Below are positions 1 through 64,000 of a stretch of 64,000 nt of DNA, in pieces. Within the stretch, counting starts at the first letter, position 1. Each line of letters begins with the position of its first letter. Below the pieces are notes generated by a model. That model searched no databases. It had not been told where the DNA came from and saw only the letters and a list, made by a program, of their open reading frames with translations. A program made the translations under genes and the position numbers. Location: the NCBI GenBank assembly GCA_965178125.1, contig OZ237745.1, positions 868,001 through 932,000 of the forward strand, given 5' to 3'. Origin of the DNA: Bilabrum cf. latius (lineage: Eukaryota).

Positions 1-1
1 G

Positions 2-2558
2 TGTCATCAAGAGAAGCATCGCGATTCGCCTGGAGCCGCCGCTGGAGCTACCGCTCGAGCCAGCAAATCCGGAGCTGCCGCCGGAGCCGCCTTCGAAGGG
101 TGCGTCAGGACGGGCTGCTTCCGGGCGGTAGACGACGAGTCGGCCGAGGGCAGGCTGCACAGCAGCCTGCCCATGCGCGCCCTCCGGGTCGTGTACATCT
201 GCTGCGCCGCCAAGAAGAGGAACCAGGAGGGGCGCATCGAGGACGGGATGCAGTGGCTGGAGTCTCGCGGCCTGCTGGTGTCTGGCGGAGGCGGCCTCGG
301 CCACAAGGCGGGCCGCTGGGATTCGAGCACGCGAGGCAAAGGCAAAGGGAAAGGGAAAGGCAAGGGGAAGGCCGGCAGGGGCGGCGGCAGGGGCAGCAGC
401 AGCACCGGCGGCCTGCAGAGGCCCCGCCTCTGCGTCGTGACGCACGCGAGCGACCCCGATCGCATGCTCACGCACTCGCACGGATTCCTGGCAGTGGGGA
501 ACGAGAGGCTCTTCGATGGCGACGGGCACGGTGTCAGCTGCTGCAAGATGGGCAACGACTACGCGGAGGCCCAGGAGGCCGCGACGGCGGCGGCCGCCAG
601 GACAAGGGCCGGCGCGATGCCCCTCGCCCCCGACCAGAGCAAGGCCAGCGGCGATCATCACGATGCAACGAGCGAGGTGCTCGCGGGCCTGGTCGGGTTC
701 ATGAAGCTTCGCCTGCGGGGGCTCACCAAGTCGACAGGGCCGTTCAGGGCCATGGTGGACAGGATGCAGGGCCTGGTGGCACCAGAGCAGGCCGGCGGTG
801 CGGAAGAGGACGCCGGCCGGGCGGAGAAGCGGCACGTGCTGGTCCTTGCCGCCCTGCAAATCGCGGGGATCAAGGACGGAGGCAGCTGCCCTAGCTGCCC
901 CGCTCGAATCGCAGACGCGCTGGAGCGGGCCGAGAGAGCGGCGCCGGCCGGCAGCTTCGCCGAGGGAAGAAGGGTGGACGTGCTCAGGCCCATCGTGGGC
1001 GGAAACGCGCAGCCGTACGAGGCTCTGCAGCAGAAGGTCAAAGGCTCCTCGGGCAAGACCAACCGCCTCGCAGGGGACTGGATGTCACCGGGCGGGATCA
1101 AGGTGAAGGTCTTCAGGCGGGTCCTCCGCTTCTTCCTGCTCGGGGGAAGCGGGCCGAGCGAGGGGTCCCAGGGAGGTGCCGGCTCCGCCGCCCCCGGCAC
1201 TGGGGCCAGCAGGGCACGCGTCCTGGACCAGAAGCAACTCCTGGCGAGCCGCGCGTACGTGGACTTCGAGGACCCCTGGGCGCAAGACGGGGCCACGAGC
1301 CACAAGATCAGCTCGGTGTCGTGCTTCGACGCACGCGTCCTGGGGTCATCGCTGGAGCTCGAGCTGGAGGCGGAGGCGGAGGCGGAGGCGGCCGGACCCA
1401 GCTCCAGCTCCAGCTCCAGCTCCAGCTCCAGCTCCAGCTCCAGCTCGAGCGGATCTGTCGAGCCGGAGGAGCTGTCGGTCAGGGAGATACTCGGCCGGCT
1501 GGGCGACGAACCAGCGGGCGCAGACGACCGCGAGCCGGACCGGCTGGTGTGGTCGGCCAACATGATGCACACGAGGCTGCCCCACCCGGATGCCGCCAGT
1601 TTCTGGGAAGCGAAGGTTCCCTGCGTCTTCCTGCAGCTGGACAGCAGCGTCGCGGGCGTGTGGGCCGTCACCCGCAAGCAGAGCGGGCGGACGGCAGCGC
1701 CGGCAGGGGGGTTGGCGGCGGGGGCGGGGGCCGCCGCAGCAGCAGCAGGGCCGGCACCTTCGGCATCATCGTCGGCATCTTCTTCGGCAGCGCGTTCGGT
1801 CATCCCGCTGCCGCCAGAGGTGCCTGGCCGCGAGGGCATTCCTCTCGCACCGGCCTGCCGGCCTAGCGTGCAGCGCAACATCAACCGCATCGTGCTGGCC
1901 TGCGCGGCGACCAACCGCCGCTAGGTGCAGCAGCTGCTCGTGGTGCGGCTGCCGGACGGGTCGCGCGCGCTCCTCGCCGTGGCCATGGGCACGCGGGTCG
2001 CTTCCGTGCTGCGGTCGGTGCCCAGCGGGGGCACGGCCGAGGGCATGGGCATGGGCACGGCCGGGGGCAAGGGCAAGGGCGCGACCGGGGGCAAGGCGGC
2101 CGCAGCAAGTGCCGGCGAAGCCGCCCGGCGGCTCCTCGGGTTCTTCTCCAGACCCAGCGGGAAGCAATCCACTCCGGCAGGCGCGGCGGGCGCGGCGGGC
2201 GCGGCGGGCGCGGCGGGCGCGGCGGGCGCGGCGGGGTGGCGAGGTCGGGCACAAGCGGGGGCGCGAGCGCGAGGCGGGCGCCTCTGCCACCGGCATCCCC
2301 GAGGTTCGGTCCGAGGTTCCGGTTCGCCCCGGGAGTCTGTTCCTGGCCTCGGCCTCGCAGAGGGCCGCCTGGCGGCGCGGCGAGCGAGATGGGCACGGTG
2401 GGCTGCCGAATGCAGGAGGCGAGGAATCCGGATCCGACTCTACGTCCTACCGGCTCGGGCATCGCAAGGGACGCGCGCGCAGGGCAGCCAACGAGGAGGC
2501 TGCCACCGGAGGAGACTCGGAGGGAGCGGGTGACGCGCTCGACGGCGACGGACGCTGA
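2..2558 (+). CDS. Hypothetical protein, 5'-partial, low-complexity rich
   Basis: Frame is open from position 2 through ORF 173..1924 and continues across TAG 1922-1924 into ORF 1925..2533 (ATNRR*VQQLLVVRL). The 3' end is uncertain: TGA at 2531-2533 in the same frame, or TGA at 2556-2558 if the G run at 2233-2236 contains a 1-nt indel. No family recognised. Confidence 0.6.
1401..1446 (+). repeat. (AGCTCC)n coding microsatellite, poly-Ser
   Basis: Perfect hexamer tandem, in frame as a poly-Ser run. Confidence 0.9.
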
Positions 2559-3043
2559 GGATTGGGAAGGCAGCGTGGGAGGGTCGCGGTGGATAGGCCG
2601 GGGATGATGTGCAAATTCCGCGTTGCATTGCTTGAGTACACAACGTCTTGATGAATCCATCCGCGCGCATCGAGGAATCCACGGGTGCCCGAGACGCCCG
2701 TGCACCACCTCTCCGTCGGAACGCATGCATGCCCCAAAGCGGTCGGGCGCGTCTCGTGCGCCCCTCTTCGAGCCGTGAACTATAGCCCATCGTCGGGGCG
2801 ACACATTCCCGCCAGTTGTTGTCAATTCGCAATGTTCGACGCGGCCGCAGCGTCCAATTCCGACATTAGGGGTTGTTTCTTCGTGGAAGTGATTCAAAAC
2901 CGAACGGAATGATCTTTTTTATCAACGGCTGTGGTGATAATTTCTTCAGACAAGTGAGATGTGAATGGAAAGGGAAAAATTATCGACGGATATTCAAATT
3001 ACTACCACGGTTTTGTATGTCTTATTTCTGCGATCCTGTTTAA

Positions 3044-3116
3044 CGCGTTGGAGCTCCGTTGGTAGAGCGCGAGGCTCATAACCTCGAGGTCCCTGGTTCG
3101 ATCCCCGGCAACGCGC
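3044..3116 (+). tRNA. tRNA with CAT anticodon (Met), atypical core
   Basis: Cloverleaf: acceptor CGCGTTG/CAACGCG, D-stem GCTC/GAGC, anticodon stem CGAGG/CCTCG with loop CTCATAA (CAT 3077-3079), variable loop AGGTC, T-loop TTCGATC, followed by TTTT. Deviations: G8 and C14 in place of U8 and A14, one T-stem mismatch, C discriminator. Confidence 0.8.
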
Positions 3117-3164
3117 TTTTATTTTCACATTATTTTTTTATTTTTATTTTTATTTTTATTTTTT
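3117..3164 (+). terminator. Oligo-T Pol III terminator and (TTTTTA)n tract
   Basis: T runs begin immediately after the tRNA 3' end. Confidence 0.6.
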
Positions 3165-3401
3165 CAGTTTTCAATCCATTCTATCCCTTTGCTGAGCATC
3201 GAATTGTCATTGCCAGCGTCGCCAGCCTCATTTTTTGAAACTTTACATCAATTGATGTGCATGTCGGTGCGCGGTTTGATTGGTACGCGGCGCCCTGCGC
3301 AGTGAGTGGCATCGGTTCCAGATTTAAAGGCCACTTTTCTCAGCTCCTACCGAGCAGTTGTCTTGGCAAATTCAGATACATAGTAAGTTACAGACCACTA
3401 T

Positions 3402-6400
3402 GTGGGGCGGGCCTCCGGGCCATGGAGGGCGATGCCTGGGGCAGACCTGCAGGCCATAGAGGGACAGAGGGTGATGCCTGGGGGCAGGCCTCCGGGCCAT
3501 GGAGGGACGGAGGGCGATGCCTGGGGCAGGCCTCCGGGCCATGGAGGGCGATGCCTGGGGCAGGCCTCCGGGCCATGGAGGGTGATGCCGGGGGCAGGCC
3601 TCCGGGCCATGGAGGGACGGAGGGTGATGCCTGGGGCAGGCCTCCGGGCCATGGAGGGCGATGCCTGGGGCAGGCCTCCAGGCCATGGAGGGACGGAGGG
3701 CGATGCCTGGGGCAGGCCTCCGGGCCATGGAGGGACGGAGGGTGATGCCTGGGGCAGGCCTCCAGGCCATGGAGGGCGATGCCTGGGGCAGGCCTCCGGG
3801 CCATGGAGGGTGATGCCCGGGGGCAGGCCTCCGGGCCATGGAGGGACGGAGGGTGATGCCTGGGGCAGGCCTCCGGGCCATGGAGGGACGGAGGGCGATG
3901 CCCGGGGCAGGCCTCCGGGCCATGGAGGGACGGAGGGTGATGCCTGGGGCAGGCCTCCGGGCCATGGAGGGACGGAGGGTGATGCCTGGGGCAGGCCTCC
4001 AGGCCATGGAGGGCGATGCCTGGGGCAGGCCTCCGGGCCATGGAGGGTGATGCCTGGGGCAGGCCTCCGGGCCATGGAGGGTGATGCCTGGGGCAGGCCT
4101 CCGGGCCATGGAGGGACGGAGAGCGATGCCCGGGGCAGGCCTCCGGGCCATGGAGGGACGGAGGGCGATGCCTGGGGCAGGCCTCCGGGCCATGGAGGGT
4201 GATGCCCGGGGGCAGGCCTCCGGGCCATGGAGGGACGGAGGGTGATGCCTGGGGCAGGCCTCCGGGCCATGGAGGGACGGAGGGCGATGCCCGGGGCAGG
4301 CCTCCGGGCCATGGAGGGACGGAGGGTGATGCCTGGGGCAGGCCTCCGGGCCATGGAGGGACGGAGGGTGATGCCTGGGGCAGGCCTCCAGGCCATGGAG
4401 GGCGATGCCTGGGGCAGGCCTCCGGGCCATGGAGGGTGATGCCTGGGGGCAGGCCTCCAGGCCATGGAGGGACGGAGGGTGATGCCTGGGGCAGGCCTCC
4501 GGGCCATGGAGGGACGGAGGTCAATGCCTGGGGCAGGCCTCCAGGCCATGGAGGGTGATGCCTGGGGGCAGGCCTCCAGGCCATGGAGGGCGATGCCTGG
4601 GGCAGGCCTCCAGGCCATGGAGGGCGGTGCCCGGGGCAGGCCTCCAGGCTATGGAGGGCGATGCCTGGGGCAGGCCTCCGGGCCATGGAGGGACGGAGGG
4701 TGATGCCTGGGGCAGGCCTCCAGGCCATGGAGGGTGATGCCTGGGGGCAGGCCTCCAGGCCATGGAGGGCGATGCCTGGGGCAGGCCTCCGGGCCATGGA
4801 GGGACGGAGGGCGATGCCCGGGGGCAGGCCTCCGGGCCATGGAGGGACGGAGGGCGATGCCTGGGGCAGGCCTCCGGGCCATGGAGGGCGATGCCTGGGG
4901 CAGGCCTCCGGGCCATGGAGGGACGGAGGGCGATGCCTGGGGCAGGCCTCCGGGCCATGGAGGGACGGAGGGCGATGCCTGGGGCAGGCCTCCGGGCCAT
5001 GGAGGGACGGAGGGTGATGCCTGGGGCAGGCCTCCAGGCCATGGAGGGCGATGCCTGGGGCAGGCCTCCGGGCCATGGAGGGCGATGCCTGGGGCAGGCC
5101 TCCGGGCCATGGAGGGTGATGCCTGGGGCAGGCCTCCGGGCCATGGAGGGACGGAGGGCGATGCCCGGGGCAGGCCTCCGGGCCATGGAGGGACGGAGGG
5201 CGATGCCTGGGGCAGGCCTCCGGGCCATGGAGGGACGGAGGGTGATGCCTGGGGCAGGCCTCCAGGCCATGGAGGGCGATGCCTGGGGCAGGCCTCCGGG
5301 CCATGGAGGGCGATGCCTGGGCTAGGCCTCCAGGCCATGGAGGGCGATGCCCGGGGGCAGGCCTCCGGGCCATGGAGGGACGGAGGGTGATGCCTGGGGC
5401 AGGCCTCCGGGCCATGGAGGGACGGAGGGTGATGCCTGGGGCAGGCCTCCGGGCCATGGAGGGACGGAGGGCGATGCCCGGGGCAGGCCTCCGGGCCATG
5501 GAGGGACGGAGGGCGATGCCTGGGGCAGGCCTCCAGGCCATGGAGGGACGGAGGGCGATGCCTGGGGCAGGCCTCCGGGCCATGGAGGGCGATGCCTGGG
5601 GCAGGCCTCCAGGCCATGGAGGGCGATGCCTGGGGCAGGCCTCCGGGCCATGGAGGGCGATGCCCGGGGCAGGCCTCCGGGCCATGGAGGGACGGAGGGT
5701 GATGCCTGGGGCAGGCCTCCAGGCCATGGAGGGCGATGCCTGGGGGCAGGCCTCCAGGCCATGGAGGGACGGAGGTCAATGCCTGGGGCAGGCCTCCAGG
5801 CCATGGAGGGTGATGCCTGGGGGCAGGCCTCCAGGCTATGGAGGGCGATGCCTGGGGCAGGCCTCCGGGCCATGGAGGGACGGAGGGTGATGCCTGGGGC
5901 AGGCCTCCAGGCCATGGAGGGTGATGCCTGGGGGCAGGCCTCCAGGCCATGGAGGGCGATGCCTGGGGCAGGCCTTCGGGCCATGGAGGGACGGAGGTCG
6001 ATGCCCGGGGGCAGGCCTCCGGGCCATGGAGGGATGGAGGGCGATGCCTGGGGCAGGCCTCCGGGCCATGGAGGGCGATGCCTGGGGCAGGCCTCCGGGC
6101 CATGGAGGGACGGAGGGCGATGCCTGGGGCAGGCCTCCGGGCCATGGAGGGACGGAGGGCGATGCCCGGGGGCAGGCCTCCGGGCCATGGAGGGACGGAG
6201 GGCGATGCCTGGGGCAGGCCTCCGGGCCATGGAGGGACGGAGGGCGATGCCTGGGGCAGGCCTCCGGGCCATGGAGGGACGGAGGGCGATGCCTGGGGCA
6301 GGCCTCCAGGCCATGGAGGGCGATGCCTGGGGCAGGCCTCCGGGCCATGGAGGGACGGAGGGTGATGCCTGGGGCAGGCCTCCGGGCCATGGAGGGACGG

Positions 6401-8186
6401 AGGGCGATGCCCGGGGGCAGGCCTCCGGGCCATAGAGGGACGGAGGGCGATGCCTGGGGCAGGCCTCCGGGCCATGGAGGGACGGAGGGTGATGCCTGGG
6501 GCAGGCCTCCAGGCCATGGAGGGTGATGCCTGGGGGCAGGCCTCCAGGCCATGGAGGGCGATGCCTGGGGCAGGCCTCCGGGCCATGGAGGGACGGAGGG
6601 CGATGCCCGGGGGCAGGCCTCCGGGCCATGGAGGGATGGAGGGCGATGCCTGGGGCAGGCCTCCGGGCCATGGAGGGCGATGCCTGGGGCAGGCCTCCGG
6701 GCCACGGAGGGACGGAGGGCGATGCCTGGGGCAGGCCTCCGGGCCATGGAGGGACGGAGGGCGATGCCCGGGGGCAGGCCTCCGGGCCATGGAGGGACGG
6801 AGGGTGATGCCTGGGGCAGGCCTCCGGGCCATGGAGGGACGGAGGGCGATGCCTGGGGCAGGCCTCCAGGCCATGGAGGGACGGAGGGCGATGCCTGGGG
6901 CAGGCCTTCGGGCCATGGAGGGCGATGCCTGGGGCAGGCCTCCGGGCCATGGAGGGACGGAGGGCGATGCCTGGTGAAGGCCTACCGGGCCATGGAGGGC
7001 GATGCCTGGGGCAGGCCTCCGGGCCATGGAGGGACGGAGGGCGATGCCTGGTGAAGGCCTACCGGGCCATGGAGGGCGATGCCTGGGCTAGGCCTCCGGG
7101 CCATGGAGGGCGATGCCTGGGGCAGGCCTCCGGGCCATGGAGGGACGGAGGGCGATGCCTGGGGCAGGCCTTCGGGCCATGGAGGGCGATGCCTGGGCTA
7201 GGCCTCCAGGCCATGGAGGGCGATGCCTGGGGCAGGCCTCCGGGCCATGGAGGGCGATGCCTGGGGCAGGCCTCCGGGCCATGGAGGGACGGAGAGCGAT
7301 GCCTGGGGGCAGGCCTCCGGGCCATGGAGGGCGATGCCTGGGGCAGGCCTCCGGGCCATGGAGGGCGATGCCTGGGCTAGGCCTCCAGGCCATGGAGGGC
7401 GATGCCTGGGGCAGGCCTCCGGGCCATGGAGGGCGATGCCCGGGGCAGGCCTCCGGGCCATGGAGGGACGGAGGGCGATGCCTGGGCTAGGCCTCCAGGC
7501 CATGGAGGGCGATGCCTGGGGCAGGCCTCCGGGCCATGGAGGGCGATGCCTGGGGCAGGCCTCCGGGCCATGGAGGGACGGAGGGCGATGCCTGGGGGCA
7601 GGCCTCCGGGCCATGGAGGGCGATGCCTGGGGCAGGCCTCCGGGCCATGGAGGGCGATGCCTGGGCTAGGCCTCCAGGCCATGGAGGGCGATGCCTGGGG
7701 CAGGCCTCCAGGCCATGGAGGGCGATGCCTGGGGCAGGCCTCCGGGCCATGGAGGGACGGAGGGCGATGCCCGGGGCAGGCCTCCGGGCCATGGAGGGAC
7801 GGATGGCGATGCCTGGGGCAGGCCTTCGGGCCATGGAGGGCGATGCCTGGGGCAGGCCTCCGGGCCATGGAGGGACGGAGGGCGATGCCCGGGGGCAGGC
7901 CTCCAGGCCATGGAGGGACGGAGGGCGATGCCTGGGGCAGGCCTCCAGGCCATGGAGGGCGATGCCTGGGGCAGGCCTCCGGGCCATGGAGGGCGATGCC
8001 TGGGGCAGGCCTCCGGGCCATGGAGGGACGGAGGGCGATGCCCGGGGGCAGGCCTCCAGGCCATGGAGGGACGGAGGGCGATGCCTGGGGCAGGCCTTCG
8101 GGCCATGGAGGGCGATGCCTGGGGCAGGCCTCAGGGCCATGGAGGGACGGAGGGCGATGCCTGGGGCAGGCCTCCAGGCCATGGAG
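3402..8186. repeat. Satellite array 1, ~4.8 kb, 34/42-bp unit
   Basis: Unit GGAGGGCGATGCCTGGGGCAGGCCTCCGGGCCAT (34 bp), with an optional 8-bp GGAGGGAC duplication (42 bp) and an occasional extra G. More than 100 near-identical copies with no unique spacers. Confidence 0.97.
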
Positions 8187-8254
8187 TTACTGAGGGTGAT
8201 GGCGCTATGGTGGCCACCACGCAGAAGGCAGCTTTTAGGCACAACAATAACATG

Positions 8255-10540
8255 TGCGGGTGTGCTAGGCGTGTGGTAGTAGGTGTTCGATTCTGTTCTC
8301 AGGGCCGGCGGATGGGCTGTACATTGTTGAGGGGCGCTGTGGGCTGCACAGGTGCGGCTGTGCTGGGCGTGTGATAGTAGGTGTTCGATTCTGTCCTCAG
8401 GGCCGGCGGCTGTGCTGTACGCTGGTGAGGGGCGCTGTGGGCTGCACAGGTGCGGCTGTGCTGGGCGTGTGGTAGTAGGTGTTCGATTCTGTCCCCAGGG
8501 CCGGCGGCTGTGCTGTACGTTGGTGAGGGGCGCTGTGGGGCTGCACAAGTGCGGCTGTGCTGTACGCTGGTGAGGGGCGCGGTGGGGCTGCACAGGTGCG
8601 GCTGTGCTGGGCGTGTGTTAGTAGGTGTTCGATTCTGTCCCCAGGGCCGGCGGCTGTGCTGTACGTTGGTGAGGGGCGCTGTGGGGCTGCACAAGTGCGG
8701 CTGTGCTGTACGCTGGTGAGGGGCGCGGTGGGGCTGCACAGGTGCGGCTGTGCTGGGCGTGTGGTAGTAGGTGTTCGATTCTGTCCCCAGGGCCGGCGGC
8801 TGTGCTGTACGTTGGTGAGGGGCGCTGTGGGGCTGCACAAGTGCGGCTGTGCTGGGCGTGTGATAGTAGGTATTCGATTCTGTCCTCAGGGCCGGCGGCT
8901 GTGCTGTACGTTGGTGAGGGGCGCGGTGGGGCTGCACAAGTGCGGCTGTGCTGGGCGTGTGGTAGTAGGTATTCGATTCTGTCCCCAGGGCCGGCGGCTG
9001 TGCTGTACGTTGGTGAGGGGCGCTGTGGGGCTGCACAAGTGCGGCTGTGCTGTACGTTGGTGAGGGGCGCGGTGGGGCTGCACAGGTGCGGCTGTGCTGG
9101 GCGTGTGGTAGTAGGTATTCGATTCTGTCCTCAGGGCCGGCGGCTGTGCTGTACGTTGGTGAGGGGCGCGGTGGGGCTGCACAAGTGCGGCTGTGCTGGG
9201 CGTGTGATAGTAGGTGTTCGATTCTGTCCCCATGGCCGGCGGCTGTGCTGTACGCTGGTGAGGGGCGCTGTGGGCTGCACAGGTGCGGCTGTGCTGGGCG
9301 TGTGATAGTAGGTGTTCGATTCTGTCCCCAGGGCCGGCGGCTGTGCTGTACGTTGGTGAGGGGCGCTGTGGGGCTGCACAAGTGCGGCTGTGCTGTACGT
9401 TGGTGAGGGGCGCGGTGGGGCTGCACAGGTGCGGCTGTGCTGGGCGTGTGTTAGTAGGTGTTCGATTCTGTCCCCAGGGCCGGCGGCTGTGCTGTACGTT
9501 GGTGAGGGGCGCTGTGGGGCTGCACAAGTGCGGCTGTGCTGGGCGTGTGGTAGTAGGTATTCGATTCTGTCCCCAGGGCCGGCGGCTGTGCTGTACGTTG
9601 GTGAGGGGCGCGGTGGGCTGCACAAGTGCGGCTGTGCTGGGCGTGTGATAGTAGGTGTTCGATTCTGTCCCCAGGGCCGGCGGCTGTGCTGTACGCTGGT
9701 GAGGGGCGCTGTGGGCTGCACAGGTGCGGCTGTGCTGGGCGTGTGGTAGTAGGTGTTCGATTCTGTCCCCAGGGCCGGCGGCTGTGCTGTACGCTGGTGA
9801 GGGGCGCTGTGGGCTGCACAGGTGCGGCTGTGCTGGGCGTGTGGTAGTAGGTGTTCGATTCTGTCCCCAGGGCCGGCGGCTGTGCTGTACGTTGGTGAGG
9901 GGCGCTGTGGGGCTGCACAAGTGCGGCTGTGCTGTACGCTGGTGAGGGGCGCGGTGGGGCTGCACAGGTGCGGCTGTGCTGGGCGTGTGGTAGTAGGTGT
10001 TCGATTCTGTCCCCAGGGCCGGCGGCTGTGCTGTACGTTGGTGAGGGGCGCTGTGGGGCTGCACAAGTGCGGCTGTGCTGTACGTTGGTGAGGGGCGCGG
10101 TGGGGCTGCACAGGTGCGGCTGTGCTGGGCGTGTGGTAGTAGGTGTTCGATTCTGTCCCCAGGGCCGGCGGCTGTGCTGTACGTTGGTGAGGGGCGCTGT
10201 GGGGCTGCACAAGTGCGGCTGTGCTGTACGCTGGTGAGGGGCGCGGTGGGGCTGCACAGGTGCGGCTGTGCTGGGCGTGTGGTAGTAGGTATTCGATTCT
10301 GTCCTCAGGGCCGGCGGCTGTGCTGTACGTTGGTGAGGGGCGCTGTGGGGCTGCACAAGTGCGGCTGTGCTGTACGTTGGTGAGGGGCGCGGTGGGGCTG
10401 CACAGGTGCGGCTGTGCTGGGCGTGTGATAGTAGGTGTTCGATTCTGTCCTCAGGGCCGGCGGCTGTGCTGTACGCTGGTGAGGGGCGCGGTGGGGCTGC
10501 AGATGCGGGTGTGCTGTACGTTGGTGGGGACGTGCGCGAT
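8255..10540. repeat. Satellite array 2, ~2.3 kb, composite 52-bp A plus 46/47-bp B subunits (AB = 98/99 bp, ABB = 146 bp)
   Basis: A = GCTGTGCTGGGCGTGTGGTAGTAGGTGTTCGATTCTGTCCCCAGGGCCGGCG; B = GCTGTGCTGTACGTTGGTGAGGGGCGCTGTGGGGCTGCACAAGTGCG. About 19 A copies. The 98 and 146 periodicities also show in the ORF-track offsets. Confidence 0.97.
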
Positions 10541-11184
10541 GTGCTAGTTCTGTAACAGAACTTCTGTTTGTGTTACGTTTGTAGGTCTGCGGAATGATGG
10601 CCTAGTTGTGCGGCTGATTACTGTATTGAATTAGTCTTGTTGGCCAGGTCTACCAGTATATCGTTGCGGTAATTCGACGGCTGGATCCAACGATCTGTCT
10701 CATCTAGCCAGATCCGTGCAATAGGGCTATATACAGTACAGCCAACCTTATCTGCTGTCACGTTCAAGTCAGCCCTAGCGGGTATTCAATACTGCTGCTG
10801 CCACCGGTCCCACTGAGCCTTTCAACTAGGCCGCCTCATTCCGCGCTCCTCTGCGTCCGCCGTCGAGTGCGGCAGCATCCTCTCACTTTAAGTCTCTGAT
10901 GGTAGCGGCTGGCGTCGGCGCCGCCTCCTCGACGGCCGCCTTCCGCGCACTTGACGAGCGGTGAGGACAGGTCGGCTGGGCAGCAGATGCCGAGGAAAAG
11001 AAAGAGGAGGAGTGGGAGGAGGGCGACCCGTTGCCTCGCAGTGCCACGCCCGCCAGCTCACGCCTCGCCGCCAGCACACCCCTTCGGGCATGTGCCTGCG
11101 CCTGGCTGCGAGGCAGCACCTCCGGGTGGATGCCCCGCGCCTCCGCCACCACGGCGTCACCCAGCGCCGTGTGGAACGCGCTCA

Positions 11185-14100
11185 TTACCCACCGCCCGCG
11201 GTGAGTTTGGTGATGCGTTCCTGTCCCGCGGCCCTCGCCGGCGCGCAGGACGCGAGGAGCCCGCAGACAAAGGACACGATCACCACCGCCGCTACGATGC
11301 TCCAGGGAAACACCAGGGCGAGCGGAAGCCCCGTGAACAAGGACCTTTGCTGCGCGAACGCCCACGCCGACGCCGTCCCGACGCCCGTGCCAAGCAGCGC
11401 GGCCGCCGCCACGAGGAGCGAAGCCTCGTGCGCGTACACCCGGGCCAGCCTCGACGGAGACAGTCCCACGGCGCGGAGCACCCCGATCTCCCTCTGCTGC
11501 TCCCTGATGTTGGTCGCAACGCTCGCGAGCAGGCTGAAGAAGCACAGGAACATGACCACCACGGCCAGCGCCGCGAAGAGGAAGTTGATGGCCGCCAGCA
11601 CCGCCGACAGGTCCCCCAGGTCCGACGACACGGACCGCGCGCCCCAGGCAGCCGCCCGATCGTCGGAGACCAGGAGCACGTCTTGCGCCGTCGTCGTGCC
11701 CCGCGACGCCGCGAAGGACCCCGCCTGCGCGTCGGCGAGGTACGCGCTCCTCAGCGCCCCCCTCGCCTCCGAGGCCTCCTCCTCCCCCCCTTCCGCCGCT
11801 GCCGCCGCCCACCCCTTGTGAGGGCCCTCTAGGAGGGCGCCGCCCGCGCCGAGGAAGGAGGCGGACACGGCGGCCGCGAGCGTTTGCGCCGCCTCCACCG
11901 CTTTCTCGGCGTCCCCCGCCGCGGCCCTGCCCGCCGCGGACTCTGGCGCCGCGCCCCCCGGCACGGCCCACAGGCCCCGCCACAGGGGCAGGCAGCTCGT
12001 GGCCACGTGCCTCCCGCGCGCCGCGGCGAGGTCCAGGAAGGCCGGGAAGGAGGCGAGGGCGGACGTCTCCTCCTCGCCCGTCCGCGAGAAGGAGAACAAC
12101 GCGGAGGAGCGGAGCAGGGAAGCGGACCGGATCCTGCTGGCCCACAGCGAAGCCTGCACCGCGACGGCCTCGGCCTCGCCGCCGCCCGGCTGCTCCCCTG
12201 CCCCTCCCGGCAGCGGCCCCGCGTCTACGGTTGCCGCCTCCTCCTCCTCCTCCTCCTGCTCCTGCTGCTGCTACTCCTCGTCTTGCCGCTGCCGAGTACC
12301 GATGGCTGCTACGTAGTCCTACCCCCGCGGCGCCCGGCCGGCCGGGCCCAGGGCCAGTGACCTGGCCGCGTACACCGACCGGGCCCGGGCCCAGGCCCTC
12401 GCTCCCTCCTCCTCCTCCACCTCCTCCTCTCCGTCCTCACCGGGTGCTGCTGCTGATGACGACGACGACGACGACGACCGTGACGGCGGTGACAGCGGTG
12501 ACAGCGGTGAAGCGTCGGGCTGCTGCCAGACCTCTTCGCCCCCCTCGATCGACCCCCGCGACGTCCTGGCGCCGCCACGACGATCCGAGGGCACCTCCTC
12601 TGTCGTGGTCACCAGGGCCCTGTCGCCCCTCCGCCAGCCGGGCAGCTGCAGCCGCAGCGACGCGGACATGACCGCCCTCTGTCCCCCCCTCGCGCCGTAG
12701 AGTGCCCGCGTGAGCCCCAGCCCGTCGCGCCTGTCCTCTCCCCCGCTCCACTCGCTCCTGCTGGCAGAGGCGTACCGCAGGTAGGCCTCGTCCAGGGACG
12801 ACTCCACGCCCGGCGACACGGCAAAGGGGCGGATGGGCGCGGTCCCCAGCCGAGACACGCTCCGCAGAAGCACCGCGGGCATGAGGTAGTCCTGATCCGC
12901 TCGGAGCAGGGAGGACGACGAGCCGCCTCCCACGAAGCCGCCGAAGCCGCCTCCGCCGCCGCCGGACGAGGACGCGGACGAGGAGCTCGCGCCGTCCTCC
13001 ACCGCCGCACCACCGTCCGCTCCACTTCCGCTGCTCCTCGCGATCGCCCTGGATTCGAACCGAGAGCTCACCGCCGCCCAGCCAGCGCTCCCGAGCCCGC
13101 GGCGCGAATTGCCCAGCCCGCTCCGGCTCACCCACCGCACGGGCCCGGCCAGCCCGCCCACGCCGGCCCACGCGTCTGCCAGGCCGCGGTCCGCGCCGGG
13201 CGGAAGCACCGTCGCGTCCGCCTGCCCCGCCTGCAGCGCGACGGCGTGCTCGAGCGAGCGCACGACGCCCTGCGACCACTCCCTGTGGTCCGACAGGGGC
13301 TCGGAGGGGTCGGGCTGCGCCGCCAGCGCGCCGTCGGCCACGCGCGCCCACGCCGCGCCGTGCCCGGCAGAGGCCGCGGCGAGCGCGGTCTCCGCCACGA
13401 GCATGGCTTCCTGCGAGGCGGGGGCGGGGGGCGCCTGCAGCACCACCGGGCTGCCGAGCGCCTGCCTCGCCGTAAACTCGGCGGTCTGCACCTCCTGCGA
13501 CGCCGCCACGAAGACAAACACGATGAAGGCGATGGACAGCGCGTACATTGCCAGCGTCTTCTGGTTCCTCGTCCTGTGCGCCGCCAGGTTTGCCAGCGCC
13601 AGGTTCACCACCGCCTCTGCTTCCCACCACGACAGCAGCAGCGCCGAGACGACCTGCTCCACGATCGCCTCGAGGTTCATGGCGAGCGCCACCAGGCCGG
13701 CCATGAGGCCCAGGAGCACGGCCAAAAAGAGGTTGAAGAAGAGCCTCAGGTTGAGCGAGAGCAGGGAGAGGGGCAGCACGTAGTAGATCCCGAAGCCGAA
13801 CCCCACCGCCACGATGCCGGCGATGAGCGCCGCGACGGGCGGGGCCGATCCCGCCGACCGCTCCACGGTCACCTCCACCACCTTTTGCGCACCGCTGGGG
13901 CGCGACGCGTCCGCGGCCTCCCGCAGCGAGTCCTCCGTGAGCGCCTGCCGAATGGGCACGACGGCGGCGAGGGCGGGGATGGCGAGGGCCAGCACGGTGG
14001 CGGTGGCGACGGCCTCGCCGCTGAGCCGGCGGAGCGCGCTCCCGCCCGCGCCCGCGCCCAGCCCGGCCAGGTCGGCAAAGTTGCCCAGCACGGCGGCAGC

Positions 14101-16152
14101 CACGAGCTGCGCCGCGACGAGGCCCGCGACCCACGCGGGGACAGAGTACGCGGCGGCCTGCAGCCCCAGCAGCCCCACGATGGACGGTCTCGTCTGGCCC
14201 AGCATCCGCCTGACGCCCACCTCGAACCGCCTGCCGCTCGTGTTGATCAGCAGCAGCGAGTAGATGAGCACGGTGGCCAGCGCGAACAGCACGGCGAGCA
14301 GCACGTCGAGCACGAGGCCGAGGTACAGCGTCACGAACTGCCCCTCCCGAAGCGCGTCCAGCACGCCCAGGCTCGACGAAAGCTGGGAGAAGCCGGCGGC
14401 GTACAGCGCGTCCGCGGCAAAGTCGCCGACGCGCGCCTGCACCTCGTCAAAGTTGGGCGACGCGTACGCGTCCACGCGCTCGTCCGGGGCCATGGCGAGG
14501 TGAACCGCGCTGACGAACCATTCCGACCGCAGGGCCGCCACGTCCGGCCCCGCGGCGCGGGGCAGCGCCACGCCGGCGCTGCGGCCGTCGGGCGCGGCGA
14601 TGGAGGCGCAGGCGATCGCCGGCACCCCGCCGCCGCCGCAGCTGCTGTTGGAGCCGTCCGTTCCGCCGGCCGAGCCGTCGATGATGTCAGCGGCGCCTGC
14701 CCCGGCCCACCGCACGGCGGGGTGCAGCCCCTCTTGCACCGCCCACCGGGCCGTCCCGGCGAGGGGGGCGAGGGCCGTGCCGGTCGCGGCGGCGTTGGAC
14801 ACCTTGCCGCCCGCTCCCGCCGCAAAGGTGCGCGCCAGCCGCACGCGGCCGACCACCACGCCGAAGCGCTGGTCGGTCAGGCTCCAGCCGTCGCAGCGGG
14901 AGGAGGACGCGTTCGCGTGCTTCAGGGCCAGGGCCACGTCGTTGTCGGTGCTCGCTTCCCCCCTCGCGCCCGGCACGCCGCCCCCACTGCCGGCGGCGGG
15001 GGGAAGCAGCCGCTGCGCGGGACACGGGTCCGGAGGCGCCACAATGTGCCTCGACAGCTTGCCGACCCGGAACGCGACCGTGAGGTAGCTCCCGACGCCG
15101 ACGCCGAGGTCGGCCGCCACGTCGGCGTGCAGTGCCACCTCCCCCGGCTCCATCTCGCGGCCCACCGCCCCCGCCCCCTGCTCCCTCCAGTTCCTCCCGA
15201 GGCCCATCCTGCCCTCCTTGGCCTCGTCTATCAGAGCAAGGCTCAGGCTGCGGGAGCCGGCCCCGCCCCGCCCCCGCGGGAGCGTTGTGGCCGCCGAGGT
15301 TCCGCAAAGAGCGCGCAGCGCCGCTTCGGGCGAGGCCGCGCCCCTCGTGTCCGTCCCGAAGGGCCCCGAGGGGCCCAGGCCGGGCTCCAGGCCCTCTTCG
15401 CTCGCTACATCCGATCCCGATCCGGATCCTGTTCCCTGGGCGGGGTCCCCCGCGCCACCAGCCGACACACCGCCCTGAGCCCTGGGCTGGTACATGCTCT
15501 GGTTGTCGAGGCGGCTGTACAGGCCCACCCCGAGCGGGCTCGCAAGGGCCAGCTCTCCGGCGATGGGGCACCCCTCGTCTCCCACAAACAAGGCCTCACC
15601 GAACACCCGGGGCGCGGAGTAGGAGAGCCTCCCGCCGTCAGCGGCGGCAGACAGGCGCTCGTCCAGCAGCGTGTAGTTGAACGCCTGCACGCCAGGGGTG
15701 CTCGGCGTGAGGATGACATCCTGCTAGCCCTCTGCGTTCTCCGCCAACCGCAAAAAGATGAGCGGTGCCCGCGCAAGCAGCGTCTGCAGGACGGCCGCGA
15801 CGAGCACCACGAGAAAAACCGTGCAGGCACCCAAGCAGGTCATCAGCGGCGCAGCGCGAACCTCTCTCCACGTTTGCTCGACGGCCTCGCACGCGACCAG
15901 CCCGGAGCAGCCGCACCAAGCGCCCCAGCGATAGCAGCTTCCACGATCGGGTGTCCTTCCGTCGCTGCCGGTCGTGCCCGCAGGAGCGGTCGATCCTCCG
16001 CTCACGCACCCCGGACAAGCACCGCTGGAAGCCGGGGCATCTGCGGCGGTCAAATCGTTCATTTCGGACCGGGTCATTCTCGCCGGGCCGACCTCGTGGG
16101 CTTCCTTTGGCTGCCACGGCCCGCGGCTTGCGCCCGCATCCGGATCCACCAT
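11185..16152 (-). CDS. FtsX/MacB-like (ABC3) permease-family membrane protein, ~1655 aa
   Basis: ORFs 15724..16152, 12319..15690 and 11185..12159 share a frame and are joined only by TAG (15724, 12319, 12271). Two FtsX-type motifs (LIYSLLLINTSGRRFEVGVRRMLG; FFSLLASVATNIREQQREIGVLRAVGL) and many TM helices. Ends TAA TGA. Confidence 0.85.
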
Positions 16153-16387
16153 CGCTCACGATGAGACGGATTGCCGAACAAGCAGAGAAAAATCTCCGAG
16201 CAAATGCAAAGAATACGATCGAAACAGCAGCCTACGCACCTCGCAATGCGTGCCAGGCAGTGCCAGAGCAACGTCGGAAAAATCCAAAAGAGCAAAACAC
16301 GGTTGCAACCGCATTGAATTATGTGTGTGATGAGTGGAGATGTGTCCGTTCTGGCGCCATCCAGATTGCCGCCAATCGGACGCAGGT

Positions 16388-17122
16388 ATGGCTGATAATT
16401 ACAAGCGAACTGGAATTCTGATTGGAAACTACGCGGAGGATGTGCTCGCGTACGACATGGTGACTCAGGGAAGGAAAACATCCGCAAAGTTCGCTGCGAC
16501 TAGCGAAGCTCAGTCTAGGTTTCCAAACCCGAAAGCCAGCGCAAAGGGTGGGACCGATGCGCTACGGAGGGACTTTGAGGACACAAGATATCGCGCCAGC
16601 ATGATGAGCTAGGGCGGTATGCCCTCCCACTTGCTGTTCAACCACGGGCCCAAGGGCTCCGAGGACCCCGAACACGATGATCCGACGCGGTTCTGCACCA
16701 TGAGTAGCATGGCGTTCGACCCGAGCAAGGCTGCAACCACAACAGAAGTCATTGCAGACCACCCCCCGCGAGCAGTAGCAGCAACCATGGAAGCGACGGT
16801 GCGGCGTGCCAAGGTAGCCGACCGGCACAAGAGCCTTGCAACGGGGCTGGACCCCAGGGATCCGAGAGGCAAGTCAGCGACCGCCTCGGCAGCCCCATTG
16901 GATGCCACACGAGGCCAGTTTGATACGTCCTCCCGGATGCAGCAGCGAGTGATCGAGACTAGGATGAAGATCCGGCAGAAGGCCGACGCGGAGCTCCGTG
17001 CCACGGGGCGGGGCACGTCGACGAGGGAAGCGGCCGCCGCGAGAGCGAGGGCAAAGGCAGAGGGCACCGCTTCGTTTGCTGCATCCTTCGGGCACGGGTC
17101 GATCCCGGGACTGCGGGGATGA
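16388..17122 (+). CDS. Ciliary microtubule inner protein-like (CFAP107/C1orf158-like), ~244 aa
   Basis: ATG 16388; N-terminal YKRTGILIGNYAED and downstream GMPSHLLFNHG resemble CFAP107-family motifs. One in-frame TAG (16610-16612); ends TGA. Confidence 0.55.
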
Positions 17123-17257
17123 CTCGGCGCTGCGGCTGGGGGCAGAGCGAGGGCCAGCCACGATCAAGGATTGCGTTCTCCATAGGTTGCATTGAATCGA
17201 ATCGCACTGACAGGATTCGGAAGAAATCGCAACTTGAAGAACCGAATCATTCGCCAA

Positions 17258-20200
17258 TCAGAACTGCAGCCCAGCGCCGGCGCGCCCAGTGGCCGCCACA
17301 GCGTCCTCCGCCCCTTCACCCAGCCCGTCGTCGTCCTCCTCCTCCTCCCCCTCCGCTGCTGCTGCGGCGGCGCCGCCAGTGGCCACCGCACCGCTCACGA
17401 GGGAGGGATCCATGCCAGGGAACGACCTGGCCCTGCTGCGGCCGATGGGCTCGGGCTCGGGCCGCCTGCACGGCTCGATGCCCCAGATCTCCTTGGCGTA
17501 CTGCCCGATGGTCCGATCCGTCGAGAACGTGCCCATCCCCGCGGTGATGAGGATGCTCTGCCTGGTCCACGCCTCCTGGTCCCGATACAGCTCGTCCGCC
17601 CGCCGCTGGGCGTCGAGGTAGCCTTGGAAGTCGTGCCTGACAAGGTAGTAGTCGTTCTCGGGCCGCAGCACGTGCAGGATGGGGTCCACGTCGTGACCCG
17701 GGCCGAACTCGCCGGCACGGACCTTCTCAAGCACGACCTTGAGCTCCTCGCCGCCGTCCGACAGCTCCAGGGCCTTGCCGTCCCCTGCCCCCGCGCCTCC
17801 GGCGGCAGCCCCGGATCCGGCGCTGGGCGAGCCCTCTTGTTCTTCCGCCTTGGCCTCCTCCATTACGTCGGCGATCTTGCGGGCGGCCTTCCTGCCGTGT
17901 TCCCTGAGCTCGTCCACGTCATGAGACAGAGCCCCGAAGAGGAAGAGGTTCTCCACACCCACCTCCTCCGCGATCTCGACGTTGGCGCCGTCGTTGGTGC
18001 CGATCAGGAGCCCGCCGTTCATACAGAACTTCATGCAGGACGTGCCCGAGGCCTCCATCCCGGCGCAGCTGACGTGCTGGTGCATCTCGGCCGCGGGGAC
18101 CAATCTCTCGGCCCAGGTCACGTTGTAGTTGGGAATGAAGACCACCCGTAGGTAGTCCCGCACGTCTGGGTCGTTGTTGACCTTTTCGGCCACGCGGTTG
18201 ATCAGCAGGATGATTCTCTTGGCCATCACGTACGCGGGCGCGGCCTTGCCGGCGAAGAACTCCACGCGGGGCACGACGTTCGCCTTTCGCTCCTCTGGCG
18301 TCATCCCCTTGATCGCGTAGTACCTGTGGATGCAGTGCAGCGCGCTCATGAGCTGCCTCTTGTACTCGTGAATGCGCTTGGCGAACACGGTGTACATGAA
18401 ACCCTTCGTTGGCACCTCGACCTTTACCTCCTTCTTCACAAAGGCGGCGAGCCTCTCCTTGTTCTCCTGCTTGATCTGCATCCACGGACGGATCAGGTCG
18501 ATGTCGTCGGCGTGCGCGCGCAGGCCCTGCAGCTCGTCCAGCTCCTTGAGCCAGGTGCTAGAGCCGAGGGTGCTGCTGATCAGGGCAGAGAGGCCGGGGT
18601 TGCACTGGTTCATCCACCGGCGGGGGGTCACCCCGTTGGTCTTGTTCTGAATGAGGTCGGGGAACATCGCCTCGAAGTCGGGGAACACCTGCGTGCGCAG
18701 GAGGTGCGTGTGAAGGGCGGCGACGCCGTTCACTGCGTGGGAGGACACGATGGCGAGGTTTGCCATCCTGACCTGCTTTCCGTGGTCCTCCTCGATGATC
18801 GACATGGACCGGAGCTTGCCCGTGTCTCCGGGGAACACCTCCTTGACCCGCTCGAGGAACAGGTGGTTGATGTAGTAGATGATCTCCAGGTGGCGGGGCA
18901 GCATGCTTCCAAGCACCGACACGGGCCACTTCTCCAGGGCCTCTGGCAGCACCGTGTGGTTCGTGTAGCTGAACGTGCCGCGGCTGATGGACCACGCCGT
19001 GGCCCAGTCGAGACCCTCCTCGTCCACCAGCACGCGCATGAGCTCCGGCACGGCCAGCGCAGGGTGCGTGTCGTTCAGCTAAATGGCGTTCTTGGACGAG
19101 AACTCGGACCAGTCCCATCCCTCCCTCTTCTTGAAGCGCCGCACAATGTCCTGCAGGGTGGCGCACACGAAAAAGTACTGCTGCCTCAGCCGCAGCTCCT
19201 TGCCTTGCATCGTGTGGTCGGCGGGGTACAGCACGTTGGTGATGTTCTCGGCGCGCTGCCTCTCGGACACTGCCTTCATGTAATCGCCCTCGCTGAACTC
19301 GCCCAGGTCGAATTCCTTGGCGGGGGCCGCTTTCCACAGGCGCAGGTTGATGGTGTTGTACGAGTCGAACGCTGGGATGGGGTTGTCGTACGCCATGGCC
19401 ATGCAGACGTCTCCGCCCTCCCATCTGCGCCTCTTGTTGCCCTTCTCATCCTCGTACTCGGACACGCTGCCGAAGAAGCGGACGGGGTACACCACGTCGG
19501 TCCTCTGCACCTCCCAGGGGCTCCCGAGCGTCAGCCAGTAGTCGGGCATCTCCACCTGGTGTCCCTCCTTGATCTTCTGCTTAAAGATGCCGTACTGGTA
19601 CCGGAGTCCGTACCCCCAGGCGGGCAGGTCCAGGGTGGCCATGGAGTCCAGGAAGCAGGACGCAAGGCGCCCGAGGCCTCCGTTGCCGAGGGCAGCGTCC
19701 TGCTCCGTCTCGTACATCTTGCCGAGCTCGAAGCCCAGCTCCTGGAGGGCCTCGTCGTAGGGCTCCTCCAGGTCCATGTTGAGCAGGGCGTTTTGCATCG
19801 CGCGACCCATCAGAAACCTGGGGCAAGGAACAAAAGAAAGCGGGGCAGGCGGGGAGCATGAGATCCTCGAAAGTGTGCCGCAAGCTGGACATGAGGCGGG
19901 GTTCCTCCGAATCCTCACTCGATGCTCAGGTAGTACGCGCGCTTGCAGTCTGCCTCATCGAAATGCTGGCAGGTATCGTTGAAACTCTCAATGAGGCGAT
20001 CGCGGATGCTCAGTGCAGTGGCGCGGTATGCCTGCGTTTCGGGACCGATGGGGTTGCAAATGCAAGTCTGGATGAATCACGCGCGTCCTGCTCTGGATTT
20101 CGTTGGCATGGGCGAGCGGCTCACCTTGTCTTTATCCATGTTCATACGAGATCCTGCCAGGCTGTACTCCACATGGTTGGCGATCGATTTTTGGATGCTT

Positions 20201-20679
20201 GCCTTGTCTGCGTGCAGTACGTGGATACTGATCGCAAGGCACTCAAAAGCTGCGCGATGCGTCCCCGTAATGTGTGCGGCATCGGCATCTACTCCGTGTT
20301 ATTATTTCAAGTTTCTACTACCATTTCCCCCAAAGCCACGACATGAAATGTGATCGCCGTGAGGCTGAGTGACTAGCTCGCGACAGATCTCTCTCACCCG
20401 CGGTCAGGTAGCTTGACATCAAAGAAAAGAGCTTTTGGTGCCTCTTCCGGTCCGATGCATCTCCCCCTTCCTTTGGCATAGCAGTGCGTAGCAGTGGAAA
20501 CGCTGCGAGTCAACAATCATGGGCATTCTCAAATGTTCGAGCAATGCAACTGAGATCTTTCGAGGCAAGTGCAACCATTCATCGGTAGTCTCACCGTCTG
20601 TGATGCTGCTGAACGAAGCACGGCGATCTCCCAATCCCCCTCCCTTGACCGTGTCATGTACCAAATCAGCGGCAGCCAT
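17258..20679 (-). CDS. PYG: Glycogen/alpha-glucan phosphorylase (GT35), 981 aa, 5 exons
   Basis: Exons 20679-20595, 20502-20398, 20207-20125, 20031-19919, 19817-17258 with GT-AG introns; the spliced length is divisible by 3. Motifs YYLSIEFLMGR, DAALGNGGLGRLASCFLDS, I*LNDTHP (TAG 19079-19081), TNHTVLPEALE, KTNGVTPRRW, KRIHEYKRQ, PLP site EASGTSCMKF. Ends TGA. Confidence 0.97.
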
Positions 20680-20858
20680 GTTGCTGCCAGGATGCACAAA
20701 GTGCGACTGCGCCGAGATTGCGCGGCGATTGGGTCGCGGAACCACCGAATGTTGCACCGGCGCCGCGCAATTTGCAGCAGCTGATGCTTATTATTGGTTT
20801 GGATAGAGTCTGCTGCTGCTACGTTCTGTTCATCTCAATTTCCCCTCAGTTCTGATAA

Positions 20859-23800
20859 TCACTGCCTGGAATGGCTGGTGATGGTGTCAGCTGCCTCGAT
20901 CGCAAGCGCCTCGGCGAGCGTACCGGCGACGTCCCGCCGCCTCTTATCCGAGCGTCGCCCCCTCTTCTTTGGCACCTTTTCCTTTTTCTATCCCTGTTTA
21001 CCGCCGTTTTGAGCACCTCCAGCCTTCGCCCCGGTCCCTGCCCTCAACTTCTTCTTCTTCAGGGCGGGCTCTTCCTCCTCCTGCACCACCTTCTCCTCCG
21101 CCTCCTCCTCCTCCACTCTCGGTGCTGACCCCCGGAAGAGCTCGTCAAGCGGGTCGGTGCCTAGGTACTCAACCACGCCCATGCCCAGTGGCCTCTTTGC
21201 CTGCTTCTGGAGGGAGGCACCGCCTTCCTCCTCACTTTCAGTACCGCTAGCACTGGCACTGGCACTGCCGCTGCCGCTGCCATAATCGCTATCGGTTGAG
21301 TCCAGGCCAGAGAGGCCGGCAAGAATCGCATCCACGGCGTCTACAGGATCCGCGTCTGGCATCGGTGCAGACCCGGACTAGACACTCGCAACGGAACCTG
21401 AAGACACTTGAAAATCAGGTGAAGGGGCCAGCAGGGCTCCCAGAAGGGAATCAGCGTCATCGGATGCCACTTGGTGCAAGGAGCCGGCGCCACCGTTCCC
21501 TGCAGCAGCGCCGCTTCCTCTAGCGCTAGGCTGTTTCTAGTTGTCGACCTTTGCAGTTGCATCGTTTGCATCCTTCTCCTTCTTGGACTTGACATCATTC
21601 CGCCTTCTGTCTCGGCCCGTCTGACGAGAAACCTTGCCGGCGTCCTCGTGCCACGATTCGAAACCAGTGCCGCCACCTCCGTCCTTCTTGTTGCCGCCTG
21701 CAGCCTTTTCACTGGCGGCTTTCTTGCCGGGAGCTGGACTGTCCGCCTTGCTAGGCTTTTCTGGAGTCGTTTTCCCTGTCGCCTTTGCCTTTGCCTGAGC
21801 GGCCTTGGCAGCCATTGCGTTCTTTGGGAACGCTAGGACCCCCGCTTTCATCGCTAGGTGTCGGTTGAGCTTGAAGCTCCTGTCCGGCGCGATGTCGACC
21901 ACCATGGTGATGATCTCCGTGCCAACCTCCGGATTGTACAGGCCAGAGTTCCTCAGCGCCAGGTATCCGGTGGGCAGGTTGTTGCTGGGCCAGTCCTCGA
22001 AGGAACCGGCCCTGGGGCTGGACTCGCTGTCCGCCTCCTTGCTCACCGCACCGGTGACCTTGACAAAGACGCCAAACTCCTGCAGGCTGGTGATCCTGCC
22101 GCGGACGAGCGAACCCGGGACGCACTCGAACTGCGTCTTGGCGAGCGGCTTCTCCTCGTCATCTGACCCAGTGCCGCCCGCCCCCTGCTCTTGCGCCTGC
22201 GCCTGCGCCTCGGCCACCTTCCACGCGTTCATGGTAGGGTCATTCCTGGGATCCACCCCTAGGTCTGGTATGAGCTCGCGAATGCTTGGGGCCGGTGACC
22301 TTCCCCCCGTCGACCCGTCACTGGCTTGGGTCTTGCTCGCCGTCAAGGCTTCCTGCTTCTGCTTGGCAGGCTCTGAAAGAAACGGTATGCCAGTTGGAAG
22401 GCTGCTCGCATCGGGTGCGCTTGGCGGAACGTACGGCCCAGGCGATCCGCTCGAGTCGACGACTGCCCCCTGGGTGCCAGTGGCGCTGGCAGTGGCGCTG
22501 CTGCTGGCCTGCTGGGTGCCGGCCGCTCTAGCATGCTGGAACGGCACATCGGGCGAACCAACGATACCAAGTGCTCCTACGTGATCAGGGGAAGGCAATA
22601 GAACCAGCTCTTCCACGAGACGCTTCGCGAGATCGAGCCCAAGCTAGTCGCGAGAGAAAATCTGCAAGTAGTCGGTATCTCCGTAGAAGCTGAGCTAGCT
22701 GTTTGTCTCCCTCTCAATCCTGCGCAGGTTCCGTGCTCCAGGCCCGACCACCTGCCCTCGCTTCGACTGCGGCACCATGAGCAGATCGATCCTCGGCGCC
22801 GTGTCCCGGAGCCCCTCCTTGGGCGCCTGGATCGTCTGCTTCATGCGGTCCAGGAGCTCTTTCCTGGCGGCCCGCGCCCGCCACACGCCCGATTCGAGGA
22901 TCTCCAACGGGATTCCAGGCAGCTTCAAGTCGAGCTGCACGGCAGTCACCCCGTGGATCGTACCCGCTATCTTGAAGTCCATGTCGCCGCAGTGGTCCTC
23001 CAAGCCCAAGATGTCCGTAAGCAGCAAGGCTTTCTTGCCGCTTGGCACGGGCCTCAGGTCGTCTGACTCAGCTGCAGACCGGTCCGAATCACCAGCAGCT
23101 TCCGTCGGTTCGCTTGCGTTCCGGGCTCGATACGAGCCGTCGGAGCCCCAAGCACCCTGCTCCAGCTTGCCCAGCTCTGGCGTGCTCACCATCCCGATGC
23201 TGATGCCAGCCACGTGCTCCTTGAGAGGCACCCCTGCATCCATCAGGGCCACCGACGCCCCGCACACAGTGGCCATGGAGCTGGATCCATCCGATCCAGA
23301 GATCTCTGAGGTGACTCTGACAGTGTATGGGAATTCCTCGGGGCGCGGCATCACCGGAGCAACGGCCTTCTGCGCGAGCGCGCCATGCCCAACCATCCGT
23401 CTGTTGATGCCTCCCACTCGGCCCACTTCATTCACGCTGTACGGAGGAAACTCGTAGTGAAGCATGAAGGCTTTGGCACTGGGCTCCACGGGAGCCAACG
23501 GGTTGCGCCTCGCGTTGCTCAGCTGCCACATGGACAGGGGACCCAGGGTGGTGGTGCACAGCGCCTGGGTGGCACCCCGCGCAAATAGAGAGGACCCGTG
23601 CACGACGGGAATGACTTCGTTTTCGCACTGCAGCTGCCTGATATGCATGGAGCTTCGCCCGTCCGGTCTCCCAGACGTCGCTTTGCCAAGGTCATACCCG
23701 GCTTGCCGCGCCTCAAGGTTCGAGTCAATGGACACTGGAACGACAGGAGGCTTGGGCTCGCTGAGCAGATCAGAGAGCTCTGGCAAGCCTCCTTGCGAGT

Positions 23801-25224
23801 CAGAGTCGCTGCTGCCGCGCGAGCTCGATCTCACGGTTCCTCCGTCTTTTGCTGACCTGGCAAGCCTCGCAATCTCGTCGCTCCCAGGCGCGACGGCATC
23901 GTGCACGGACTGGGGCACAAGCGTGCGGATGGCTGAGGCCTTCGGGCTCAGCTAGACATAGTTGGACAGGATGGAGTCTCGCAGCGCGTCCTCCAGCACC
24001 GAAGACGCGGCTGCCACAATCATTGCGTGCGGTCGGTCGGAGAAATCGGCCTTTAGGCGCTCGATGCACTCAGCCTGCAGCTTGCCTTGCATGGCGGACC
24101 GCTACTGCTTCGACTCCATGCCGGAGCTGTAGCCCTTCCTGGCTTTCGCGTACGCAAACGCCGCAGCCGCAGATTTGAGATCCGAGTCGGGCGCCAGCGT
24201 CTCCCATTCGCGCTTGGGGCGGCCCACCAGACTCGCCAGCTCCCTCTAAAGGTCACACTGGGCCTTGAGAGCGGCCTGGCCTGCCCTCATCGCCGCGATC
24301 AGCTGGTGCTCGGGAACTTGCTCCCCGGCCACCTCGAGCATGAGCGTCCTGGTTTCTGTGCCTGCGTACAGCACGTCCAGCACGGATGCTTCCTGCTCCT
24401 CCCTCGAGGGGTTGAGGACGGGCCCGCCGTCTACCCAGCCAATGTGCACGGCGGCTGCGGGGCCATGCCACGGGATGTCGGACACCGCAAGGGCCGCAGA
24501 AGCGGCGGCGATGCTTACCTGTGGGGATAGTATATGGTGAGGAGAAGGCGGTCAGGTAGGGTCACAGGGGCGGGGCGTTGAGATAGGAAGGCGCGGTTGC
24601 GGTTGGGTCTTGCTGCCAGCGAGCTGGTGACTCTGACCACGGCTGCTAAAGTGCAGCGGCTGTCGTGATGAAAGTGGGCCTTATGAGCCGGCAAGCGTGG
24701 CATCTCACGGTATCTGGTGGAGCATCCCTATCAATTGAGGTGACTGAGCAAATGATCTGAGTCTCCGTCGAGTAGCCTTTCGGAAACAAGGGCCGCAGGG
24801 TCCGATCGATCACCCTGGCACCTAATATTTCGTGATCTGTGTTGCCTCCCTCTCGCCCATTGAATGTTTGAGGAATGACTCCCTAGGCAAACGATTTTTC
24901 TCGGTACTCAACCTGGAGCGGCAGAAAGTCGCTCTCCCCGATGCCGTGCTCGCTGACAACAGACGTGAGGACGGACGTATCCCCGTAGCGAGCAAGAACG
25001 ACTCCATCCGCAAGCGGGCCGATTTTTCCAGTTTCTAGTGATAGCTGCCTCCCGCAATAATCCGTCGAAACCTTTCTAGGGGTCTGAACTGACGAAGACT
25101 TCGTGCGAGCGCTCAGCTTATGGCATGGTGCTGGCTACACTGGCAATCTTCTGCATGTTTTAGCTAGTGACTGGCTGATCAAGGCATTCCATTTTCGCAA
25201 TCGTCCTTCATTTAGCCGACGCAT
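20859..25224 (-). CDS. PNPT1: Polyribonucleotide nucleotidyltransferase (PNPase), likely mitochondrial, ~1391 aa with long C-terminal extension
   Basis: Exons 25224-24709 and 24518-20859. Motifs [98 protein letters not shown], then KH and S1 domains. Arg-rich N-terminus resembles a transit peptide. Ten in-frame TAG; ends TGA. Confidence 0.95.
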
Positions 25225-25337
25225 ATTCTGAAGTGCGTCAAAACAAGGCCCAAATACTTGCAATGTTCCTTTCTGCGAATCGAACTTTCATGAAGCCATT
25301 GGTAGGCAACAGCAAGTCGCACTTTTTCTGCTGTAGC

Positions 25338-26496
25338 ATGGCATCCCGCCGGCAGATCAGGCTCAGGAAGGAATATTTGTACAAGAAAAGTTTGGAAGGT
25401 CGCTAGAGGGAAGAATATGAGAAGAAAGAGGCGATTAGGAAAGCATTGAACGGTGAGAAGCAGCAGTTGCAGCTGGGACATGTGCGATGTGCCTGGGCTC
25501 TGCAGCAGGTGTGCTACCATATTCCTCTAGCTCGTAATCGCAGAGGGTAAGCCAATTCCAACGGAATTGCGAAAGTTCGAGGCAGAAATGCGAAGAGAAA
25601 TGGATTTCGAAGACGATGTGACCAGATAGCAAAAGGTGAGGTCGTCGTGGGCATTCAAGCAGCTTCCTCGCGTCGATTTCCATCTATCGAATTATCATCA
25701 TATTCAACTAGTATTGCAGTCTGCGATTGACGACGAGTATAGCGCGTCAGCCGGCCGAGAGCCGAAAGTATGCGTGACCACATCGCGGTCTCCGAGCAGC
25801 AGATTGAAGATGTTTGCGAAGGAAATCAAGCTGTTGTTTCCCAATTCACAGAGAGTGAACAGAGGGAACACCAAGGTTGGAGATCTGGTAGGCGCTTGCC
25901 GCAAGGCAGACTTCACGGACGTGGTGGTAGTCCAGGAGACGAGAGGCGAGCCCGATGCACTCATCGTGTCCCACCTGCCCTTCGGGCCAACTCTCTGGTT
26001 CACCTTGTCAGGGTGCGTGATGCGGCACGATATCGAGGACAGGGGACACGTGTCCGAGCAGGCCCCGCATTTGATCTTCCACAACTTCAGCACGCCCCTC
26101 GGCAAGCGCGTGCAGACTGCTCTCACGCACCTCTTCCCGGTGCCCCGGCTAGATGCCTCCCGGGTGCTCACGTTTAGCAACAGCAAGGACTTTATTTCCT
26201 TTAGGCACCACAACTTTAGGGACGAGAGGAAGAGGGCGGGAGCCGCGACTGAGGAGGACAGAGGGGGCGCTGCGACCGGCGGGGCTGCTGCTGCTTCGGG
26301 GGGGGAGGACCCGCCTGCGGATGCAGGCGGCAGCGCGGGGAAAGGGTCCAAGGGGGTCGAGCTGGTAGAGGTGGGTCCTAGGTTTGAAATGATGCTGTTC
26401 CAGGTGTCGCTAGGCACGATCGAGCAGGAGGGTGCTGACGTGGAGTGGGTGCTGAGGCCTTACATGAACACCGCCAGGAAGAGGCGAGCGCTGTGA
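25338..26496 (+). CDS. IMP4: U3 snoRNP protein IMP4 (Brix domain), 327 aa, 3 exons
   Basis: Exons 25338-25452, 25544-25635, 25720-26496. Motifs RLRKEYLYKK, GKPIPTELR, IDDEY, TTSRSPSSRL, SHLPFGPT, DFISFRHH, EVGPRFEM, EWVLRPYMNT. TAG at 25404 and 25627; ends TGA. Confidence 0.95.
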
Positions 26497-26697
26497 TGTG
26501 CATTGTGGTACATTGTAGAAGACGTGTGTCATTTTGCTGCGATCAGGTCAAGGAAATCGCGCGTTGATGCATGCCTGCAAGCTGCAGATCAGCATGCAGC
26601 AGCCGTGCGACCACTTGTCACACAGGCCCCCGAACTCGAGCGACCACCGGAGTTGAGACGGTAAGCGGGTTCGCTAAAGATTCCGCCAAAGGTGTAA

Positions 26698-29600
26698 ATG
26701 TCGTGCACAATTTGTATGAACTGGCTTGGATACTATGTTCTGCCCCCCTCTGAGAGTTCGGAAATACAAACCCAAGCCGCAATGGAAATGCTGCTCCGTG
26801 TGGTAAAGAAGCAATACCCGACTATGAACCTGCGAGACGCAGCCAGGCAACGAATCGGGGTCGCCTCTCCCTGCCATGATGGCATTTGTGGGTGTTTAGG
26901 AACCGCTCAGCGCATCAATCAGTACGATGTGTCGCGTAATTTGCTTGCGATCTCTTCGGATCACGGATCGCCCTGGTGCTTGCGATGGCCTCTTCCATTG
27001 GGGGCCCATATAAGGCCATGGGCAGGAGAATGGGCATATCGATTACAAGTATTAAATACGGATGCTGCTAGAACTGCTGGGGGGGTCTTGGCTGGTATGG
27101 CGATGGCCATAGTCTACCTCGCGTTTGCTTTCGTCGAGTCGGAGACCGGCGTTGAGCCCGCAGTTTTCCTGCAAAGCCTTGCTTGGAGACTCGGAACTTT
27201 TGCAGCGATGCTCTTGCTTGCAATTCTTCACGTAGTCCGATCCAGAGTGCCCCTTGCTGCTAGGTATTTTGTTGAATTTGCGTGCTTTGTCGCAATCAGT
27301 CTAACGCTTTACTGCAGAGCGATACTCTACTCAAACGAATGGCAGCAACGGTACTCCTTCGGGGTGACTTCACTGCTTGTTAAGCTCGGGGCGGTGTCGC
27401 TGGGAGGAGCTGGGTACGAGCTCTCGGTGGTCTTGTGCATCTTGGATGCGGTCATTGGGCTGGTTGCCCAGTCCTACGCATTGAATTGGGAGGTACCGAC
27501 GTGGGCTATGCAGTGGTGCTTTCTCTCCGTATTAACAGCGATCATTGCATCGCATTCGCTGGAAACGCGACGCAGAACCGACTTTGTGCAGAGAGTGTGG
27601 ACCTACGCTCGCCTTCTGGAGGGAGCGACTCTGCGGGACTAGCTACGGAACCGCAGAGCACTTGCGCCGATTCCTCTCATCCTTACCCGGCCCGCTTCCA
27701 TTCATTTGGCTGGAGCTACTGGAGAAAGCCTGCCTTCCCAAAGCACGGGCACGCCAGGCTCGTCGCAGCCAAGCCCCATCCGCGCGCCACCGATGCGGTG
27801 GAACCGTGCAGCGGCAGCCGACACTCAGCGTTACCAGTCGCACACTGGGGATCCAAAACTAGCGCAAAGTGCCGACGTTGGTCTGCTTGGTGAGCTGCAA
27901 CTCGCGGGGGGTAGTGCTGGCTCTGCCGGCAGCCCGGCCGCTCACCCAGCTGGCGTAGGAGCGAGTGCTCGAGGAGCAAGTGCTCGAGGAGCAAGTGCTC
28001 GGTCTCAAGGAGGCCCCGCTCCCCAGGAGCAGCACCAGAGACTGTCCCAGATGGTCGGAAACAGCACGATCATTGCCAGCCAGGGAGCCGAATTCCCGCG
28101 ATTCCTGGTCAAGCTGCTCCGGCGATGGAGATCCACAGGACTGCCTCTCCCCGACGAGCTTGCTCGCATCGCAAAGCAGGCGAGCCTGCTGGCTTCTGGA
28201 GCCCAAGCCAAGCAAGCGATGCGCGGCAAGCGCCAGCTCAGTGGAATATCCATGGCTCTGACTGCGAACCGAATCGCTGGGCTAGACCTCATTGGCCTAG
28301 TGGGGGTAATCGAATGCGATGTCCCTGCCGCCGTTGAGGCGCTCTCTGTTGGGCTGACCTCGCCTCAAGCCGCCCAGCTCCGTATGCACAGGGACTCGCT
28401 CATCGTTGCATCCAGAGATTCTACTCGATCTAGCACATCAAGCAGCGGGAAGGGATGGCATGCCGCCGCTAACAGCAGGGCAGCCGGGATGCCAGGCGCC
28501 GGACTCGGCGGCTCGCGCTCGCGTCGAGCTCCGCCGGGCATCGCCACCAGCATCGGAACGGCATCCATCGGTCACGATCTCCTGAAAATTACCCCGGCTG
28601 GCTCTGAATCTGCTCGCAAAGACAGTGCGCCGTGGCGAGAGGCCACGTACGGAGCTGCGCCAGCTCTGCCCCGCAACAGAGTGCAGAGTGCGCTGCCGCC
28701 AAGCATCCAGGAGGGCAGCAAGGAATCGGTGGAATCGAGCCCGAGCGTGGCAGAGCCCACCGCAGAGACGCCCACTGGCGGTGAGATAAACGAGGAAATA
28801 CACTCGGCTCGCGTCAAGTCTCGTTCCACGGGATCTAGCGGAAACGATGCGAACGCCATACCGGATCGATTGAACAGCGGCCAGCTAGCGCTGCGAAGAC
28901 TCGAGACACCACCAGCGAGGGAACCATTCGCTGATAGGCACGGCACCCCAGCGATGAATCCTGGGTCCAAATACATGCCCAGCGATCCTTCGTCCGCCAA
29001 TCATCCGCCTGCAGCAGTCAATTTGACCGCCCAAGTGGACTCTCCTGCCCAAGTGTTTGACCAGCAGCCAGCAGGCACAAGCAGCAGTATCACGCCTGCG
29101 GACTCGCCCGCAATCGAGGTCAATTTCAACATGGGTGCTGGGCGCACCAAGGACAGGAACAGTGAAGCCAGGGCGGCGGCTGGTATTGCAGCTGGGAGTT
29201 GGGACTCGGTCGCAGGCAGTCCTGGCCTCGAAGCTACGGATGCAGAGGAGGAGGACAGCGATGCGATCCAGCGCGCTGGTAGGCTGCATCGAATGGACAC
29301 GCTCCCTCGCAACCGCGACTGCGAGTGCTGCTGCCTGACGTGCTTCTGTTTCTTTGGCTTGTGCTGCGGGTCCGTGTGCATGAATCGAGCCTACTCGGCC
29401 TACTCGCCGCACGCAGCCCCTGAAATCGAAGTGCAGATGCAATCCCGGATACTCGCCCTTCAGGACGTGGACGCTGCCGCCAGAAGCATCGGGGCCAAGC
29501 TTGTATTGAGGGCGGTAGATGACGAGACGGGCTCTGAGCGCACGCAAGGCCTGCACGCAAGCCAGGACACGGCGGAGAACTCGGGAGGGAGCCAGTCCAC

Positions 29601-32478
29601 GGCTCTGCTTCGCAGGGACGATGCCTTGGCTCTCGTCCAGCGCCCGTACAGGGACCGGCCTCCGAAGCAGAGGATGTCAGGGCCGTCAGTTGCATCAACG
29701 TTCTCTGGCAGCGTGGGCTACCACGGGAGTGCAGCGGGCACGTCGGTCTCCACGAGTACCGACGGCTCGGGTCGAAGGGGAGGCCGCAAGTACCAACGGC
29801 ATCGAGGCCGGGACTCAGACCTCCACTCACTGCACGTCCATAACGCGAGCGGCCGGGCAGGCGCTGCTGCAGAAAGGAAAGGGATGCCCCGGATCGGCGC
29901 GAAGGACCGGATCATCGGTGGTGGTGTGGTCATGCTTGTGCCGGACGGCGATGTTGATATTGGCGGCAGGGGGGCTGCCGTCGCGCCCATGAACGAGGGC
30001 GAGATGGCAGGCTCAATGCTGTTCGATTCGGACGGGGACTCGCTGCAGCGAAGTGCAACCACCCCTGCGGGTTCCTACACCGGGGAAGACATCGCGCTGG
30101 CCATTCAAAGGCAGGCACTCGCGACACACACGCAGGGCAAACCTCTTGCCGTCAGCAAGTCGTTCACCCAGGGGTCACAAGGAAGCACCCCGAAAGGTAC
30201 GCCAAGCATTTTGAGAGACGGTCTGCCTGGCAAGGTGCGCAGGTCCTCCACGGAAGACCCCAAAGACACTCAGGCTAAGGTACGACTGGCCATGTCCAAG
30301 CTAGACAGGGGAAAGACCGAGGGCGTTCGCTGGAACCTCGGCGGCGGTGTCGCTGGCGAGTCGGCCGGCTTGGGTGGCGGTATGGGCATGGGTACAGCTA
30401 GCATCAACGGCCCCACGGCGTACACCCCGAGGCCCTCCCACATGCTGGCTGACGACGCAGACGGGCACCCTCGTTCGAGCGGGTCCACGTGGCTCGGTCG
30501 GAGGCGTGGGCTGGGTGCTGGACCTGGGGTGGATCCCCTCGGCATCGATCCGCTGTCCGGGGCCATCGAACTAGTGCGGCGAGACAGGAAGAGGGACTAT
30601 CGGCTGGACTCGAGGAGGCAGAGGGACGTGGCAGCCCGGCTGAGGCTGGAGCCCATGCTGAGGGACCGCGGCAGCCCGGGTCTTACGGGCGCTTGGGCCA
30701 CCGTGGACAGCGGTTCGGAGTCACAGAGCGACTCGTACAGCGAGCGAGGGCGGCGTGACCAGTCCCCGTCCAGGAGCGTCAGGATCACCATCGGGGGCAG
30801 GGCTACTCTCGCGGGGGCGTCAGGGGACAGCGAGCCGCTCACTGGGGATACGGCTCACAGCCCAGTCACTAGTGCTCGACCTCCCGTCGACTCGAACGAT
30901 TCAGTCGCCCGATTTGGGCCTGACGTGGGCGGGGCGGATCCGGTATCCGATGGAAGCCCTAGGGGGCTTGCCGAGCCTCTCATCCTCCCGCGAGGCGCAC
31001 CTCGGCAGGATCCTTCTCCTCGATCCAGTCGCTAGCCCGGTTCCAAGGCCCCGCAGAGGCTGCAGCTGCTTGACGTGACTGGCAGTGCTGGCGCCGGCGA
31101 CGCTTCGAGCACGGGCCGTGCCGCCCCCCGCACGTCAAGCGTGTCGATGTTCGACACCTCGTCGTCGTCGAACGCCGCACCCTCCTCCAGCTCAACTGCG
31201 CCCTCTGGCCACGACGCTGACGCATTTGACCGGGTGGCTGAACAGTTCGGCAGGCTTAACGATCTGTTTGTGGACGCAGATGACTCCCCTGACGATGCAG
31301 ATGGTGACCGGGGTACCTCCGCTGGCGACACACTCACGAGCCCCAGCACCGAGGATATCGGCCAGGGCATGCATGCGACCCCAACTCCCACTCTGCATCG
31401 AGGTGTCGGGCGGTCCGACAGCACATTGACGGACTCACGCAGGCATTTCGGGCCTGAGGTGCAGGTAGGCAGCAAACACAGCCTCGCCGTCTCTTAGGAA
31501 GGCGTGACCGATGCGGATAGTGCAGGTGCAGGTGCAGGTGCAGGTGCAGGTGCAGGTGCAGGTGCAGGTGCAGGTGCAGGTGCAGGTACAGGTGCAGACG
31601 TCGAATTGGAAAGTGCCGGAGGTGCCACTAGAGGGTACGGTGATTCAGGAAGCGGGTCTGGCGCTGGTGTTGCCAACTCATCGCAGTCAGCAGCAGCTGA
31701 CATCCAAGTGGATGGCGTAGCAAGTCGCAGCTAGAGTTCGGTTTAGTCATAGCAGGCAGCCGCACAGGAAGCTGGCGGGCGACGTGTGGGCAACCTGGGT
31801 GATGGCCTGCTTCCGCACGACGAGTTTGCGACCAGTGTTGACGGATACACTGGTACATCATCGTCCTCCTCGTCTGGGCACCCTGACAGCATCGGCAACA
31901 CTACCATCCAGACTAGAGCGCTGCGCGAGGCAACTGGGAAAGCGACCACCGCGACGTCGGGGTTCACCAGTCGACACCACGGCCTGCTGGAAGGTGGCAC
32001 ACCCGTGCCATCTATCCGAGAGTCGACCGGTACCACTGCCGACAGCGGAGGCATCGGTGCAGCAGGGCCTCGGAGGCCTGGTGGCACTGCTGGCAGGCCC
32101 ACGGGTAGACAGGGAGAGGGCGAGGGCGAGGGTCCTCATCGACGTCATGTGGGGCCACAGGCGGGTGGAGCGCCACCTGTTGGACGCGGTATAGGATTGG
32201 ACGTACCGGGGGTGGAGTACGGCGGGGGAACACGCCGGGTCATCCTGCGGCTGGGTAGGGGCACCACAGTGGTCGCAAGGGTGTGCCTGGTGGTTCGGCC
32301 GGTGCTGCTCAGCAAAGAGGCTCGGCTCCCTGGCAGGGAGGATGAATAGGCACGGGCATTCGATGGCCTGCCTGGAGCGGCTGCAGGTGCAGAGTCATCT
32401 GTGGAGAAGGCGGCGCGCCGTCGGGCGGGTAGGCGAAGGAAGGTGGGGATGCTCGCAGGGTTTGTGCTCCTGGATTGA
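26698..32478 (+). CDS. Large hypothetical membrane protein: N-terminal multi-TM domain plus long disordered tail, up to ~1926 aa
   Basis: Five ORF-track ORFs lie in one frame, joined by 7 TAG (27640, 31033, 31495, 31732, 31744, 31750, 32347); first TGA at 32476-32478. About 5-6 TM helices at 27070-27560 followed by ETRRRTDF, plus a Cys cluster near 29320-29380. Start codon and possible introns are uncertain. Confidence 0.65.
31520..31597 (+). repeat. (GGTGCA)n coding microsatellite, Gly-Ala repeat
   Basis: Near-perfect hexamer tandem within the CDS. Confidence 0.9.
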
Positions 32479-32536
32479 AGCGGTTCACTTTGGACTTCTA
32501 TTGCTCGCAGTGACTGGCACCGCATGCACGGTAAGC

Positions 32537-34774
32537 ATGCACCCCTCCAAGTACTCCATGATGGCTCTAATATTCCTTGAACGCCCTGCGGATCCTATTC
32601 AAGTGCTTGCTGCACTAGCATCGGCATTCCGACAATTCGGAGCCGCCAGCGTCGGCACCTGCACTTCGGCAAGGCACATAGCTGACAGAATCTGGGAGAT
32701 GCCTGCGCTATTTGAGGGTCAAAGGCGGCTGAAATACCGATATGGGCTGTCATCTATTTTAAAGGCACCCCGAGCACTGTTATGGAACGACTGCCCATAC
32801 GTACGCGAGCTATATTCGCGATGCAAGGCAGACAGCGGGAAGTGGTTCTGTTTGCAGCCACGGTTTGAAGAGGAAGCCGCCTTGCACCGAACAAAATGCT
32901 TCAATGCATACGTCGATGAATACGAAGAGCTCGATTGGGGCAAAGTCTTGAGTAATCCGCACGCCATCGCTAGCCAGTACTGCGTCCGCAAGTCTGTTTG
33001 CCGCAAGGCCGAACTCGCGTCGCATGTTGGAAAGTACAGGCGCAAATGTATTGATAGAAACGAGTAGTGCCCGCTTGATAATATCGTTCCTTTTGGTGTT
33101 GTCATCGACGCTGTTGAGTACCGAGCCAGCCTCGGTGGCTTTGGCCAAACGAGGTCTGGACGGGGAATCGAGTTGGATAGCGAGAGCTTGCTTGCATCTT
33201 GCATGTGGGACGCTGAAGATGAAATGGACCCCGACTATGATAAGAAATAGGAACGTCAATCTGATCGTGACTCCCCGGTGCACGCCCTTACAGCGGCTGG
33301 GGATAGGCAAAAGCTGTGGGTGCTGAAGCCCTCGTTGACCAACCGCGGAGCTGGCATTCGAATTGTTAAGTCTGCACCTGAAGTCATGGCAGCCGTGAAA
33401 GAGGAACCGGACGTCGGACAATGGGTTGCCCAGCGGTACATCGAGCGACCGCTCCTCATCGACGGTAAGAGAAAGTTCCACCTGCGAGCGTACGTCCTGT
33501 GCGTCGGTGCGCTGGAGGTCCATCTGTACAGAGAATCGCTAGTGCTCGTTGCTCCAACCCCATTTCAATAGGAGAGGCAGAAGAGCAGTGTGCACGATAG
33601 GACCAGCTCCGACGGGATTGTGCTCGCCCAAGGCGGCAAAGCAGTTGCTCCGCCCGACGATCTCACTGCTCACATCACCAACACCTGCTTCAATGTGGCG
33701 GCCGCCGTGGCAAAGAAGCGCAGGAGGAAGGGGCAGAAGCCCGCGGGGAAGAACCGTGGTGGTGCTGAAAACATGCTCGCTTTCGACGAAAGCCGGTTCG
33801 TCAAGACCCTCTCCGAGCTGCCCGGCATTCTTGAGCGGGACCACTGGCACGCTGCTGGGCACGAACACAAGCTGCGCGACTCCGCAAACTAGGACCTTTC
33901 ATCAAATTTAACAGCAGTAGACGCGGAAACGGCTACGATTTCTGCGGCGAGCGCGACCACCGGGGTCACGAGCCTGTCAGCTGCCAGTGGTGGGGTGACG
34001 GCCGACTGCGTGCCCCAGCCCCAGATCCCAGGGCTCACTGGGAGCGTGAGGGAGGGGGCACCCCTCCTGCCCCCGCCCGAGAGCACGCCTGCTGAGCAGG
34101 CATCGACGGCGATCAGCGTGCTATACGGCAAGATGAGGACTGCAGTGGCCAGATTCTTCGATTCGTACCGCGGAGAGACCAGCGGTTTCATGCCTCTCCC
34201 GAACGCGTTCGAGCTGTACGGGATCGATTTTCTGGTAGACGAGGACTTGAACCCCTGGCTGCTGGAGTTCAATCCGGGGCCAGACCTGAAGCAAACCGGA
34301 GGTCGGCTCAAGCCGTTCATGGAGCGGATGGTTCGCGAGATGCTCGCGGTGGCCCTCTGGGACAGGGACCTCTCCGATGCAGGCAGGCGAGACCGGTCCT
34401 AGATCATGCGATTCAAGGCGCAGGAGGTGAGCCAGCACGGCCCGGGGGCCAAGGGGGCCTCTCCGATGGCATCTGCAGAGGTAGAGGACGTGCTGCTGCC
34501 GCCAGACGCAGGACTCATTGGCGCCGTCGGGGGCTTGCAGTCGGAAGGCTTGGACGCGCGGGCTTTGCTGCTCCTCGAGAAGCAAAGAAATGTGGAAGCA
34601 GATCCGTCTGGGAAAAGTGCCGGGTGGTCGCCGTGGTGGGATCGGTCGAGTGATGGAACGGCCGCCGGTGCGGCAGGCAGCGACAACCCGACCGTGTGCG
34701 GATGGGACCTCGTGTACTCGCAGAGCGGGGGTTCGGCGTCCCAAAAAGGATCCTCTTTGACCGTTACTGGGTGA
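32537..34774 (+). CDS. Tubulin-tyrosine ligase family (TTL/PBY1-like ATP-grasp) protein, ~745 aa
   Basis: One frame with 5 TAG (33065, 33248, 33569, 33890, 34400). Motifs YEELDW, QYCVRKSVCRK, WVLKPSLTNRGAGI, VAQRYIERPLLIDGKRKFHLRAYVL, AHITNT, FELYGIDFLVDEDLNPWLLEFNPGP. Ends TGA; exact ATG uncertain (32537 or 32558). Confidence 0.88.
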
Positions 34775-34976
34775 TTGTTTCGCTTGAATACAGCGGTTTG
34801 CGGGGATTGCTGCTGCGAGCAAGCGATCTGTCTCGGCTGCATGGGATCTGTCGCGTGCCCATCGCTGGTCAATCACCGCTGCCTCAGGCCGTCACTCTGC
34901 TGCCGTTGAAAGTCATTTCGAGCCCAGCCAGTCGCCCAAGAATGCCCAGTCAATACTCGTGAGCTCTTTTGCTGCT

Positions 34977-35934
34977 ATGCAAGCCCGTAGATTCTTCGTA
35001 GGTATCGCCTAAATTGAGTGCTTTCACAAGCCAACAGAGCATGGCCAACGGCGCGAATCGAATGTTGCTCGCACTGCATGTCGCCAATAGCTGCTATATG
35101 ACACTCGCAGCAACGATTTTGAGGCTGAGGTAGCCATTGAGGCGTACAAGCTCTGGGAAAACGAGGGAAAGCCGACCGGGAGAGAGCTTGCGCACTGGTA
35201 CGCTGCAGTGAGAACTGTTCGTCAACGGGGAGCCGCACGGCTGCCACAAGTTCAAACAGTCGTAGTGGGCTCTATGCGTGGTCAACAATCTGTTGGTAAG
35301 TTGCCTTTGGCGTGCAAGTCTCGAGCAGAAAGCGCAACTAGTGCATAGTTGCCTGGTGAGATTGCATGCTGCCACCAACGGCTATGAAGCCTCTTCGCCT
35401 CTCGCAGCAAAAGTGGAGTCCGTAGGATCGTCTACCGCAACTCCAGAAGCTGTAGTAGCTACTACAAGCGTGTATGGTGCTCGTTACTCTGCCTTGGGTC
35501 GAGCAGCGGATGACATCGGTATGCCAGTACCAGCACATGATGCACAAGCCGCTGCGGCAGGAGCGCTGAAGGAGCACAGTCATGAGAAAGCAGACAGGGG
35601 TACACAGCCCTCGACCAATGGTACGCAACTGATGCGTGAGGCCCAGCCTGGACGGAAGAAGTCGCGATCAAGGTCGAGGCGGGGCCGCAAGCGAGCGCAG
35701 GCAAGTGCTCCGAAACATGCGGGTGGCAGGGCCGCCGGTGGCACAAAGGGTGCCCGCGCTACATCCTCCGCTGGCGGTGACAAGACGTCAGTATCTGCTC
35801 CATTGTCCGAGGTGCAGCAGCCCAAGACGATCTCGAGCAAGGCGGCTCCCCCACGCCCTTCAGGAGGCGGCATGGCCGCGAGAAGCACCTCTGCATTTGC
35901 CTGGCTCCTGCCCAGGGCTGCGGCTGGCAAGTGA
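34977..35934 (+). CDS. DUF2934-like domain protein with basic tail, ~250 aa, 3 exons
   Basis: Proposed exons 34977-34997, 35091-35295, 35408-35934 (introns 93 and 112 nt, GT-AG, frame consistent). Exon 2 encodes EVAIEAYKLWENEGKPTGRELAHWYAA. Confidence 0.6.
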
Positions 35935-36969
35935 ATGGATCCTCCGAGGTTGACTGGATGCTATCGTGGCTGTGGCCGACCCTTTGTGAGAAATCATCGC
36001 CGGCAAGCAGTGACGGTCCAGGTGCAGCCATACGCCAGCACAGGCTGAAGATGCGCCCCAGCGGCTCTACGTGGGAAGTTTCACGGCACCTCGCGCTCAA
36101 TCGGGGTGCTGTTTGGCCGTTGTTACCCTGGACTTGAATTTCCAGTTTTGTTGAAACTGGACAAACCCAGCATCACTGAGAAGCACCGACAGCCAATCAA
36201 GCAGCCTTTTTCAACCAACCAAGTCGCATGGAAGAATTGACGCTGCTATGATGCCTTACTTGAATCCATAGTAGAGCAAGAGGTTAATAAGAAAAAACTG
36301 GCGAGCGCTGCCCCTCAGCGCCCGAATAGCACGCGGCTTGATTGCCGCTCGAGTCTAATTGTGACCTCTCAACTTCCACATCTGCATGTGGTCGGGTGAT
36401 CCGATCCCCCTGATCCAAGTCACTCGTCACACATGTCCAAACCCACACCTGCCCGGCCTGTGCCTCCCCCTTCCTATCCGCCGCATCAACCCAATGACCC
36501 CACCGATCATCTTCTCCTCCACTACTTCCTCCCCCTTTCCGGTGAACCGTCGCCCCCCTCCCTCTGCTCTACCCTCCCCAACCCCTCCATTCGCCACCCC
36601 ACCCCACCCCACCCCTGCACTTCCCTCCCTAGCCGCTCTCTCTCTCTCACTCCTCCGCATCGCTACGTCGCATCTGAGCCTGCTCCTCGAGCGGGTCCTG
36701 CGCCCACCGAGCGACCTCAATCTCAGAGACCTTGCTGGCCTCACCAGCTGAGCTGCACCAAGCCTCCGTAGATTTGCTGCCGCCAGACTGACTTGCAGCA
36801 TAGCGGTCATGAAGCATTTCGAAGATACTGACGTACCCTAATAGTCAGGAAGGGTGCATGGCAAAAACGTGCACACCACTGGTGGCACGTTGCCACTGGC
36901 ACCAACGTTGAAACGGAAATTGAACAAAACAGATCATATCTGGATACAGCGCACGAACAATAGATCAAA

Positions 36970-39900
36970 TCAAGAGCGCCCCACCGCAACCCATGCACCT
37001 CGCGATGTTGGGGTTGGTGACCGCTTAGCAACTTGTAGCCTGAGGTCACCCAGGCAATCTCCATCCTCATCGTCCTCGACGGCGTCTCGGTGCTCCTCGC
37101 CCCTCCACCCCATCCTGCCTGCCCCGCCCTAAGATTCACCGGATGTACTACCCCGAGCATCCACCAGAGCACTGGATGATCCGCCCTGGCTTCCTTGATC
37201 GGCCACGCTGCTGCTGCTGCTTCTGCCAGAAGCACCGCGCGGGAGTTGCTGCCTCAGCACCGCCGAGACATTCTTGCCAAAGCCCGACACGTCCATGCTC
37301 GATGATGACGTGCACGAATTTCTGTCCGCCAGACAGTCTTTCGTTGCGCTTACACTACCTGCGCGAGAGAGCATGAGGCCATTCGCATTCTCCTGCTCGC
37401 TGCCGCTAAATACTCCAAGGAGCCGCCGTGCAACCGAGACTCGGGTCGCAGCCACGTCAAAAGCTGGAAGCGCGCATCCGTGCACAAGGACGATGCCGCT
37501 GTCCCCGAGATCCACCGAGGTGGGGGCACCAAGCCCTGCGAGTGGCGGTCGATGCATGGGATCTCGGCCATGCACTGCGCCGTGCACATTCGCAACGACC
37601 GTCGCTGCTTGCTACAGAAAGTGGAGCAGAACCGGCTCTTCCCTCACGAATCCGCGCTTTGTGCCGGTCTTTGCCGCCTTGATTCTCTCCCTACGATTGA
37701 GGGCGATGGCGTCGCGGCACTTAGCTGGGAAGCCGCGGGCAAGCTGACCCACTTCCTGGCTCTGTGCGTAGCAAAACGGGTCCTTCTACTCCTTTGTTGG
37801 CAGCACAGTCGCAACGTCATCCTGCAGAGACCTGGTGGCCACACAGTCCGCTATATTTGGGTCTGAGGGCGAGGCTGGCGAGAAAGCCTCCGTCGTACTG
37901 CTAAACACGCCCTTTCCAGAGCCTGCTGCGCTGCGGTTTTCACGTGGAGCGGACGTTACGTCTGCTTCTTCGCCCCACGCCTCCACCACCTTGCCTCTGG
38001 CCTATTTCGGTTGTCTCGCCCTGATCGCGACGCAGCTGCCTGCTGCAAATACCCGCCGAAGCCCCACCACGCGCATGTCCTGCTCCACCAGCAGCATGCC
38101 TTCCTCGTCCATGCGGGACCTCAAGTGGAGCGCTGCAAAGCCCGTGTCAGGGTTCCCCCTCTCGGCCCAAACGACCGTGTCGGCAGTGATGGTCCTACCC
38201 TATTGCGTAGTTCCCCCGCCTTTGCTCGGCTGCCAGCTGGCAAGAGGGTCGCCCATCACAACCTCCACGCCGTGCCTCTTCAAAGCTTCCATGGCGTGCT
38301 TGGCCGGGTCGATGGCTGGTCGCCTTTGCTGCGAACACCCGACCACGTTGCCAACCAAGCGCCTACTATACTCCATAGATTCAGGTACAGAAGATTCTAA
38401 CCGCTCCCTCGTACCATCCGAATCTTCCCACCTGGCTGCGCTGGAATGAACCGACTGAACACGGCTCTGAACACTGGCTGCCCTGCTCAAAGGGGCGACA
38501 GGAAGCTCAGTGAGATCTGCTGCAGCACCACGGAGGGACTTCTGCTGCACCTTGCAAGGAATCACGCCGCCCTTCACGAAGAGCTCTTCCAGGAGCAGCC
38601 GTGGGTGCTTGGCGTACGGCTCTCTCTCCGAAGTCACCGCGCGTATCACCCTCCTGGCAGTGGAGAACACGGCACCATCGAATTGCTTGGTCGAAGGTTC
38701 GCTATCCCCCGCGCTGCTGCTCGTGCCTGCCTCTCGGCTGCCTTGTCGCACGGTGGAGCTCTGTGCCCGTACCCGAATGCGTGGAGTGCTGGTGCTCGAA
38801 GTGGGGGGCATTCTGTGAGAGCAGAGCTATCCAACAGCCTGGACGCGCTGGGCGCTCCTTGTATACCTCGGAAGCAGCTCCATCGATCTGCTCACCAAGC
38901 AGCACTGGCGCTCCGGAAAACAACGCTTGAACGCAATCGCCAGTTCGATCCCCCCGGCTCCGCCGCCCACCACCAGCAGCGCTTTGGACTTGGTCAGCCC
39001 TTTGCGCAGCAGCTGCTGCTCCTGCTGTCCCTTGGCTGCCAACGAGTACCAAGAGCGACGAGCTGCTTGCTCGGGAGGTACAGTGGGCGCCTGATCGGGG
39101 GCAAGCACGAGAAAGTCATAGGGAATCCGCGCACGCCCCACCTCGATGGCATCAGAGTGGATGCCAACGCAGCTGGTATCCATGACGTTGCCATTCTTCA
39201 CCGTGGCAGCAGCATGGTCGGGGCATCGCAGGCGTCCGAACCAGGAGGCCCGTGCGCGATCCGGGAGCACTCCATGGAGACTCGGCTGGTGCCAGTCCAT
39301 GGTGGTTCTTGATCCGCATACCAGCGTGACGCGGAAGGAAGGGTTCTGGCACAGGCAAAAGGCGGTGACGCAGGCACTCGCAGACGCGCCGACGACCACA
39401 ATTTCGGTCTTGCTGGGCCCAACTGCCCGCTGCATCGTGAGCTCAACCGCGTACTGGCCTCCAGGTTCTGACTCGTTGCTTTCATTCTTTTTGTCCGCAC
39501 CAGCAACTGCCTGCTACTCGCTTCCTGCACATGCTGAAGACGGCCCCCCCTTAGTCTCCTTTTTTTGCATGCCCCTACCGGAACTGGATCCAGAGGTGCT
39601 GGCTCGCTCTGCCTTCAGCTCTTCTTGCAGATGTTTGATGAAGTGAGGCCATACGTTCTGCATGATCACCTTCATGGCAGCGCGTTGGATGGGCTCGAAG
39701 GCAGAGGGGAGCAAAAATCCCCCCTCTCCTATGTCGGCGTCCGACGGGTTGTTGCTGGCTGCTAAGTGTTTGGAGCTGTCACACCTGTCGCGCTTGCTCG
39801 GCCGTTCCACTAGATCACGCGTACTATGCCCAGCTGTCTTCCTGATAACCTGACTTGACTCATCTGCAAGCTGCTTGGACATCTTAGCGCAAGCCCGTAC

Positions 39901-41478
39901 TTGCGACCAGAGGCTCTCAGCGTCAGCCTGCTTCCTGGCTGCTGCGATGTCAACTAGCGAGTACAGGCCCGCAGAGCCGCCCCCCTGGTAGGAAATACCA
40001 CCGAGAAGGGAGCCGCTGTTCCCGCTGACCGATAGATCATCCGAGCATCCGATGCTCTGCATGGCTTGGACCAGAACGGATTCCGACTTCTTCTTGGCTT
40101 GCGGGGGTGCTGCTGGGCGCTTGGACCCTGCTGCACCGCTGTCCCCGCTGCTGGATCTATTCTGTGCTCCTTGCCCCTTCACAGTGTCTGCTTCACTCAA
40201 GACCGGCGAGGTGATCCCCAGCCGCGCCTGCACTGCTGCCGCAACACGAGCCCTGCCTGCCGGAGACATTTGCGCTGGTCCCCTGGCAACATCGAATTGA
40301 CTGCCTCGCTGCAGACGGGCTTCGAAGCCATCGCCATGCGCGCTGCCGATCGGTCGGGTACGAGTTGGCTAAAAATCAATCCTATTCATTGCAAAGGGTT
40401 CGGTCTGTCTCGCGGCCATGCTAAAAGCGCTCGCAGCATGCTGTTCTCCATGGTGCTGCACCCTGGCGTGGTTTCGGTGCGGCCCACGACCGCGTGATAT
40501 GCCTGTTGCCAAGCTGGACGAAGCCTTAGGAAGCACGCTTGGAGATGCCTCTGTGTTAAAGCTTGTAGCTGATACTATTCGGTTGTCTTGTCTATCGTGT
40601 GACAGCATGGAAGGCGCGATTGCCCGCTATCCGCTGCCAGTTGCTGTGGCAAATTCTGCGTCCGCTGCCGTGGGATCATAGATTGCCCGAAAGTGGGTGC
40701 GTTTTCCCTAAAAACTCGACACAATTAGCACATTAGTCTCTGAGGAATCGCTGTGCCTGTGTGCGCTGCCCTACGCTGCCCCAGGGGATACTTCAGCTCG
40801 GTCCTCGATCGATAAACTGGTGGCATCGACAATGGCAGACCACCCTGTCCCTCCGAGCGGCACAACCTCGGCACCGTCTGCCTTGGCCAACATTATGGAT
40901 CTTTTAATCAGTGGCGCCACATCTAGCATGAGCATCGCCGACTTGTTCTAGCTCAAATTCGCACCAATCGCCGGGATGTCTCCACCGTATCGCGCTAGCA
41001 TCGCAGCATGCAACAGACCACACAGCTGCTGATAGCTTCGCATAACATGCGTGCGAACTTGATCAGATATATTTAGCTGCATCGGTGCGCGCTTGATCAC
41101 GTACTGCTCCACTAGGTACTGCGAGCAGGCACGCACAACCTGAACGATTCTCTTCTACCTGCCTCCGGTTATTCTTTGTGGTTCTCGAGCATCAGCATGG
41201 ACCGCAATAGATTGATGCAATCTTGAATAGCGTAAGAAATCGATGTACGCAAGCACGCTATCTTCGCAGTGCAATTTGGCTGCTATTCTAAGCAAGCGCG
41301 AACGCAACGAATGAAAGCGCGAAACTCCGGTCAGGCTGACATCAGAAAGACTCAGAGCCGCTGTCGTAGGCAGCATGTACCTCTCTCCCGCCATGGAGCC
41401 ATCTTCATCATGGTCAGCTTGCCCAGCACCCACCGCATCGTTTGGATGTGTAGTAGTAGTGGAGGGACAGCAGCCCAT
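36970..41478 (-). CDS. Lipid-anchored RGS-domain plus AIFM2/FSP1-like flavoprotein fusion, ~1500 aa
   Basis: Single frame from MGCCPS (ATG 41478) to TGA 36970 with 13 TAG and no internal TAA/TGA. RGS motifs HCEDSVLAY, EQYVIKRAPMQLNIS, FEPIQ..MQNVWPHF. Flavoprotein motifs IVVVGA, IPYDFLVLA, LVVGGGAGGIELA, GMLLVEQDMRVVGLRRVFAAG. A further 3' exon (36837-36647) is possible. Confidence 0.75.
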
Positions 41479-41846
41479 GACGACGCCAATACCGCAAAAT
41501 GAAGGAGCGAACCTCTTAACTTGAAATTTTGTACTCAACCGTGTCTTTTTGCGCAAACTTGCTTCCTCAAATCCAGACTAGTACGAATACTCTTAGAGAA
41601 AAGTTGAAGCGCAGTTTACTTCACTTGTGACGCAGTCGGTGCCACAAGTGGTCGCAAGATGGCACAGAACGTTCATGAACACAACCAAAAACGCTCGATC
41701 CATAATCGCCATTCCAGCCCACTAAGCAAGCATTTAGGACAAAATGGCAGGATTTCTACCTGCTAGTCACGAATCAATGACTAAGTGAGTACCAAGGACA
41801 AGCTATGCAACTCGCAGCCACAACCTGTGTGACCCCTTGTGCTAAA

Positions 41847-44800
41847 TCAGACTCTCTCCGGAGCCCTCGGACGCCGCCGCCCGGGAGGCACACGACGGCC
41901 CATGGATCCAGGACTAGACCCTACCCCGCTATGACCAATGGCCTTGCTATCTTCTGCAATCGCTGCCTACGCTTGGCCGCCATGGTTCTCGGCTCCATGG
42001 GGCGAAGCGTCACTGAAGCCGGACCTGTCAGCGTTCGGGCCCGCATCTTCACCAACACGGCCATGGTCATTTCCGCTGGCCCCAGCACCAGCAGGGCCAC
42101 TCCGTGCATTCATTGCACTTGCCCACCGCAGTCCAGTAGGGCCTGTAGTTTTCTCAAGCTTCACAAGCTCCGCCTCATTGCGCCTCATCCTCTCGCGCAT
42201 CTCGAAGTACCCGGCCCACACCGCATACGCAAGGAACACCGCATTGATCGCGATCAGGAACAGCGTTGCAAGGACTCGCACGCCGTCACCGAGCCTGCCC
42301 GTGTTCAAGAACAGCCCAGCAAGCAGGCTGAGAACGGCAACATCGAGGCTGAGCTCGTCCAAGTGATTCAATGTGTCGCTGACGTACGGCTGAGTGCGGC
42401 TGTGGATGGCACGAAATATCACGTAAACAGCAGCACTCGCAAATGCTTGCATGTCTGGACCCAGAGGCTGCAGCGTGACACCAGCCACAGCGCTGAGCGT
42501 CTTGCGAGCGATAATCACGGCCTCATTGAAGTAGTACTCGTGCTTGTAGGAACTGTAAAAGAAGCCTAGGGAGCGTCTCAGCTGGCCGGTGCGCAGCTCG
42601 TCTCTCCTTAGCGTGAGCAGTCCTACAACCACCAAAGGGATGCCAGCTGTCCAAAGGACGAGGGCAGGCACGGCAACAGCCAGAACGAAGCCACTGTGTG
42701 GCTCCTCAAAGCATCGCACGGACAGGTCCTCCACGAGGTACCTCTGCCCGCCCTCAACGATTGTCTTACATGTGAGCAGCTGCAAGGCCGTCCTGGTCAG
42801 CAGAGTGTGCAGCAGGAAGAGAACGACCCCAACCGATAGAATCCACTTCTCTGGAATCCTGTCCAGCTGCTTCTCCAGCTTCTTTCTCGCTTGACGCATT
42901 GCATTGTGGCGAGTAAGATTGCGTGCGATTGCTGCCTTGGCGCTTCCTGAACCGCCAGAGCTGGCTGCTGCCGCTGCGGCTGCTGCCGCTTCATGCTCCA
43001 GTCCTAGGTCTCTACGAAGAGCCCGGATCCTCCTGTGGATATCGTCCGGGTCCACCAAGGCTCCTCGACGCGACCTGTCGCCAGTAGCCTCTGCGGAACC
43101 AGTCGAGTTATCAGAGTCAGTGGACTCTTCCACTGATTCTTCTTCGCTCTCGGCAGCACCCTCCGAGGTGGTCAAAGACGCCAAAGATGAAGGCGGCTAG
43201 GGCTGCCCGTGGACGAGCAAGCCCCCTCTCCTGCGGCTGCTTCCCTGCGCCAGCGGGTTCTCTTGATGCAGGGAATACTCGGTGCGGCGCTGCGCTGACG
43301 CAGCTGACATAATCCTACCATGTGTGCTAGAAGCGCTGAAGCTGCCGCCACCCGTGAGTATCTGAAGCACGGAACGTCGTCTGGAATTTCTTGGCGGTCT
43401 AGATCCTGACGCAGGGGCGTCCTGCCCTGGTGCGCCTACTTGACCTGACTACGGCACCTGACTAGATACACTACCACGGCCAACTTGCCCAGGCTCGTAT
43501 GGTAGCGTGGACTGCAAGTAAAAGTATGCCCCGACCCAGAACCCGGTGATAATGAGGGCAAGCGCGAAGGGAACTACCTCGATCAGGGTTGCAGACACTA
43601 GCCACTTCGTGCGTGAATCCCCCTGCTGCGTCCCATCGTCCACAGCGCACTCGAATGTAATCATGTTCATCCCCGCAGACGAGGTCGCATCGAAACCCTC
43701 GAACATGGCTAGCACGCTTCTGGGCCACTGCAGTTCAAACGCGGCAGCGAGAGAGATCTGCTGCAAGTGATTCACCAGAATTTTGGCAATGCCGACATGA
43801 GTTGCGGATGCATGCCCCCGGCTGCGAATAGAGCTGTATATGGCCAAGGACAAGCCGCATACGCAAAGAAGTGCAAGGAGCAAGCCAAGCGCTGCGGTAA
43901 TTCCTCGTGGTGGACACTCATCACAACCTTGCGCAGGAGACCACGAAAATCCATCAGTACATGACGCGCACAGCGGGCCAGTGTACCCGGCTCCGCACTG
44001 AGTGCTGTGTTCCCACAGCTGACGCACCGCCGCCCTTGTCTGAGCGGCAGCAGCACGACCAATCACTGCGTCGAGTGCAGCACCTGGCCTGAGAGCGGCT
44101 TCTATGAGCGCCTCGTGCCGACTTGCTGGTGCTCGAGTCGTGTCGCTGTTGTTGCCGGCGGCACCTGCACCTGGGTTCTACAGCTGCCTAGCCGTGCTGC
44201 CTGCTGCTGATCCATATGCTGAAGATACTAACAGCGTTGGATTGGCTGCCAGATCAGCTAGTGATAGCCCACTCATCGATCCATTGCGAATGAATGACTC
44301 CATCGTCGGCGGTACAATCGACAGTGCCTCGCTGTTGGAGCTGTTGACTGGTTTACCGGAACTCAGTACTTGGTCGCTAGCATGCAGACCAACGCGCTCG
44401 CGGACGCCGGCAACAGCCGACTGCAGGCTGGCAATTCCATCGATCACCATTTGTGCATCGTCACCGTTCCACCCGTCGCACCTTTGGACAGAATCGACGC
44501 CGCTGCATGGGACAAACACTGGCAAGACTCCATCACCATCAGCCGGAAACCACTGATATCCAGCGAGAGGCACAATCTCATGCTCTAGGTCGCCGCTGCA
44601 GAATGCCCCTTCTGGGCACGGATTGCACCTGACGGCGTCAAACTTTTCTGTGTTTGAGCGAAGGAACTGACCCAATGCTGCTGCCGATTCATCAAACGCG
44701 AATTGTGATGGGCGGCGACCTAAGCGCAGGACGTCTGCACTCGGGGTCAGGCACCTGGGCAGCACGGGGGCACTCCACGAAGACCATGGCCCTTCCAATC

Positions 44801-47800
44801 CAAATATGTTGCGAAACCTGGATCGAAGCACCACGGAACCCTCGGGTATCCCAAACAACTGAACTTGCACCGTCTGCATCTGCCACAGAACACCTCCGAT
44901 GGTTGTCTTGCGGCTGTCGGTCACGCTGTCCCCGAACTGCTCGACTAGCCTGTCGTCTGCTGACGGAGACAATGCCGGATCTGTCAGGTTCGCAGAGCTT
45001 AAGTCGGCATACTGGATGACCAACGACGTTGGGACATCGTTTTCAGAATCAGATTTTGCCAGTACGCCACCAAGCTGCTGCGAATCTTGCTCTGGAGCGC
45101 CCCCACTTGCAGCTGGGAATGCCACGAGCACCTCCACCACGATTTGATCGTGCACCCCGCGCTACTTGGCACCTTGCACCGCCACAGGCCGTAAACCCGG
45201 CGGCCTTGCACTTACGACGAAACTGAAAGCCGAGCTGTCGGACGTGGATGAGACGTGCCCACCTGCAGTGATGACCACAACATTGAAGTCCAGCGTAGAG
45301 AAAAACGGTGCTAGATCCTCCGTAAAGGAGGGAATCTAGCACTGCCACTATAATGATGGGACATCTTCGCTTGGCTGTTGGCACTGGATCCGGACAAGGA
45401 CAGAATCATCAGCCGACCAGTCACCAGCCGTCTTGTTGGTGCTATTGAGCCAGACCGAAACTGCAGCTTCCCTGTCGCCAAAGCGGCCATTTTCCATTAG
45501 TCCAGCCGCATCTGCTGCACCAGCTGTGCTAAAGGCGGTCAAAAATATGCCCACGAGCTCTTTGCTGCCAGTCCCGAGGTTCTACCCGCTGACCAGGAGA
45601 TCCGTCCCCCCGGCTGCGCCCGTTGTGGGACTGACTCGCAGTACGCGGGGAGGGCCAACTATCGCAACAGAGGTAGACGCCACAACAGTCACGTTGCTGC
45701 TCGATCCTTCTCCACGGTACCTAATGGAGTCTGCTACCTGCCCGCCCACGACTAGCTCGGCTGGAAACGTTGCGATCTCTCCCGCGCCCACGGTCTGCAA
45801 GCCCAAGTCCACGCCATCGCAGCGGAGTTGGCTTGTGGCACCCCGGGGGATCTCAGCAATGACCGAAGTACCTTCGACCGGCTCGGGTGGCTGCACCCTG
45901 CCGAATCGCTCGTCATCCGCAACGAGCAGCGACAGGTTCGAAGTGCAGTCGATGCCAGCAACTAGCACAGCATGCGCCGTCTTGTTCTCGCCCGTGCTAA
46001 GATCCTCAAATCGGTTTCCTGGCAGCATGGCAGATCGTGCGCCCAGATTTTCGCCCAAAAGATCAAACGCCTGATATCTCGCCAGGAGTTTGGCCGCACC
46101 CTGCACCGGCAGCTGTGCATCGGCAAGCCCTGCACCTCTGTCGGTCGATGATCGACTGAATACAATGGAGGGCACAACAGCAAACATTCCTGGACGATCG
46201 TAGTCCACCACACTCGTTGCAGCAGTGGATTTTCCTTGTATTGCGGCCTGGACCGGGAATACGCGGATCCCAGCTCCGATCGATGCAGGGATACGAACTT
46301 GCCTCTGCGCGTGACCAACGCCCGCAACTTCAACTGGCTCGCTGGAGATTGACACCTTGCCAAACTAGAGGTAGAGCGGACTTATGTCCATGCCAAGGCT
46401 TGTGCCACCAACAGTCACAATGCCTCCGACTGTTGGCATCGTAAACGGCAAAATCGAGTTGATGAGTGGCGGAGCCTGCTCGATTCGGGTTCGGATCAGG
46501 CTGTCATCAGCAACCTGCTTACCATCCAATTCGTTCGCAATGCTCCAGTCGACAGGGCTCAAGGTAGTGTTGCCCAGAGTAACTCGAAAGAACGGCTGCT
46601 GGTACCCCCGCACTCGGACAGAAACGGTTATGTTGCGCCCCAGCACTTCGGGAAGGATACATGTAAGTCCTCTGTTGGCGAACACGTATGCAGGTTCCAG
46701 GCAAGTGCTCGTTTCTCCTGTGGCTGGGATACCGATCGAAACGTCATCGACAGCGGCGATGAAGTTCTTGGCGGGGTCGAGAGAGACGTACATTCCATCC
46801 CCACCGAGGACAAGACGCTGACCACCGCCCGAAGATAGCAGCAGCACCGGCGGTGACCTTGCGTCTCCAGGGGGCGCAGTGCACCCTCGCTACACAAACC
46901 CCGCTTCGTTCAACACTTCACGGGCGCCAAGAGCGTAGATGCAGTATATTTCGGGACTTCTGTACTAAAACTCTACCCATCTACCGAATCGAGTCCGAGA
47001 CACGGCTATCGGCAAGGCGCCATCAGGCTGCCCCTGGACGCGTAGCTTCACGGAAACTCGGGCGTCTTGCGCGTATCCAGCAGGCATTCCTACGCAAATA
47101 ATTGTCTAGCTGGTCACCACTGTTGCAGAATCACACTATCGCACTTCATCTCTCTGCCCAAGATCGATCGTTTGTATCTCGACCTACACGGACACCAGCT
47201 CGCCACCGGTCGGAAACCCAAACCCAGAAATCGTGACTGGATAGCCGCCCCCTCTTCTGCCAGAGGCGGGCATCACCGAGGTCAAGTACGCTGGCTCATA
47301 GTTCACCATGACTGGATTGGCTTCACTGCTGCCACCCGGGCTACCCGGACGCAGGCGGCCTTCCCTCTCTAGATGCACCTCCACTTGAGCCTGGCTCAAA
47401 GCACCCCGCGGCGTGACCGCGCGAAGGTGAAACACGGGAAGTGTTCCTTGTGCAGGAGTTATCGTTCCAATAGGGAGAAGAATCGTGCGAGTGTCCAATG
47501 TGACCCGTGTGTCCCACCACACTCTTGAGCAAGGCTTGCCTCTTATTGTCACAGAGACTGGCCTTGGGAGCACGCCAAGCTGAACGAGGGCCGTGGCATT
47601 CACCTGCTCCGTTGGTAGTCCCATAAGCACTGATATTGCTTCATGCGCAAAAGGGTCGTCATACACTGGGATGTCGATGGTGTCCCCTCCGTCAGGGTCC
47701 AGATTGGGCGACAATGTCGACAGAGCCGAGCCAAGCGAGCGACTTGCAAGAGTTGGTTGCCCAAACGTGAAACCCGTCACGCAAGGCAACCTAGACTTAG

Positions 47801-50800
47801 TTTCAAATCCACCGATGACTCGTGGAACAAATCGGTCATCGCCTGTGTACTCGGCAAACGAATCCGCGGAATCGTGCTGGGGGCTCTGCCGTGCTGGCCA
47901 CACTAGCTGCTGCATCGCAGTGCTTTCATTAGACACCGCAGCTGGCAGAATCCTTCTCTTGCATAAACGCATATCTGAAGGTTCTTGCACCGCAACACCA
48001 GCTGGCAAGAGGCACGACTCTTCCAAGCCGAGCATGGACATTCCTAGCCAGCTATAAACCTCGATGCTGTCATCTTCATCTACATCGTGTGATGACAGCA
48101 CTGCATTGCAGCTGGGCTCAATCGAGGCAGTATACACGCGGACTGGGCGGCCAGCAAAGAGCTGCACTTGTTTCAGCGACGATGTTCGTGATAGCGCTGA
48201 CACAGCAGACCCAGACAAATCGAGCAGCGACAGTGGCACTGGCGCGGACGCCAGGGCACCTGGTTCCAACCCAACTATGTTGGAGCCTCGCAAGTGCAAA
48301 GACGAGGAGAAGTGATAGGAGCAATCCTCCAGTACATACACATCTGGTTCACCACTTGTGCGATCCCATAGCCCGGACAAGTCCCGCACCAGCTTTGCGC
48401 TCTCCAGGCTGCCGTACCCTGGACGCATGCAGCAGCCGTGGTTCCACTGAGGACCAGCTCGGGCCCAGTCCGCCGGGCTATCGTCGTCTCCAATACGATA
48501 CGTAGGTAGCCCGCATTGATTGTTGTTGCACTGCCCGAAGAAAACAGTGCGCGAGTCAGACCGTAGCACGGCAACATGATCTGTGCCCATTGCCACGCCG
48601 ACAGCATCAGCACCCACCCTGAGCTCTAAGGCGACTGCTGGCAGCGACGATCTCCCCGGAGCATCGTATGGTTGCCGAAGAATTTGTTGACTCAGACCAA
48701 AGCAAAGCACGCGCCTAAATGGCTTGGTACTATTTGACGGGTCGTCGTTCCATCGTCCTGCGGAAGGCGCTACAATCACGCAGTGACCGTAGCTATTCAC
48801 CGAGCCAGAAAGAACTCTGACAGCCTGCCCGCGGTTGAATTGCACGTCACCGAATGAGAATATTTTGCGGGGGTTTCCAAAGCCAATCCAGTGAGAGGAC
48901 TAACCGTGCAGCCCCGAGCCCCAGCAACGCAAACCACCGCTTGGTGCAATAATAGCACACGCTGTCCCGCTACCTCCGGCATACACTCTAGCAACTCGCA
49001 TACCTCTGAAAAACTCTAACGGAGATAGAATCGGCACATAATCTGATCCAAGCTCAGCAGGGTCCTCGTCGTCCCCTAGATTGGTGCCAAATCGGCTCTG
49101 CGCCTCGCTCATGCCCAGCATGGTCCCCGAGCCAAACGTCCGGACAACGCCACCTGTCAGCAGCGCCACGACGGAGCCTGAATTCATTGCAATCTGTTCA
49201 ACGACTTTGCCATCAGTTGTCATGTTCACTATGTTTTGCCGCAGAGTTGCACCATACTGCACTTCCCGGCTCGGTCCAAGGCCGCAATTCGTACCTAGTT
49301 GACACTATCCGAAGCAAAGTAGCTGACCGTCTTGCCGCAAGATGCACGTTGACTATACATCGGTTGTTACAACTTGCTTGACAGGGCCCCCAACGGGAAG
49401 GAATCGAGCTTCTCTTGGCTCTCTTCTCAGCCCCGTGTCCGCCACGCCAAGCTGCTTGGCCTGGTTGTATCCCCAGCAGATAGCACCGCTTGTTGCCCCC
49501 GCAGAGGCATTCTTTAGGACAGCACAGCCGTGTCTTTTAGAGATTGACAAATCCGATACTCTGCCAAACGCACGCCAGGGAGTTTCCGAGGCAAGCGCAA
49601 CCTGCAGCCCGTCACTCTCAGCAGCGGCGACCAAGTCGATGTCACCAAGCGAAGCAGGCGAGGTGCCGAGCGGCATCTTGGTGACAGACGGCTGGTGCAG
49701 CGTGCTCCTCCAGAAGGCCTTTGGGGCATGCTTGCCGGCCTGGTGGTAGGAATGATCACCTACGCACCTGACCCTCCCGTTCGACATGATCACACAGGTG
49801 ACACCATCCGCAGCGTGAACAGACACGGGGTAGGCAGGCGCTACCATGCCTGGGGGGCACTCGATATTGCCAGGGGGTGGCACCCACGCCGGTGCAGCCA
49901 ACAGCTGGTAAGGTCTCTTCACCTCTGCGCCCTTGAATGATACGGTTGCAACGCTCGGTCTTGTGCTACTGCCTTCCGGCTGCGTTGCATTGGCCCAGTC
50001 AGATCGCAGGTACTCAGCCCCTACATCAGACACCAGAGTTGCACCGTGGGCAGCTTGCGGAGAGACTATCGTCGCCTCCCCCATGCCTTGCGCTACCATT
50101 AGTCCATCCGAATTCTATAGGAAGCAGACGATCTTGGTAGACGGGAAGTCTTGCACACTCTCGAAATCTCGTCTCTGCAATGGTGCGGTGCAGTCGCTGT
50201 TGAGAGCCTCGGAGTCCCAGCTGTCAGCGCCAGTAAGTCGGCTGCGTAGCACCCATGAAGGCATGCTGGTGCTCATATCAGCAGTTGCGAGCAGCTGGCG
50301 CGCAAATGTCGTGTTCTTGACCAAGAGAACGCACATCCTCGCCTCTTCGTAATTGCGATTGCCAGCTGCTTGCACCGCGAGGTAGCCCCTCGGGAGGCCG
50401 ACTAAGCTAGCAACAAACGCGTGCACCCCCCCATTGTCTCCATTTTCCTCCGGTATTGCGCTGTTTCGAGGGAACAGCAGCGGGTCCGGTTGCCCACGGC
50501 CACCAGTACCGGCCGGCCTGTACCCAAATACGCGAAGTCGCCCGTCGCGCGTGATCACCATTGTGCCCATGTCTGCCCGCGTTGCTCGAACGTACAGGAG
50601 ATTGCTATCCATGCCATCTCCAGCACCAGTACCGTTGTGAATAGAGCGTAGGTCCACCGGAGGCTCTAGCCTGGGCTCGAGGATGTCCTCGTGTTCGGCT
50701 TGCACCATGTCTTTCTTGCCCCACGGAACTAACTAGCCAGTTGACAGCACTGCCGCCAGCCCTTCCCCTGCACCAGTAGTCACGCCAACGATATACACTG

Positions 50801-51885
50801 GGCTGCAGTGCATCCTAGCGGTCGAGGATTCCACGCTGTCCGGCAAGTCGCCTCGGTCGGCGCACCCTGGCGGCACGCGCGGCCGATAGGGCCAATCGGT
50901 CGCATTGCGAGCATCAAGAACAGGCGCGATTTCCGCGTACCCCTCCTGCAGTCCAACGAAAGCCTAGCCTATTCCGTAGTTTCGACCAAGAGTCTTCGTC
51001 TGGGCGCTCTGCTAGCCCGCACAGTGCAGGCTGGTGCCGTTCAGGATCACGCAGGTCACATCAACCCCGCCCCCGATGGCGGTCACTGACACCCCATAAC
51101 CGGGATTGAAGATTCCAAGTGTCCCCTTATTAGTTATGGTTACCGGAGGAGCCCGAAAGGATGACCCTTCTCGTTGCCACGGTGCCACTGGCAGGATCGA
51201 GCCAATCCTATACGTGCCGATGTACGACGGCCCTCTCGCCTGAAATCCGCCATTCACACGCCCAACGCATCGAATTTGTCGGTCATGCGCACACACAAGA
51301 CACGTGTGCTGCAGCGCTGCGTGCAGGGAGGCAATTCCGTGTCTGCTGCTGCCGCCTTCGCACCCCGTCTGAATCAGCCTGAACTCGCTGCGATACCCTT
51401 TGCTTGTCGAAGAACTCTCGAAAGGCTCGACCTGGTAATTAGCATTTCTGCGAAAAAATGTAGCGGTGGGGCAACTTTGGGATTGCTGTGATTGGAGGAG
51501 GCACAAAGTAACTGAATGCATGCTTCCTGCCTCACGAACCGGCTGCGAGCAGTGATCCGTTTCGCAAGATCACATACCGCTGGTCGTTGTCTCCATTTGA
51601 ATCCGAATGACACAATACTGCAACTGCGTTGTCGCTTGGACGTGCAACCACCAGTCTCGGGTCCAGAATGGATTCATCGTCACCAATTATTGAGCTGAGT
51701 TGGCCTTCAACTTGGTTGTTGGCCTCGGATGAAGAGCATCGCACGAGTCCATTGAGGTATACGACGCATATGTCAGATCCACAGATCTCGACCTAAACTG
51801 CGGGATCCTCAACACACATAACCGAGATTACCAAAAGGAGCATCCACACCACTGGCGCACAACTGTACGGTTGCCTCCTCCACAT
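41847..51885 (-). CDS. Giant cell-surface protein: signal peptide, RCC1/BLIP-II-like repeats, IPT/TIG domains, Cys-rich module, multi-pass C-terminal membrane domain, ~3316 aa
   Basis: Exon 51885-51536, 88-nt intron, then exon 51447-41847 in one frame with 21 TAG (22 in the whole gene). Motifs GGLRCWGSGLHG*, ICWGYNQAKQLG, GGYPVTISGFGF, GGTDLLVSG*NLG, CPEGAFC, CGAGYTGPLCASC, KILVNHLQ, LGFFYSSYKHEYYFNEAV. Ends TGA. Confidence 0.8.
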
Positions 51886-52136
51886 CCAGATTCCTTCCTA
51901 TATACAGATGAAAGCGAAAATAGATAAATAACTTCCAAGCCTGTGCGAGATTAGGCAGCGGTGCCCTATTTACACGAGTATACAGCAACTCTTGCTGGGC
52001 ACACGAAAGGCAACTGCTGGTCGCACCGTGGCGCCTTCGCGCCGCGCATTCTCTGCGGAACTAAAAGCTTGATGCTGGCGTATCGTCACTGTTTCAACCT
52101 TCCTCCGGTGACCTTGCGTCGAAAGGGGTAAGCAAC

Positions 52137-53882
52137 ATGGGAAACAGCTCATCTGGGCCATCTGCTCGGGGCTCTCCTGTTCCTGGGGGACGCCAGGGGG
52201 CCGCTTCTCAATCTTCCTCTCAAGTCAAGCGGCTGGACGGAGAGCTTCGCAACAAATTCAAGAAAGGAGTGCAATTTACTATGAAAATTGTCGTGCGAGG
52301 TGCTCGAGGGACTGGAAAATCGTCCCTTGTCCGTCGTTTGCAAGGCAAACGTATTCCACAGTCTCACGAACCCAGCAAAGAGCTGCAGACATGCACGATC
52401 AACTGGGCGTACAAGTCGTCCGCCGACGTCGTTAAGGTGAGAATGCTCGATCTGTGGCAACTCCTCTTCTTTTTTTCATATCCTCTGCGCTGGCACCAGG
52501 TATGCGTGATGTCAGCCGACTGCACTTGCAGGTGGATGTGTGGGACGTTGTGGATCGCGCTCTTGACAAAGAGCAGGAAGACATAGTTGCTGTGGGAGGT
52601 GCCGGGATCGGCGACGATGAATTTGCTGGCTTGCCAGGGCAGTCCACTCGCGCAGAGCCAGCGGCTCCGAAAGATCCGTCAAGCGCCATGTCGCTCGACG
52701 CCGAATCGATTAATGTATATAAGGGAGCGCATGGTGCCGTGTTTGTCTGCGATGCGACCCAAGCTGACTCCATTCGTCACGCAGTTCATTTGCTGGCCAC
52801 TTCTCCCGTGTATATTCCCGCCGTTCTGCTGATCAACAAGGTAGACCTTGCACAGCCGGACGGCGAGGGGGGCGGAACCGGCGGGCGCCGCGCAATCGGC
52901 ACGGACGAAGTGCGGCGAATGGTCGAGGAGGCGCATGCCGGGCGCCCCGGAAGGAAGAAGGCGCAGCAGGCAGCCGCAGTCGCGGCCGAGGCCGGGCTGC
53001 CAGCCCTGGACCCTGTGCAGCCCGACGTCTTCGAATCATCGATGCTAGACGGGTACGGCCTGAAGATCCTCTACAACTACCTGAACGTTCCCTTCCTGGG
53101 CATGAAGCGGTCGAAGCTGGTAGAGGACCTCAGGAGGTGCGGGAAGGACCTCTCGGCTGCCTTGGAAGAGATCAAGGTGTACATCGACAGCCAGTCGTAT
53201 GGCCAGCACAAGCAAGCAGCCGCCGCTCGACGACTCTCGAAGCTCCCAACCGACCCACCGGGGACACCGGTGCGGTTGTCGCCCTCGGTCGACAGTCCGG
53301 GTGCCGCTAGTGGGGCCAGCTCCTCGAATGGTGCATCGCCTTCCGGTGCAAAGGCAGACGGTCAGGCTACCAGCGACTCGGGCTCTGCCACGGGAGGCGC
53401 GGCCGCCGGCCTCTCTGTGGGGCCTTATGGCGCACCACCAGGTGCGATCGGATCCGGAGGTGGGATGGCATCCAGTGAGGAAAAGAAGAAGGAGAAGGGT
53501 GGTAAGAAGGGCAAGAAGGGCAAGAAAGACAAGAAGAAGGACAAGGGGAAGGGGAAGGGGAAGGGGAAGGGGAAGGGTGCTGGGGGGCCATTCTCTGCTG
53601 GCGATGATGACGAGGAGGGCGAGTTTTCTCTGGGGGGTGGTGGCGATTTAGCTGATTTCTTGGCGGATGAAGAGGAAGATGAAGCTGAGCGACAGGCAGC
53701 AGCGAGAGCGAAGCAGGAGGCTGAGAAGCGCAAGCGTCTGATGGCGCAGTTTGGCAAGGGGCCAGAGAGCGACGAAGAAGATGACGATGATAGTGATGGG
53801 GAGATGCCAGGGCAGTATGCGCCAGCACCCGCACCGACGCCAGCACCCGCACCGACGCCAGCACCCGCACCGACGCCAGCAC

Positions 53883-53919
<37 letters not shown>

Positions 53920-54577
53920 CGACGCCTCGGGCGAATTGGATGATTTTGCAATCGGTGGCCCATCTGGTGGCGATGCTCTCGGTGGCCTGCTCGGCGGTGA
54001 TGACGACGACGACGTCGATGACCTTGCGCCGCCTCCCGCGGCCAGCAGCGGAGGCGGTCTTGGGGGCCTCCTCGACGACGATGACGACGACGATGAGGAT
54101 GGTGGTGTTCTAGGCCAGCCTCCCATGGCTGGTGGTGCTGCGTCGCTTGGTGGCCTGCTCGATGATGACGACGAGGACGACGACGGGGACATTGGCGGCG
54201 GTGGCGGCCAACACTTTGGCCTGTCGCCCGACGATGACTTGGACGGAGATGACGGCGAGATCAACGTGGCTCCGATCCCCATCGAGCCGGTCGTGCAGCC
54301 AGTGCCTCTCTCTTCATCAAAGACGGACACAAATGAAGATACCAAGGACGATGAGGCGGCGGGGGAGCCTTCCTCGGCAGCTCAGGCCATGATTGCAGCA
54401 GCACTCGAGGCAGCCAAAGAGCAGGCCGCGGCGGCAGCCGACAGCAGCTCCAAGAAGAAATCGTCCAAGAAGAAGGGCAAGTCGAAGAAATCCAGCGACG
54501 GCAAGAGCAAGAAGTCCAAGAAGTCGAAGAAGAGCAAGAAAGAAAGTGACGACGATGAGGAAGGGCTGCCACTGTGA
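52137..54577 (+). CDS. RABL6: Rab-like protein 6 (RABL6/RBEL1)-like GTPase, 781 aa, 2 exons
   Basis: Exons 52137-52436 and 52532-54577 (95-nt intron). Motifs KFKKGVQFTMKIVVRGARGTGKS, INWAYK, DVVKVDVWDVVD, NKVD, GYGLKILYNYLNVPFL, and an acidic then Lys-rich tail. No TAG; ends TGA. Confidence 0.88.
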
Positions 54578-54725
54578 GAGCCGGTGAAGTAGCACAAGCG
54601 CAACCCCTGTCTCCGTGGTGAACAGGTCACTTGCAAGTCGAATCCGGAACAGGATCCCGGATGTGTTCTGGAATTGAGGCGTAGCCTATTTATTGCAACT
54701 GCAGGTTTTTTGTTTCTCTTCGAAT

Positions 54726-57700
54726 TCACCGTCCAGTCATGGCAGCGTCTATCAGCCCAGCGCACGCCACCATCGCCTCCCCAACTTCAGCCTTGCTCAT
54801 GCCGGCCGCAGGCCACCACCAGGCACACCGCCGGCCACCACCAGTTCTTGGCGTACTGACCGGGCCTGTGGTGACAGTGGGAGGCTACACAGCGGCGCCA
54901 GCTCCGGCCACGTGACCTTCCAGCTCCTCTGTCCCTGTCCCAGCCACCTCGACTTCCAGCGGCGTGCCGTCCATGCCTACCAGGCTCACACTGCCGCGCC
55001 TCCCGCGCCGTTTCTTACTTTTTCTCAGCTCCGGCTTTGAAAATGCACTCGATCTTCCAACTCCCGCGACAGATTCGTCAGGTACTCGCTCAGCTTTCTC
55101 TTCTGACCCGGCAGACGGTGAGGAGCCATCTAGACCCAGCATTTCAGTGGCAGTAACGTGTCCGTGCTTCTCAGAAAGCTCCGTAAATCTAGTTTGCTCC
55201 TACAGCCCCTCTGCCAGTGCCGCCTGTTTCTTCTCGATCGCAATGTCGACCGAGTCCACCACCGGAGCAAGCAGCGCCTGCATATCGATGGGGCCCTTGA
55301 CCACTGCAAATGCAGCTCTCCACTTGCGTCTCTCGGCGACTGCTGCCTTGTGGTGCATCAAAAGCTCTGGCTGCACTCGTTTTTCTACAGTACCTGCAAC
55401 GCGCACCCATGACTGCACCGCAGTGGGGGTGCTCGGGTGCTCTTTCAACGACCATGGCAAGCTCAGGGGATTCGCGTGGAAGGGATACTCCGGGCCATAC
55501 CATCGCTTCAAAGAAATGCTGGAGCCAAGCGAGTCCAAAGCCTTGACCAGCGCTGGAAGGTACACGATGCCATTCCACATGAACGGTGGCACGCTCGGGT
55601 CTGCGTCTGAGCGGGCGGGCGTCTCCTCATTATGGTCGCTATCGCTTGAACTGACGCGCAATGACTTGCTTGGGTCATCTTGTGGATTGGTGACGTCATC
55701 GAGCGTCTTTGGAACATGCCACGAGGGTTCCTACGGCAGTCCTTGCCACTGCCTCGCCAGCCGGACCAGCTGCACGATCGCCTGCCTGAGCTCGGCAAGG
55801 GTACGAGTCAGCAGTGCGAAGGCTTCGTGTCTGTCTTGCAGCCTTCCCCCTCCCACCCATCTCCTTTCCCCGCTCGACAGATCACCCTTCAGGCGGACTA
55901 GCAAACGCTCAGTGCTAATTGTAGCGGCCACCAGCTCGCTGCTGATGCCAGTCGACCGGCCAAGCGCCACTGCTTGTAGACCGCCAGGAGATAGCGAGCC
56001 CAGTCCCCGCCGCTGCGATGGTTCCTCGGTTTCGTCGTGCCTCGCATCGTTCTCGACACGTCTGTGCTCTCCGACCAGGGTTCCATCCTCTGAATTGTGC
56101 TGCTTTCTCTGAATGTAAGCGAGCCTGCTCTCGACGCGTCGTTCGAGCTCACCGAGGTCGACGTCCTGCTGCTTGGCCACGGCCTCGGCACCCGCGCGCC
56201 CCAGCGTGGCTTCGCTGGCCTAAAGAGCACTGAGCAACTCAAGGTCGTTCCCAAGCTCCCGAGCCATCGACTCCTCTCGCAGGGCATCGACCGTGGACTC
56301 CGCTAGCTTGATCTCCGACAGGGCCTCTCCAAGCCGGAGGGGTCTCTACCTCGACCTGCCAGGCGGTGCGCCCGAGCCCCGACGCGTGGCCTACCCACCG
56401 CTACGGGGGTTCGCACCCACGGATGAACTGAGCCTTTCTGCGGGCACATTTCGGCTCGCTGCCAGTCTTGCCTCCACCTTGGCTGTCTCGGCTGCGCTTG
56501 TCTTGGCCTCTCTGGCACGGCGCGCGTGCTCGCTCTCAACCCGCACGAACGTGTCGTCCCAGCCAGCCTCTTGCTTGGCCGCAAAGTCTGAGTGGATCTT
56601 CTGCAAGCGACGATTTTCCCGTTTGTATTTGGGAATGCGTCTACCGATCCCGTCTCCTTGCTATACGGATGTACTAGCAAAGGCGGGCTGATTTATGGCT
56701 GACTCGTCAAGGGACTCCAGTCGCGGCGTGGTCTTCGGCTACGAGGCTCTCATTGGTCCGCCTGCCTCGTGAGCCCCGTCATCTCCATGCTCCGCAGGCA
56801 CTACGCCCCAGATGCGCCGCAGGGCCTCGTGTTGCTTGAGCAGCAGCATGTCCTCGAGGCTTCCACGTCCGGGGACGAACTTGCGCCGGTGCTGGCCCCG
56901 CCTCAGAACGAAGCTGGAAGGCACGCGATGCAGATCTTCCTGCGGACCGTCCCTGCGCGAATGCCACGGAGCGAGAGTGCATCAAGAAACGAAGTTAAAA
57001 GATAAGGCGAAGCAAAAAAAGGGCTTTGGCGACCCAACCCTGTCATCCGGGCGTTGATTGAGATAGCATTCCATCAACAGTACACTCACTTGAACTTGAC
57101 ATTGAGGTAGCCCCCATGAAGCACGTCTACTATTGTGGCAGGGTGCCCTTTCCTGTTACCAACAGGACCATCAATACCAGGAATTCTACCGTCTTTTGCA
57201 TGCCCAGCAGTAGGTAGAGGTGCTGAGCTGGACGCACGTCTACCTCCTGGCACAGATTCGCCCATCTCCTACTCTGAGGCAGCCTGCAGCCGCAAGACTC
57301 GCTCTCTCTCTTGCATTTGTTCCCTATAAGCCTCCGTGCAGTACCGTCTCCTCAGTGGCCAGTCGTCTGTGAAGGACAGCCCGGGAGGGGCATCCATGCG
57401 GGGCCGCCGGAAGAAGCACTCCACAGTCTCGCCTTCTCTGAACGGTATGGCGCCCGCGACATGCCTGGCAAACCTCCACTCTACCTTGCGCAGCCTCTCT
57501 TCGTTGTCCTCTTCGGTTCGCAAGTCCTGCGTGGGCAGTGCAGCAGACCGAGCAACGAACAGCCTGGCGCTTCGTCTCGCCCGGAGCGCTTCTTGCCGGA
57601 TGGCTCCAATCTGCTACAGTGCTGCCTCGGACCGCAGCCGCATTCGCTCTGCTAAAGATGCCGACACTGCACCGCTGGAGCTCAAATTGATTGCAGCTGC

Positions 57701-58864
57701 TCGCTGCCCGCCACGCGCCTGCAACGAGTGCTGCATGTGCACGAACGACGACATGTGCGGCAAGTGTGCCAACGATTCATTGCGAGTTTCCGGCTGGCCC
57801 GTGCCGGACTCAATGGACCGCAGCTCGGTGGCACGACCTACTTCTTCCGAGCCTGCCTTTAAATCCTAAGAGGGAGCGCCAGCGCCGTTGGGTGCGCTTG
57901 CGCCGCCTTGCAGAGGGCCTCCTTGTTCATCTTGGAGTGGCGAGGGAGAGAAGCCCATCGATGCATGGTGAAGTTCTCTAGTCACCTGCTGGGCAATAGA
58001 AGCATCGGTTACTTGGGCTCCTGTCGACCCGATGCTGCTGCTGCCGTCAGGGGATGAGGGCTGCCTGGCCTGTGCGATGGCCAGCAACTCGCGGTTGACC
58101 GCCGCGGCGTCTGGTTGAGATCGCTCTGCCGCTGCTCGAATAAATGCCGTAGAATCCTTGAAACTTACTTCTGTTGCTTTCCCACCGTTCCGCAACTTTG
58201 ATGCTTCCGCCGATGCACTCTCCCCAGCCCGAGAGTCGCCGTCATCATGGTCGCCCTCGATTGCGGCTGCAGACTCCTGCAGCCGCTGCTGCAGGGCATT
58301 GTATCCTAGTGTCTCCACGATGTCTGCAGTGGCTTCCTTCCACAGCCCCTCCCGGACGCTTTCCGCTGGCAAGGCAGCTGCGAAGTGGTACGGCGGCAGC
58401 GCATCTTGCGCGAGTTCTAGGAGACGTCGGTTGTCCTGAAGAAAAGCCAGGCCACGAGATACAGCCAAATCTTTCGTCTCGAAGGATAACGGCTGCTATC
58501 TAATACGACAAACTACCAGTGCTGTGGTCCACAGTCTACCATCCACTGCAGGAAGTGGGCAAATTGGCATCGCGTCCACCGCTCTCGGTCCCAACAGGTT
58601 TCGGACCAACGTGGTTGACATTCTCCAAGATCCATCAGATTCCTAGCCGGATAAAAGAGCCTTAATATGATCTTCGATATTGTGCCCGTACTTGCTCCTC
58701 CTGCCGGCCTCTTCAGCTCGTTTCTTTGAAATAATGCGCAATCTCGTGTGCACGTGCACGCGCTTCAAATAGGTTTCTGGGGAGTCTGTGCTCGATTTCC
58801 CCTTGCTTCTCGCGTGCCTAGAGACCTTTGAAGACAAAAAGGCATCCACAAACGCTTTATTCAT
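54726..58864 (-). CDS. Hypothetical coiled-coil protein with a Tudor/SH3-like module, ~1333 aa
   Basis: Exons 58864-57090 and 56952-54726 (137-nt GT-AG intron), 13 TAG. Motifs FREGETVECFF and PATIVDVLHGGYLNVKFKDG..RVP across the splice junction. Ends TGA; start uncertain. Confidence 0.65.
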
Positions 58865-58988
58865 CGCATTTCGTCCATATATCGACTGAAATGAGCATCT
58901 CCACTACCGGACATATTACTAGTTCCTAGCGAACCTCGGTTTGCTGCAACGAACCTTAAGGAGTTTTACCGCAGATTTCGACTCACAG

Positions 58989-59593
58989 ATGCCACTGTTT
59001 CATTTATTTGTAGTAAATAGCGCGGGGACTCAATTATATGCTAGGGTGAGACAGCGTACATGACCTAAAGGGGCCCCGGTGACCCTTCTATTCCATCACT
59101 TCAATGAGAGGTAGGTCTGCACATCTCCGGCTATTTGCAGGTGTTTCCGGGAGGGAAAGACCAGGGACCGAACGCAAAATTAATGACTTCTTCTACGATA
59201 TTTTCTTTATACAGCCAGGCAAGCGAAGTGAGGCTCTTTTGGCTAGTCTGCAGGATCGCTGCCATTTCGCCCGACTGGATCGCACACGTCTGTATTGCTC
59301 CCTTGTCTGCGACGCAGTTGGCACCAACGAGGGCTGGAGGGTTCAGGTTTATCAAAGCATCTACATTCGTACTTCGCTGCATGAAGACCCCAACAGGGCT
59401 GATGTTTGCGGCAACTGCATCAACCGGAACACCAGAGAGCGTGTTGAAAGGTTTCTTGGCGGACGTGTACAGGGCGTACGCCAATCACGTCCACAAGAAT
59501 CCGTTTTCGCAGCCTAACCAGCCGATCAAAACGCCATATTTCGGAGAAGCGGTGGAGGCAGCCGGAACGGCAGCGGGTTTGCTCTCCTCTTGA
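58989..59593 (+). CDS. TRAPPC4: TRAPP complex sybindin-family subunit (TRAPPC4/Trs23-like), 139 aa, 3 exons
   Basis: Exons 58989-59045, 59141-59227, 59318-59593. Motifs LFVVNSAG, KLMTSSTIFSL, FVLRCMKTPTGLMF, VYRAYANHVHKNPF, PIKTPYF. Ends TGA. Confidence 0.8.
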
Positions 59594-59862
59594 CAGTTTC
59601 AATGCAGCGGCAGCAAGTGTAATAAGATCAAACTATCAGATCTTGGAGAGTGCTGCGGCACATGCCAGCTTCGGTTTTCGCAATCAACGTGCCGTAATGT
59701 ATGGCTATCACAGCAATCGAGACCACCCTACATATTCGGTATGCCAGACAAAGGATCTGCACTACTTGAAGGTACCCGTACGGACCCTTGGGCTTTGCCC
59801 CGATGCAACCATTCATAGCCCTTCCGTGCAGTTTCGTAAACACTGCTTCATACTAGAAGGTA

Positions 59863-62800
59863 TTACTGGTACACTCCCACTGCCCCGGTGGCTTGACGGC
59901 GACACACAGGGCACTTCGGTTCCTGCCCGCGATCCCGCGCCTCTCTCACGACCTGCTGGGTGCACGCAGAGCACATGACCAGGTGACCGCAGGGCACCAG
60001 CACGGAGCACACGCGATGCTCCATGCACACCACGCACTCCCTGTCTCCCCCGTGGGCAGGACCGTCTTCCGGCATCGGACCATCAAACCCACCGGCAGCG
60101 CCGTCCGCGCCGCTGCCGCCGCTCACCATCCGGTCCAGCCCGAGCTGCCTGAGCAGCTCACCGTGGTCGTCGTCATCTTGATCCACCACCGGATTCAACC
60201 CATCTATGTCCTCCTGTAGGGCATCCAACTCCTCCTGGAGCTCCTGATCGACGTCCTCATTGTCCTCTCCGCCTAGAATGCGAGCCGCTGACTGCATCGC
60301 GGGACCGAACCCTGTTGCCATCAGACACCCGAACTGAACGAGGCGCAGCTTCCAGTCAGGGCCCAAGGCATCCCCAAGCGGCACGTAATCCTCCGGCAGT
60401 TCCATGCCCAGCATAGCCTTTGCCCTGTTAATGAGACCCATTTGCTCCTGCTCCGCATTGTGCAAGGCAGCCACGCACCGCTTCAGCTCTCGAATAAAAC
60501 CAGCCGATAGCCCTGCAGCGCCGCCGTTTGTTGCAGGCGAACCGAGCATGCACCTGCGAACTGTGTCTCGCAGCATAATGGCACCAGGACCTTCTGCCTC
60601 TGCCTCCATCGGGATGATTCCACCACTCCTGGGAGACCAATCCGCACCAGCACCTGATGCAGGCGGCGGGAGACCATCGCTCATGCTTGTGCTCTCGCCA
60701 GCGGCTAATTCGCCGCCCTAATGGCCACTCTCAGCGTCGTCGGCAGCTTCACCGCTGCCTCCCTCGGCATGTTCACGAGGCTCTGCTTCGTCCTGAGCAC
60801 CTAGTAGGGCGGGCGCGCTCTCCCCTTCTAGAGCTTGCAGCATGCGCGCGAACTGGAGCCGCCGGTTGTCGAGCAGCTCGGCGCGGGAGGTGCCGTCTAC
60901 CACCGTGTGGGTCCTTTCTGTCCACGCGCACGCATTCGAGACGATCGCCAGCTGAGCCGGGGTCGGGTCAACGAGGAGGCCGTGTACCGCCAGGGACCGG
61001 ATGGACTCGGCCTCTTGCCTCTCGCGAGCACCGTGGTCCGGTTTCTCCGAGTTCGACGGGCTAACGCTGAGAAAGTCATCTATGCTGCTGCCCCAAATCA
61101 AATCGCGGGCCCTGTTCTCGTCGCAAAGGACCTCCAAGCCGGCGGCTGCCTGTTCAGCACGCAAGCCCTCAGGATCTCCGCCGCCTACACCGGACGAAGA
61201 GCCTGCTGCTGTGGCCGCCGCGGCTGAAGCCTAGATCTAGTTGGCGGTGGACCTCTGCAGCGCAACGGTTCCACTCGCTATCTCTACAGCCAGCTCTGCG
61301 TTCTGGTCTGCCAAGGAGGCCGGTCCCGGAGCGGGGTGAAACCTTCCGCTCATGCTGCCGCCGTGACCAATGTGTCCTACTACGTCTCGTACCGGCGGCT
61401 CCGCAAACAGCCGAAAGTAGCTGGAGCTGATCCTTCGCATGGAGCGAATCACGCTGAGCTGAAGCTGCAGGCGAGCATCCTGCGTCAGTCTTGGGCATGC
61501 CAGCAGCATACGCAGGATCTCGGACGGGCTCAGCCGCGCGCTAGCGAACCTTCGATAGAGAAGAAATACGGCCCTGTCTTCGTGCGACGGCTGCTCTTGC
61601 AGCGCTCCAGTTGCTAGCCGCCCTAGCGCGACCCTGTACTGCTCGTCCCCATCGACCATCAGAGAGGCGCATGGCACTCTGAGTCGAATTCGGTCGGGTA
61701 GCACGAGCGAGTAAGCAGCGAGAATTGAGTCGTCGATGGTACGTAAGGCCACTCGGGCCGTGTCATCATCCGGCAGGCCTGGGACGTTCCGCTGTCGGAT
61801 CGCGGCGTCGGTGGACTTGAGCCTCTAGAGCACAGGGGCGCCTTGTAGGCCGTATGCCAGCGATGCCCGTCGGTCAAGCCCGATGCCCCTGCGCAATAGC
61901 CTGTGGATCTAATACGCACTGACTCCAGCCATTGCCAGTGCCGCTGCATAGTAAACCACGGACTTTATCCGTATGCTGTCCACCTTGGCATTCCAGGCGC
62001 CGATCGAGCGCTCCACGAGCAACCCGCCAGCGGTGCCAGGAACGCAGCCCCGAAGCTCCAACATCGTGCCTCCTTTTCTATCGGGCACTGCGAACAGTTC
62101 CCCACCAATGAGCGCTTTGGATCCGACTGGGAGCGACTCTTCCACCACGGCCATGCTCTTGGCGACCGTCCCGAGGCCTTGCAGCAACCCGGCGAGAGAA
62201 GGTAGGAGCGAGACGATACTGCCCACCCACGTGCGATTGACTGCCCACTTTTTCTGCTGCTTGTCTTTCCAGAGGCGCTCGGTTTTATGCGGTGCTGGCT
62301 CCTCCAATCCCACTGCGGGAGCCCCAGGTGCGGTTGCAGGCGGACTGGCAGTGGAGACCCACCCGTATTCGAACGGTCTGCCACCGGCTCGTTTCGAAGA
62401 TTTTCTAAGTGCAGGCACTCGGGCAGAGACACGGCCCCTTGGCAGCACGTGCGACTCTTCTTGCGCTCTTGCTCCGCTTCCGCTTCCGTCCTGCCTAAAC
62501 CTCCGCTGGTGCGGGGTGGTACCGTCCAGGAGGTACTCGAGCAGGAAGGACGTGAGAGTATCTTCCGGCTGCGACGATACTGCAGGCTTCTGTCCGGGTG
62601 AGGCTGCTGCAGCTGCTGCTGGCTGCGACTCTGTGGCAGTGGCATGATTCCGAGTGCCGAGTTGGTGCTCGCCTGGCAGCATGGAGGAGAGGTGCTGGAG
62701 ATCCGAGCGAGCGCCGCCTCCCAGCGTGTACTTGCTTGCCTCGTGGGCCAAATCACTTTCTTTCATGACCCCCGCTTCGAGAAGCGTTTCATTCAGCACG

Positions 62801-63333
62801 CCGCCGGGCATGGTAATCTCCATTCGCCTTTCACCAGTCTGGCGTAGCAGGGAGTCCTTACCCGGACCACGTGATCCGAAACGGGGCTGTACGCGGGATG
62901 ACATTGCCAGTCTAGCACCCAAATCATGCGGAGAGATTGCAACCTGTATTCCTTCATCAGTGGTCAAGGTAGGCGAGTGATGCACGCAGCAGCTGCCCTA
63001 GGACACTACAATGTCCGTTCTAACTCCTAGCGCCTCCATGAGAGTCGAAGCAGCGCGAAGGACATAAACTTCGCGCTTTGCAACAGCCGGCTACTTCCCC
63101 ATCGTTTCGATCGCGTCAGATTTGGTCGACAAGGCGCCCTCGATGAAGCCCTTTGCACAGGAGCCGTGCTTCTTGCCTAGCCGGGCCAAATCCATCGCAT
63201 CCCGAGGGATAATCTGCCACCTGTTGAATGAAGTAGCTTTACTTGAAAAGTATAAGCCCGTGATCCCTGCGACGATCGCTGCTGAGGCCGAGACAGCGGC
63301 TGCCGCCAGCAATTCCCGGTCTTTGTCCTGCAT
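59863..63333 (-). CDS. MUL1/SP1-like E3 ligase (TM, GIDE-like, TM, C-terminal C3HC4 RING), ~1156 aa
   Basis: One frame with 7 TAG (63091, 62998, 61909, 61825, 61237, 61231, 60718). N-terminal TM, GIDE-like EESLPVGSKALIGGEL, a second TM, RING CVVC..LVPCGHLVMCSAC..CPVCR. Ends VYQ-TAA. Confidence 0.72.
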
Positions 63334-63581
63334 ACAAGACGCTCAAAGCCAAGCAAGCAATCAGATTCTCGACAAGTGACAAACAGTGTAAAAGTTGTGT
63401 TGCCTTGACGAGCAACAAGAGACGCGGGCCAATACTTATCGAAGGAATGAGGCGAATTCTCCAAACGAATAGCCTGTCCTCGTCACGATCTGTGCCACTC
63501 TACTTGGCGTCTAGGCTGTACCGATCATATTGCTTTCACTTGATGAGCAAACTGAAGCTGTCGAAAGTCTAATACGCTCCA

Positions 63582-64000
63582 ATGGCTTCGGAATTGGAGT
63601 GTCCAATTTGCTGCGAGAGCTATGAAGATATAGCCTATCGGTGCAAATAGTGCAAATTCCTGGCTTGCGAGTCCTGCGTATTGCGCCGTTCCCAGACAAG
63701 CAATCACTGCATCGGCAACTGTTCATTACGGATTGTACCGAGACGCTGGAGGCAACACTACGATGTTGTCGAGGTCAAGCACATTGCATTGGATGACGGG
63801 AATTCAAACGTGTTGTCGCTGAAAATAGCAGAGCAAGGAGAGATTTTCGCAGAATACGAAGCAGAGTTGAAGAAAGCACAGGCTGAATAGAAAGGAAAGG
63901 ATAATCGGTCAGCTCTTCGTACATGCCAAGCATTCGTGCTTCGAGGCATGCACGCCGAGGCCATACGGCTGGGTCGGTTACATGGCATCCCACCAGCGAA
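63582..64000 (+). CDS. RING-type zinc-finger protein, 3'-partial
   Basis: MASELECPICCESYEDIAYRCK*CKFLACESC...HCIGNC. TAG at 63648 sits inside the CxxC and a second TAG is at 63888; the frame is open to the window end. Confidence 0.65.

What the first reader, a model, noticed from the sequence alone, without database searches (positions are those of the whole stretch)
2..64000. Non-standard nuclear genetic code: UAG read as glutamine, UAA and UGA still stops
Seen: about 87 hand-counted in-frame TAG codons across 13 of 16 genes (roughly 16,000 codons), with no internal TAA or TGA. Successive ORF-track fragments lie in the same frame and fuse into complete proteins, including conserved housekeeping genes (IMP4, PNPase, phosphorylase). 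Spliceosomal introns show the DNA is nuclear. Established: eukaryotic reassignments usually change UAA and UAG together. UAG-only Gln is rare; I know of it in the fornicate Iotanema and some phyllopharyngean ciliates. Inference: this GC-rich flagellate may represent an independent origin, implying a tRNA-Gln(CUA) and an eRF1 that ignores UAG.
Basis: partly seen in the sequence, partly recalled or inferred. Interest (0 to 1): 0.97.

Follow-up and report, generated by a model that had tools for sequence, protein, structure and literature searches.

The report
Nuclear genes reading UAG as glutamine
This GC-rich stretch of nuclear DNA from an unnamed flagellated eukaryote uses the stop codon UAG as an ordinary codon, most likely for glutamine, while UAA and UGA still end genes: a rare code variant seen before in only a few unrelated protists.

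Summary
In 14 gene models (15,984 codons) I count 84 in-frame TAG in 13 models. There is no internal TAA or TGA, and all 14 models end in TGA (12) or TAA (2).

- **ORF test.** Only reading TAG as sense lengthens real ORFs: the longest is 3240 aa, against at most 943 aa in 100 simulated sequences. TAA-sense and TGA-sense leave the longest ORF at 1130 aa.
- **RNA evidence.** Contigs from three runs of two other studies skip nine GT..AG introns. They keep TAG unchanged at 24 of 25 in-frame sites.
- **Selection.** A syntenic metagenome contig at 77% nucleotide identity also carries in-frame TAG, and its genes are under purifying selection.
- **Glutamine.** The TAG column is Q in 120 of 120 phosphorylases and in 89 of 137 PNPases. 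Column log-odds are Q +9.3 bits against E -2.0. The commonest orthologous partner codon is CAG.

Not testable here: tRNA-Gln(CUA), eRF1, peptides and the organism's identity. The only named relative in one gene tree is a bicosoecid, and that signal is weak. The code itself is known (Iotanema, Protocruzia tuzeti, some phyllopharyngean ciliates). This looks like a new, probably independent, bearer of it.

The parts
2..2533 (+). orf843, open at the window's 5' end; 1 in-frame TAG; TGA stop; no Pfam family
   Evidence: GC3 0.83 against GC2 0.63; Pfam empty; counts
11185..16155 (-). FtsX-like permease gene; 1655 codons, 3 in-frame TAG, TAA stop
   Evidence: Pfam FtsX 7.3e-25. The TAG in 'AENAEGxQD' is also TAG in the ortholog on L001 and aligns to Q in the distant homologue P0291. 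'PRGxDYV' is Q in the 86% relative P0290, whose C-terminus matches.
16388..17122 (+).
   Evidence: Mismatches to L001 have period 3. 76% amino-acid identity to the L001 ortholog, which has TAG at the same site. Weak PDB match to CFAP107, 8g2z, E 0.007.
17258..20700 (-). Glycogen/starch phosphorylase gene; 5 exons, 981 codons, 1 in-frame TAG at 19079-19081, TGA stop. Introns: 19818-19918, 20032-20124, 20208-20397, 20503-20594.
   Evidence: Pfam 8.7e-296. The TAG column is Q in 120 of 120 homologues and Q in PDB 4bqe and 1ygp. Introns. TAG is kept in contigs of X5, X6 and X7.
20859..25287 (-). Polynucleotide phosphorylase gene; 2 exons (intron 24519-24708), 1391 codons, 10 in-frame TAG, TGA stop
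   Evidence: Pfam RNase_PH x2, RNase_PH_C and KH. The column at 'CDLxREL' is Q in 89 of 137. An X5 contig spans the joint with 0 other letters.
25338..26496 (+). IMP4 (U3 snoRNP, Brix domain) gene; 3 exons (introns 25453-25543 and 25636-25719), 327 codons, 2 in-frame TAG in exons 1 and 2, TGA stop
   Evidence: PDB 7mq8 E 7.2e-77 for exon 3. The exon 1 TAG aligns to Q (human) and to D, D (yeast, Chaetomium). Introns.
26698..32478 (+). orf1926, low-complexity membrane-like protein with no Pfam family; 7 in-frame TAG, TGA stop
   Evidence: 6 of 7 TAG sites are covered by X5 contigs without change.
32537..34774 (+). Tubulin-tyrosine-ligase-family gene; 745 codons from the ATG I chose, 5 in-frame TAG, TGA stop
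   Evidence: Pfam TTL 1.4e-38. PDB alignments place the TAG sites in variable linkers. Counts.
36970..41478 (-). FSP1/AIF-like pyridine-nucleotide-disulphide oxidoreductase with long insertions; 1502 codons, 13 in-frame TAG, TGA stop
   Evidence: Pfam Pyr_redox_2 1.3e-17; PDB FSP1 hits; counts
41847..51521 (-). Giant RCC1-repeat / IPT-TIG membrane protein; 3224 codons, 21 in-frame TAG, TGA stop
   Evidence: Pfam WD40_RLD, TIG and RCC1_2. It is a single 3240-aa frame only if TAG is sense. Close-relative fragments P0279-P0281.
52502..54577 (+). orf713, GTPase-like low-complexity protein; the one model without TAG
54726..56849 (-). orf751, no Pfam family; 8 in-frame TAG, TGA stop
57086..58864 (-). 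orf609, no Pfam family; 5 in-frame TAG, TGA stop
59863..63333 (-). C-terminal RING-finger protein; 1156 codons, 7 in-frame TAG, TAA stop
   Evidence: Pfam zf-C3HC4_3 3.8e-12; counts

Best explanation
The window is nuclear DNA of a GC-rich, flagellated eukaryote whose cytosolic translation reads UAG as a sense codon for glutamine. UAA and UGA remain the terminators. This is the pattern of NCBI table 15.

Shown:
- UAG stands in frame in conserved, spliced, transcribed genes that are under purifying selection.
- It survives into the mRNA consensus.
- It sits where homologues and orthologs most often have Gln or CAG.
- It is shared by at least one other lineage at about 77% nucleotide identity.

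Inferred:
- Decoding is by a tRNA-Gln with anticodon CUA, the only anticodon that pairs with UAG but not UAA. That argument comes from PMC5304391 (passages).
- The eRF1 has lost or weakened recognition of the third-position G.

UAG makes up 84 of 669 presumed Gln codons (12.6%). It is rarest in the GC3-richest genes.
For: 1. **Frames.** 84 in-frame TAG in 13 of 14 models, 0 internal TAA or TGA, stops TGA x12 and TAA x2. The longest TAG-sense ORF is 3240 aa, against at most 943 aa in 100 simulations. TAA-sense and TGA-sense do not lengthen the longest ORF.

2. **TAA is not co-reassigned.** CAA/CAG is 166/419, so about 33 in-frame TAA would be expected if UAR were read together. I see 0.

3. **Transcripts.** Contigs of X5, X6 and X7 (two studies) skip 9 of 9 GT..AG introns that the DNA run X1 keeps. 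24 of 25 in-frame TAG sites in 17000-36999 lie in listed pieces with 0 other letters.

4. **Selection.** Between window and L001, phosphorylase differs at codon positions 1/2/3 by 0.138/0.093/0.451, with 278 synonymous and 132 non-synonymous codon differences. Synteny phosphorylase, CFAP107-like, FtsX-like is kept across the GC step.

5. **Gln from conserved columns.** Q in 120 of 120 phosphorylases. Q in 89 of 137 PNPases, with E in 1. Over 6 columns the log-odds are Q +9.26 bits, with A -1.94 and E -1.97 next.

6. **Gln from orthologous codons.** Window against L001 gives TAG-CAG 4, TAG-TAG 2, TAG-GAG 2, TAG-CAC 2 and TAG-GAC 1. The partner likelihood is best if TAG behaves as Q: -25.9 bits, against H -34.8 and E -36.4. 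With the close-relative fragments added it is Q -43.4 against E -67.5.

7. **Standard-code gene calls break at TAG in relatives.** P0122 ends exactly before L001's TAG and P0125 restarts at the next Met. P0215 ends just before a window TAG site, and P0280 starts just after one.
Against: - Only 2 of the 6 usable homologue columns are decisive. The other four are variable, with E, K, E/Q or A commonest.
- In close relatives the residue opposite a window TAG is E twice and K once, against Q four times. Non-synonymous partners are therefore commoner than for ordinary Gln codons.
- The Q in database proteins of close relatives (P0002, P0129, P0290) could come from a gene caller that itself reads TAG as Q. 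Only the L001 codon pairs are free of this doubt.
- No tRNA(CUA), eRF1 or peptide could be examined. The window and L001 hold only a tRNA-Met.
- Fourteen genes cannot exclude UAG also acting as a terminator in some contexts.
- Genes beyond 37000 have no RNA check.
- The tool labels X5 'RNA? (probably DNA)' and X6/X7 'RNA?'. I read them as transcript-derived because of the GT..AG joints.
Confidence: 0.88

Rival explanations
1. UAG is reassigned, but to another residue. Glutamate is the most plausible alternative (GAG is one step from TAG), then lysine.
For: The 94% relative P0129 has E at 2 of the 3 window TAG sites it spans, and P0280 has K at one. The window has GAG opposite L001's TAG twice. 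One PNPase column is E-richest (41 of 135), one shows E 21 against Q 12, and one is K-richest (34 of 134).
Against: The two conserved columns are Q in 120 of 120 and in 89 of 137, with E in 0 and 1. Summed log-odds are E -1.97 and K -4.01 against Q +9.26. The partner likelihood is E -67.5 and K -97.0 against Q -43.4 bits. CAG is the commonest orthologous partner.
Confidence: 0.05
2. UAG has a dual meaning. It is glutamine inside genes but still a terminator in some contexts, for example near mRNA 3' ends, as in ciliates with ambiguous codes.
For: This cannot be excluded from 14 genes. UAG is rarest in the GC3-richest genes, phosphorylase (1 of 32 Gln codons) and FtsX-like (3 of 56). That would fit residual competition with eRF1. 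Ambiguous codes are known (abstract of PMC4967479 in the listing).
Against: 0 of 14 models end in TAG. The homology-supported ends of phosphorylase, IMP4 and FtsX-like are TGA, TGA and TAA. Up to 21 UAG are read through in one ORF, which needs efficient decoding.
Confidence: 0.05
3. UAG is not translated. The TAGs would be assembly errors, sites edited in RNA, pseudogene lesions, or low-level readthrough of real stops.
For: None found. Contigs drop rare variants, so a minor edited fraction cannot be excluded (tool note).
Against: TAG is identical in DNA contigs and in spliced contigs from two other studies at 24 of 25 sites. Only TAG interrupts frames, never TAA or TGA. Sequence downstream of TAG is conserved and under purifying selection. 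TAG is conserved at the same codon in two orthologous genes of a 77%-identical relative. A 3224-codon gene with 21 stops could not be made by leaky readthrough.
Confidence: 0.02

Closest known systems
Nuclear code of Iotanema spirale (Fornicata): UAG = Gln, UAA and UGA stop
   Same: The same three codon meanings. The same logical requirement for a CUA-anticodon tRNA-Gln and an eRF1 that spares UAG (PMC5304391, abstract and passages; PMC9161772, passages).
   Different: Iotanema is an anaerobic caviomonad studied for mitochondrial reduction. The window encodes a PNPase with an N-terminal extension, which I infer serves an organelle that has a genome. Its phosphorylase sits in a clade whose only named member is a bicosoecid. 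Its eRF1 (the GTS motif change reported for Iotanema) could not be examined.
UAG-to-Gln reassignments in ciliates (Protocruzia tuzeti; two phyllopharyngean lineages)
   Same: UAG alone is reassigned to Gln and UAA is kept as a stop (PMC11687900, Discussion passages).
   Different: The window is 57-75% GC, with introns of 84-190 nt and genes of up to 9.7 kb on one long contig. From general knowledge, not tested here, this is unlike typical ciliate macronuclear DNA. The phosphorylase does not group with the ciliate sequences in the tree.
NCBI translation table 15 as used by TAG-recoded phages (crAss-like and others)
   Same: TAG = Gln, with TAA and TGA as stops (abstract of PMC9523058 in the listing).
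   Different: Here the genes are eukaryotic nuclear ones (spliceosomal introns, IMP4, TTL, CFAP107, RCC1), not phage genes.
UAR = Gln codes (table 6: many ciliates, hexamitin diplomonads, Ulvophyceae, Streblomastix, Amoeboaphelidium)
   Same: A stop codon is reassigned to Gln through a mutated tRNA-Gln (passages).
   Different: TAA is not read. There are 0 in-frame TAA where about 33 would be expected from the CAA/CAG ratio, and TAA ends 2 genes.
UAG = Leu (uncultured rhizarian exLh) and UAG = Ser (Scotinosphaera)
   Same: UAG alone is reassigned and UAA is kept (passages).
   Different: The residue differs. In the column log-odds Ser scores -3.8 and Leu falls below the eight best residues (under -5.95), against Q +9.26.

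Membership tests
UAG = Gln nuclear code with UAA/UGA stops (table 15 pattern) | In-frame UAG in conserved nuclear protein-coding genes | tested here: met
   84 TAG in 13 of 14 models, including phosphorylase, PNPase and IMP4. 9 of 9 RNA-supported introns are GT..AG.
UAG = Gln nuclear code with UAA/UGA stops (table 15 pattern) | UAG positions correspond to Gln in homologues | tested here: met
   Q in 120 of 120 and in 89 of 137 at the two conserved columns. Log-odds are Q +9.26 against the next residue at -1.94 over 6 columns. Orthologous partner codons are led by CAG, and the partner likelihood is best for Q. The number of decisive sites is small.
UAG = Gln nuclear code with UAA/UGA stops (table 15 pattern) | UAA and UGA are absent in frame and are used as terminators | tested here: met
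   0 internal TAA or TGA. Stops are TGA x12 and TAA x2. The ends coincide with homologues' ends for phosphorylase, IMP4 and FtsX-like. TAA-sense and TGA-sense do not lengthen the top ORF.
UAG = Gln nuclear code with UAA/UGA stops (table 15 pattern) | UAG is present in the mature mRNA (no editing to CAG) | tested here: met
   24 of 25 in-frame TAG sites in 17000-36999 lie in spliced-type contig pieces with 0 other letters. These are contig consensus only, so minor variants would not show.
UAG = Gln nuclear code with UAA/UGA stops (table 15 pattern) | A tRNA with anticodon CUA and Gln identity | not testable with these tools
   No genome is held. The window has only tRNA-Met(CAT) and L001 has none.
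UAG = Gln nuclear code with UAA/UGA stops (table 15 pattern) | eRF1 N-domain altered so that UAG is not recognised | not testable with these tools
UAG = Gln nuclear code with UAA/UGA stops (table 15 pattern) | Peptides with Gln at UAG | not testable with these tools
   No proteomic data are available here.
UAR = Gln code (table 6) | Both TAA and TAG occur in frame | tested here: not met
   0 in-frame TAA against about 33 expected. TAA terminates the RING and FtsX-like genes.
UAG = Glu / UAG = Leu / UAG = Ser variants | TAG columns enriched for that residue | tested here: not met
   E -1.97, S -3.8 and L below -5.95 bits, against Q +9.26. The partner likelihood is E -67.5 against Q -43.4.

The most novel reading that the evidence does not exclude
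This would be the first nuclear stop-codon reassignment in a stramenopile-like (bicosoecid-related) free-living flagellate. It arose independently of Iotanema and the ciliates, in a GC-rich genome, where the usual idea of AT-driven codon capture does not apply. It is shared by a small clade seen in several public runs and one metagenome (relatives at about 97% and 81-83% phosphorylase identity). It may still be young, because UAG is avoided in the GC3-richest genes and turns over quickly to CAG, GAG and AAG.
Probability: 0.4. Interest if true: 0.8.

Novelty: new member of a known kind. Interest (0 to 1): 0.72.

Why it matters
Reassignments of UAG alone are rare. UAA and UAG normally change together, so each independent case tests how eRF1 and a CUA-anticodon tRNA can separate the two codons (PMC5304391, PMC11687900).

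This case has a long genomic contig, spliced transcript contigs and a sequenced relative. tRNA, eRF1, proteomic and ribosome-profiling tests could therefore be run directly on the full assembly.

There is also a practical consequence. Standard-code gene callers already break this lineage's genes into pieces in public databases (P0122/P0125, P0129/P0215, P0279-P0281). Its proteome will be mis-annotated unless table 15 is used.

Tried and rejected
- **Resources closed or missing.** No whole genome is held, so there was no tRNA or eRF1 scan.
- **Sequencing runs.** No RNA holder is listed.
- **PDB alignments that added nothing on the residue.** IMP4 exon 3 has no TAG. TTL TAG sites fall in low-confidence linkers. 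The RCC1 region has no hit. The two FSP1-like sites align to K and M in variable positions. CFAP107 gives one weak hit, with TAG opposite T. The IMP4 exon 1 site is Q/D/D.
- **Protein searches.** The giant protein returned only 3 close fragments and 1 distant hit. The FtsX-like protein returned only 2 hits.
- **Naming the organism.** Cluster look-ups gave one organism name, Bicosoecida sp. ms1, among 26 proteins asked about. A search for the GILJ/GILK accession prefixes found no paper.
- **Metagenome scan.** 1 of 23 loci is a close relative; L002-L022 are 40-46% identical and L023 is a 42-residue fragment (64% over residues 744-785), and none of these was used.
- **Literature.** Searches for this code in a stramenopile, bicosoecid or other flagellate found only the known cases.
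- **Failed call.** The treekit call gave no answer and was replaced by MAFFT plus FastTree on 44 sequences.
- **Ideas rejected.**
  - A chimeric window at the GC step near 16 kb: synteny with L001 crosses the step.
  - A phage or giant-virus origin: the genes have spliceosomal introns and are eukaryotic housekeeping genes.
  - Pyrrolysine: the conserved columns are Q.
- **Anecdotal only.** An RCC1-like motif 'CFGxCQLG' stands beside 'FFGQCNNNQCG' in the same protein. I did not count it.

Full report
**What the window is.** It is 64 kb at 57-75% GC per 4-kb window. Pfam and PDB searches identify ordinary eukaryotic genes:
- glycogen/starch phosphorylase (E 8.7e-296)
- polynucleotide phosphorylase (two RNase_PH domains, RNase_PH_C, KH)
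- IMP4 (7mq8, E 7e-77)
- a tubulin-tyrosine-ligase-family protein
- an FSP1/AIF-like oxidoreductase
- a giant RCC1/IPT-TIG protein
- a RING protein
- an FtsX-like permease
- a weak CFAP107-like ciliary protein

No whole genome is held for this window.

**Check of the observation.** I built 14 gene models.
- Four use RNA-supported splicing. The rest run from the first ATG of a stop-to-stop ORF, except TTL (started at a chosen internal ATG) and the 5'-open orf843 (read from the window edge).
- Together they hold 15,984 codons and 84 in-frame TAG in 13 of the 14 models.
- There is no internal TAA or TGA. The terminal codons are 12 TGA and 2 TAA.
Four of those lie upstream of the start I chose, and a newly recognised gene adds one.

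'No internal TAA/TGA' is circular for stop-to-stop frames, so I asked whether removing each stop lengthens real frames.
- In 16001-64000, TAG-sense raises the longest ORF from 1130 to 3240 aa. The sum of ORFs of 300 aa or more rises from 7,127 to 18,789 aa.
- TAA-sense and TGA-sense leave the longest ORF at 1130 aa.
- One hundred second-order Markov simulations gave a longest TAG-sense ORF of at most 943 aa and a sum of at most 8,787 aa. The TGA-sense sum (22,941) lies inside its simulated range, whose maximum is 23,383.

The ends are also right. Phosphorylase ends where its 97% relative P0002 ends, and L001 has its TAA/TGA stop at the corresponding place. IMP4 ends near the end of the PDB chains. 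The FtsX-like protein ends as P0290 does.

**Nuclear origin and transcripts.** Of 19 listed runs, I laid four on 17000-36999.
- X1 holds all sampled words and may be the source. It covers the stretch with 0 other letters outside a repeat and has no GT..AG-bounded joints; its two listed joints (GC..GC, GA..CA) have sides of 21 and 28 letters.
- Contigs of X5, X6 and X7 come from two other studies.
- The tool labels these runs 'RNA?', and X5 'RNA? (probably DNA)'. I read them as transcript-derived because of these canonical intron-sized skips.
- Of 25 in-frame, non-intronic TAG sites in that stretch, 24 lie inside listed pieces that carry 0 other letters. These include the pieces that span the joints.
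- The one listed difference inside the gene-bearing part (21851) is not in a TAG codon; the others are at 36008 and in the repeat beyond 36286.

The mRNA consensus therefore keeps UAG. Contigs cannot exclude minor variants.

**Relatives.** The protein collection holds proteins of close relatives.
- For phosphorylase these are 97-98% (P0002, P0123) and 81% (P0003/P0125). Everything else is 62% identical or less.
- The 81% form lies on metagenome contig L001 (5.4 kb). L001 is colinear with the window over phosphorylase, a 730-nt conserved block and the FtsX-like gene, at 77.5%, 69.5% and 65-67% nucleotide identity.
- Mismatches in the middle block have period 3. The phase pattern points to a plus-strand gene.
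- Synteny crosses the GC step near 16 kb, so the window is not a chimera.
- L001 has its own in-frame TAGs: 1 in phosphorylase, 4 in the aligned FtsX-like part and 5 in the CFAP107-like gene. It stops at TAA or TGA.
- Standard-code gene calls break exactly there. P0122 ends before L001's TAG and P0125 restarts at the next Met.
- P0215 ends just before a window TAG site, and P0280 starts just after one.
- Selection is purifying. Phosphorylase differs at codon positions 1/2/3 by 0.138/0.093/0.451, with 278 synonymous and 132 non-synonymous codon differences. The FtsX-like gene gives 0.319/0.243/0.613.

**Which residue: conserved columns.**
- The phosphorylase TAG column is Q in 120 of 120 homologues, and Q in the PDB chains 4bqe and 1ygp.
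- Of 8 TAG columns (1 phosphorylase, 7 PNPase), 2 PNPase columns were dropped as mostly gaps.
- Of the 5 usable PNPase columns, one is Q in 89 of 137 (I 34, E 1). The others are variable: A 56 of 131; E 41, A 24, D 23, Q 8 of 135; K 34, E 18, R 17, Q 8 of 134; E 21, A 15, S 13, Q 12 of 123.
- A Codetta-like sum over the 6 columns gives Q +9.26 bits, A -1.94 and E -1.97.
- The TAG conserved in both window and L001 in the FtsX-like gene aligns to Q in the 30-44% homologue P0291.
- The IMP4 exon 1 site is Q, D, D in three PDB chains.

**Which residue: orthologous codons.** Window against L001 gives TAG-CAG 4, TAG-TAG 2, TAG-GAG 2, TAG-CAC 2 and TAG-GAC 1, the last in a poorly aligned stretch. I used the same alignments to learn how each residue is replaced. 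The partners are then most likely if TAG behaves as Q (-25.9 bits; H -34.8; E -36.4).

**Which residue: close-relative fragments.** These give Q 4, E 2, K 1 (Q -17.5, E -31.2). The sum of the two partner tests is Q -43.4 against E -67.5. This third line has a caveat: I do not know which code the databases' gene callers used, so some of those Q could be TAG read as Q.

**Results that cut the other way.**
- E appears at two sites and K at one site in relatives that are 91-94% identical. That is more non-synonymous change than ordinary Gln codons show (Q kept in 90% of pairs).
- I read this as TAG arising from, and decaying to, CAG, GAG and AAG at weakly constrained sites. This is inference.
- Only two columns carry most of the weight for Gln.

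**TAA and TGA.** CAA/CAG is 166/419. If UAA were read with UAG, about 33 in-frame TAA would be expected, and there are none. TAA ends the RING and FtsX-like genes. None of the 14 models ends in TAG. That sample is too small to exclude UAG also terminating somewhere.

**Mechanism.** The mechanism is inferred. A tRNA-Gln with anticodon CUA reads UAG but not UAA, and eRF1 must spare UAG. This argument is made for Iotanema and the rhizarian exLh in PMC5304391 (passages read). In Iotanema the eRF1 GTS motif is changed, while its standard-code relatives keep it (PMC9161772, passages). Neither molecule is in the window. The only tRNA is Met(CAT) at 3044-3116.

**Who it is.** This is unresolved.
- The only organism name recovered near the phosphorylase is Bicosoecida sp. 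ms1 (58% identity).
- I made a FastTree of 44 of the 121 sequences: 29 of the 30 best-scoring ones plus the named ones. The window clade sits with 10 unnamed sequences and that bicosoecid at support 0.82.
- This is one gene and weak evidence.
- A PNPase with an N-terminal extension suggests an organelle with a genome. That argues, by inference, against Iotanema.
- CFAP107-like and TTL genes fit a flagellate.

**What is known.** UAG-only reassignment to Gln is reported for Iotanema spirale, Protocruzia tuzeti and two phyllopharyngean lineages (PMC11687900, Discussion passages; PMC5304391, abstract and passages). It is also the phage 'code 15' (abstract of PMC9523058 in the listing). Six full-text searches found no report of it in a stramenopile, bicosoecid or other GC-rich flagellate. 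The library does not hold subscription-only papers, and the runs date from 2025.

**Verdict.**
- The code variant is known. Its bearer appears to be new and probably independent, so I file it as a new member of a known kind.
- Interest is 0.72.

Noticed in passing
window 3403-8201 and 8250-10526: There are two long GC-rich tandem arrays. One has a 42-nt unit in about 124 copies (83% matches, 11% indels). The other has a 99/146-nt unit in about 23/11 copies. Together they fill 7 kb of the high-GC left part and produce open frames in all three minus-strand frames, so ORFs there are not evidence of genes.
   Followed up: partly
window 36250-36750: This is a high-copy element. Summed contig depth rises from 14-21 to 300-3000 in X1 and also rises in X5-X7. 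Many contigs break or diverge here, with many variant letters and loose ends. It is probably a dispersed repeat between the gene at about 35.4-36.2 kb and the FSP1-like gene.
   Followed up: no
window 16388-17122 (+); L001 2763-3623 (-): A 244-codon gene lies between phosphorylase and the FtsX-like gene. I found it from period-3 mismatches to the metagenome relative. It has a weak match to the ciliary inner-microtubule protein CFAP107 and holds a TAG conserved in both lineages.
   Followed up: yes
all 14 gene models: The share of UAG among presumed Gln codons falls as GC3 rises. Phosphorylase has 1 of 32 (GC3 0.88) and FtsX-like 3 of 56 (GC3 0.89). Against these, orf751 has 8 of 30, PNPase 10 of 63 and the giant gene 21 of 150 (GC3 0.59-0.73). 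This could be plain composition, or selection against a weakly decoded codon.
   Followed up: partly
window TAG sites against P0129, P0280 and L001: Partners of TAG in close relatives are spread over all three first-position neighbours: CAG, GAG and AAG. Non-synonymous partners (E, K) are commoner than for ordinary Gln codons. This suggests fast turnover of UAG at weakly constrained sites.
   Followed up: partly
window 3044-3116 (+): A single tRNA-Met(CAT) gene sits between orf843 and the 42-nt tandem array. I did not test whether it is initiator or elongator type.
   Followed up: no
window 31520-31597: A (GTGCAG)13 microsatellite lies inside orf1926 and reads as an (Ala-Gly) run in that frame. 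Contigs of all runs break here.
   Followed up: no
window 34959-35110, 35296-35407 and 35408-36202 (+): A small spliced gene without TAG lies downstream of TTL, supported only by X5 contigs. Its product has no family assigned here.
   Followed up: no

Follow-up and report, generated by a model that had tools for sequence, protein, structure and literature searches.

The window analysed here, a stretch of DNA of 64 kb, carries on its minus strand a complete gene for a GT35 phosphorylase, which is divided into five exons, has a single in-frame TAG at codon 375 and is terminated by a TGA (Table 1). The earlier note had announced an enzyme of 981 amino acids, and the spliced coding sequence does contain exactly 981 codons when counted from the predicted start, the ATG at 20679..20677. 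With the TAG read through, the frame of the last exon is open from 19954 to the TGA at 17258-17260, while translation table 11 breaks it at the TAG into two ORFs (17258..19051 and 19079..19918). The Pfam family PF00343 gives a full-length match (E=6.8e-296; 983.7 bits for a cut-off of 27), and 8000 homologues are recovered at E<=1e-50, the top matches being protist sequences with 51-61% identity. Taking the TAG as a residue, the 981 codons cover the homologues end to end, and the C-terminus of the relatives P0001 and P0002 aligns to the same end as the TGA. The pyridoxal-phosphate motif ASGTSCMKF is intact, as had been claimed, at 18052..18026, and all 18 aligned sequences share the E, A, S, G, T, M, K and F of this region (motif E-A-S-G-T-x-x-M-K); we take its lysine to be the cofactor-binding residue established for GT35 enzymes. 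Scanning metagenomes with the phosphorylase yielded five loci, all at 45% identity, too distant to count as close relatives, and they were set aside.

Table 1. Features of the phosphorylase gene and of the other TAG-bearing frames in the window.
Feature	Position	Strand	Basis
TGA terminator, phosphorylase	17258..17260	-	spliced CDS and aligned C-terminus of P0001/P0002
Exon 5 (last, largest; codons 130-981)	17261..19817	-	ORF, PF00343, joint 19815>19917 on GT..AG
Lys codon of pyridoxal-phosphate motif	18029..18031	-	motif intact
In-frame TAG, codon 375, motif N-A-I-[TAG]-L-N-D-T-H-P	19079..19081	-	sequence, homologue column, contigs
Intron 4, 101 nt, GTGAG..CAG	19818..19918	-	joint in X5, X6 and X7 contigs
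Exon 4	19919..20031	-	contig joints and GTGAG..CAG borders
Intron 3, 93 nt, GTGAG..CAG	20032..20124	-	contig joint and borders
Exon 3	20125..20207	-	contig joints and borders
Intron 2, 190 nt, GTGAG..CAG	20208..20397	-	contig joint and borders
Exon 2	20398..20502	-	contig joints and borders
Intron 1, 92 nt, GTGAG..CAG	20503..20594	-	contig joint and borders
Exon 1, coding part (predicted ATG 20679..20677)	20595..20679	-	first ATG of spliced frame, giving 981 codons
PNPase main exon, 8 in-frame TAG	20862..24518	-	RNase_PH and KH domains; human PNPT1 E=3.9e-99
Second diagnostic TAG, PNPase (column 203)	24246..24248	-	homologue column; spliced X5 contig, 0 other letters
FSP1/AIF-like oxidoreductase frame, 1540 codons, 14 TAG	36973..41592	-	ORF, domains
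RCC1-like and TIG frame, 3240 codons, 21 TAG	41850..51569	-	ORF, domains, relatives' fragments

The codons AAC GCC ATT TAG CTG AAC GAC ACG CAC CCT reported by the earlier note are found on the minus strand at 19090..19061, within the interval 19058-19096 that it had indicated. That note had also pointed to a CAG variant as the observation that would overturn its reading, and none was found in four runs from three studies, all of them seen as assembled contigs, which drop rare variants, and not as raw reads. The TAG is covered by a DNA contig of X1 and by exon-joined contigs of X5, X6 and X7, which come from two studies other than that of X1; the library types are presumed, and we rely solely on the exon joints that the contigs contain. 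The contigs of the latter three skip the four GT..AG introns, and the coverage by the four runs (17230/17415/17333-19815) shows no differing letter. As DNA and exon-joined contigs alike carry this TAG, it is neither an assembly error, nor an edited site, nor intronic.

The amber codon of the phosphorylase is not alone in the window. Eleven frames, totalling 14,893 codons, contain 82 in-frame TAG and not a single TAA or TGA, of which about 208 would be expected from the triplet frequencies in all frames of the window; these frames were chosen as free of TAA and TGA, so that the zero is partly built in, and we therefore put the weight on frame lengths, domains and contig cover. The longest ORF with TAG as a sense codon reaches 3240 codons, as against no more than 1098 in 30 block shuffles. 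TAG occurs in frame in 10 of the 11 frames, and the set of frames carries RNase_PH/KH, TTL, Pyr_redox_2, RCC1/TIG, FtsX and RING domains. Contig pieces from the spliced runs include 20 of the 82 TAGs without any difference. The frame at 31508-34771 has two TAGs (31718 and 32192) upstream of its TTL homology, which are counted among the 82 and lie outside the 20 covered by transcripts. In a relative, the ORF P0241 stops exactly at a TAG of the window. The density of in-frame TAG, from 1 to 11 per 1000 codons, is close to its all-frame frequency (6.6 per 1000), so TAG is not avoided in genes, and in the 11 frames it makes up 12.5% of the sum of TAG, CAG and CAA. The terminator is TGA in nine of the frames and TAA in two, and reading through the TAA extends the latter two by only 1 and 5 codons. 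A tandem-repeat frame with five TAGs (3251-8617) was left out of all counts, as every frame is open there and its coding nature is unproven. When 39 additional short frames were scanned with Pfam, only Sybindin and DUF2934 rose above the cut-offs, with three sub-threshold matches and no new conserved TAG site. The window has a GC content of 62%, its frames a GC3 of 0.6-0.9, and its introns are 84-190 nt long with GT..AG borders. ARAGORN and Rfam found only one tRNA gene in the 64 kb, a tRNA-Met at 3044-3116, and Pfam detected no eRF1 gene among the scanned frames of the window.

Next to the phosphorylase lies a gene for a polynucleotide phosphorylase (PNPase), the main exon of which bears eight TAGs. 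A ninth is found in the upstream exon, past a 190-nt intron (24519-24708) whose joint, 24516>24707, is present in a contig. The protein is a PNPase of mitochondrial type.

To establish which residue TAG stands for, we relied on the homologues. Only two TAG sites fall in strongly conserved columns, one in the phosphorylase and one in the PNPase, the remaining columns being variable. At codon 375 of the phosphorylase, Gln is found in 120 of 120 homologues (17 of 17 in a smaller set), among them relatives that are 97% and 80% identical; the proposal that this is a Gln position is thereby supported, the residue being read from alignments only and Lys remaining as a weak rival. At the TAG at 24248..24246 of the PNPase, the column holds Gln in 110 and Ile in 10 of 120 homologues, with no Lys (Gln in 31 of 33 in a smaller set). 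Gln is also what relatives with 85-91% identity have at two further TAG sites (residue 2 of P0242, and P0249). Summed over 12 sites, the log10 odds, which are rough, are +4.2 for Gln, -4.6 for Lys, -6.4 for Ser and -11.2 for Glu, Leu being outside the eight best-scoring residues; when columns are down-weighted to 10 effective sequences, they are +4.1 for Gln and -0.5 for Lys. In alignments with PDB entries, the TAGs of the PNPase, TTL and FSP1-like proteins fall where the sequences vary or align weakly (Ile, Ser, Thr, Pro; Leu, Pro; Lys, Met), and are uninformative on the residue.

The phosphorylase TAG hence belongs to a group of some eighty in-frame TAGs in the window, from which we conclude that TAG encodes an amino acid in this GC-rich protist. 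We consider it very probable that the genome is a nuclear one that uses UAG as an ordinary sense codon, most likely for Gln judging from the aligned columns, and UGA (mostly) and UAA as stops, so that 19081..19079 is codon 375 (Gln) of a complete, spliced glycogen/starch phosphorylase and does not interrupt the gene. On the evidence of the sequence, the type of change is a genome-wide reassignment of TAG to sense with UAG as Gln and UAA as stop, as in NCBI table 15. By analogy with other UAG-only codes, UAG would be read by a Gln-charged tRNA with anticodon CUA, and eRF1 would have lost the recognition of UAG while keeping that of UAA and UGA. That most terminators are TGA suggests that TAG had already become a rare stop under GC pressure when it was captured.

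A different amino acid, Lys in particular (or Glu, Ser or another), is the alternative for which the alignments themselves offer some material. In close relatives (81-91% identity), the six visible TAG sites are split between three Gln and three Lys, the latter at position 1735 of the RCC1/TIG frame and at q108 and q177 of the oxidoreductase, and taken alone these sites slightly favour Lys (2.3 versus 1.1 for Gln). A TAG that a relative has kept escapes notice, as the relative's predicted ORF is cut at that point, and the ratio of Gln to Lys therefore concerns changed sites only. Among these, Lys is to be expected in a diverged relative, since AAG is one base away from TAG and the replacement of Gln by Lys is mild. 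Lys moreover outnumbers every other residue in two of the variable columns, PNPase 737 (42/120) and oxidoreductase q1093 (22/82), and UAG is reported to mean Ser or Leu in other eukaryotes (PMC11687900). However, both Gln-dominated columns, that of the phosphorylase and column 203 of the PNPase, are devoid of Lys (0/120 each), and Gln leads Lys by 8.8 log10 units in the raw sum and by 4.6 in the down-weighted one, with Ser, Glu and Leu far lower, so we regard a residue other than Gln as unlikely.

It is more unlikely still that TAG has a dual meaning, as stop or sense according to context, like codons in codes that lack a dedicated stop, and that the codon in the phosphorylase is a read-through site. 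Such context-dependent codes are known from other protists (PMC4967479, PMC12005148), and a window of 64 kb cannot prove that TAG never terminates a gene; yet the terminators of all 11 frames are TGA or TAA, TAG is spread throughout genes at nearly its all-frame frequency instead of being avoided, and TGA and TAA never appear in frame, in contrast to the codes that involve all three stops. The least credible explanation is that the phosphorylase TAG arose by nonsense mutation, stems from an assembly error or is repaired by RNA editing, so that the gene would be dead or the codon not real. A lone stop in an otherwise perfect gene does look like the product of miscalled bases or of a recent nonsense mutation, but the letter is the same in the four runs, exon-joined contigs included, and 81 more in-frame TAGs are scattered over nine other frames, none of which is disrupted by a TAA or a TGA. 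The view of the earlier note that the gene is not decaying holds: it is complete, exon-joined contigs keep its TAG, and 10 of the 11 long frames in the window have TAG in frame.

As to the organism in which TAG would be read as Gln, the best named match of the PNPase is Cafeteria, to which it is sister in a tree (SH-aLRT 92) that is not starred and comes from a single gene. From this sequence, the host lineage is probably an opalozoan (bicosoecid-like) stramenopile. In the available text of PMC7965971, stramenopile GT35 enzymes are reported only from Opalozoa, where they group near those of alveolates. No rRNA was found in the 64-kb window. An origin from a ciliate (Protocruzia) or a fornicate (Iotanema) is unlikely in view of the gene neighbours, the introns, the GC content and the PNPase tree, and Amoebophrya sp. 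ex Karlodinium veneficum is out, as its published abstract describes third positions rich in A/U and in-frame use of all three stop codons. Our literature search, which covered sources other than subscription journals and supplements, found no nuclear code change for stramenopiles or bicosoecids, and its single hit, PMC11412368, cites only a mitochondrial-code paper. We therefore put forward, as a tentative scenario to which we grant slightly less than an even chance, that the code with UAG as Gln and UAA as stop arose independently in a GC-rich opalozoan (bicosoecid-related) stramenopile, which would make it the first case of a changed nuclear code among stramenopiles, that GC pressure, with TGA as the chief terminator, freed the amber codon for capture, and that the frequent TAG/AAG (Lys) differences between close relatives may be the mark of a young, still spreading code.

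Few nuclear codes give UAG and UAA different meanings, and those named in the available text of PMC11687900 are the rhizarian exLh, Iotanema, Scotinosphaera, Protocruzia tuzeti, an uncultured ciliate and some phyllopharyngean ciliates. Another such code, in a GC-rich lineage unrelated to these, would be an independent data point on amber capture, and would allow GC pressure, the origin of the tRNA(CUA) and the change in eRF1 to be compared. There is also a practical side to it, as annotation with the standard code would fragment most genes (10 of the 11 frames here), and the predicted proteins of relatives in public collections are already fragmented, as can be seen from the RCC1/TIG and oxidoreductase pieces. 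The two main readings differ in the peptides they predict: if TAG is Gln, the tryptic peptide should be NAIQLNDTHPALAVPELMR, whereas if it is Lys, trypsin should cut after N-A-I-K and give LNDTHPALAVPELMR.

The phosphorylase is the same full-length PF00343 enzyme as the GT35 proteins of opalozoan stramenopiles and alveolates, and differs from most homologues in an Ala/Gly/Glu-rich insertion and tail, and in the amber codon. Where UAA and UAG both mean Gln, the change is expected to work through a suppressor-type tRNA-Gln together with an altered eRF1. The present code shares the use of amber as Gln with them (NCBI table 6: many ciliates, hexamitid diplomonads and some ulvophyte algae), but here TAA is absent in frame from 14,893 codons and ends 2 of the 11 frames, so that UAA and UAG are uncoupled.

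Closer parallels are the codes with UAG as Gln and UAA as stop reported for Iotanema spirale (Fornicata), Protocruzia tuzeti and two phyllopharyngean ciliate lineages (PMC5304391, PMC11687900), in which, as here, UAG alone is reassigned, Gln is the deduced residue and UAA is a terminator. Another shared trait, as far as the available text on those codes goes, is a lower frequency of UAG in the most codon-biased gene. Unlike them, our window is GC-rich, has GT..AG introns of 84-190 nt and mainly TGA stops, and contains a mitochondrial-type PNPase that groups with Cafeteria and not with fornicates or ciliates; in the published cases UAA is the dominant stop, according to the accessible part of PMC5304391, whereas here it is TGA. 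UAG has also been assigned to other residues, namely Leu in the rhizarian exLh and in a phyllopharyngean lineage, and Ser in Scotinosphaera (PMC5304391, PMC11687900, in their available portions). These are likewise nuclear reassignments of UAG only, but Leu and Ser fit the conserved columns found here very poorly (-6.4 for Ser as compared with +4.2 for Gln). Finally, Amoebophrya sp. ex Karlodinium veneficum, Blastocrithidia and Condylostoma resemble our case in having, in the accessible descriptions, in-frame stops in about half or more of their genes, essential ones included. They differ from it in that UGA and UAA are also found in frame, which never happens here, and the third positions described as A/U-biased in the Amoebophrya transcriptome contrast with the GC3 of 0.6-0.9 of our frames.

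The TAG that the earlier note had read in the phosphorylase motif N-A-I-stop-L-N-D-T-H-P lies at 19081..19079, within the minus-strand letters AAC GCC ATT TAG CTG AAC GAC ACG CAC CCT (19090..19061). Under table 11 the frame splits there into ORFs 17258..19051 and 19079..19918; with TAG as sense it runs unbroken from 19954 until the TGA of 17258-17260 (minus strand), and the carbohydrate phosphorylase profile PF00343 matches it with E=6.8e-296. Four gaps in the gene are bridged in contigs of three public runs, and sliding each gap by 0-2 bases gives GTGAG..CAG borders to all four introns. From an ATG at 20679 to a TGA, the five joined exons hold exactly 981 codons, one of them a TAG (codon 375), so that the 981-residue enzyme described from sequence alone was correct. 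Its pyridoxal-phosphate lysine motif, ASGTSCMKF, is complete as described (Lys at 18031..18029; columns invariant in 18/18 aligned sequences). At the TAG column, where Gln had been called usual, all 17 homologues of a first alignment carry it, including the relatives P0001 (97% identical) and P0002 (80%), as do 120 of the 120 hits listed in a larger one. The reading of TAG for Gln in a gene that is not decaying is supported by the full spliced CDS, this column and the in-frame TAG of the whole window.

As far as contigs show, assembly error, an overlooked intron and UAG-to-CAG editing are all excluded at this codon, because DNA and exon-joined contigs agree with the window. A 14.7 kb DNA contig of run X1 spans the TAG with 0 differing letters; the same is true of the exon-joined contigs of X5 (2986 nt), X6 and X7, from two studies other than that of X1. 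The earlier note had looked to reads for a CAG; no other letter stands there in the contigs of these four runs (assembled, not raw reads). Library types are not on record for the runs, which date from 2025, and exon joints were taken as the sign of a transcript. Over the whole 20 kb compared, two single-letter differences are listed, both away from this TAG. Several runs' contigs jump among 17347-17354, 21251-21261, 22779 and 24625, with a match of just ~21 letters to one side; as the places fall in Ala/Gly/Glu-rich coding tails, the jumps are probably mis-joins caused by repeats and not rearrangements. At 31510-31604 a dinucleotide-type repeat, which translates to a run of VQ, was passed over in the comparison; it interrupts the X1 contigs on the stretch from the 26698-32475 frame to the TTL gene. 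Contig joints also show GT..AG introns, 84-152 nt long, at 25451-25718 and 34958-35407 (+), the genes concerned being IMP4/Brix and one that matches DUF2934; an IMP4 exon has an in-frame TAG at 25627-25629 (+).

Features of the window, with in-frame TAG counts and residues at variable TAG columns
Feature	Position	Strand	Detail
tRNA-Met (CAT)	3044-3116	+	only tRNA and only Rfam match
GC-rich tandem array	3424-8201		42-nt unit, ~124 copies, 83% matches
GC-rich tandem array	8250-10526		99/146-nt unit, about 11-23 copies
Phosphorylase intron	19818-19918	-	contig joint, GTGAG..CAG
Phosphorylase intron	20032-20124	-	contig joint, GTGAG..CAG
Phosphorylase intron	20208-20397	-	contig joint, GTGAG..CAG
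Phosphorylase intron	20503-20594	-	contig joint, GTGAG..CAG
FSP1/AIF-like oxidoreductase	36973-41592	-	14 in-frame TAG
RCC1/TIG protein, 3240 codons	41850-51569	-	21 in-frame TAG
PNPase (RNase_PH, KH)			8 in-frame TAG, ninth in upstream exon
TTL-family protein			7 in-frame TAG
FtsX-domain protein			3 in-frame TAG
RING protein			7 in-frame TAG
PNPase TAG column, variable	54		A67 V17 T13 S6 Q6 (120 homologues)
PNPase TAG column, variable	251		D58 E30 A13 S10 Q3 (120 homologues)
PNPase TAG column, variable	720		S63 T18 R10 Q10 K7 (120 homologues)
PNPase TAG column, variable	737		K42 A23 P22 E7 L6 Q5 (120 homologues)
Oxidoreductase TAG column, variable	q1093		K22 S20 T8 D8 A6 G4 N4 Q4 (82 sequences)

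Long frames were found with TAA and TGA as sole stops, and the 11 obtained (14,893 codons) hold 82 in-frame TAG and 0 TAA or TGA, where the window's all-frame frequencies predict ~208 TAA+TGA; this zero is partly built in, because the frames were chosen as free of both. TAG is not avoided, its in-frame rate (5.5 per 1000) being near the all-frame rate (6.6 per 1000). Support for TAG as sense rests on frame length (the longest has 3240 codons; 30 block shuffles gave none above 1098), domains and transcript-like contigs. Pieces of X5 cover 20 in-frame TAG with 0 differences (phosphorylase 1, PNPase 8, 26698-32475 frame 6, TTL 5), two more in the TTL frame being left out as upstream of the TTL homology. 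The phosphorylase TAG is almost certainly one diagnostic codon of a genome-wide reassignment of UAG to sense. Density is uneven: the phosphorylase (17261-19817, GC3 0.89) has 1.0 TAG per 1000 codons and the 52436-54574 frame none, while frames whose GC3 is near 0.6 have 6-11 per 1000. The pattern resembles the avoidance of reassigned UAG reported in codon-biased genes. In the longest frame, RCC1-like repeats and TIG/IPT domains occur together with a multi-pass membrane region at the C-terminus; among shorter proteins this frame finds only three close-relative fragments and one distant match. In the oxidoreductase, long low-complexity inserts interrupt the domain, and the N-terminal MGCC is a possible acylation signal.

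TAA acts as a stop, and UAG and UAA are uncoupled: TGA closes nine of the 11 frames and TAA two, and reading TAA through adds only 1 and 5 codons, one of the two TAA ends falling right after a C-terminal RING finger. By analogy with UAG-only codes already described, UAG, and not UAA, would be read by a tRNA whose anticodon is CUA, beside an eRF1 that no longer recognises UAG (PMC5304391). In the window, the search returned no suppressor tRNA, and no eRF1 gene among the frames scanned. A stop codon that was already rare may have been captured as sense, which would fit mostly-TGA terminators at 62% GC.

As to the residue, TAG hits two conserved columns, the phosphorylase site and, in spliced PNPase, residue 203 (Gln in 110/120 homologues, Ile in 10/120). 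Fragments of predicted proteins from relatives 81-91% identical span five further TAG sites; the relative has Gln at two (P0242 residue 2, P0249) and Lys at three, namely RCC1/TIG 1735 and oxidoreductase q108 and q177 (ORF residues 146 and 215). Lys stands at three of the six visible close-relative sites, which are only those where the relative's codon has changed; average rates under a plain Gln model would predict fewer. Close relatives alone slightly favour Lys (2.3 versus 1.1 for Gln, log10), and the excess of Lys is not fully explained. In a rough sum of column log-odds at 7 sites and PAM30 scores at 5 sites Gln reaches +4.2, against -4.6 for Lys, -6.4 for Ser and -11.2 for Glu (log10); down-weighting the columns to 10 effective sequences leaves Gln at +4.1 and Lys at -0.5. 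CAG, a synonym under the proposed code, and AAG, a mild change to Lys, are each one base from TAG. At unconstrained sites, one-base TAG/AAG exchange may account for the excess, or the code may be young. One relative's ORF, P0241, ends exactly at a window TAG, so the gene caller took TAG as a stop, and that relative probably retains the codon. Gln is the best reading of TAG and a highly probable one, Lys a weak rival.

GC along the window runs from 54 to 75% (62% overall), and introns, bordered by GT..AG, measure 84-190 nt. Both tandem arrays have strong GC skew (0.27-0.35); the first is open in all six frames, which makes ORF counts there meaningless. The top named PNPase match is Cafeteria roenbergensis, followed by oomycetes, and a quick tree makes Cafeteria the sister of the window's PNPase (SH-aLRT 92, not starred) within a 14-row clade (99). 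Cafeteria GC is ~70% (10.1101/751586), and stramenopile GT35 is reported from Opalozoa only, grouping near alveolates (PMC7965971), with which the window's phosphorylase match list agrees. Given the PNPase tree, GC and GT35, the source is likely an opalozoan, bicosoecid-like stramenopile, judging from one gene tree and gene content in a window without rRNA.

Searches of the main text of openly available papers returned no nuclear code change for either stramenopiles or bicosoecids; a genome paper for the 2025 runs may exist beyond what these covered. PMC11412368 was set aside as such a report, as it cites a mitochondrial-code paper only. An Amoebophrya-type code was rejected: in that case all three stops are in use and third positions are rich in A/U. 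PMC11687900 and PMC5304391 give UAG as Leu in a rhizarian and as Ser in Scotinosphaera, and UAG as Gln with UAA as stop in Iotanema spirale, Protocruzia tuzeti and two phyllopharyngean ciliate lineages. The kind of code is already known, but these searches found none in the lineage of the window; with UAG most likely Gln, it would be of the type in Iotanema, Protocruzia and the phyllopharyngeans.
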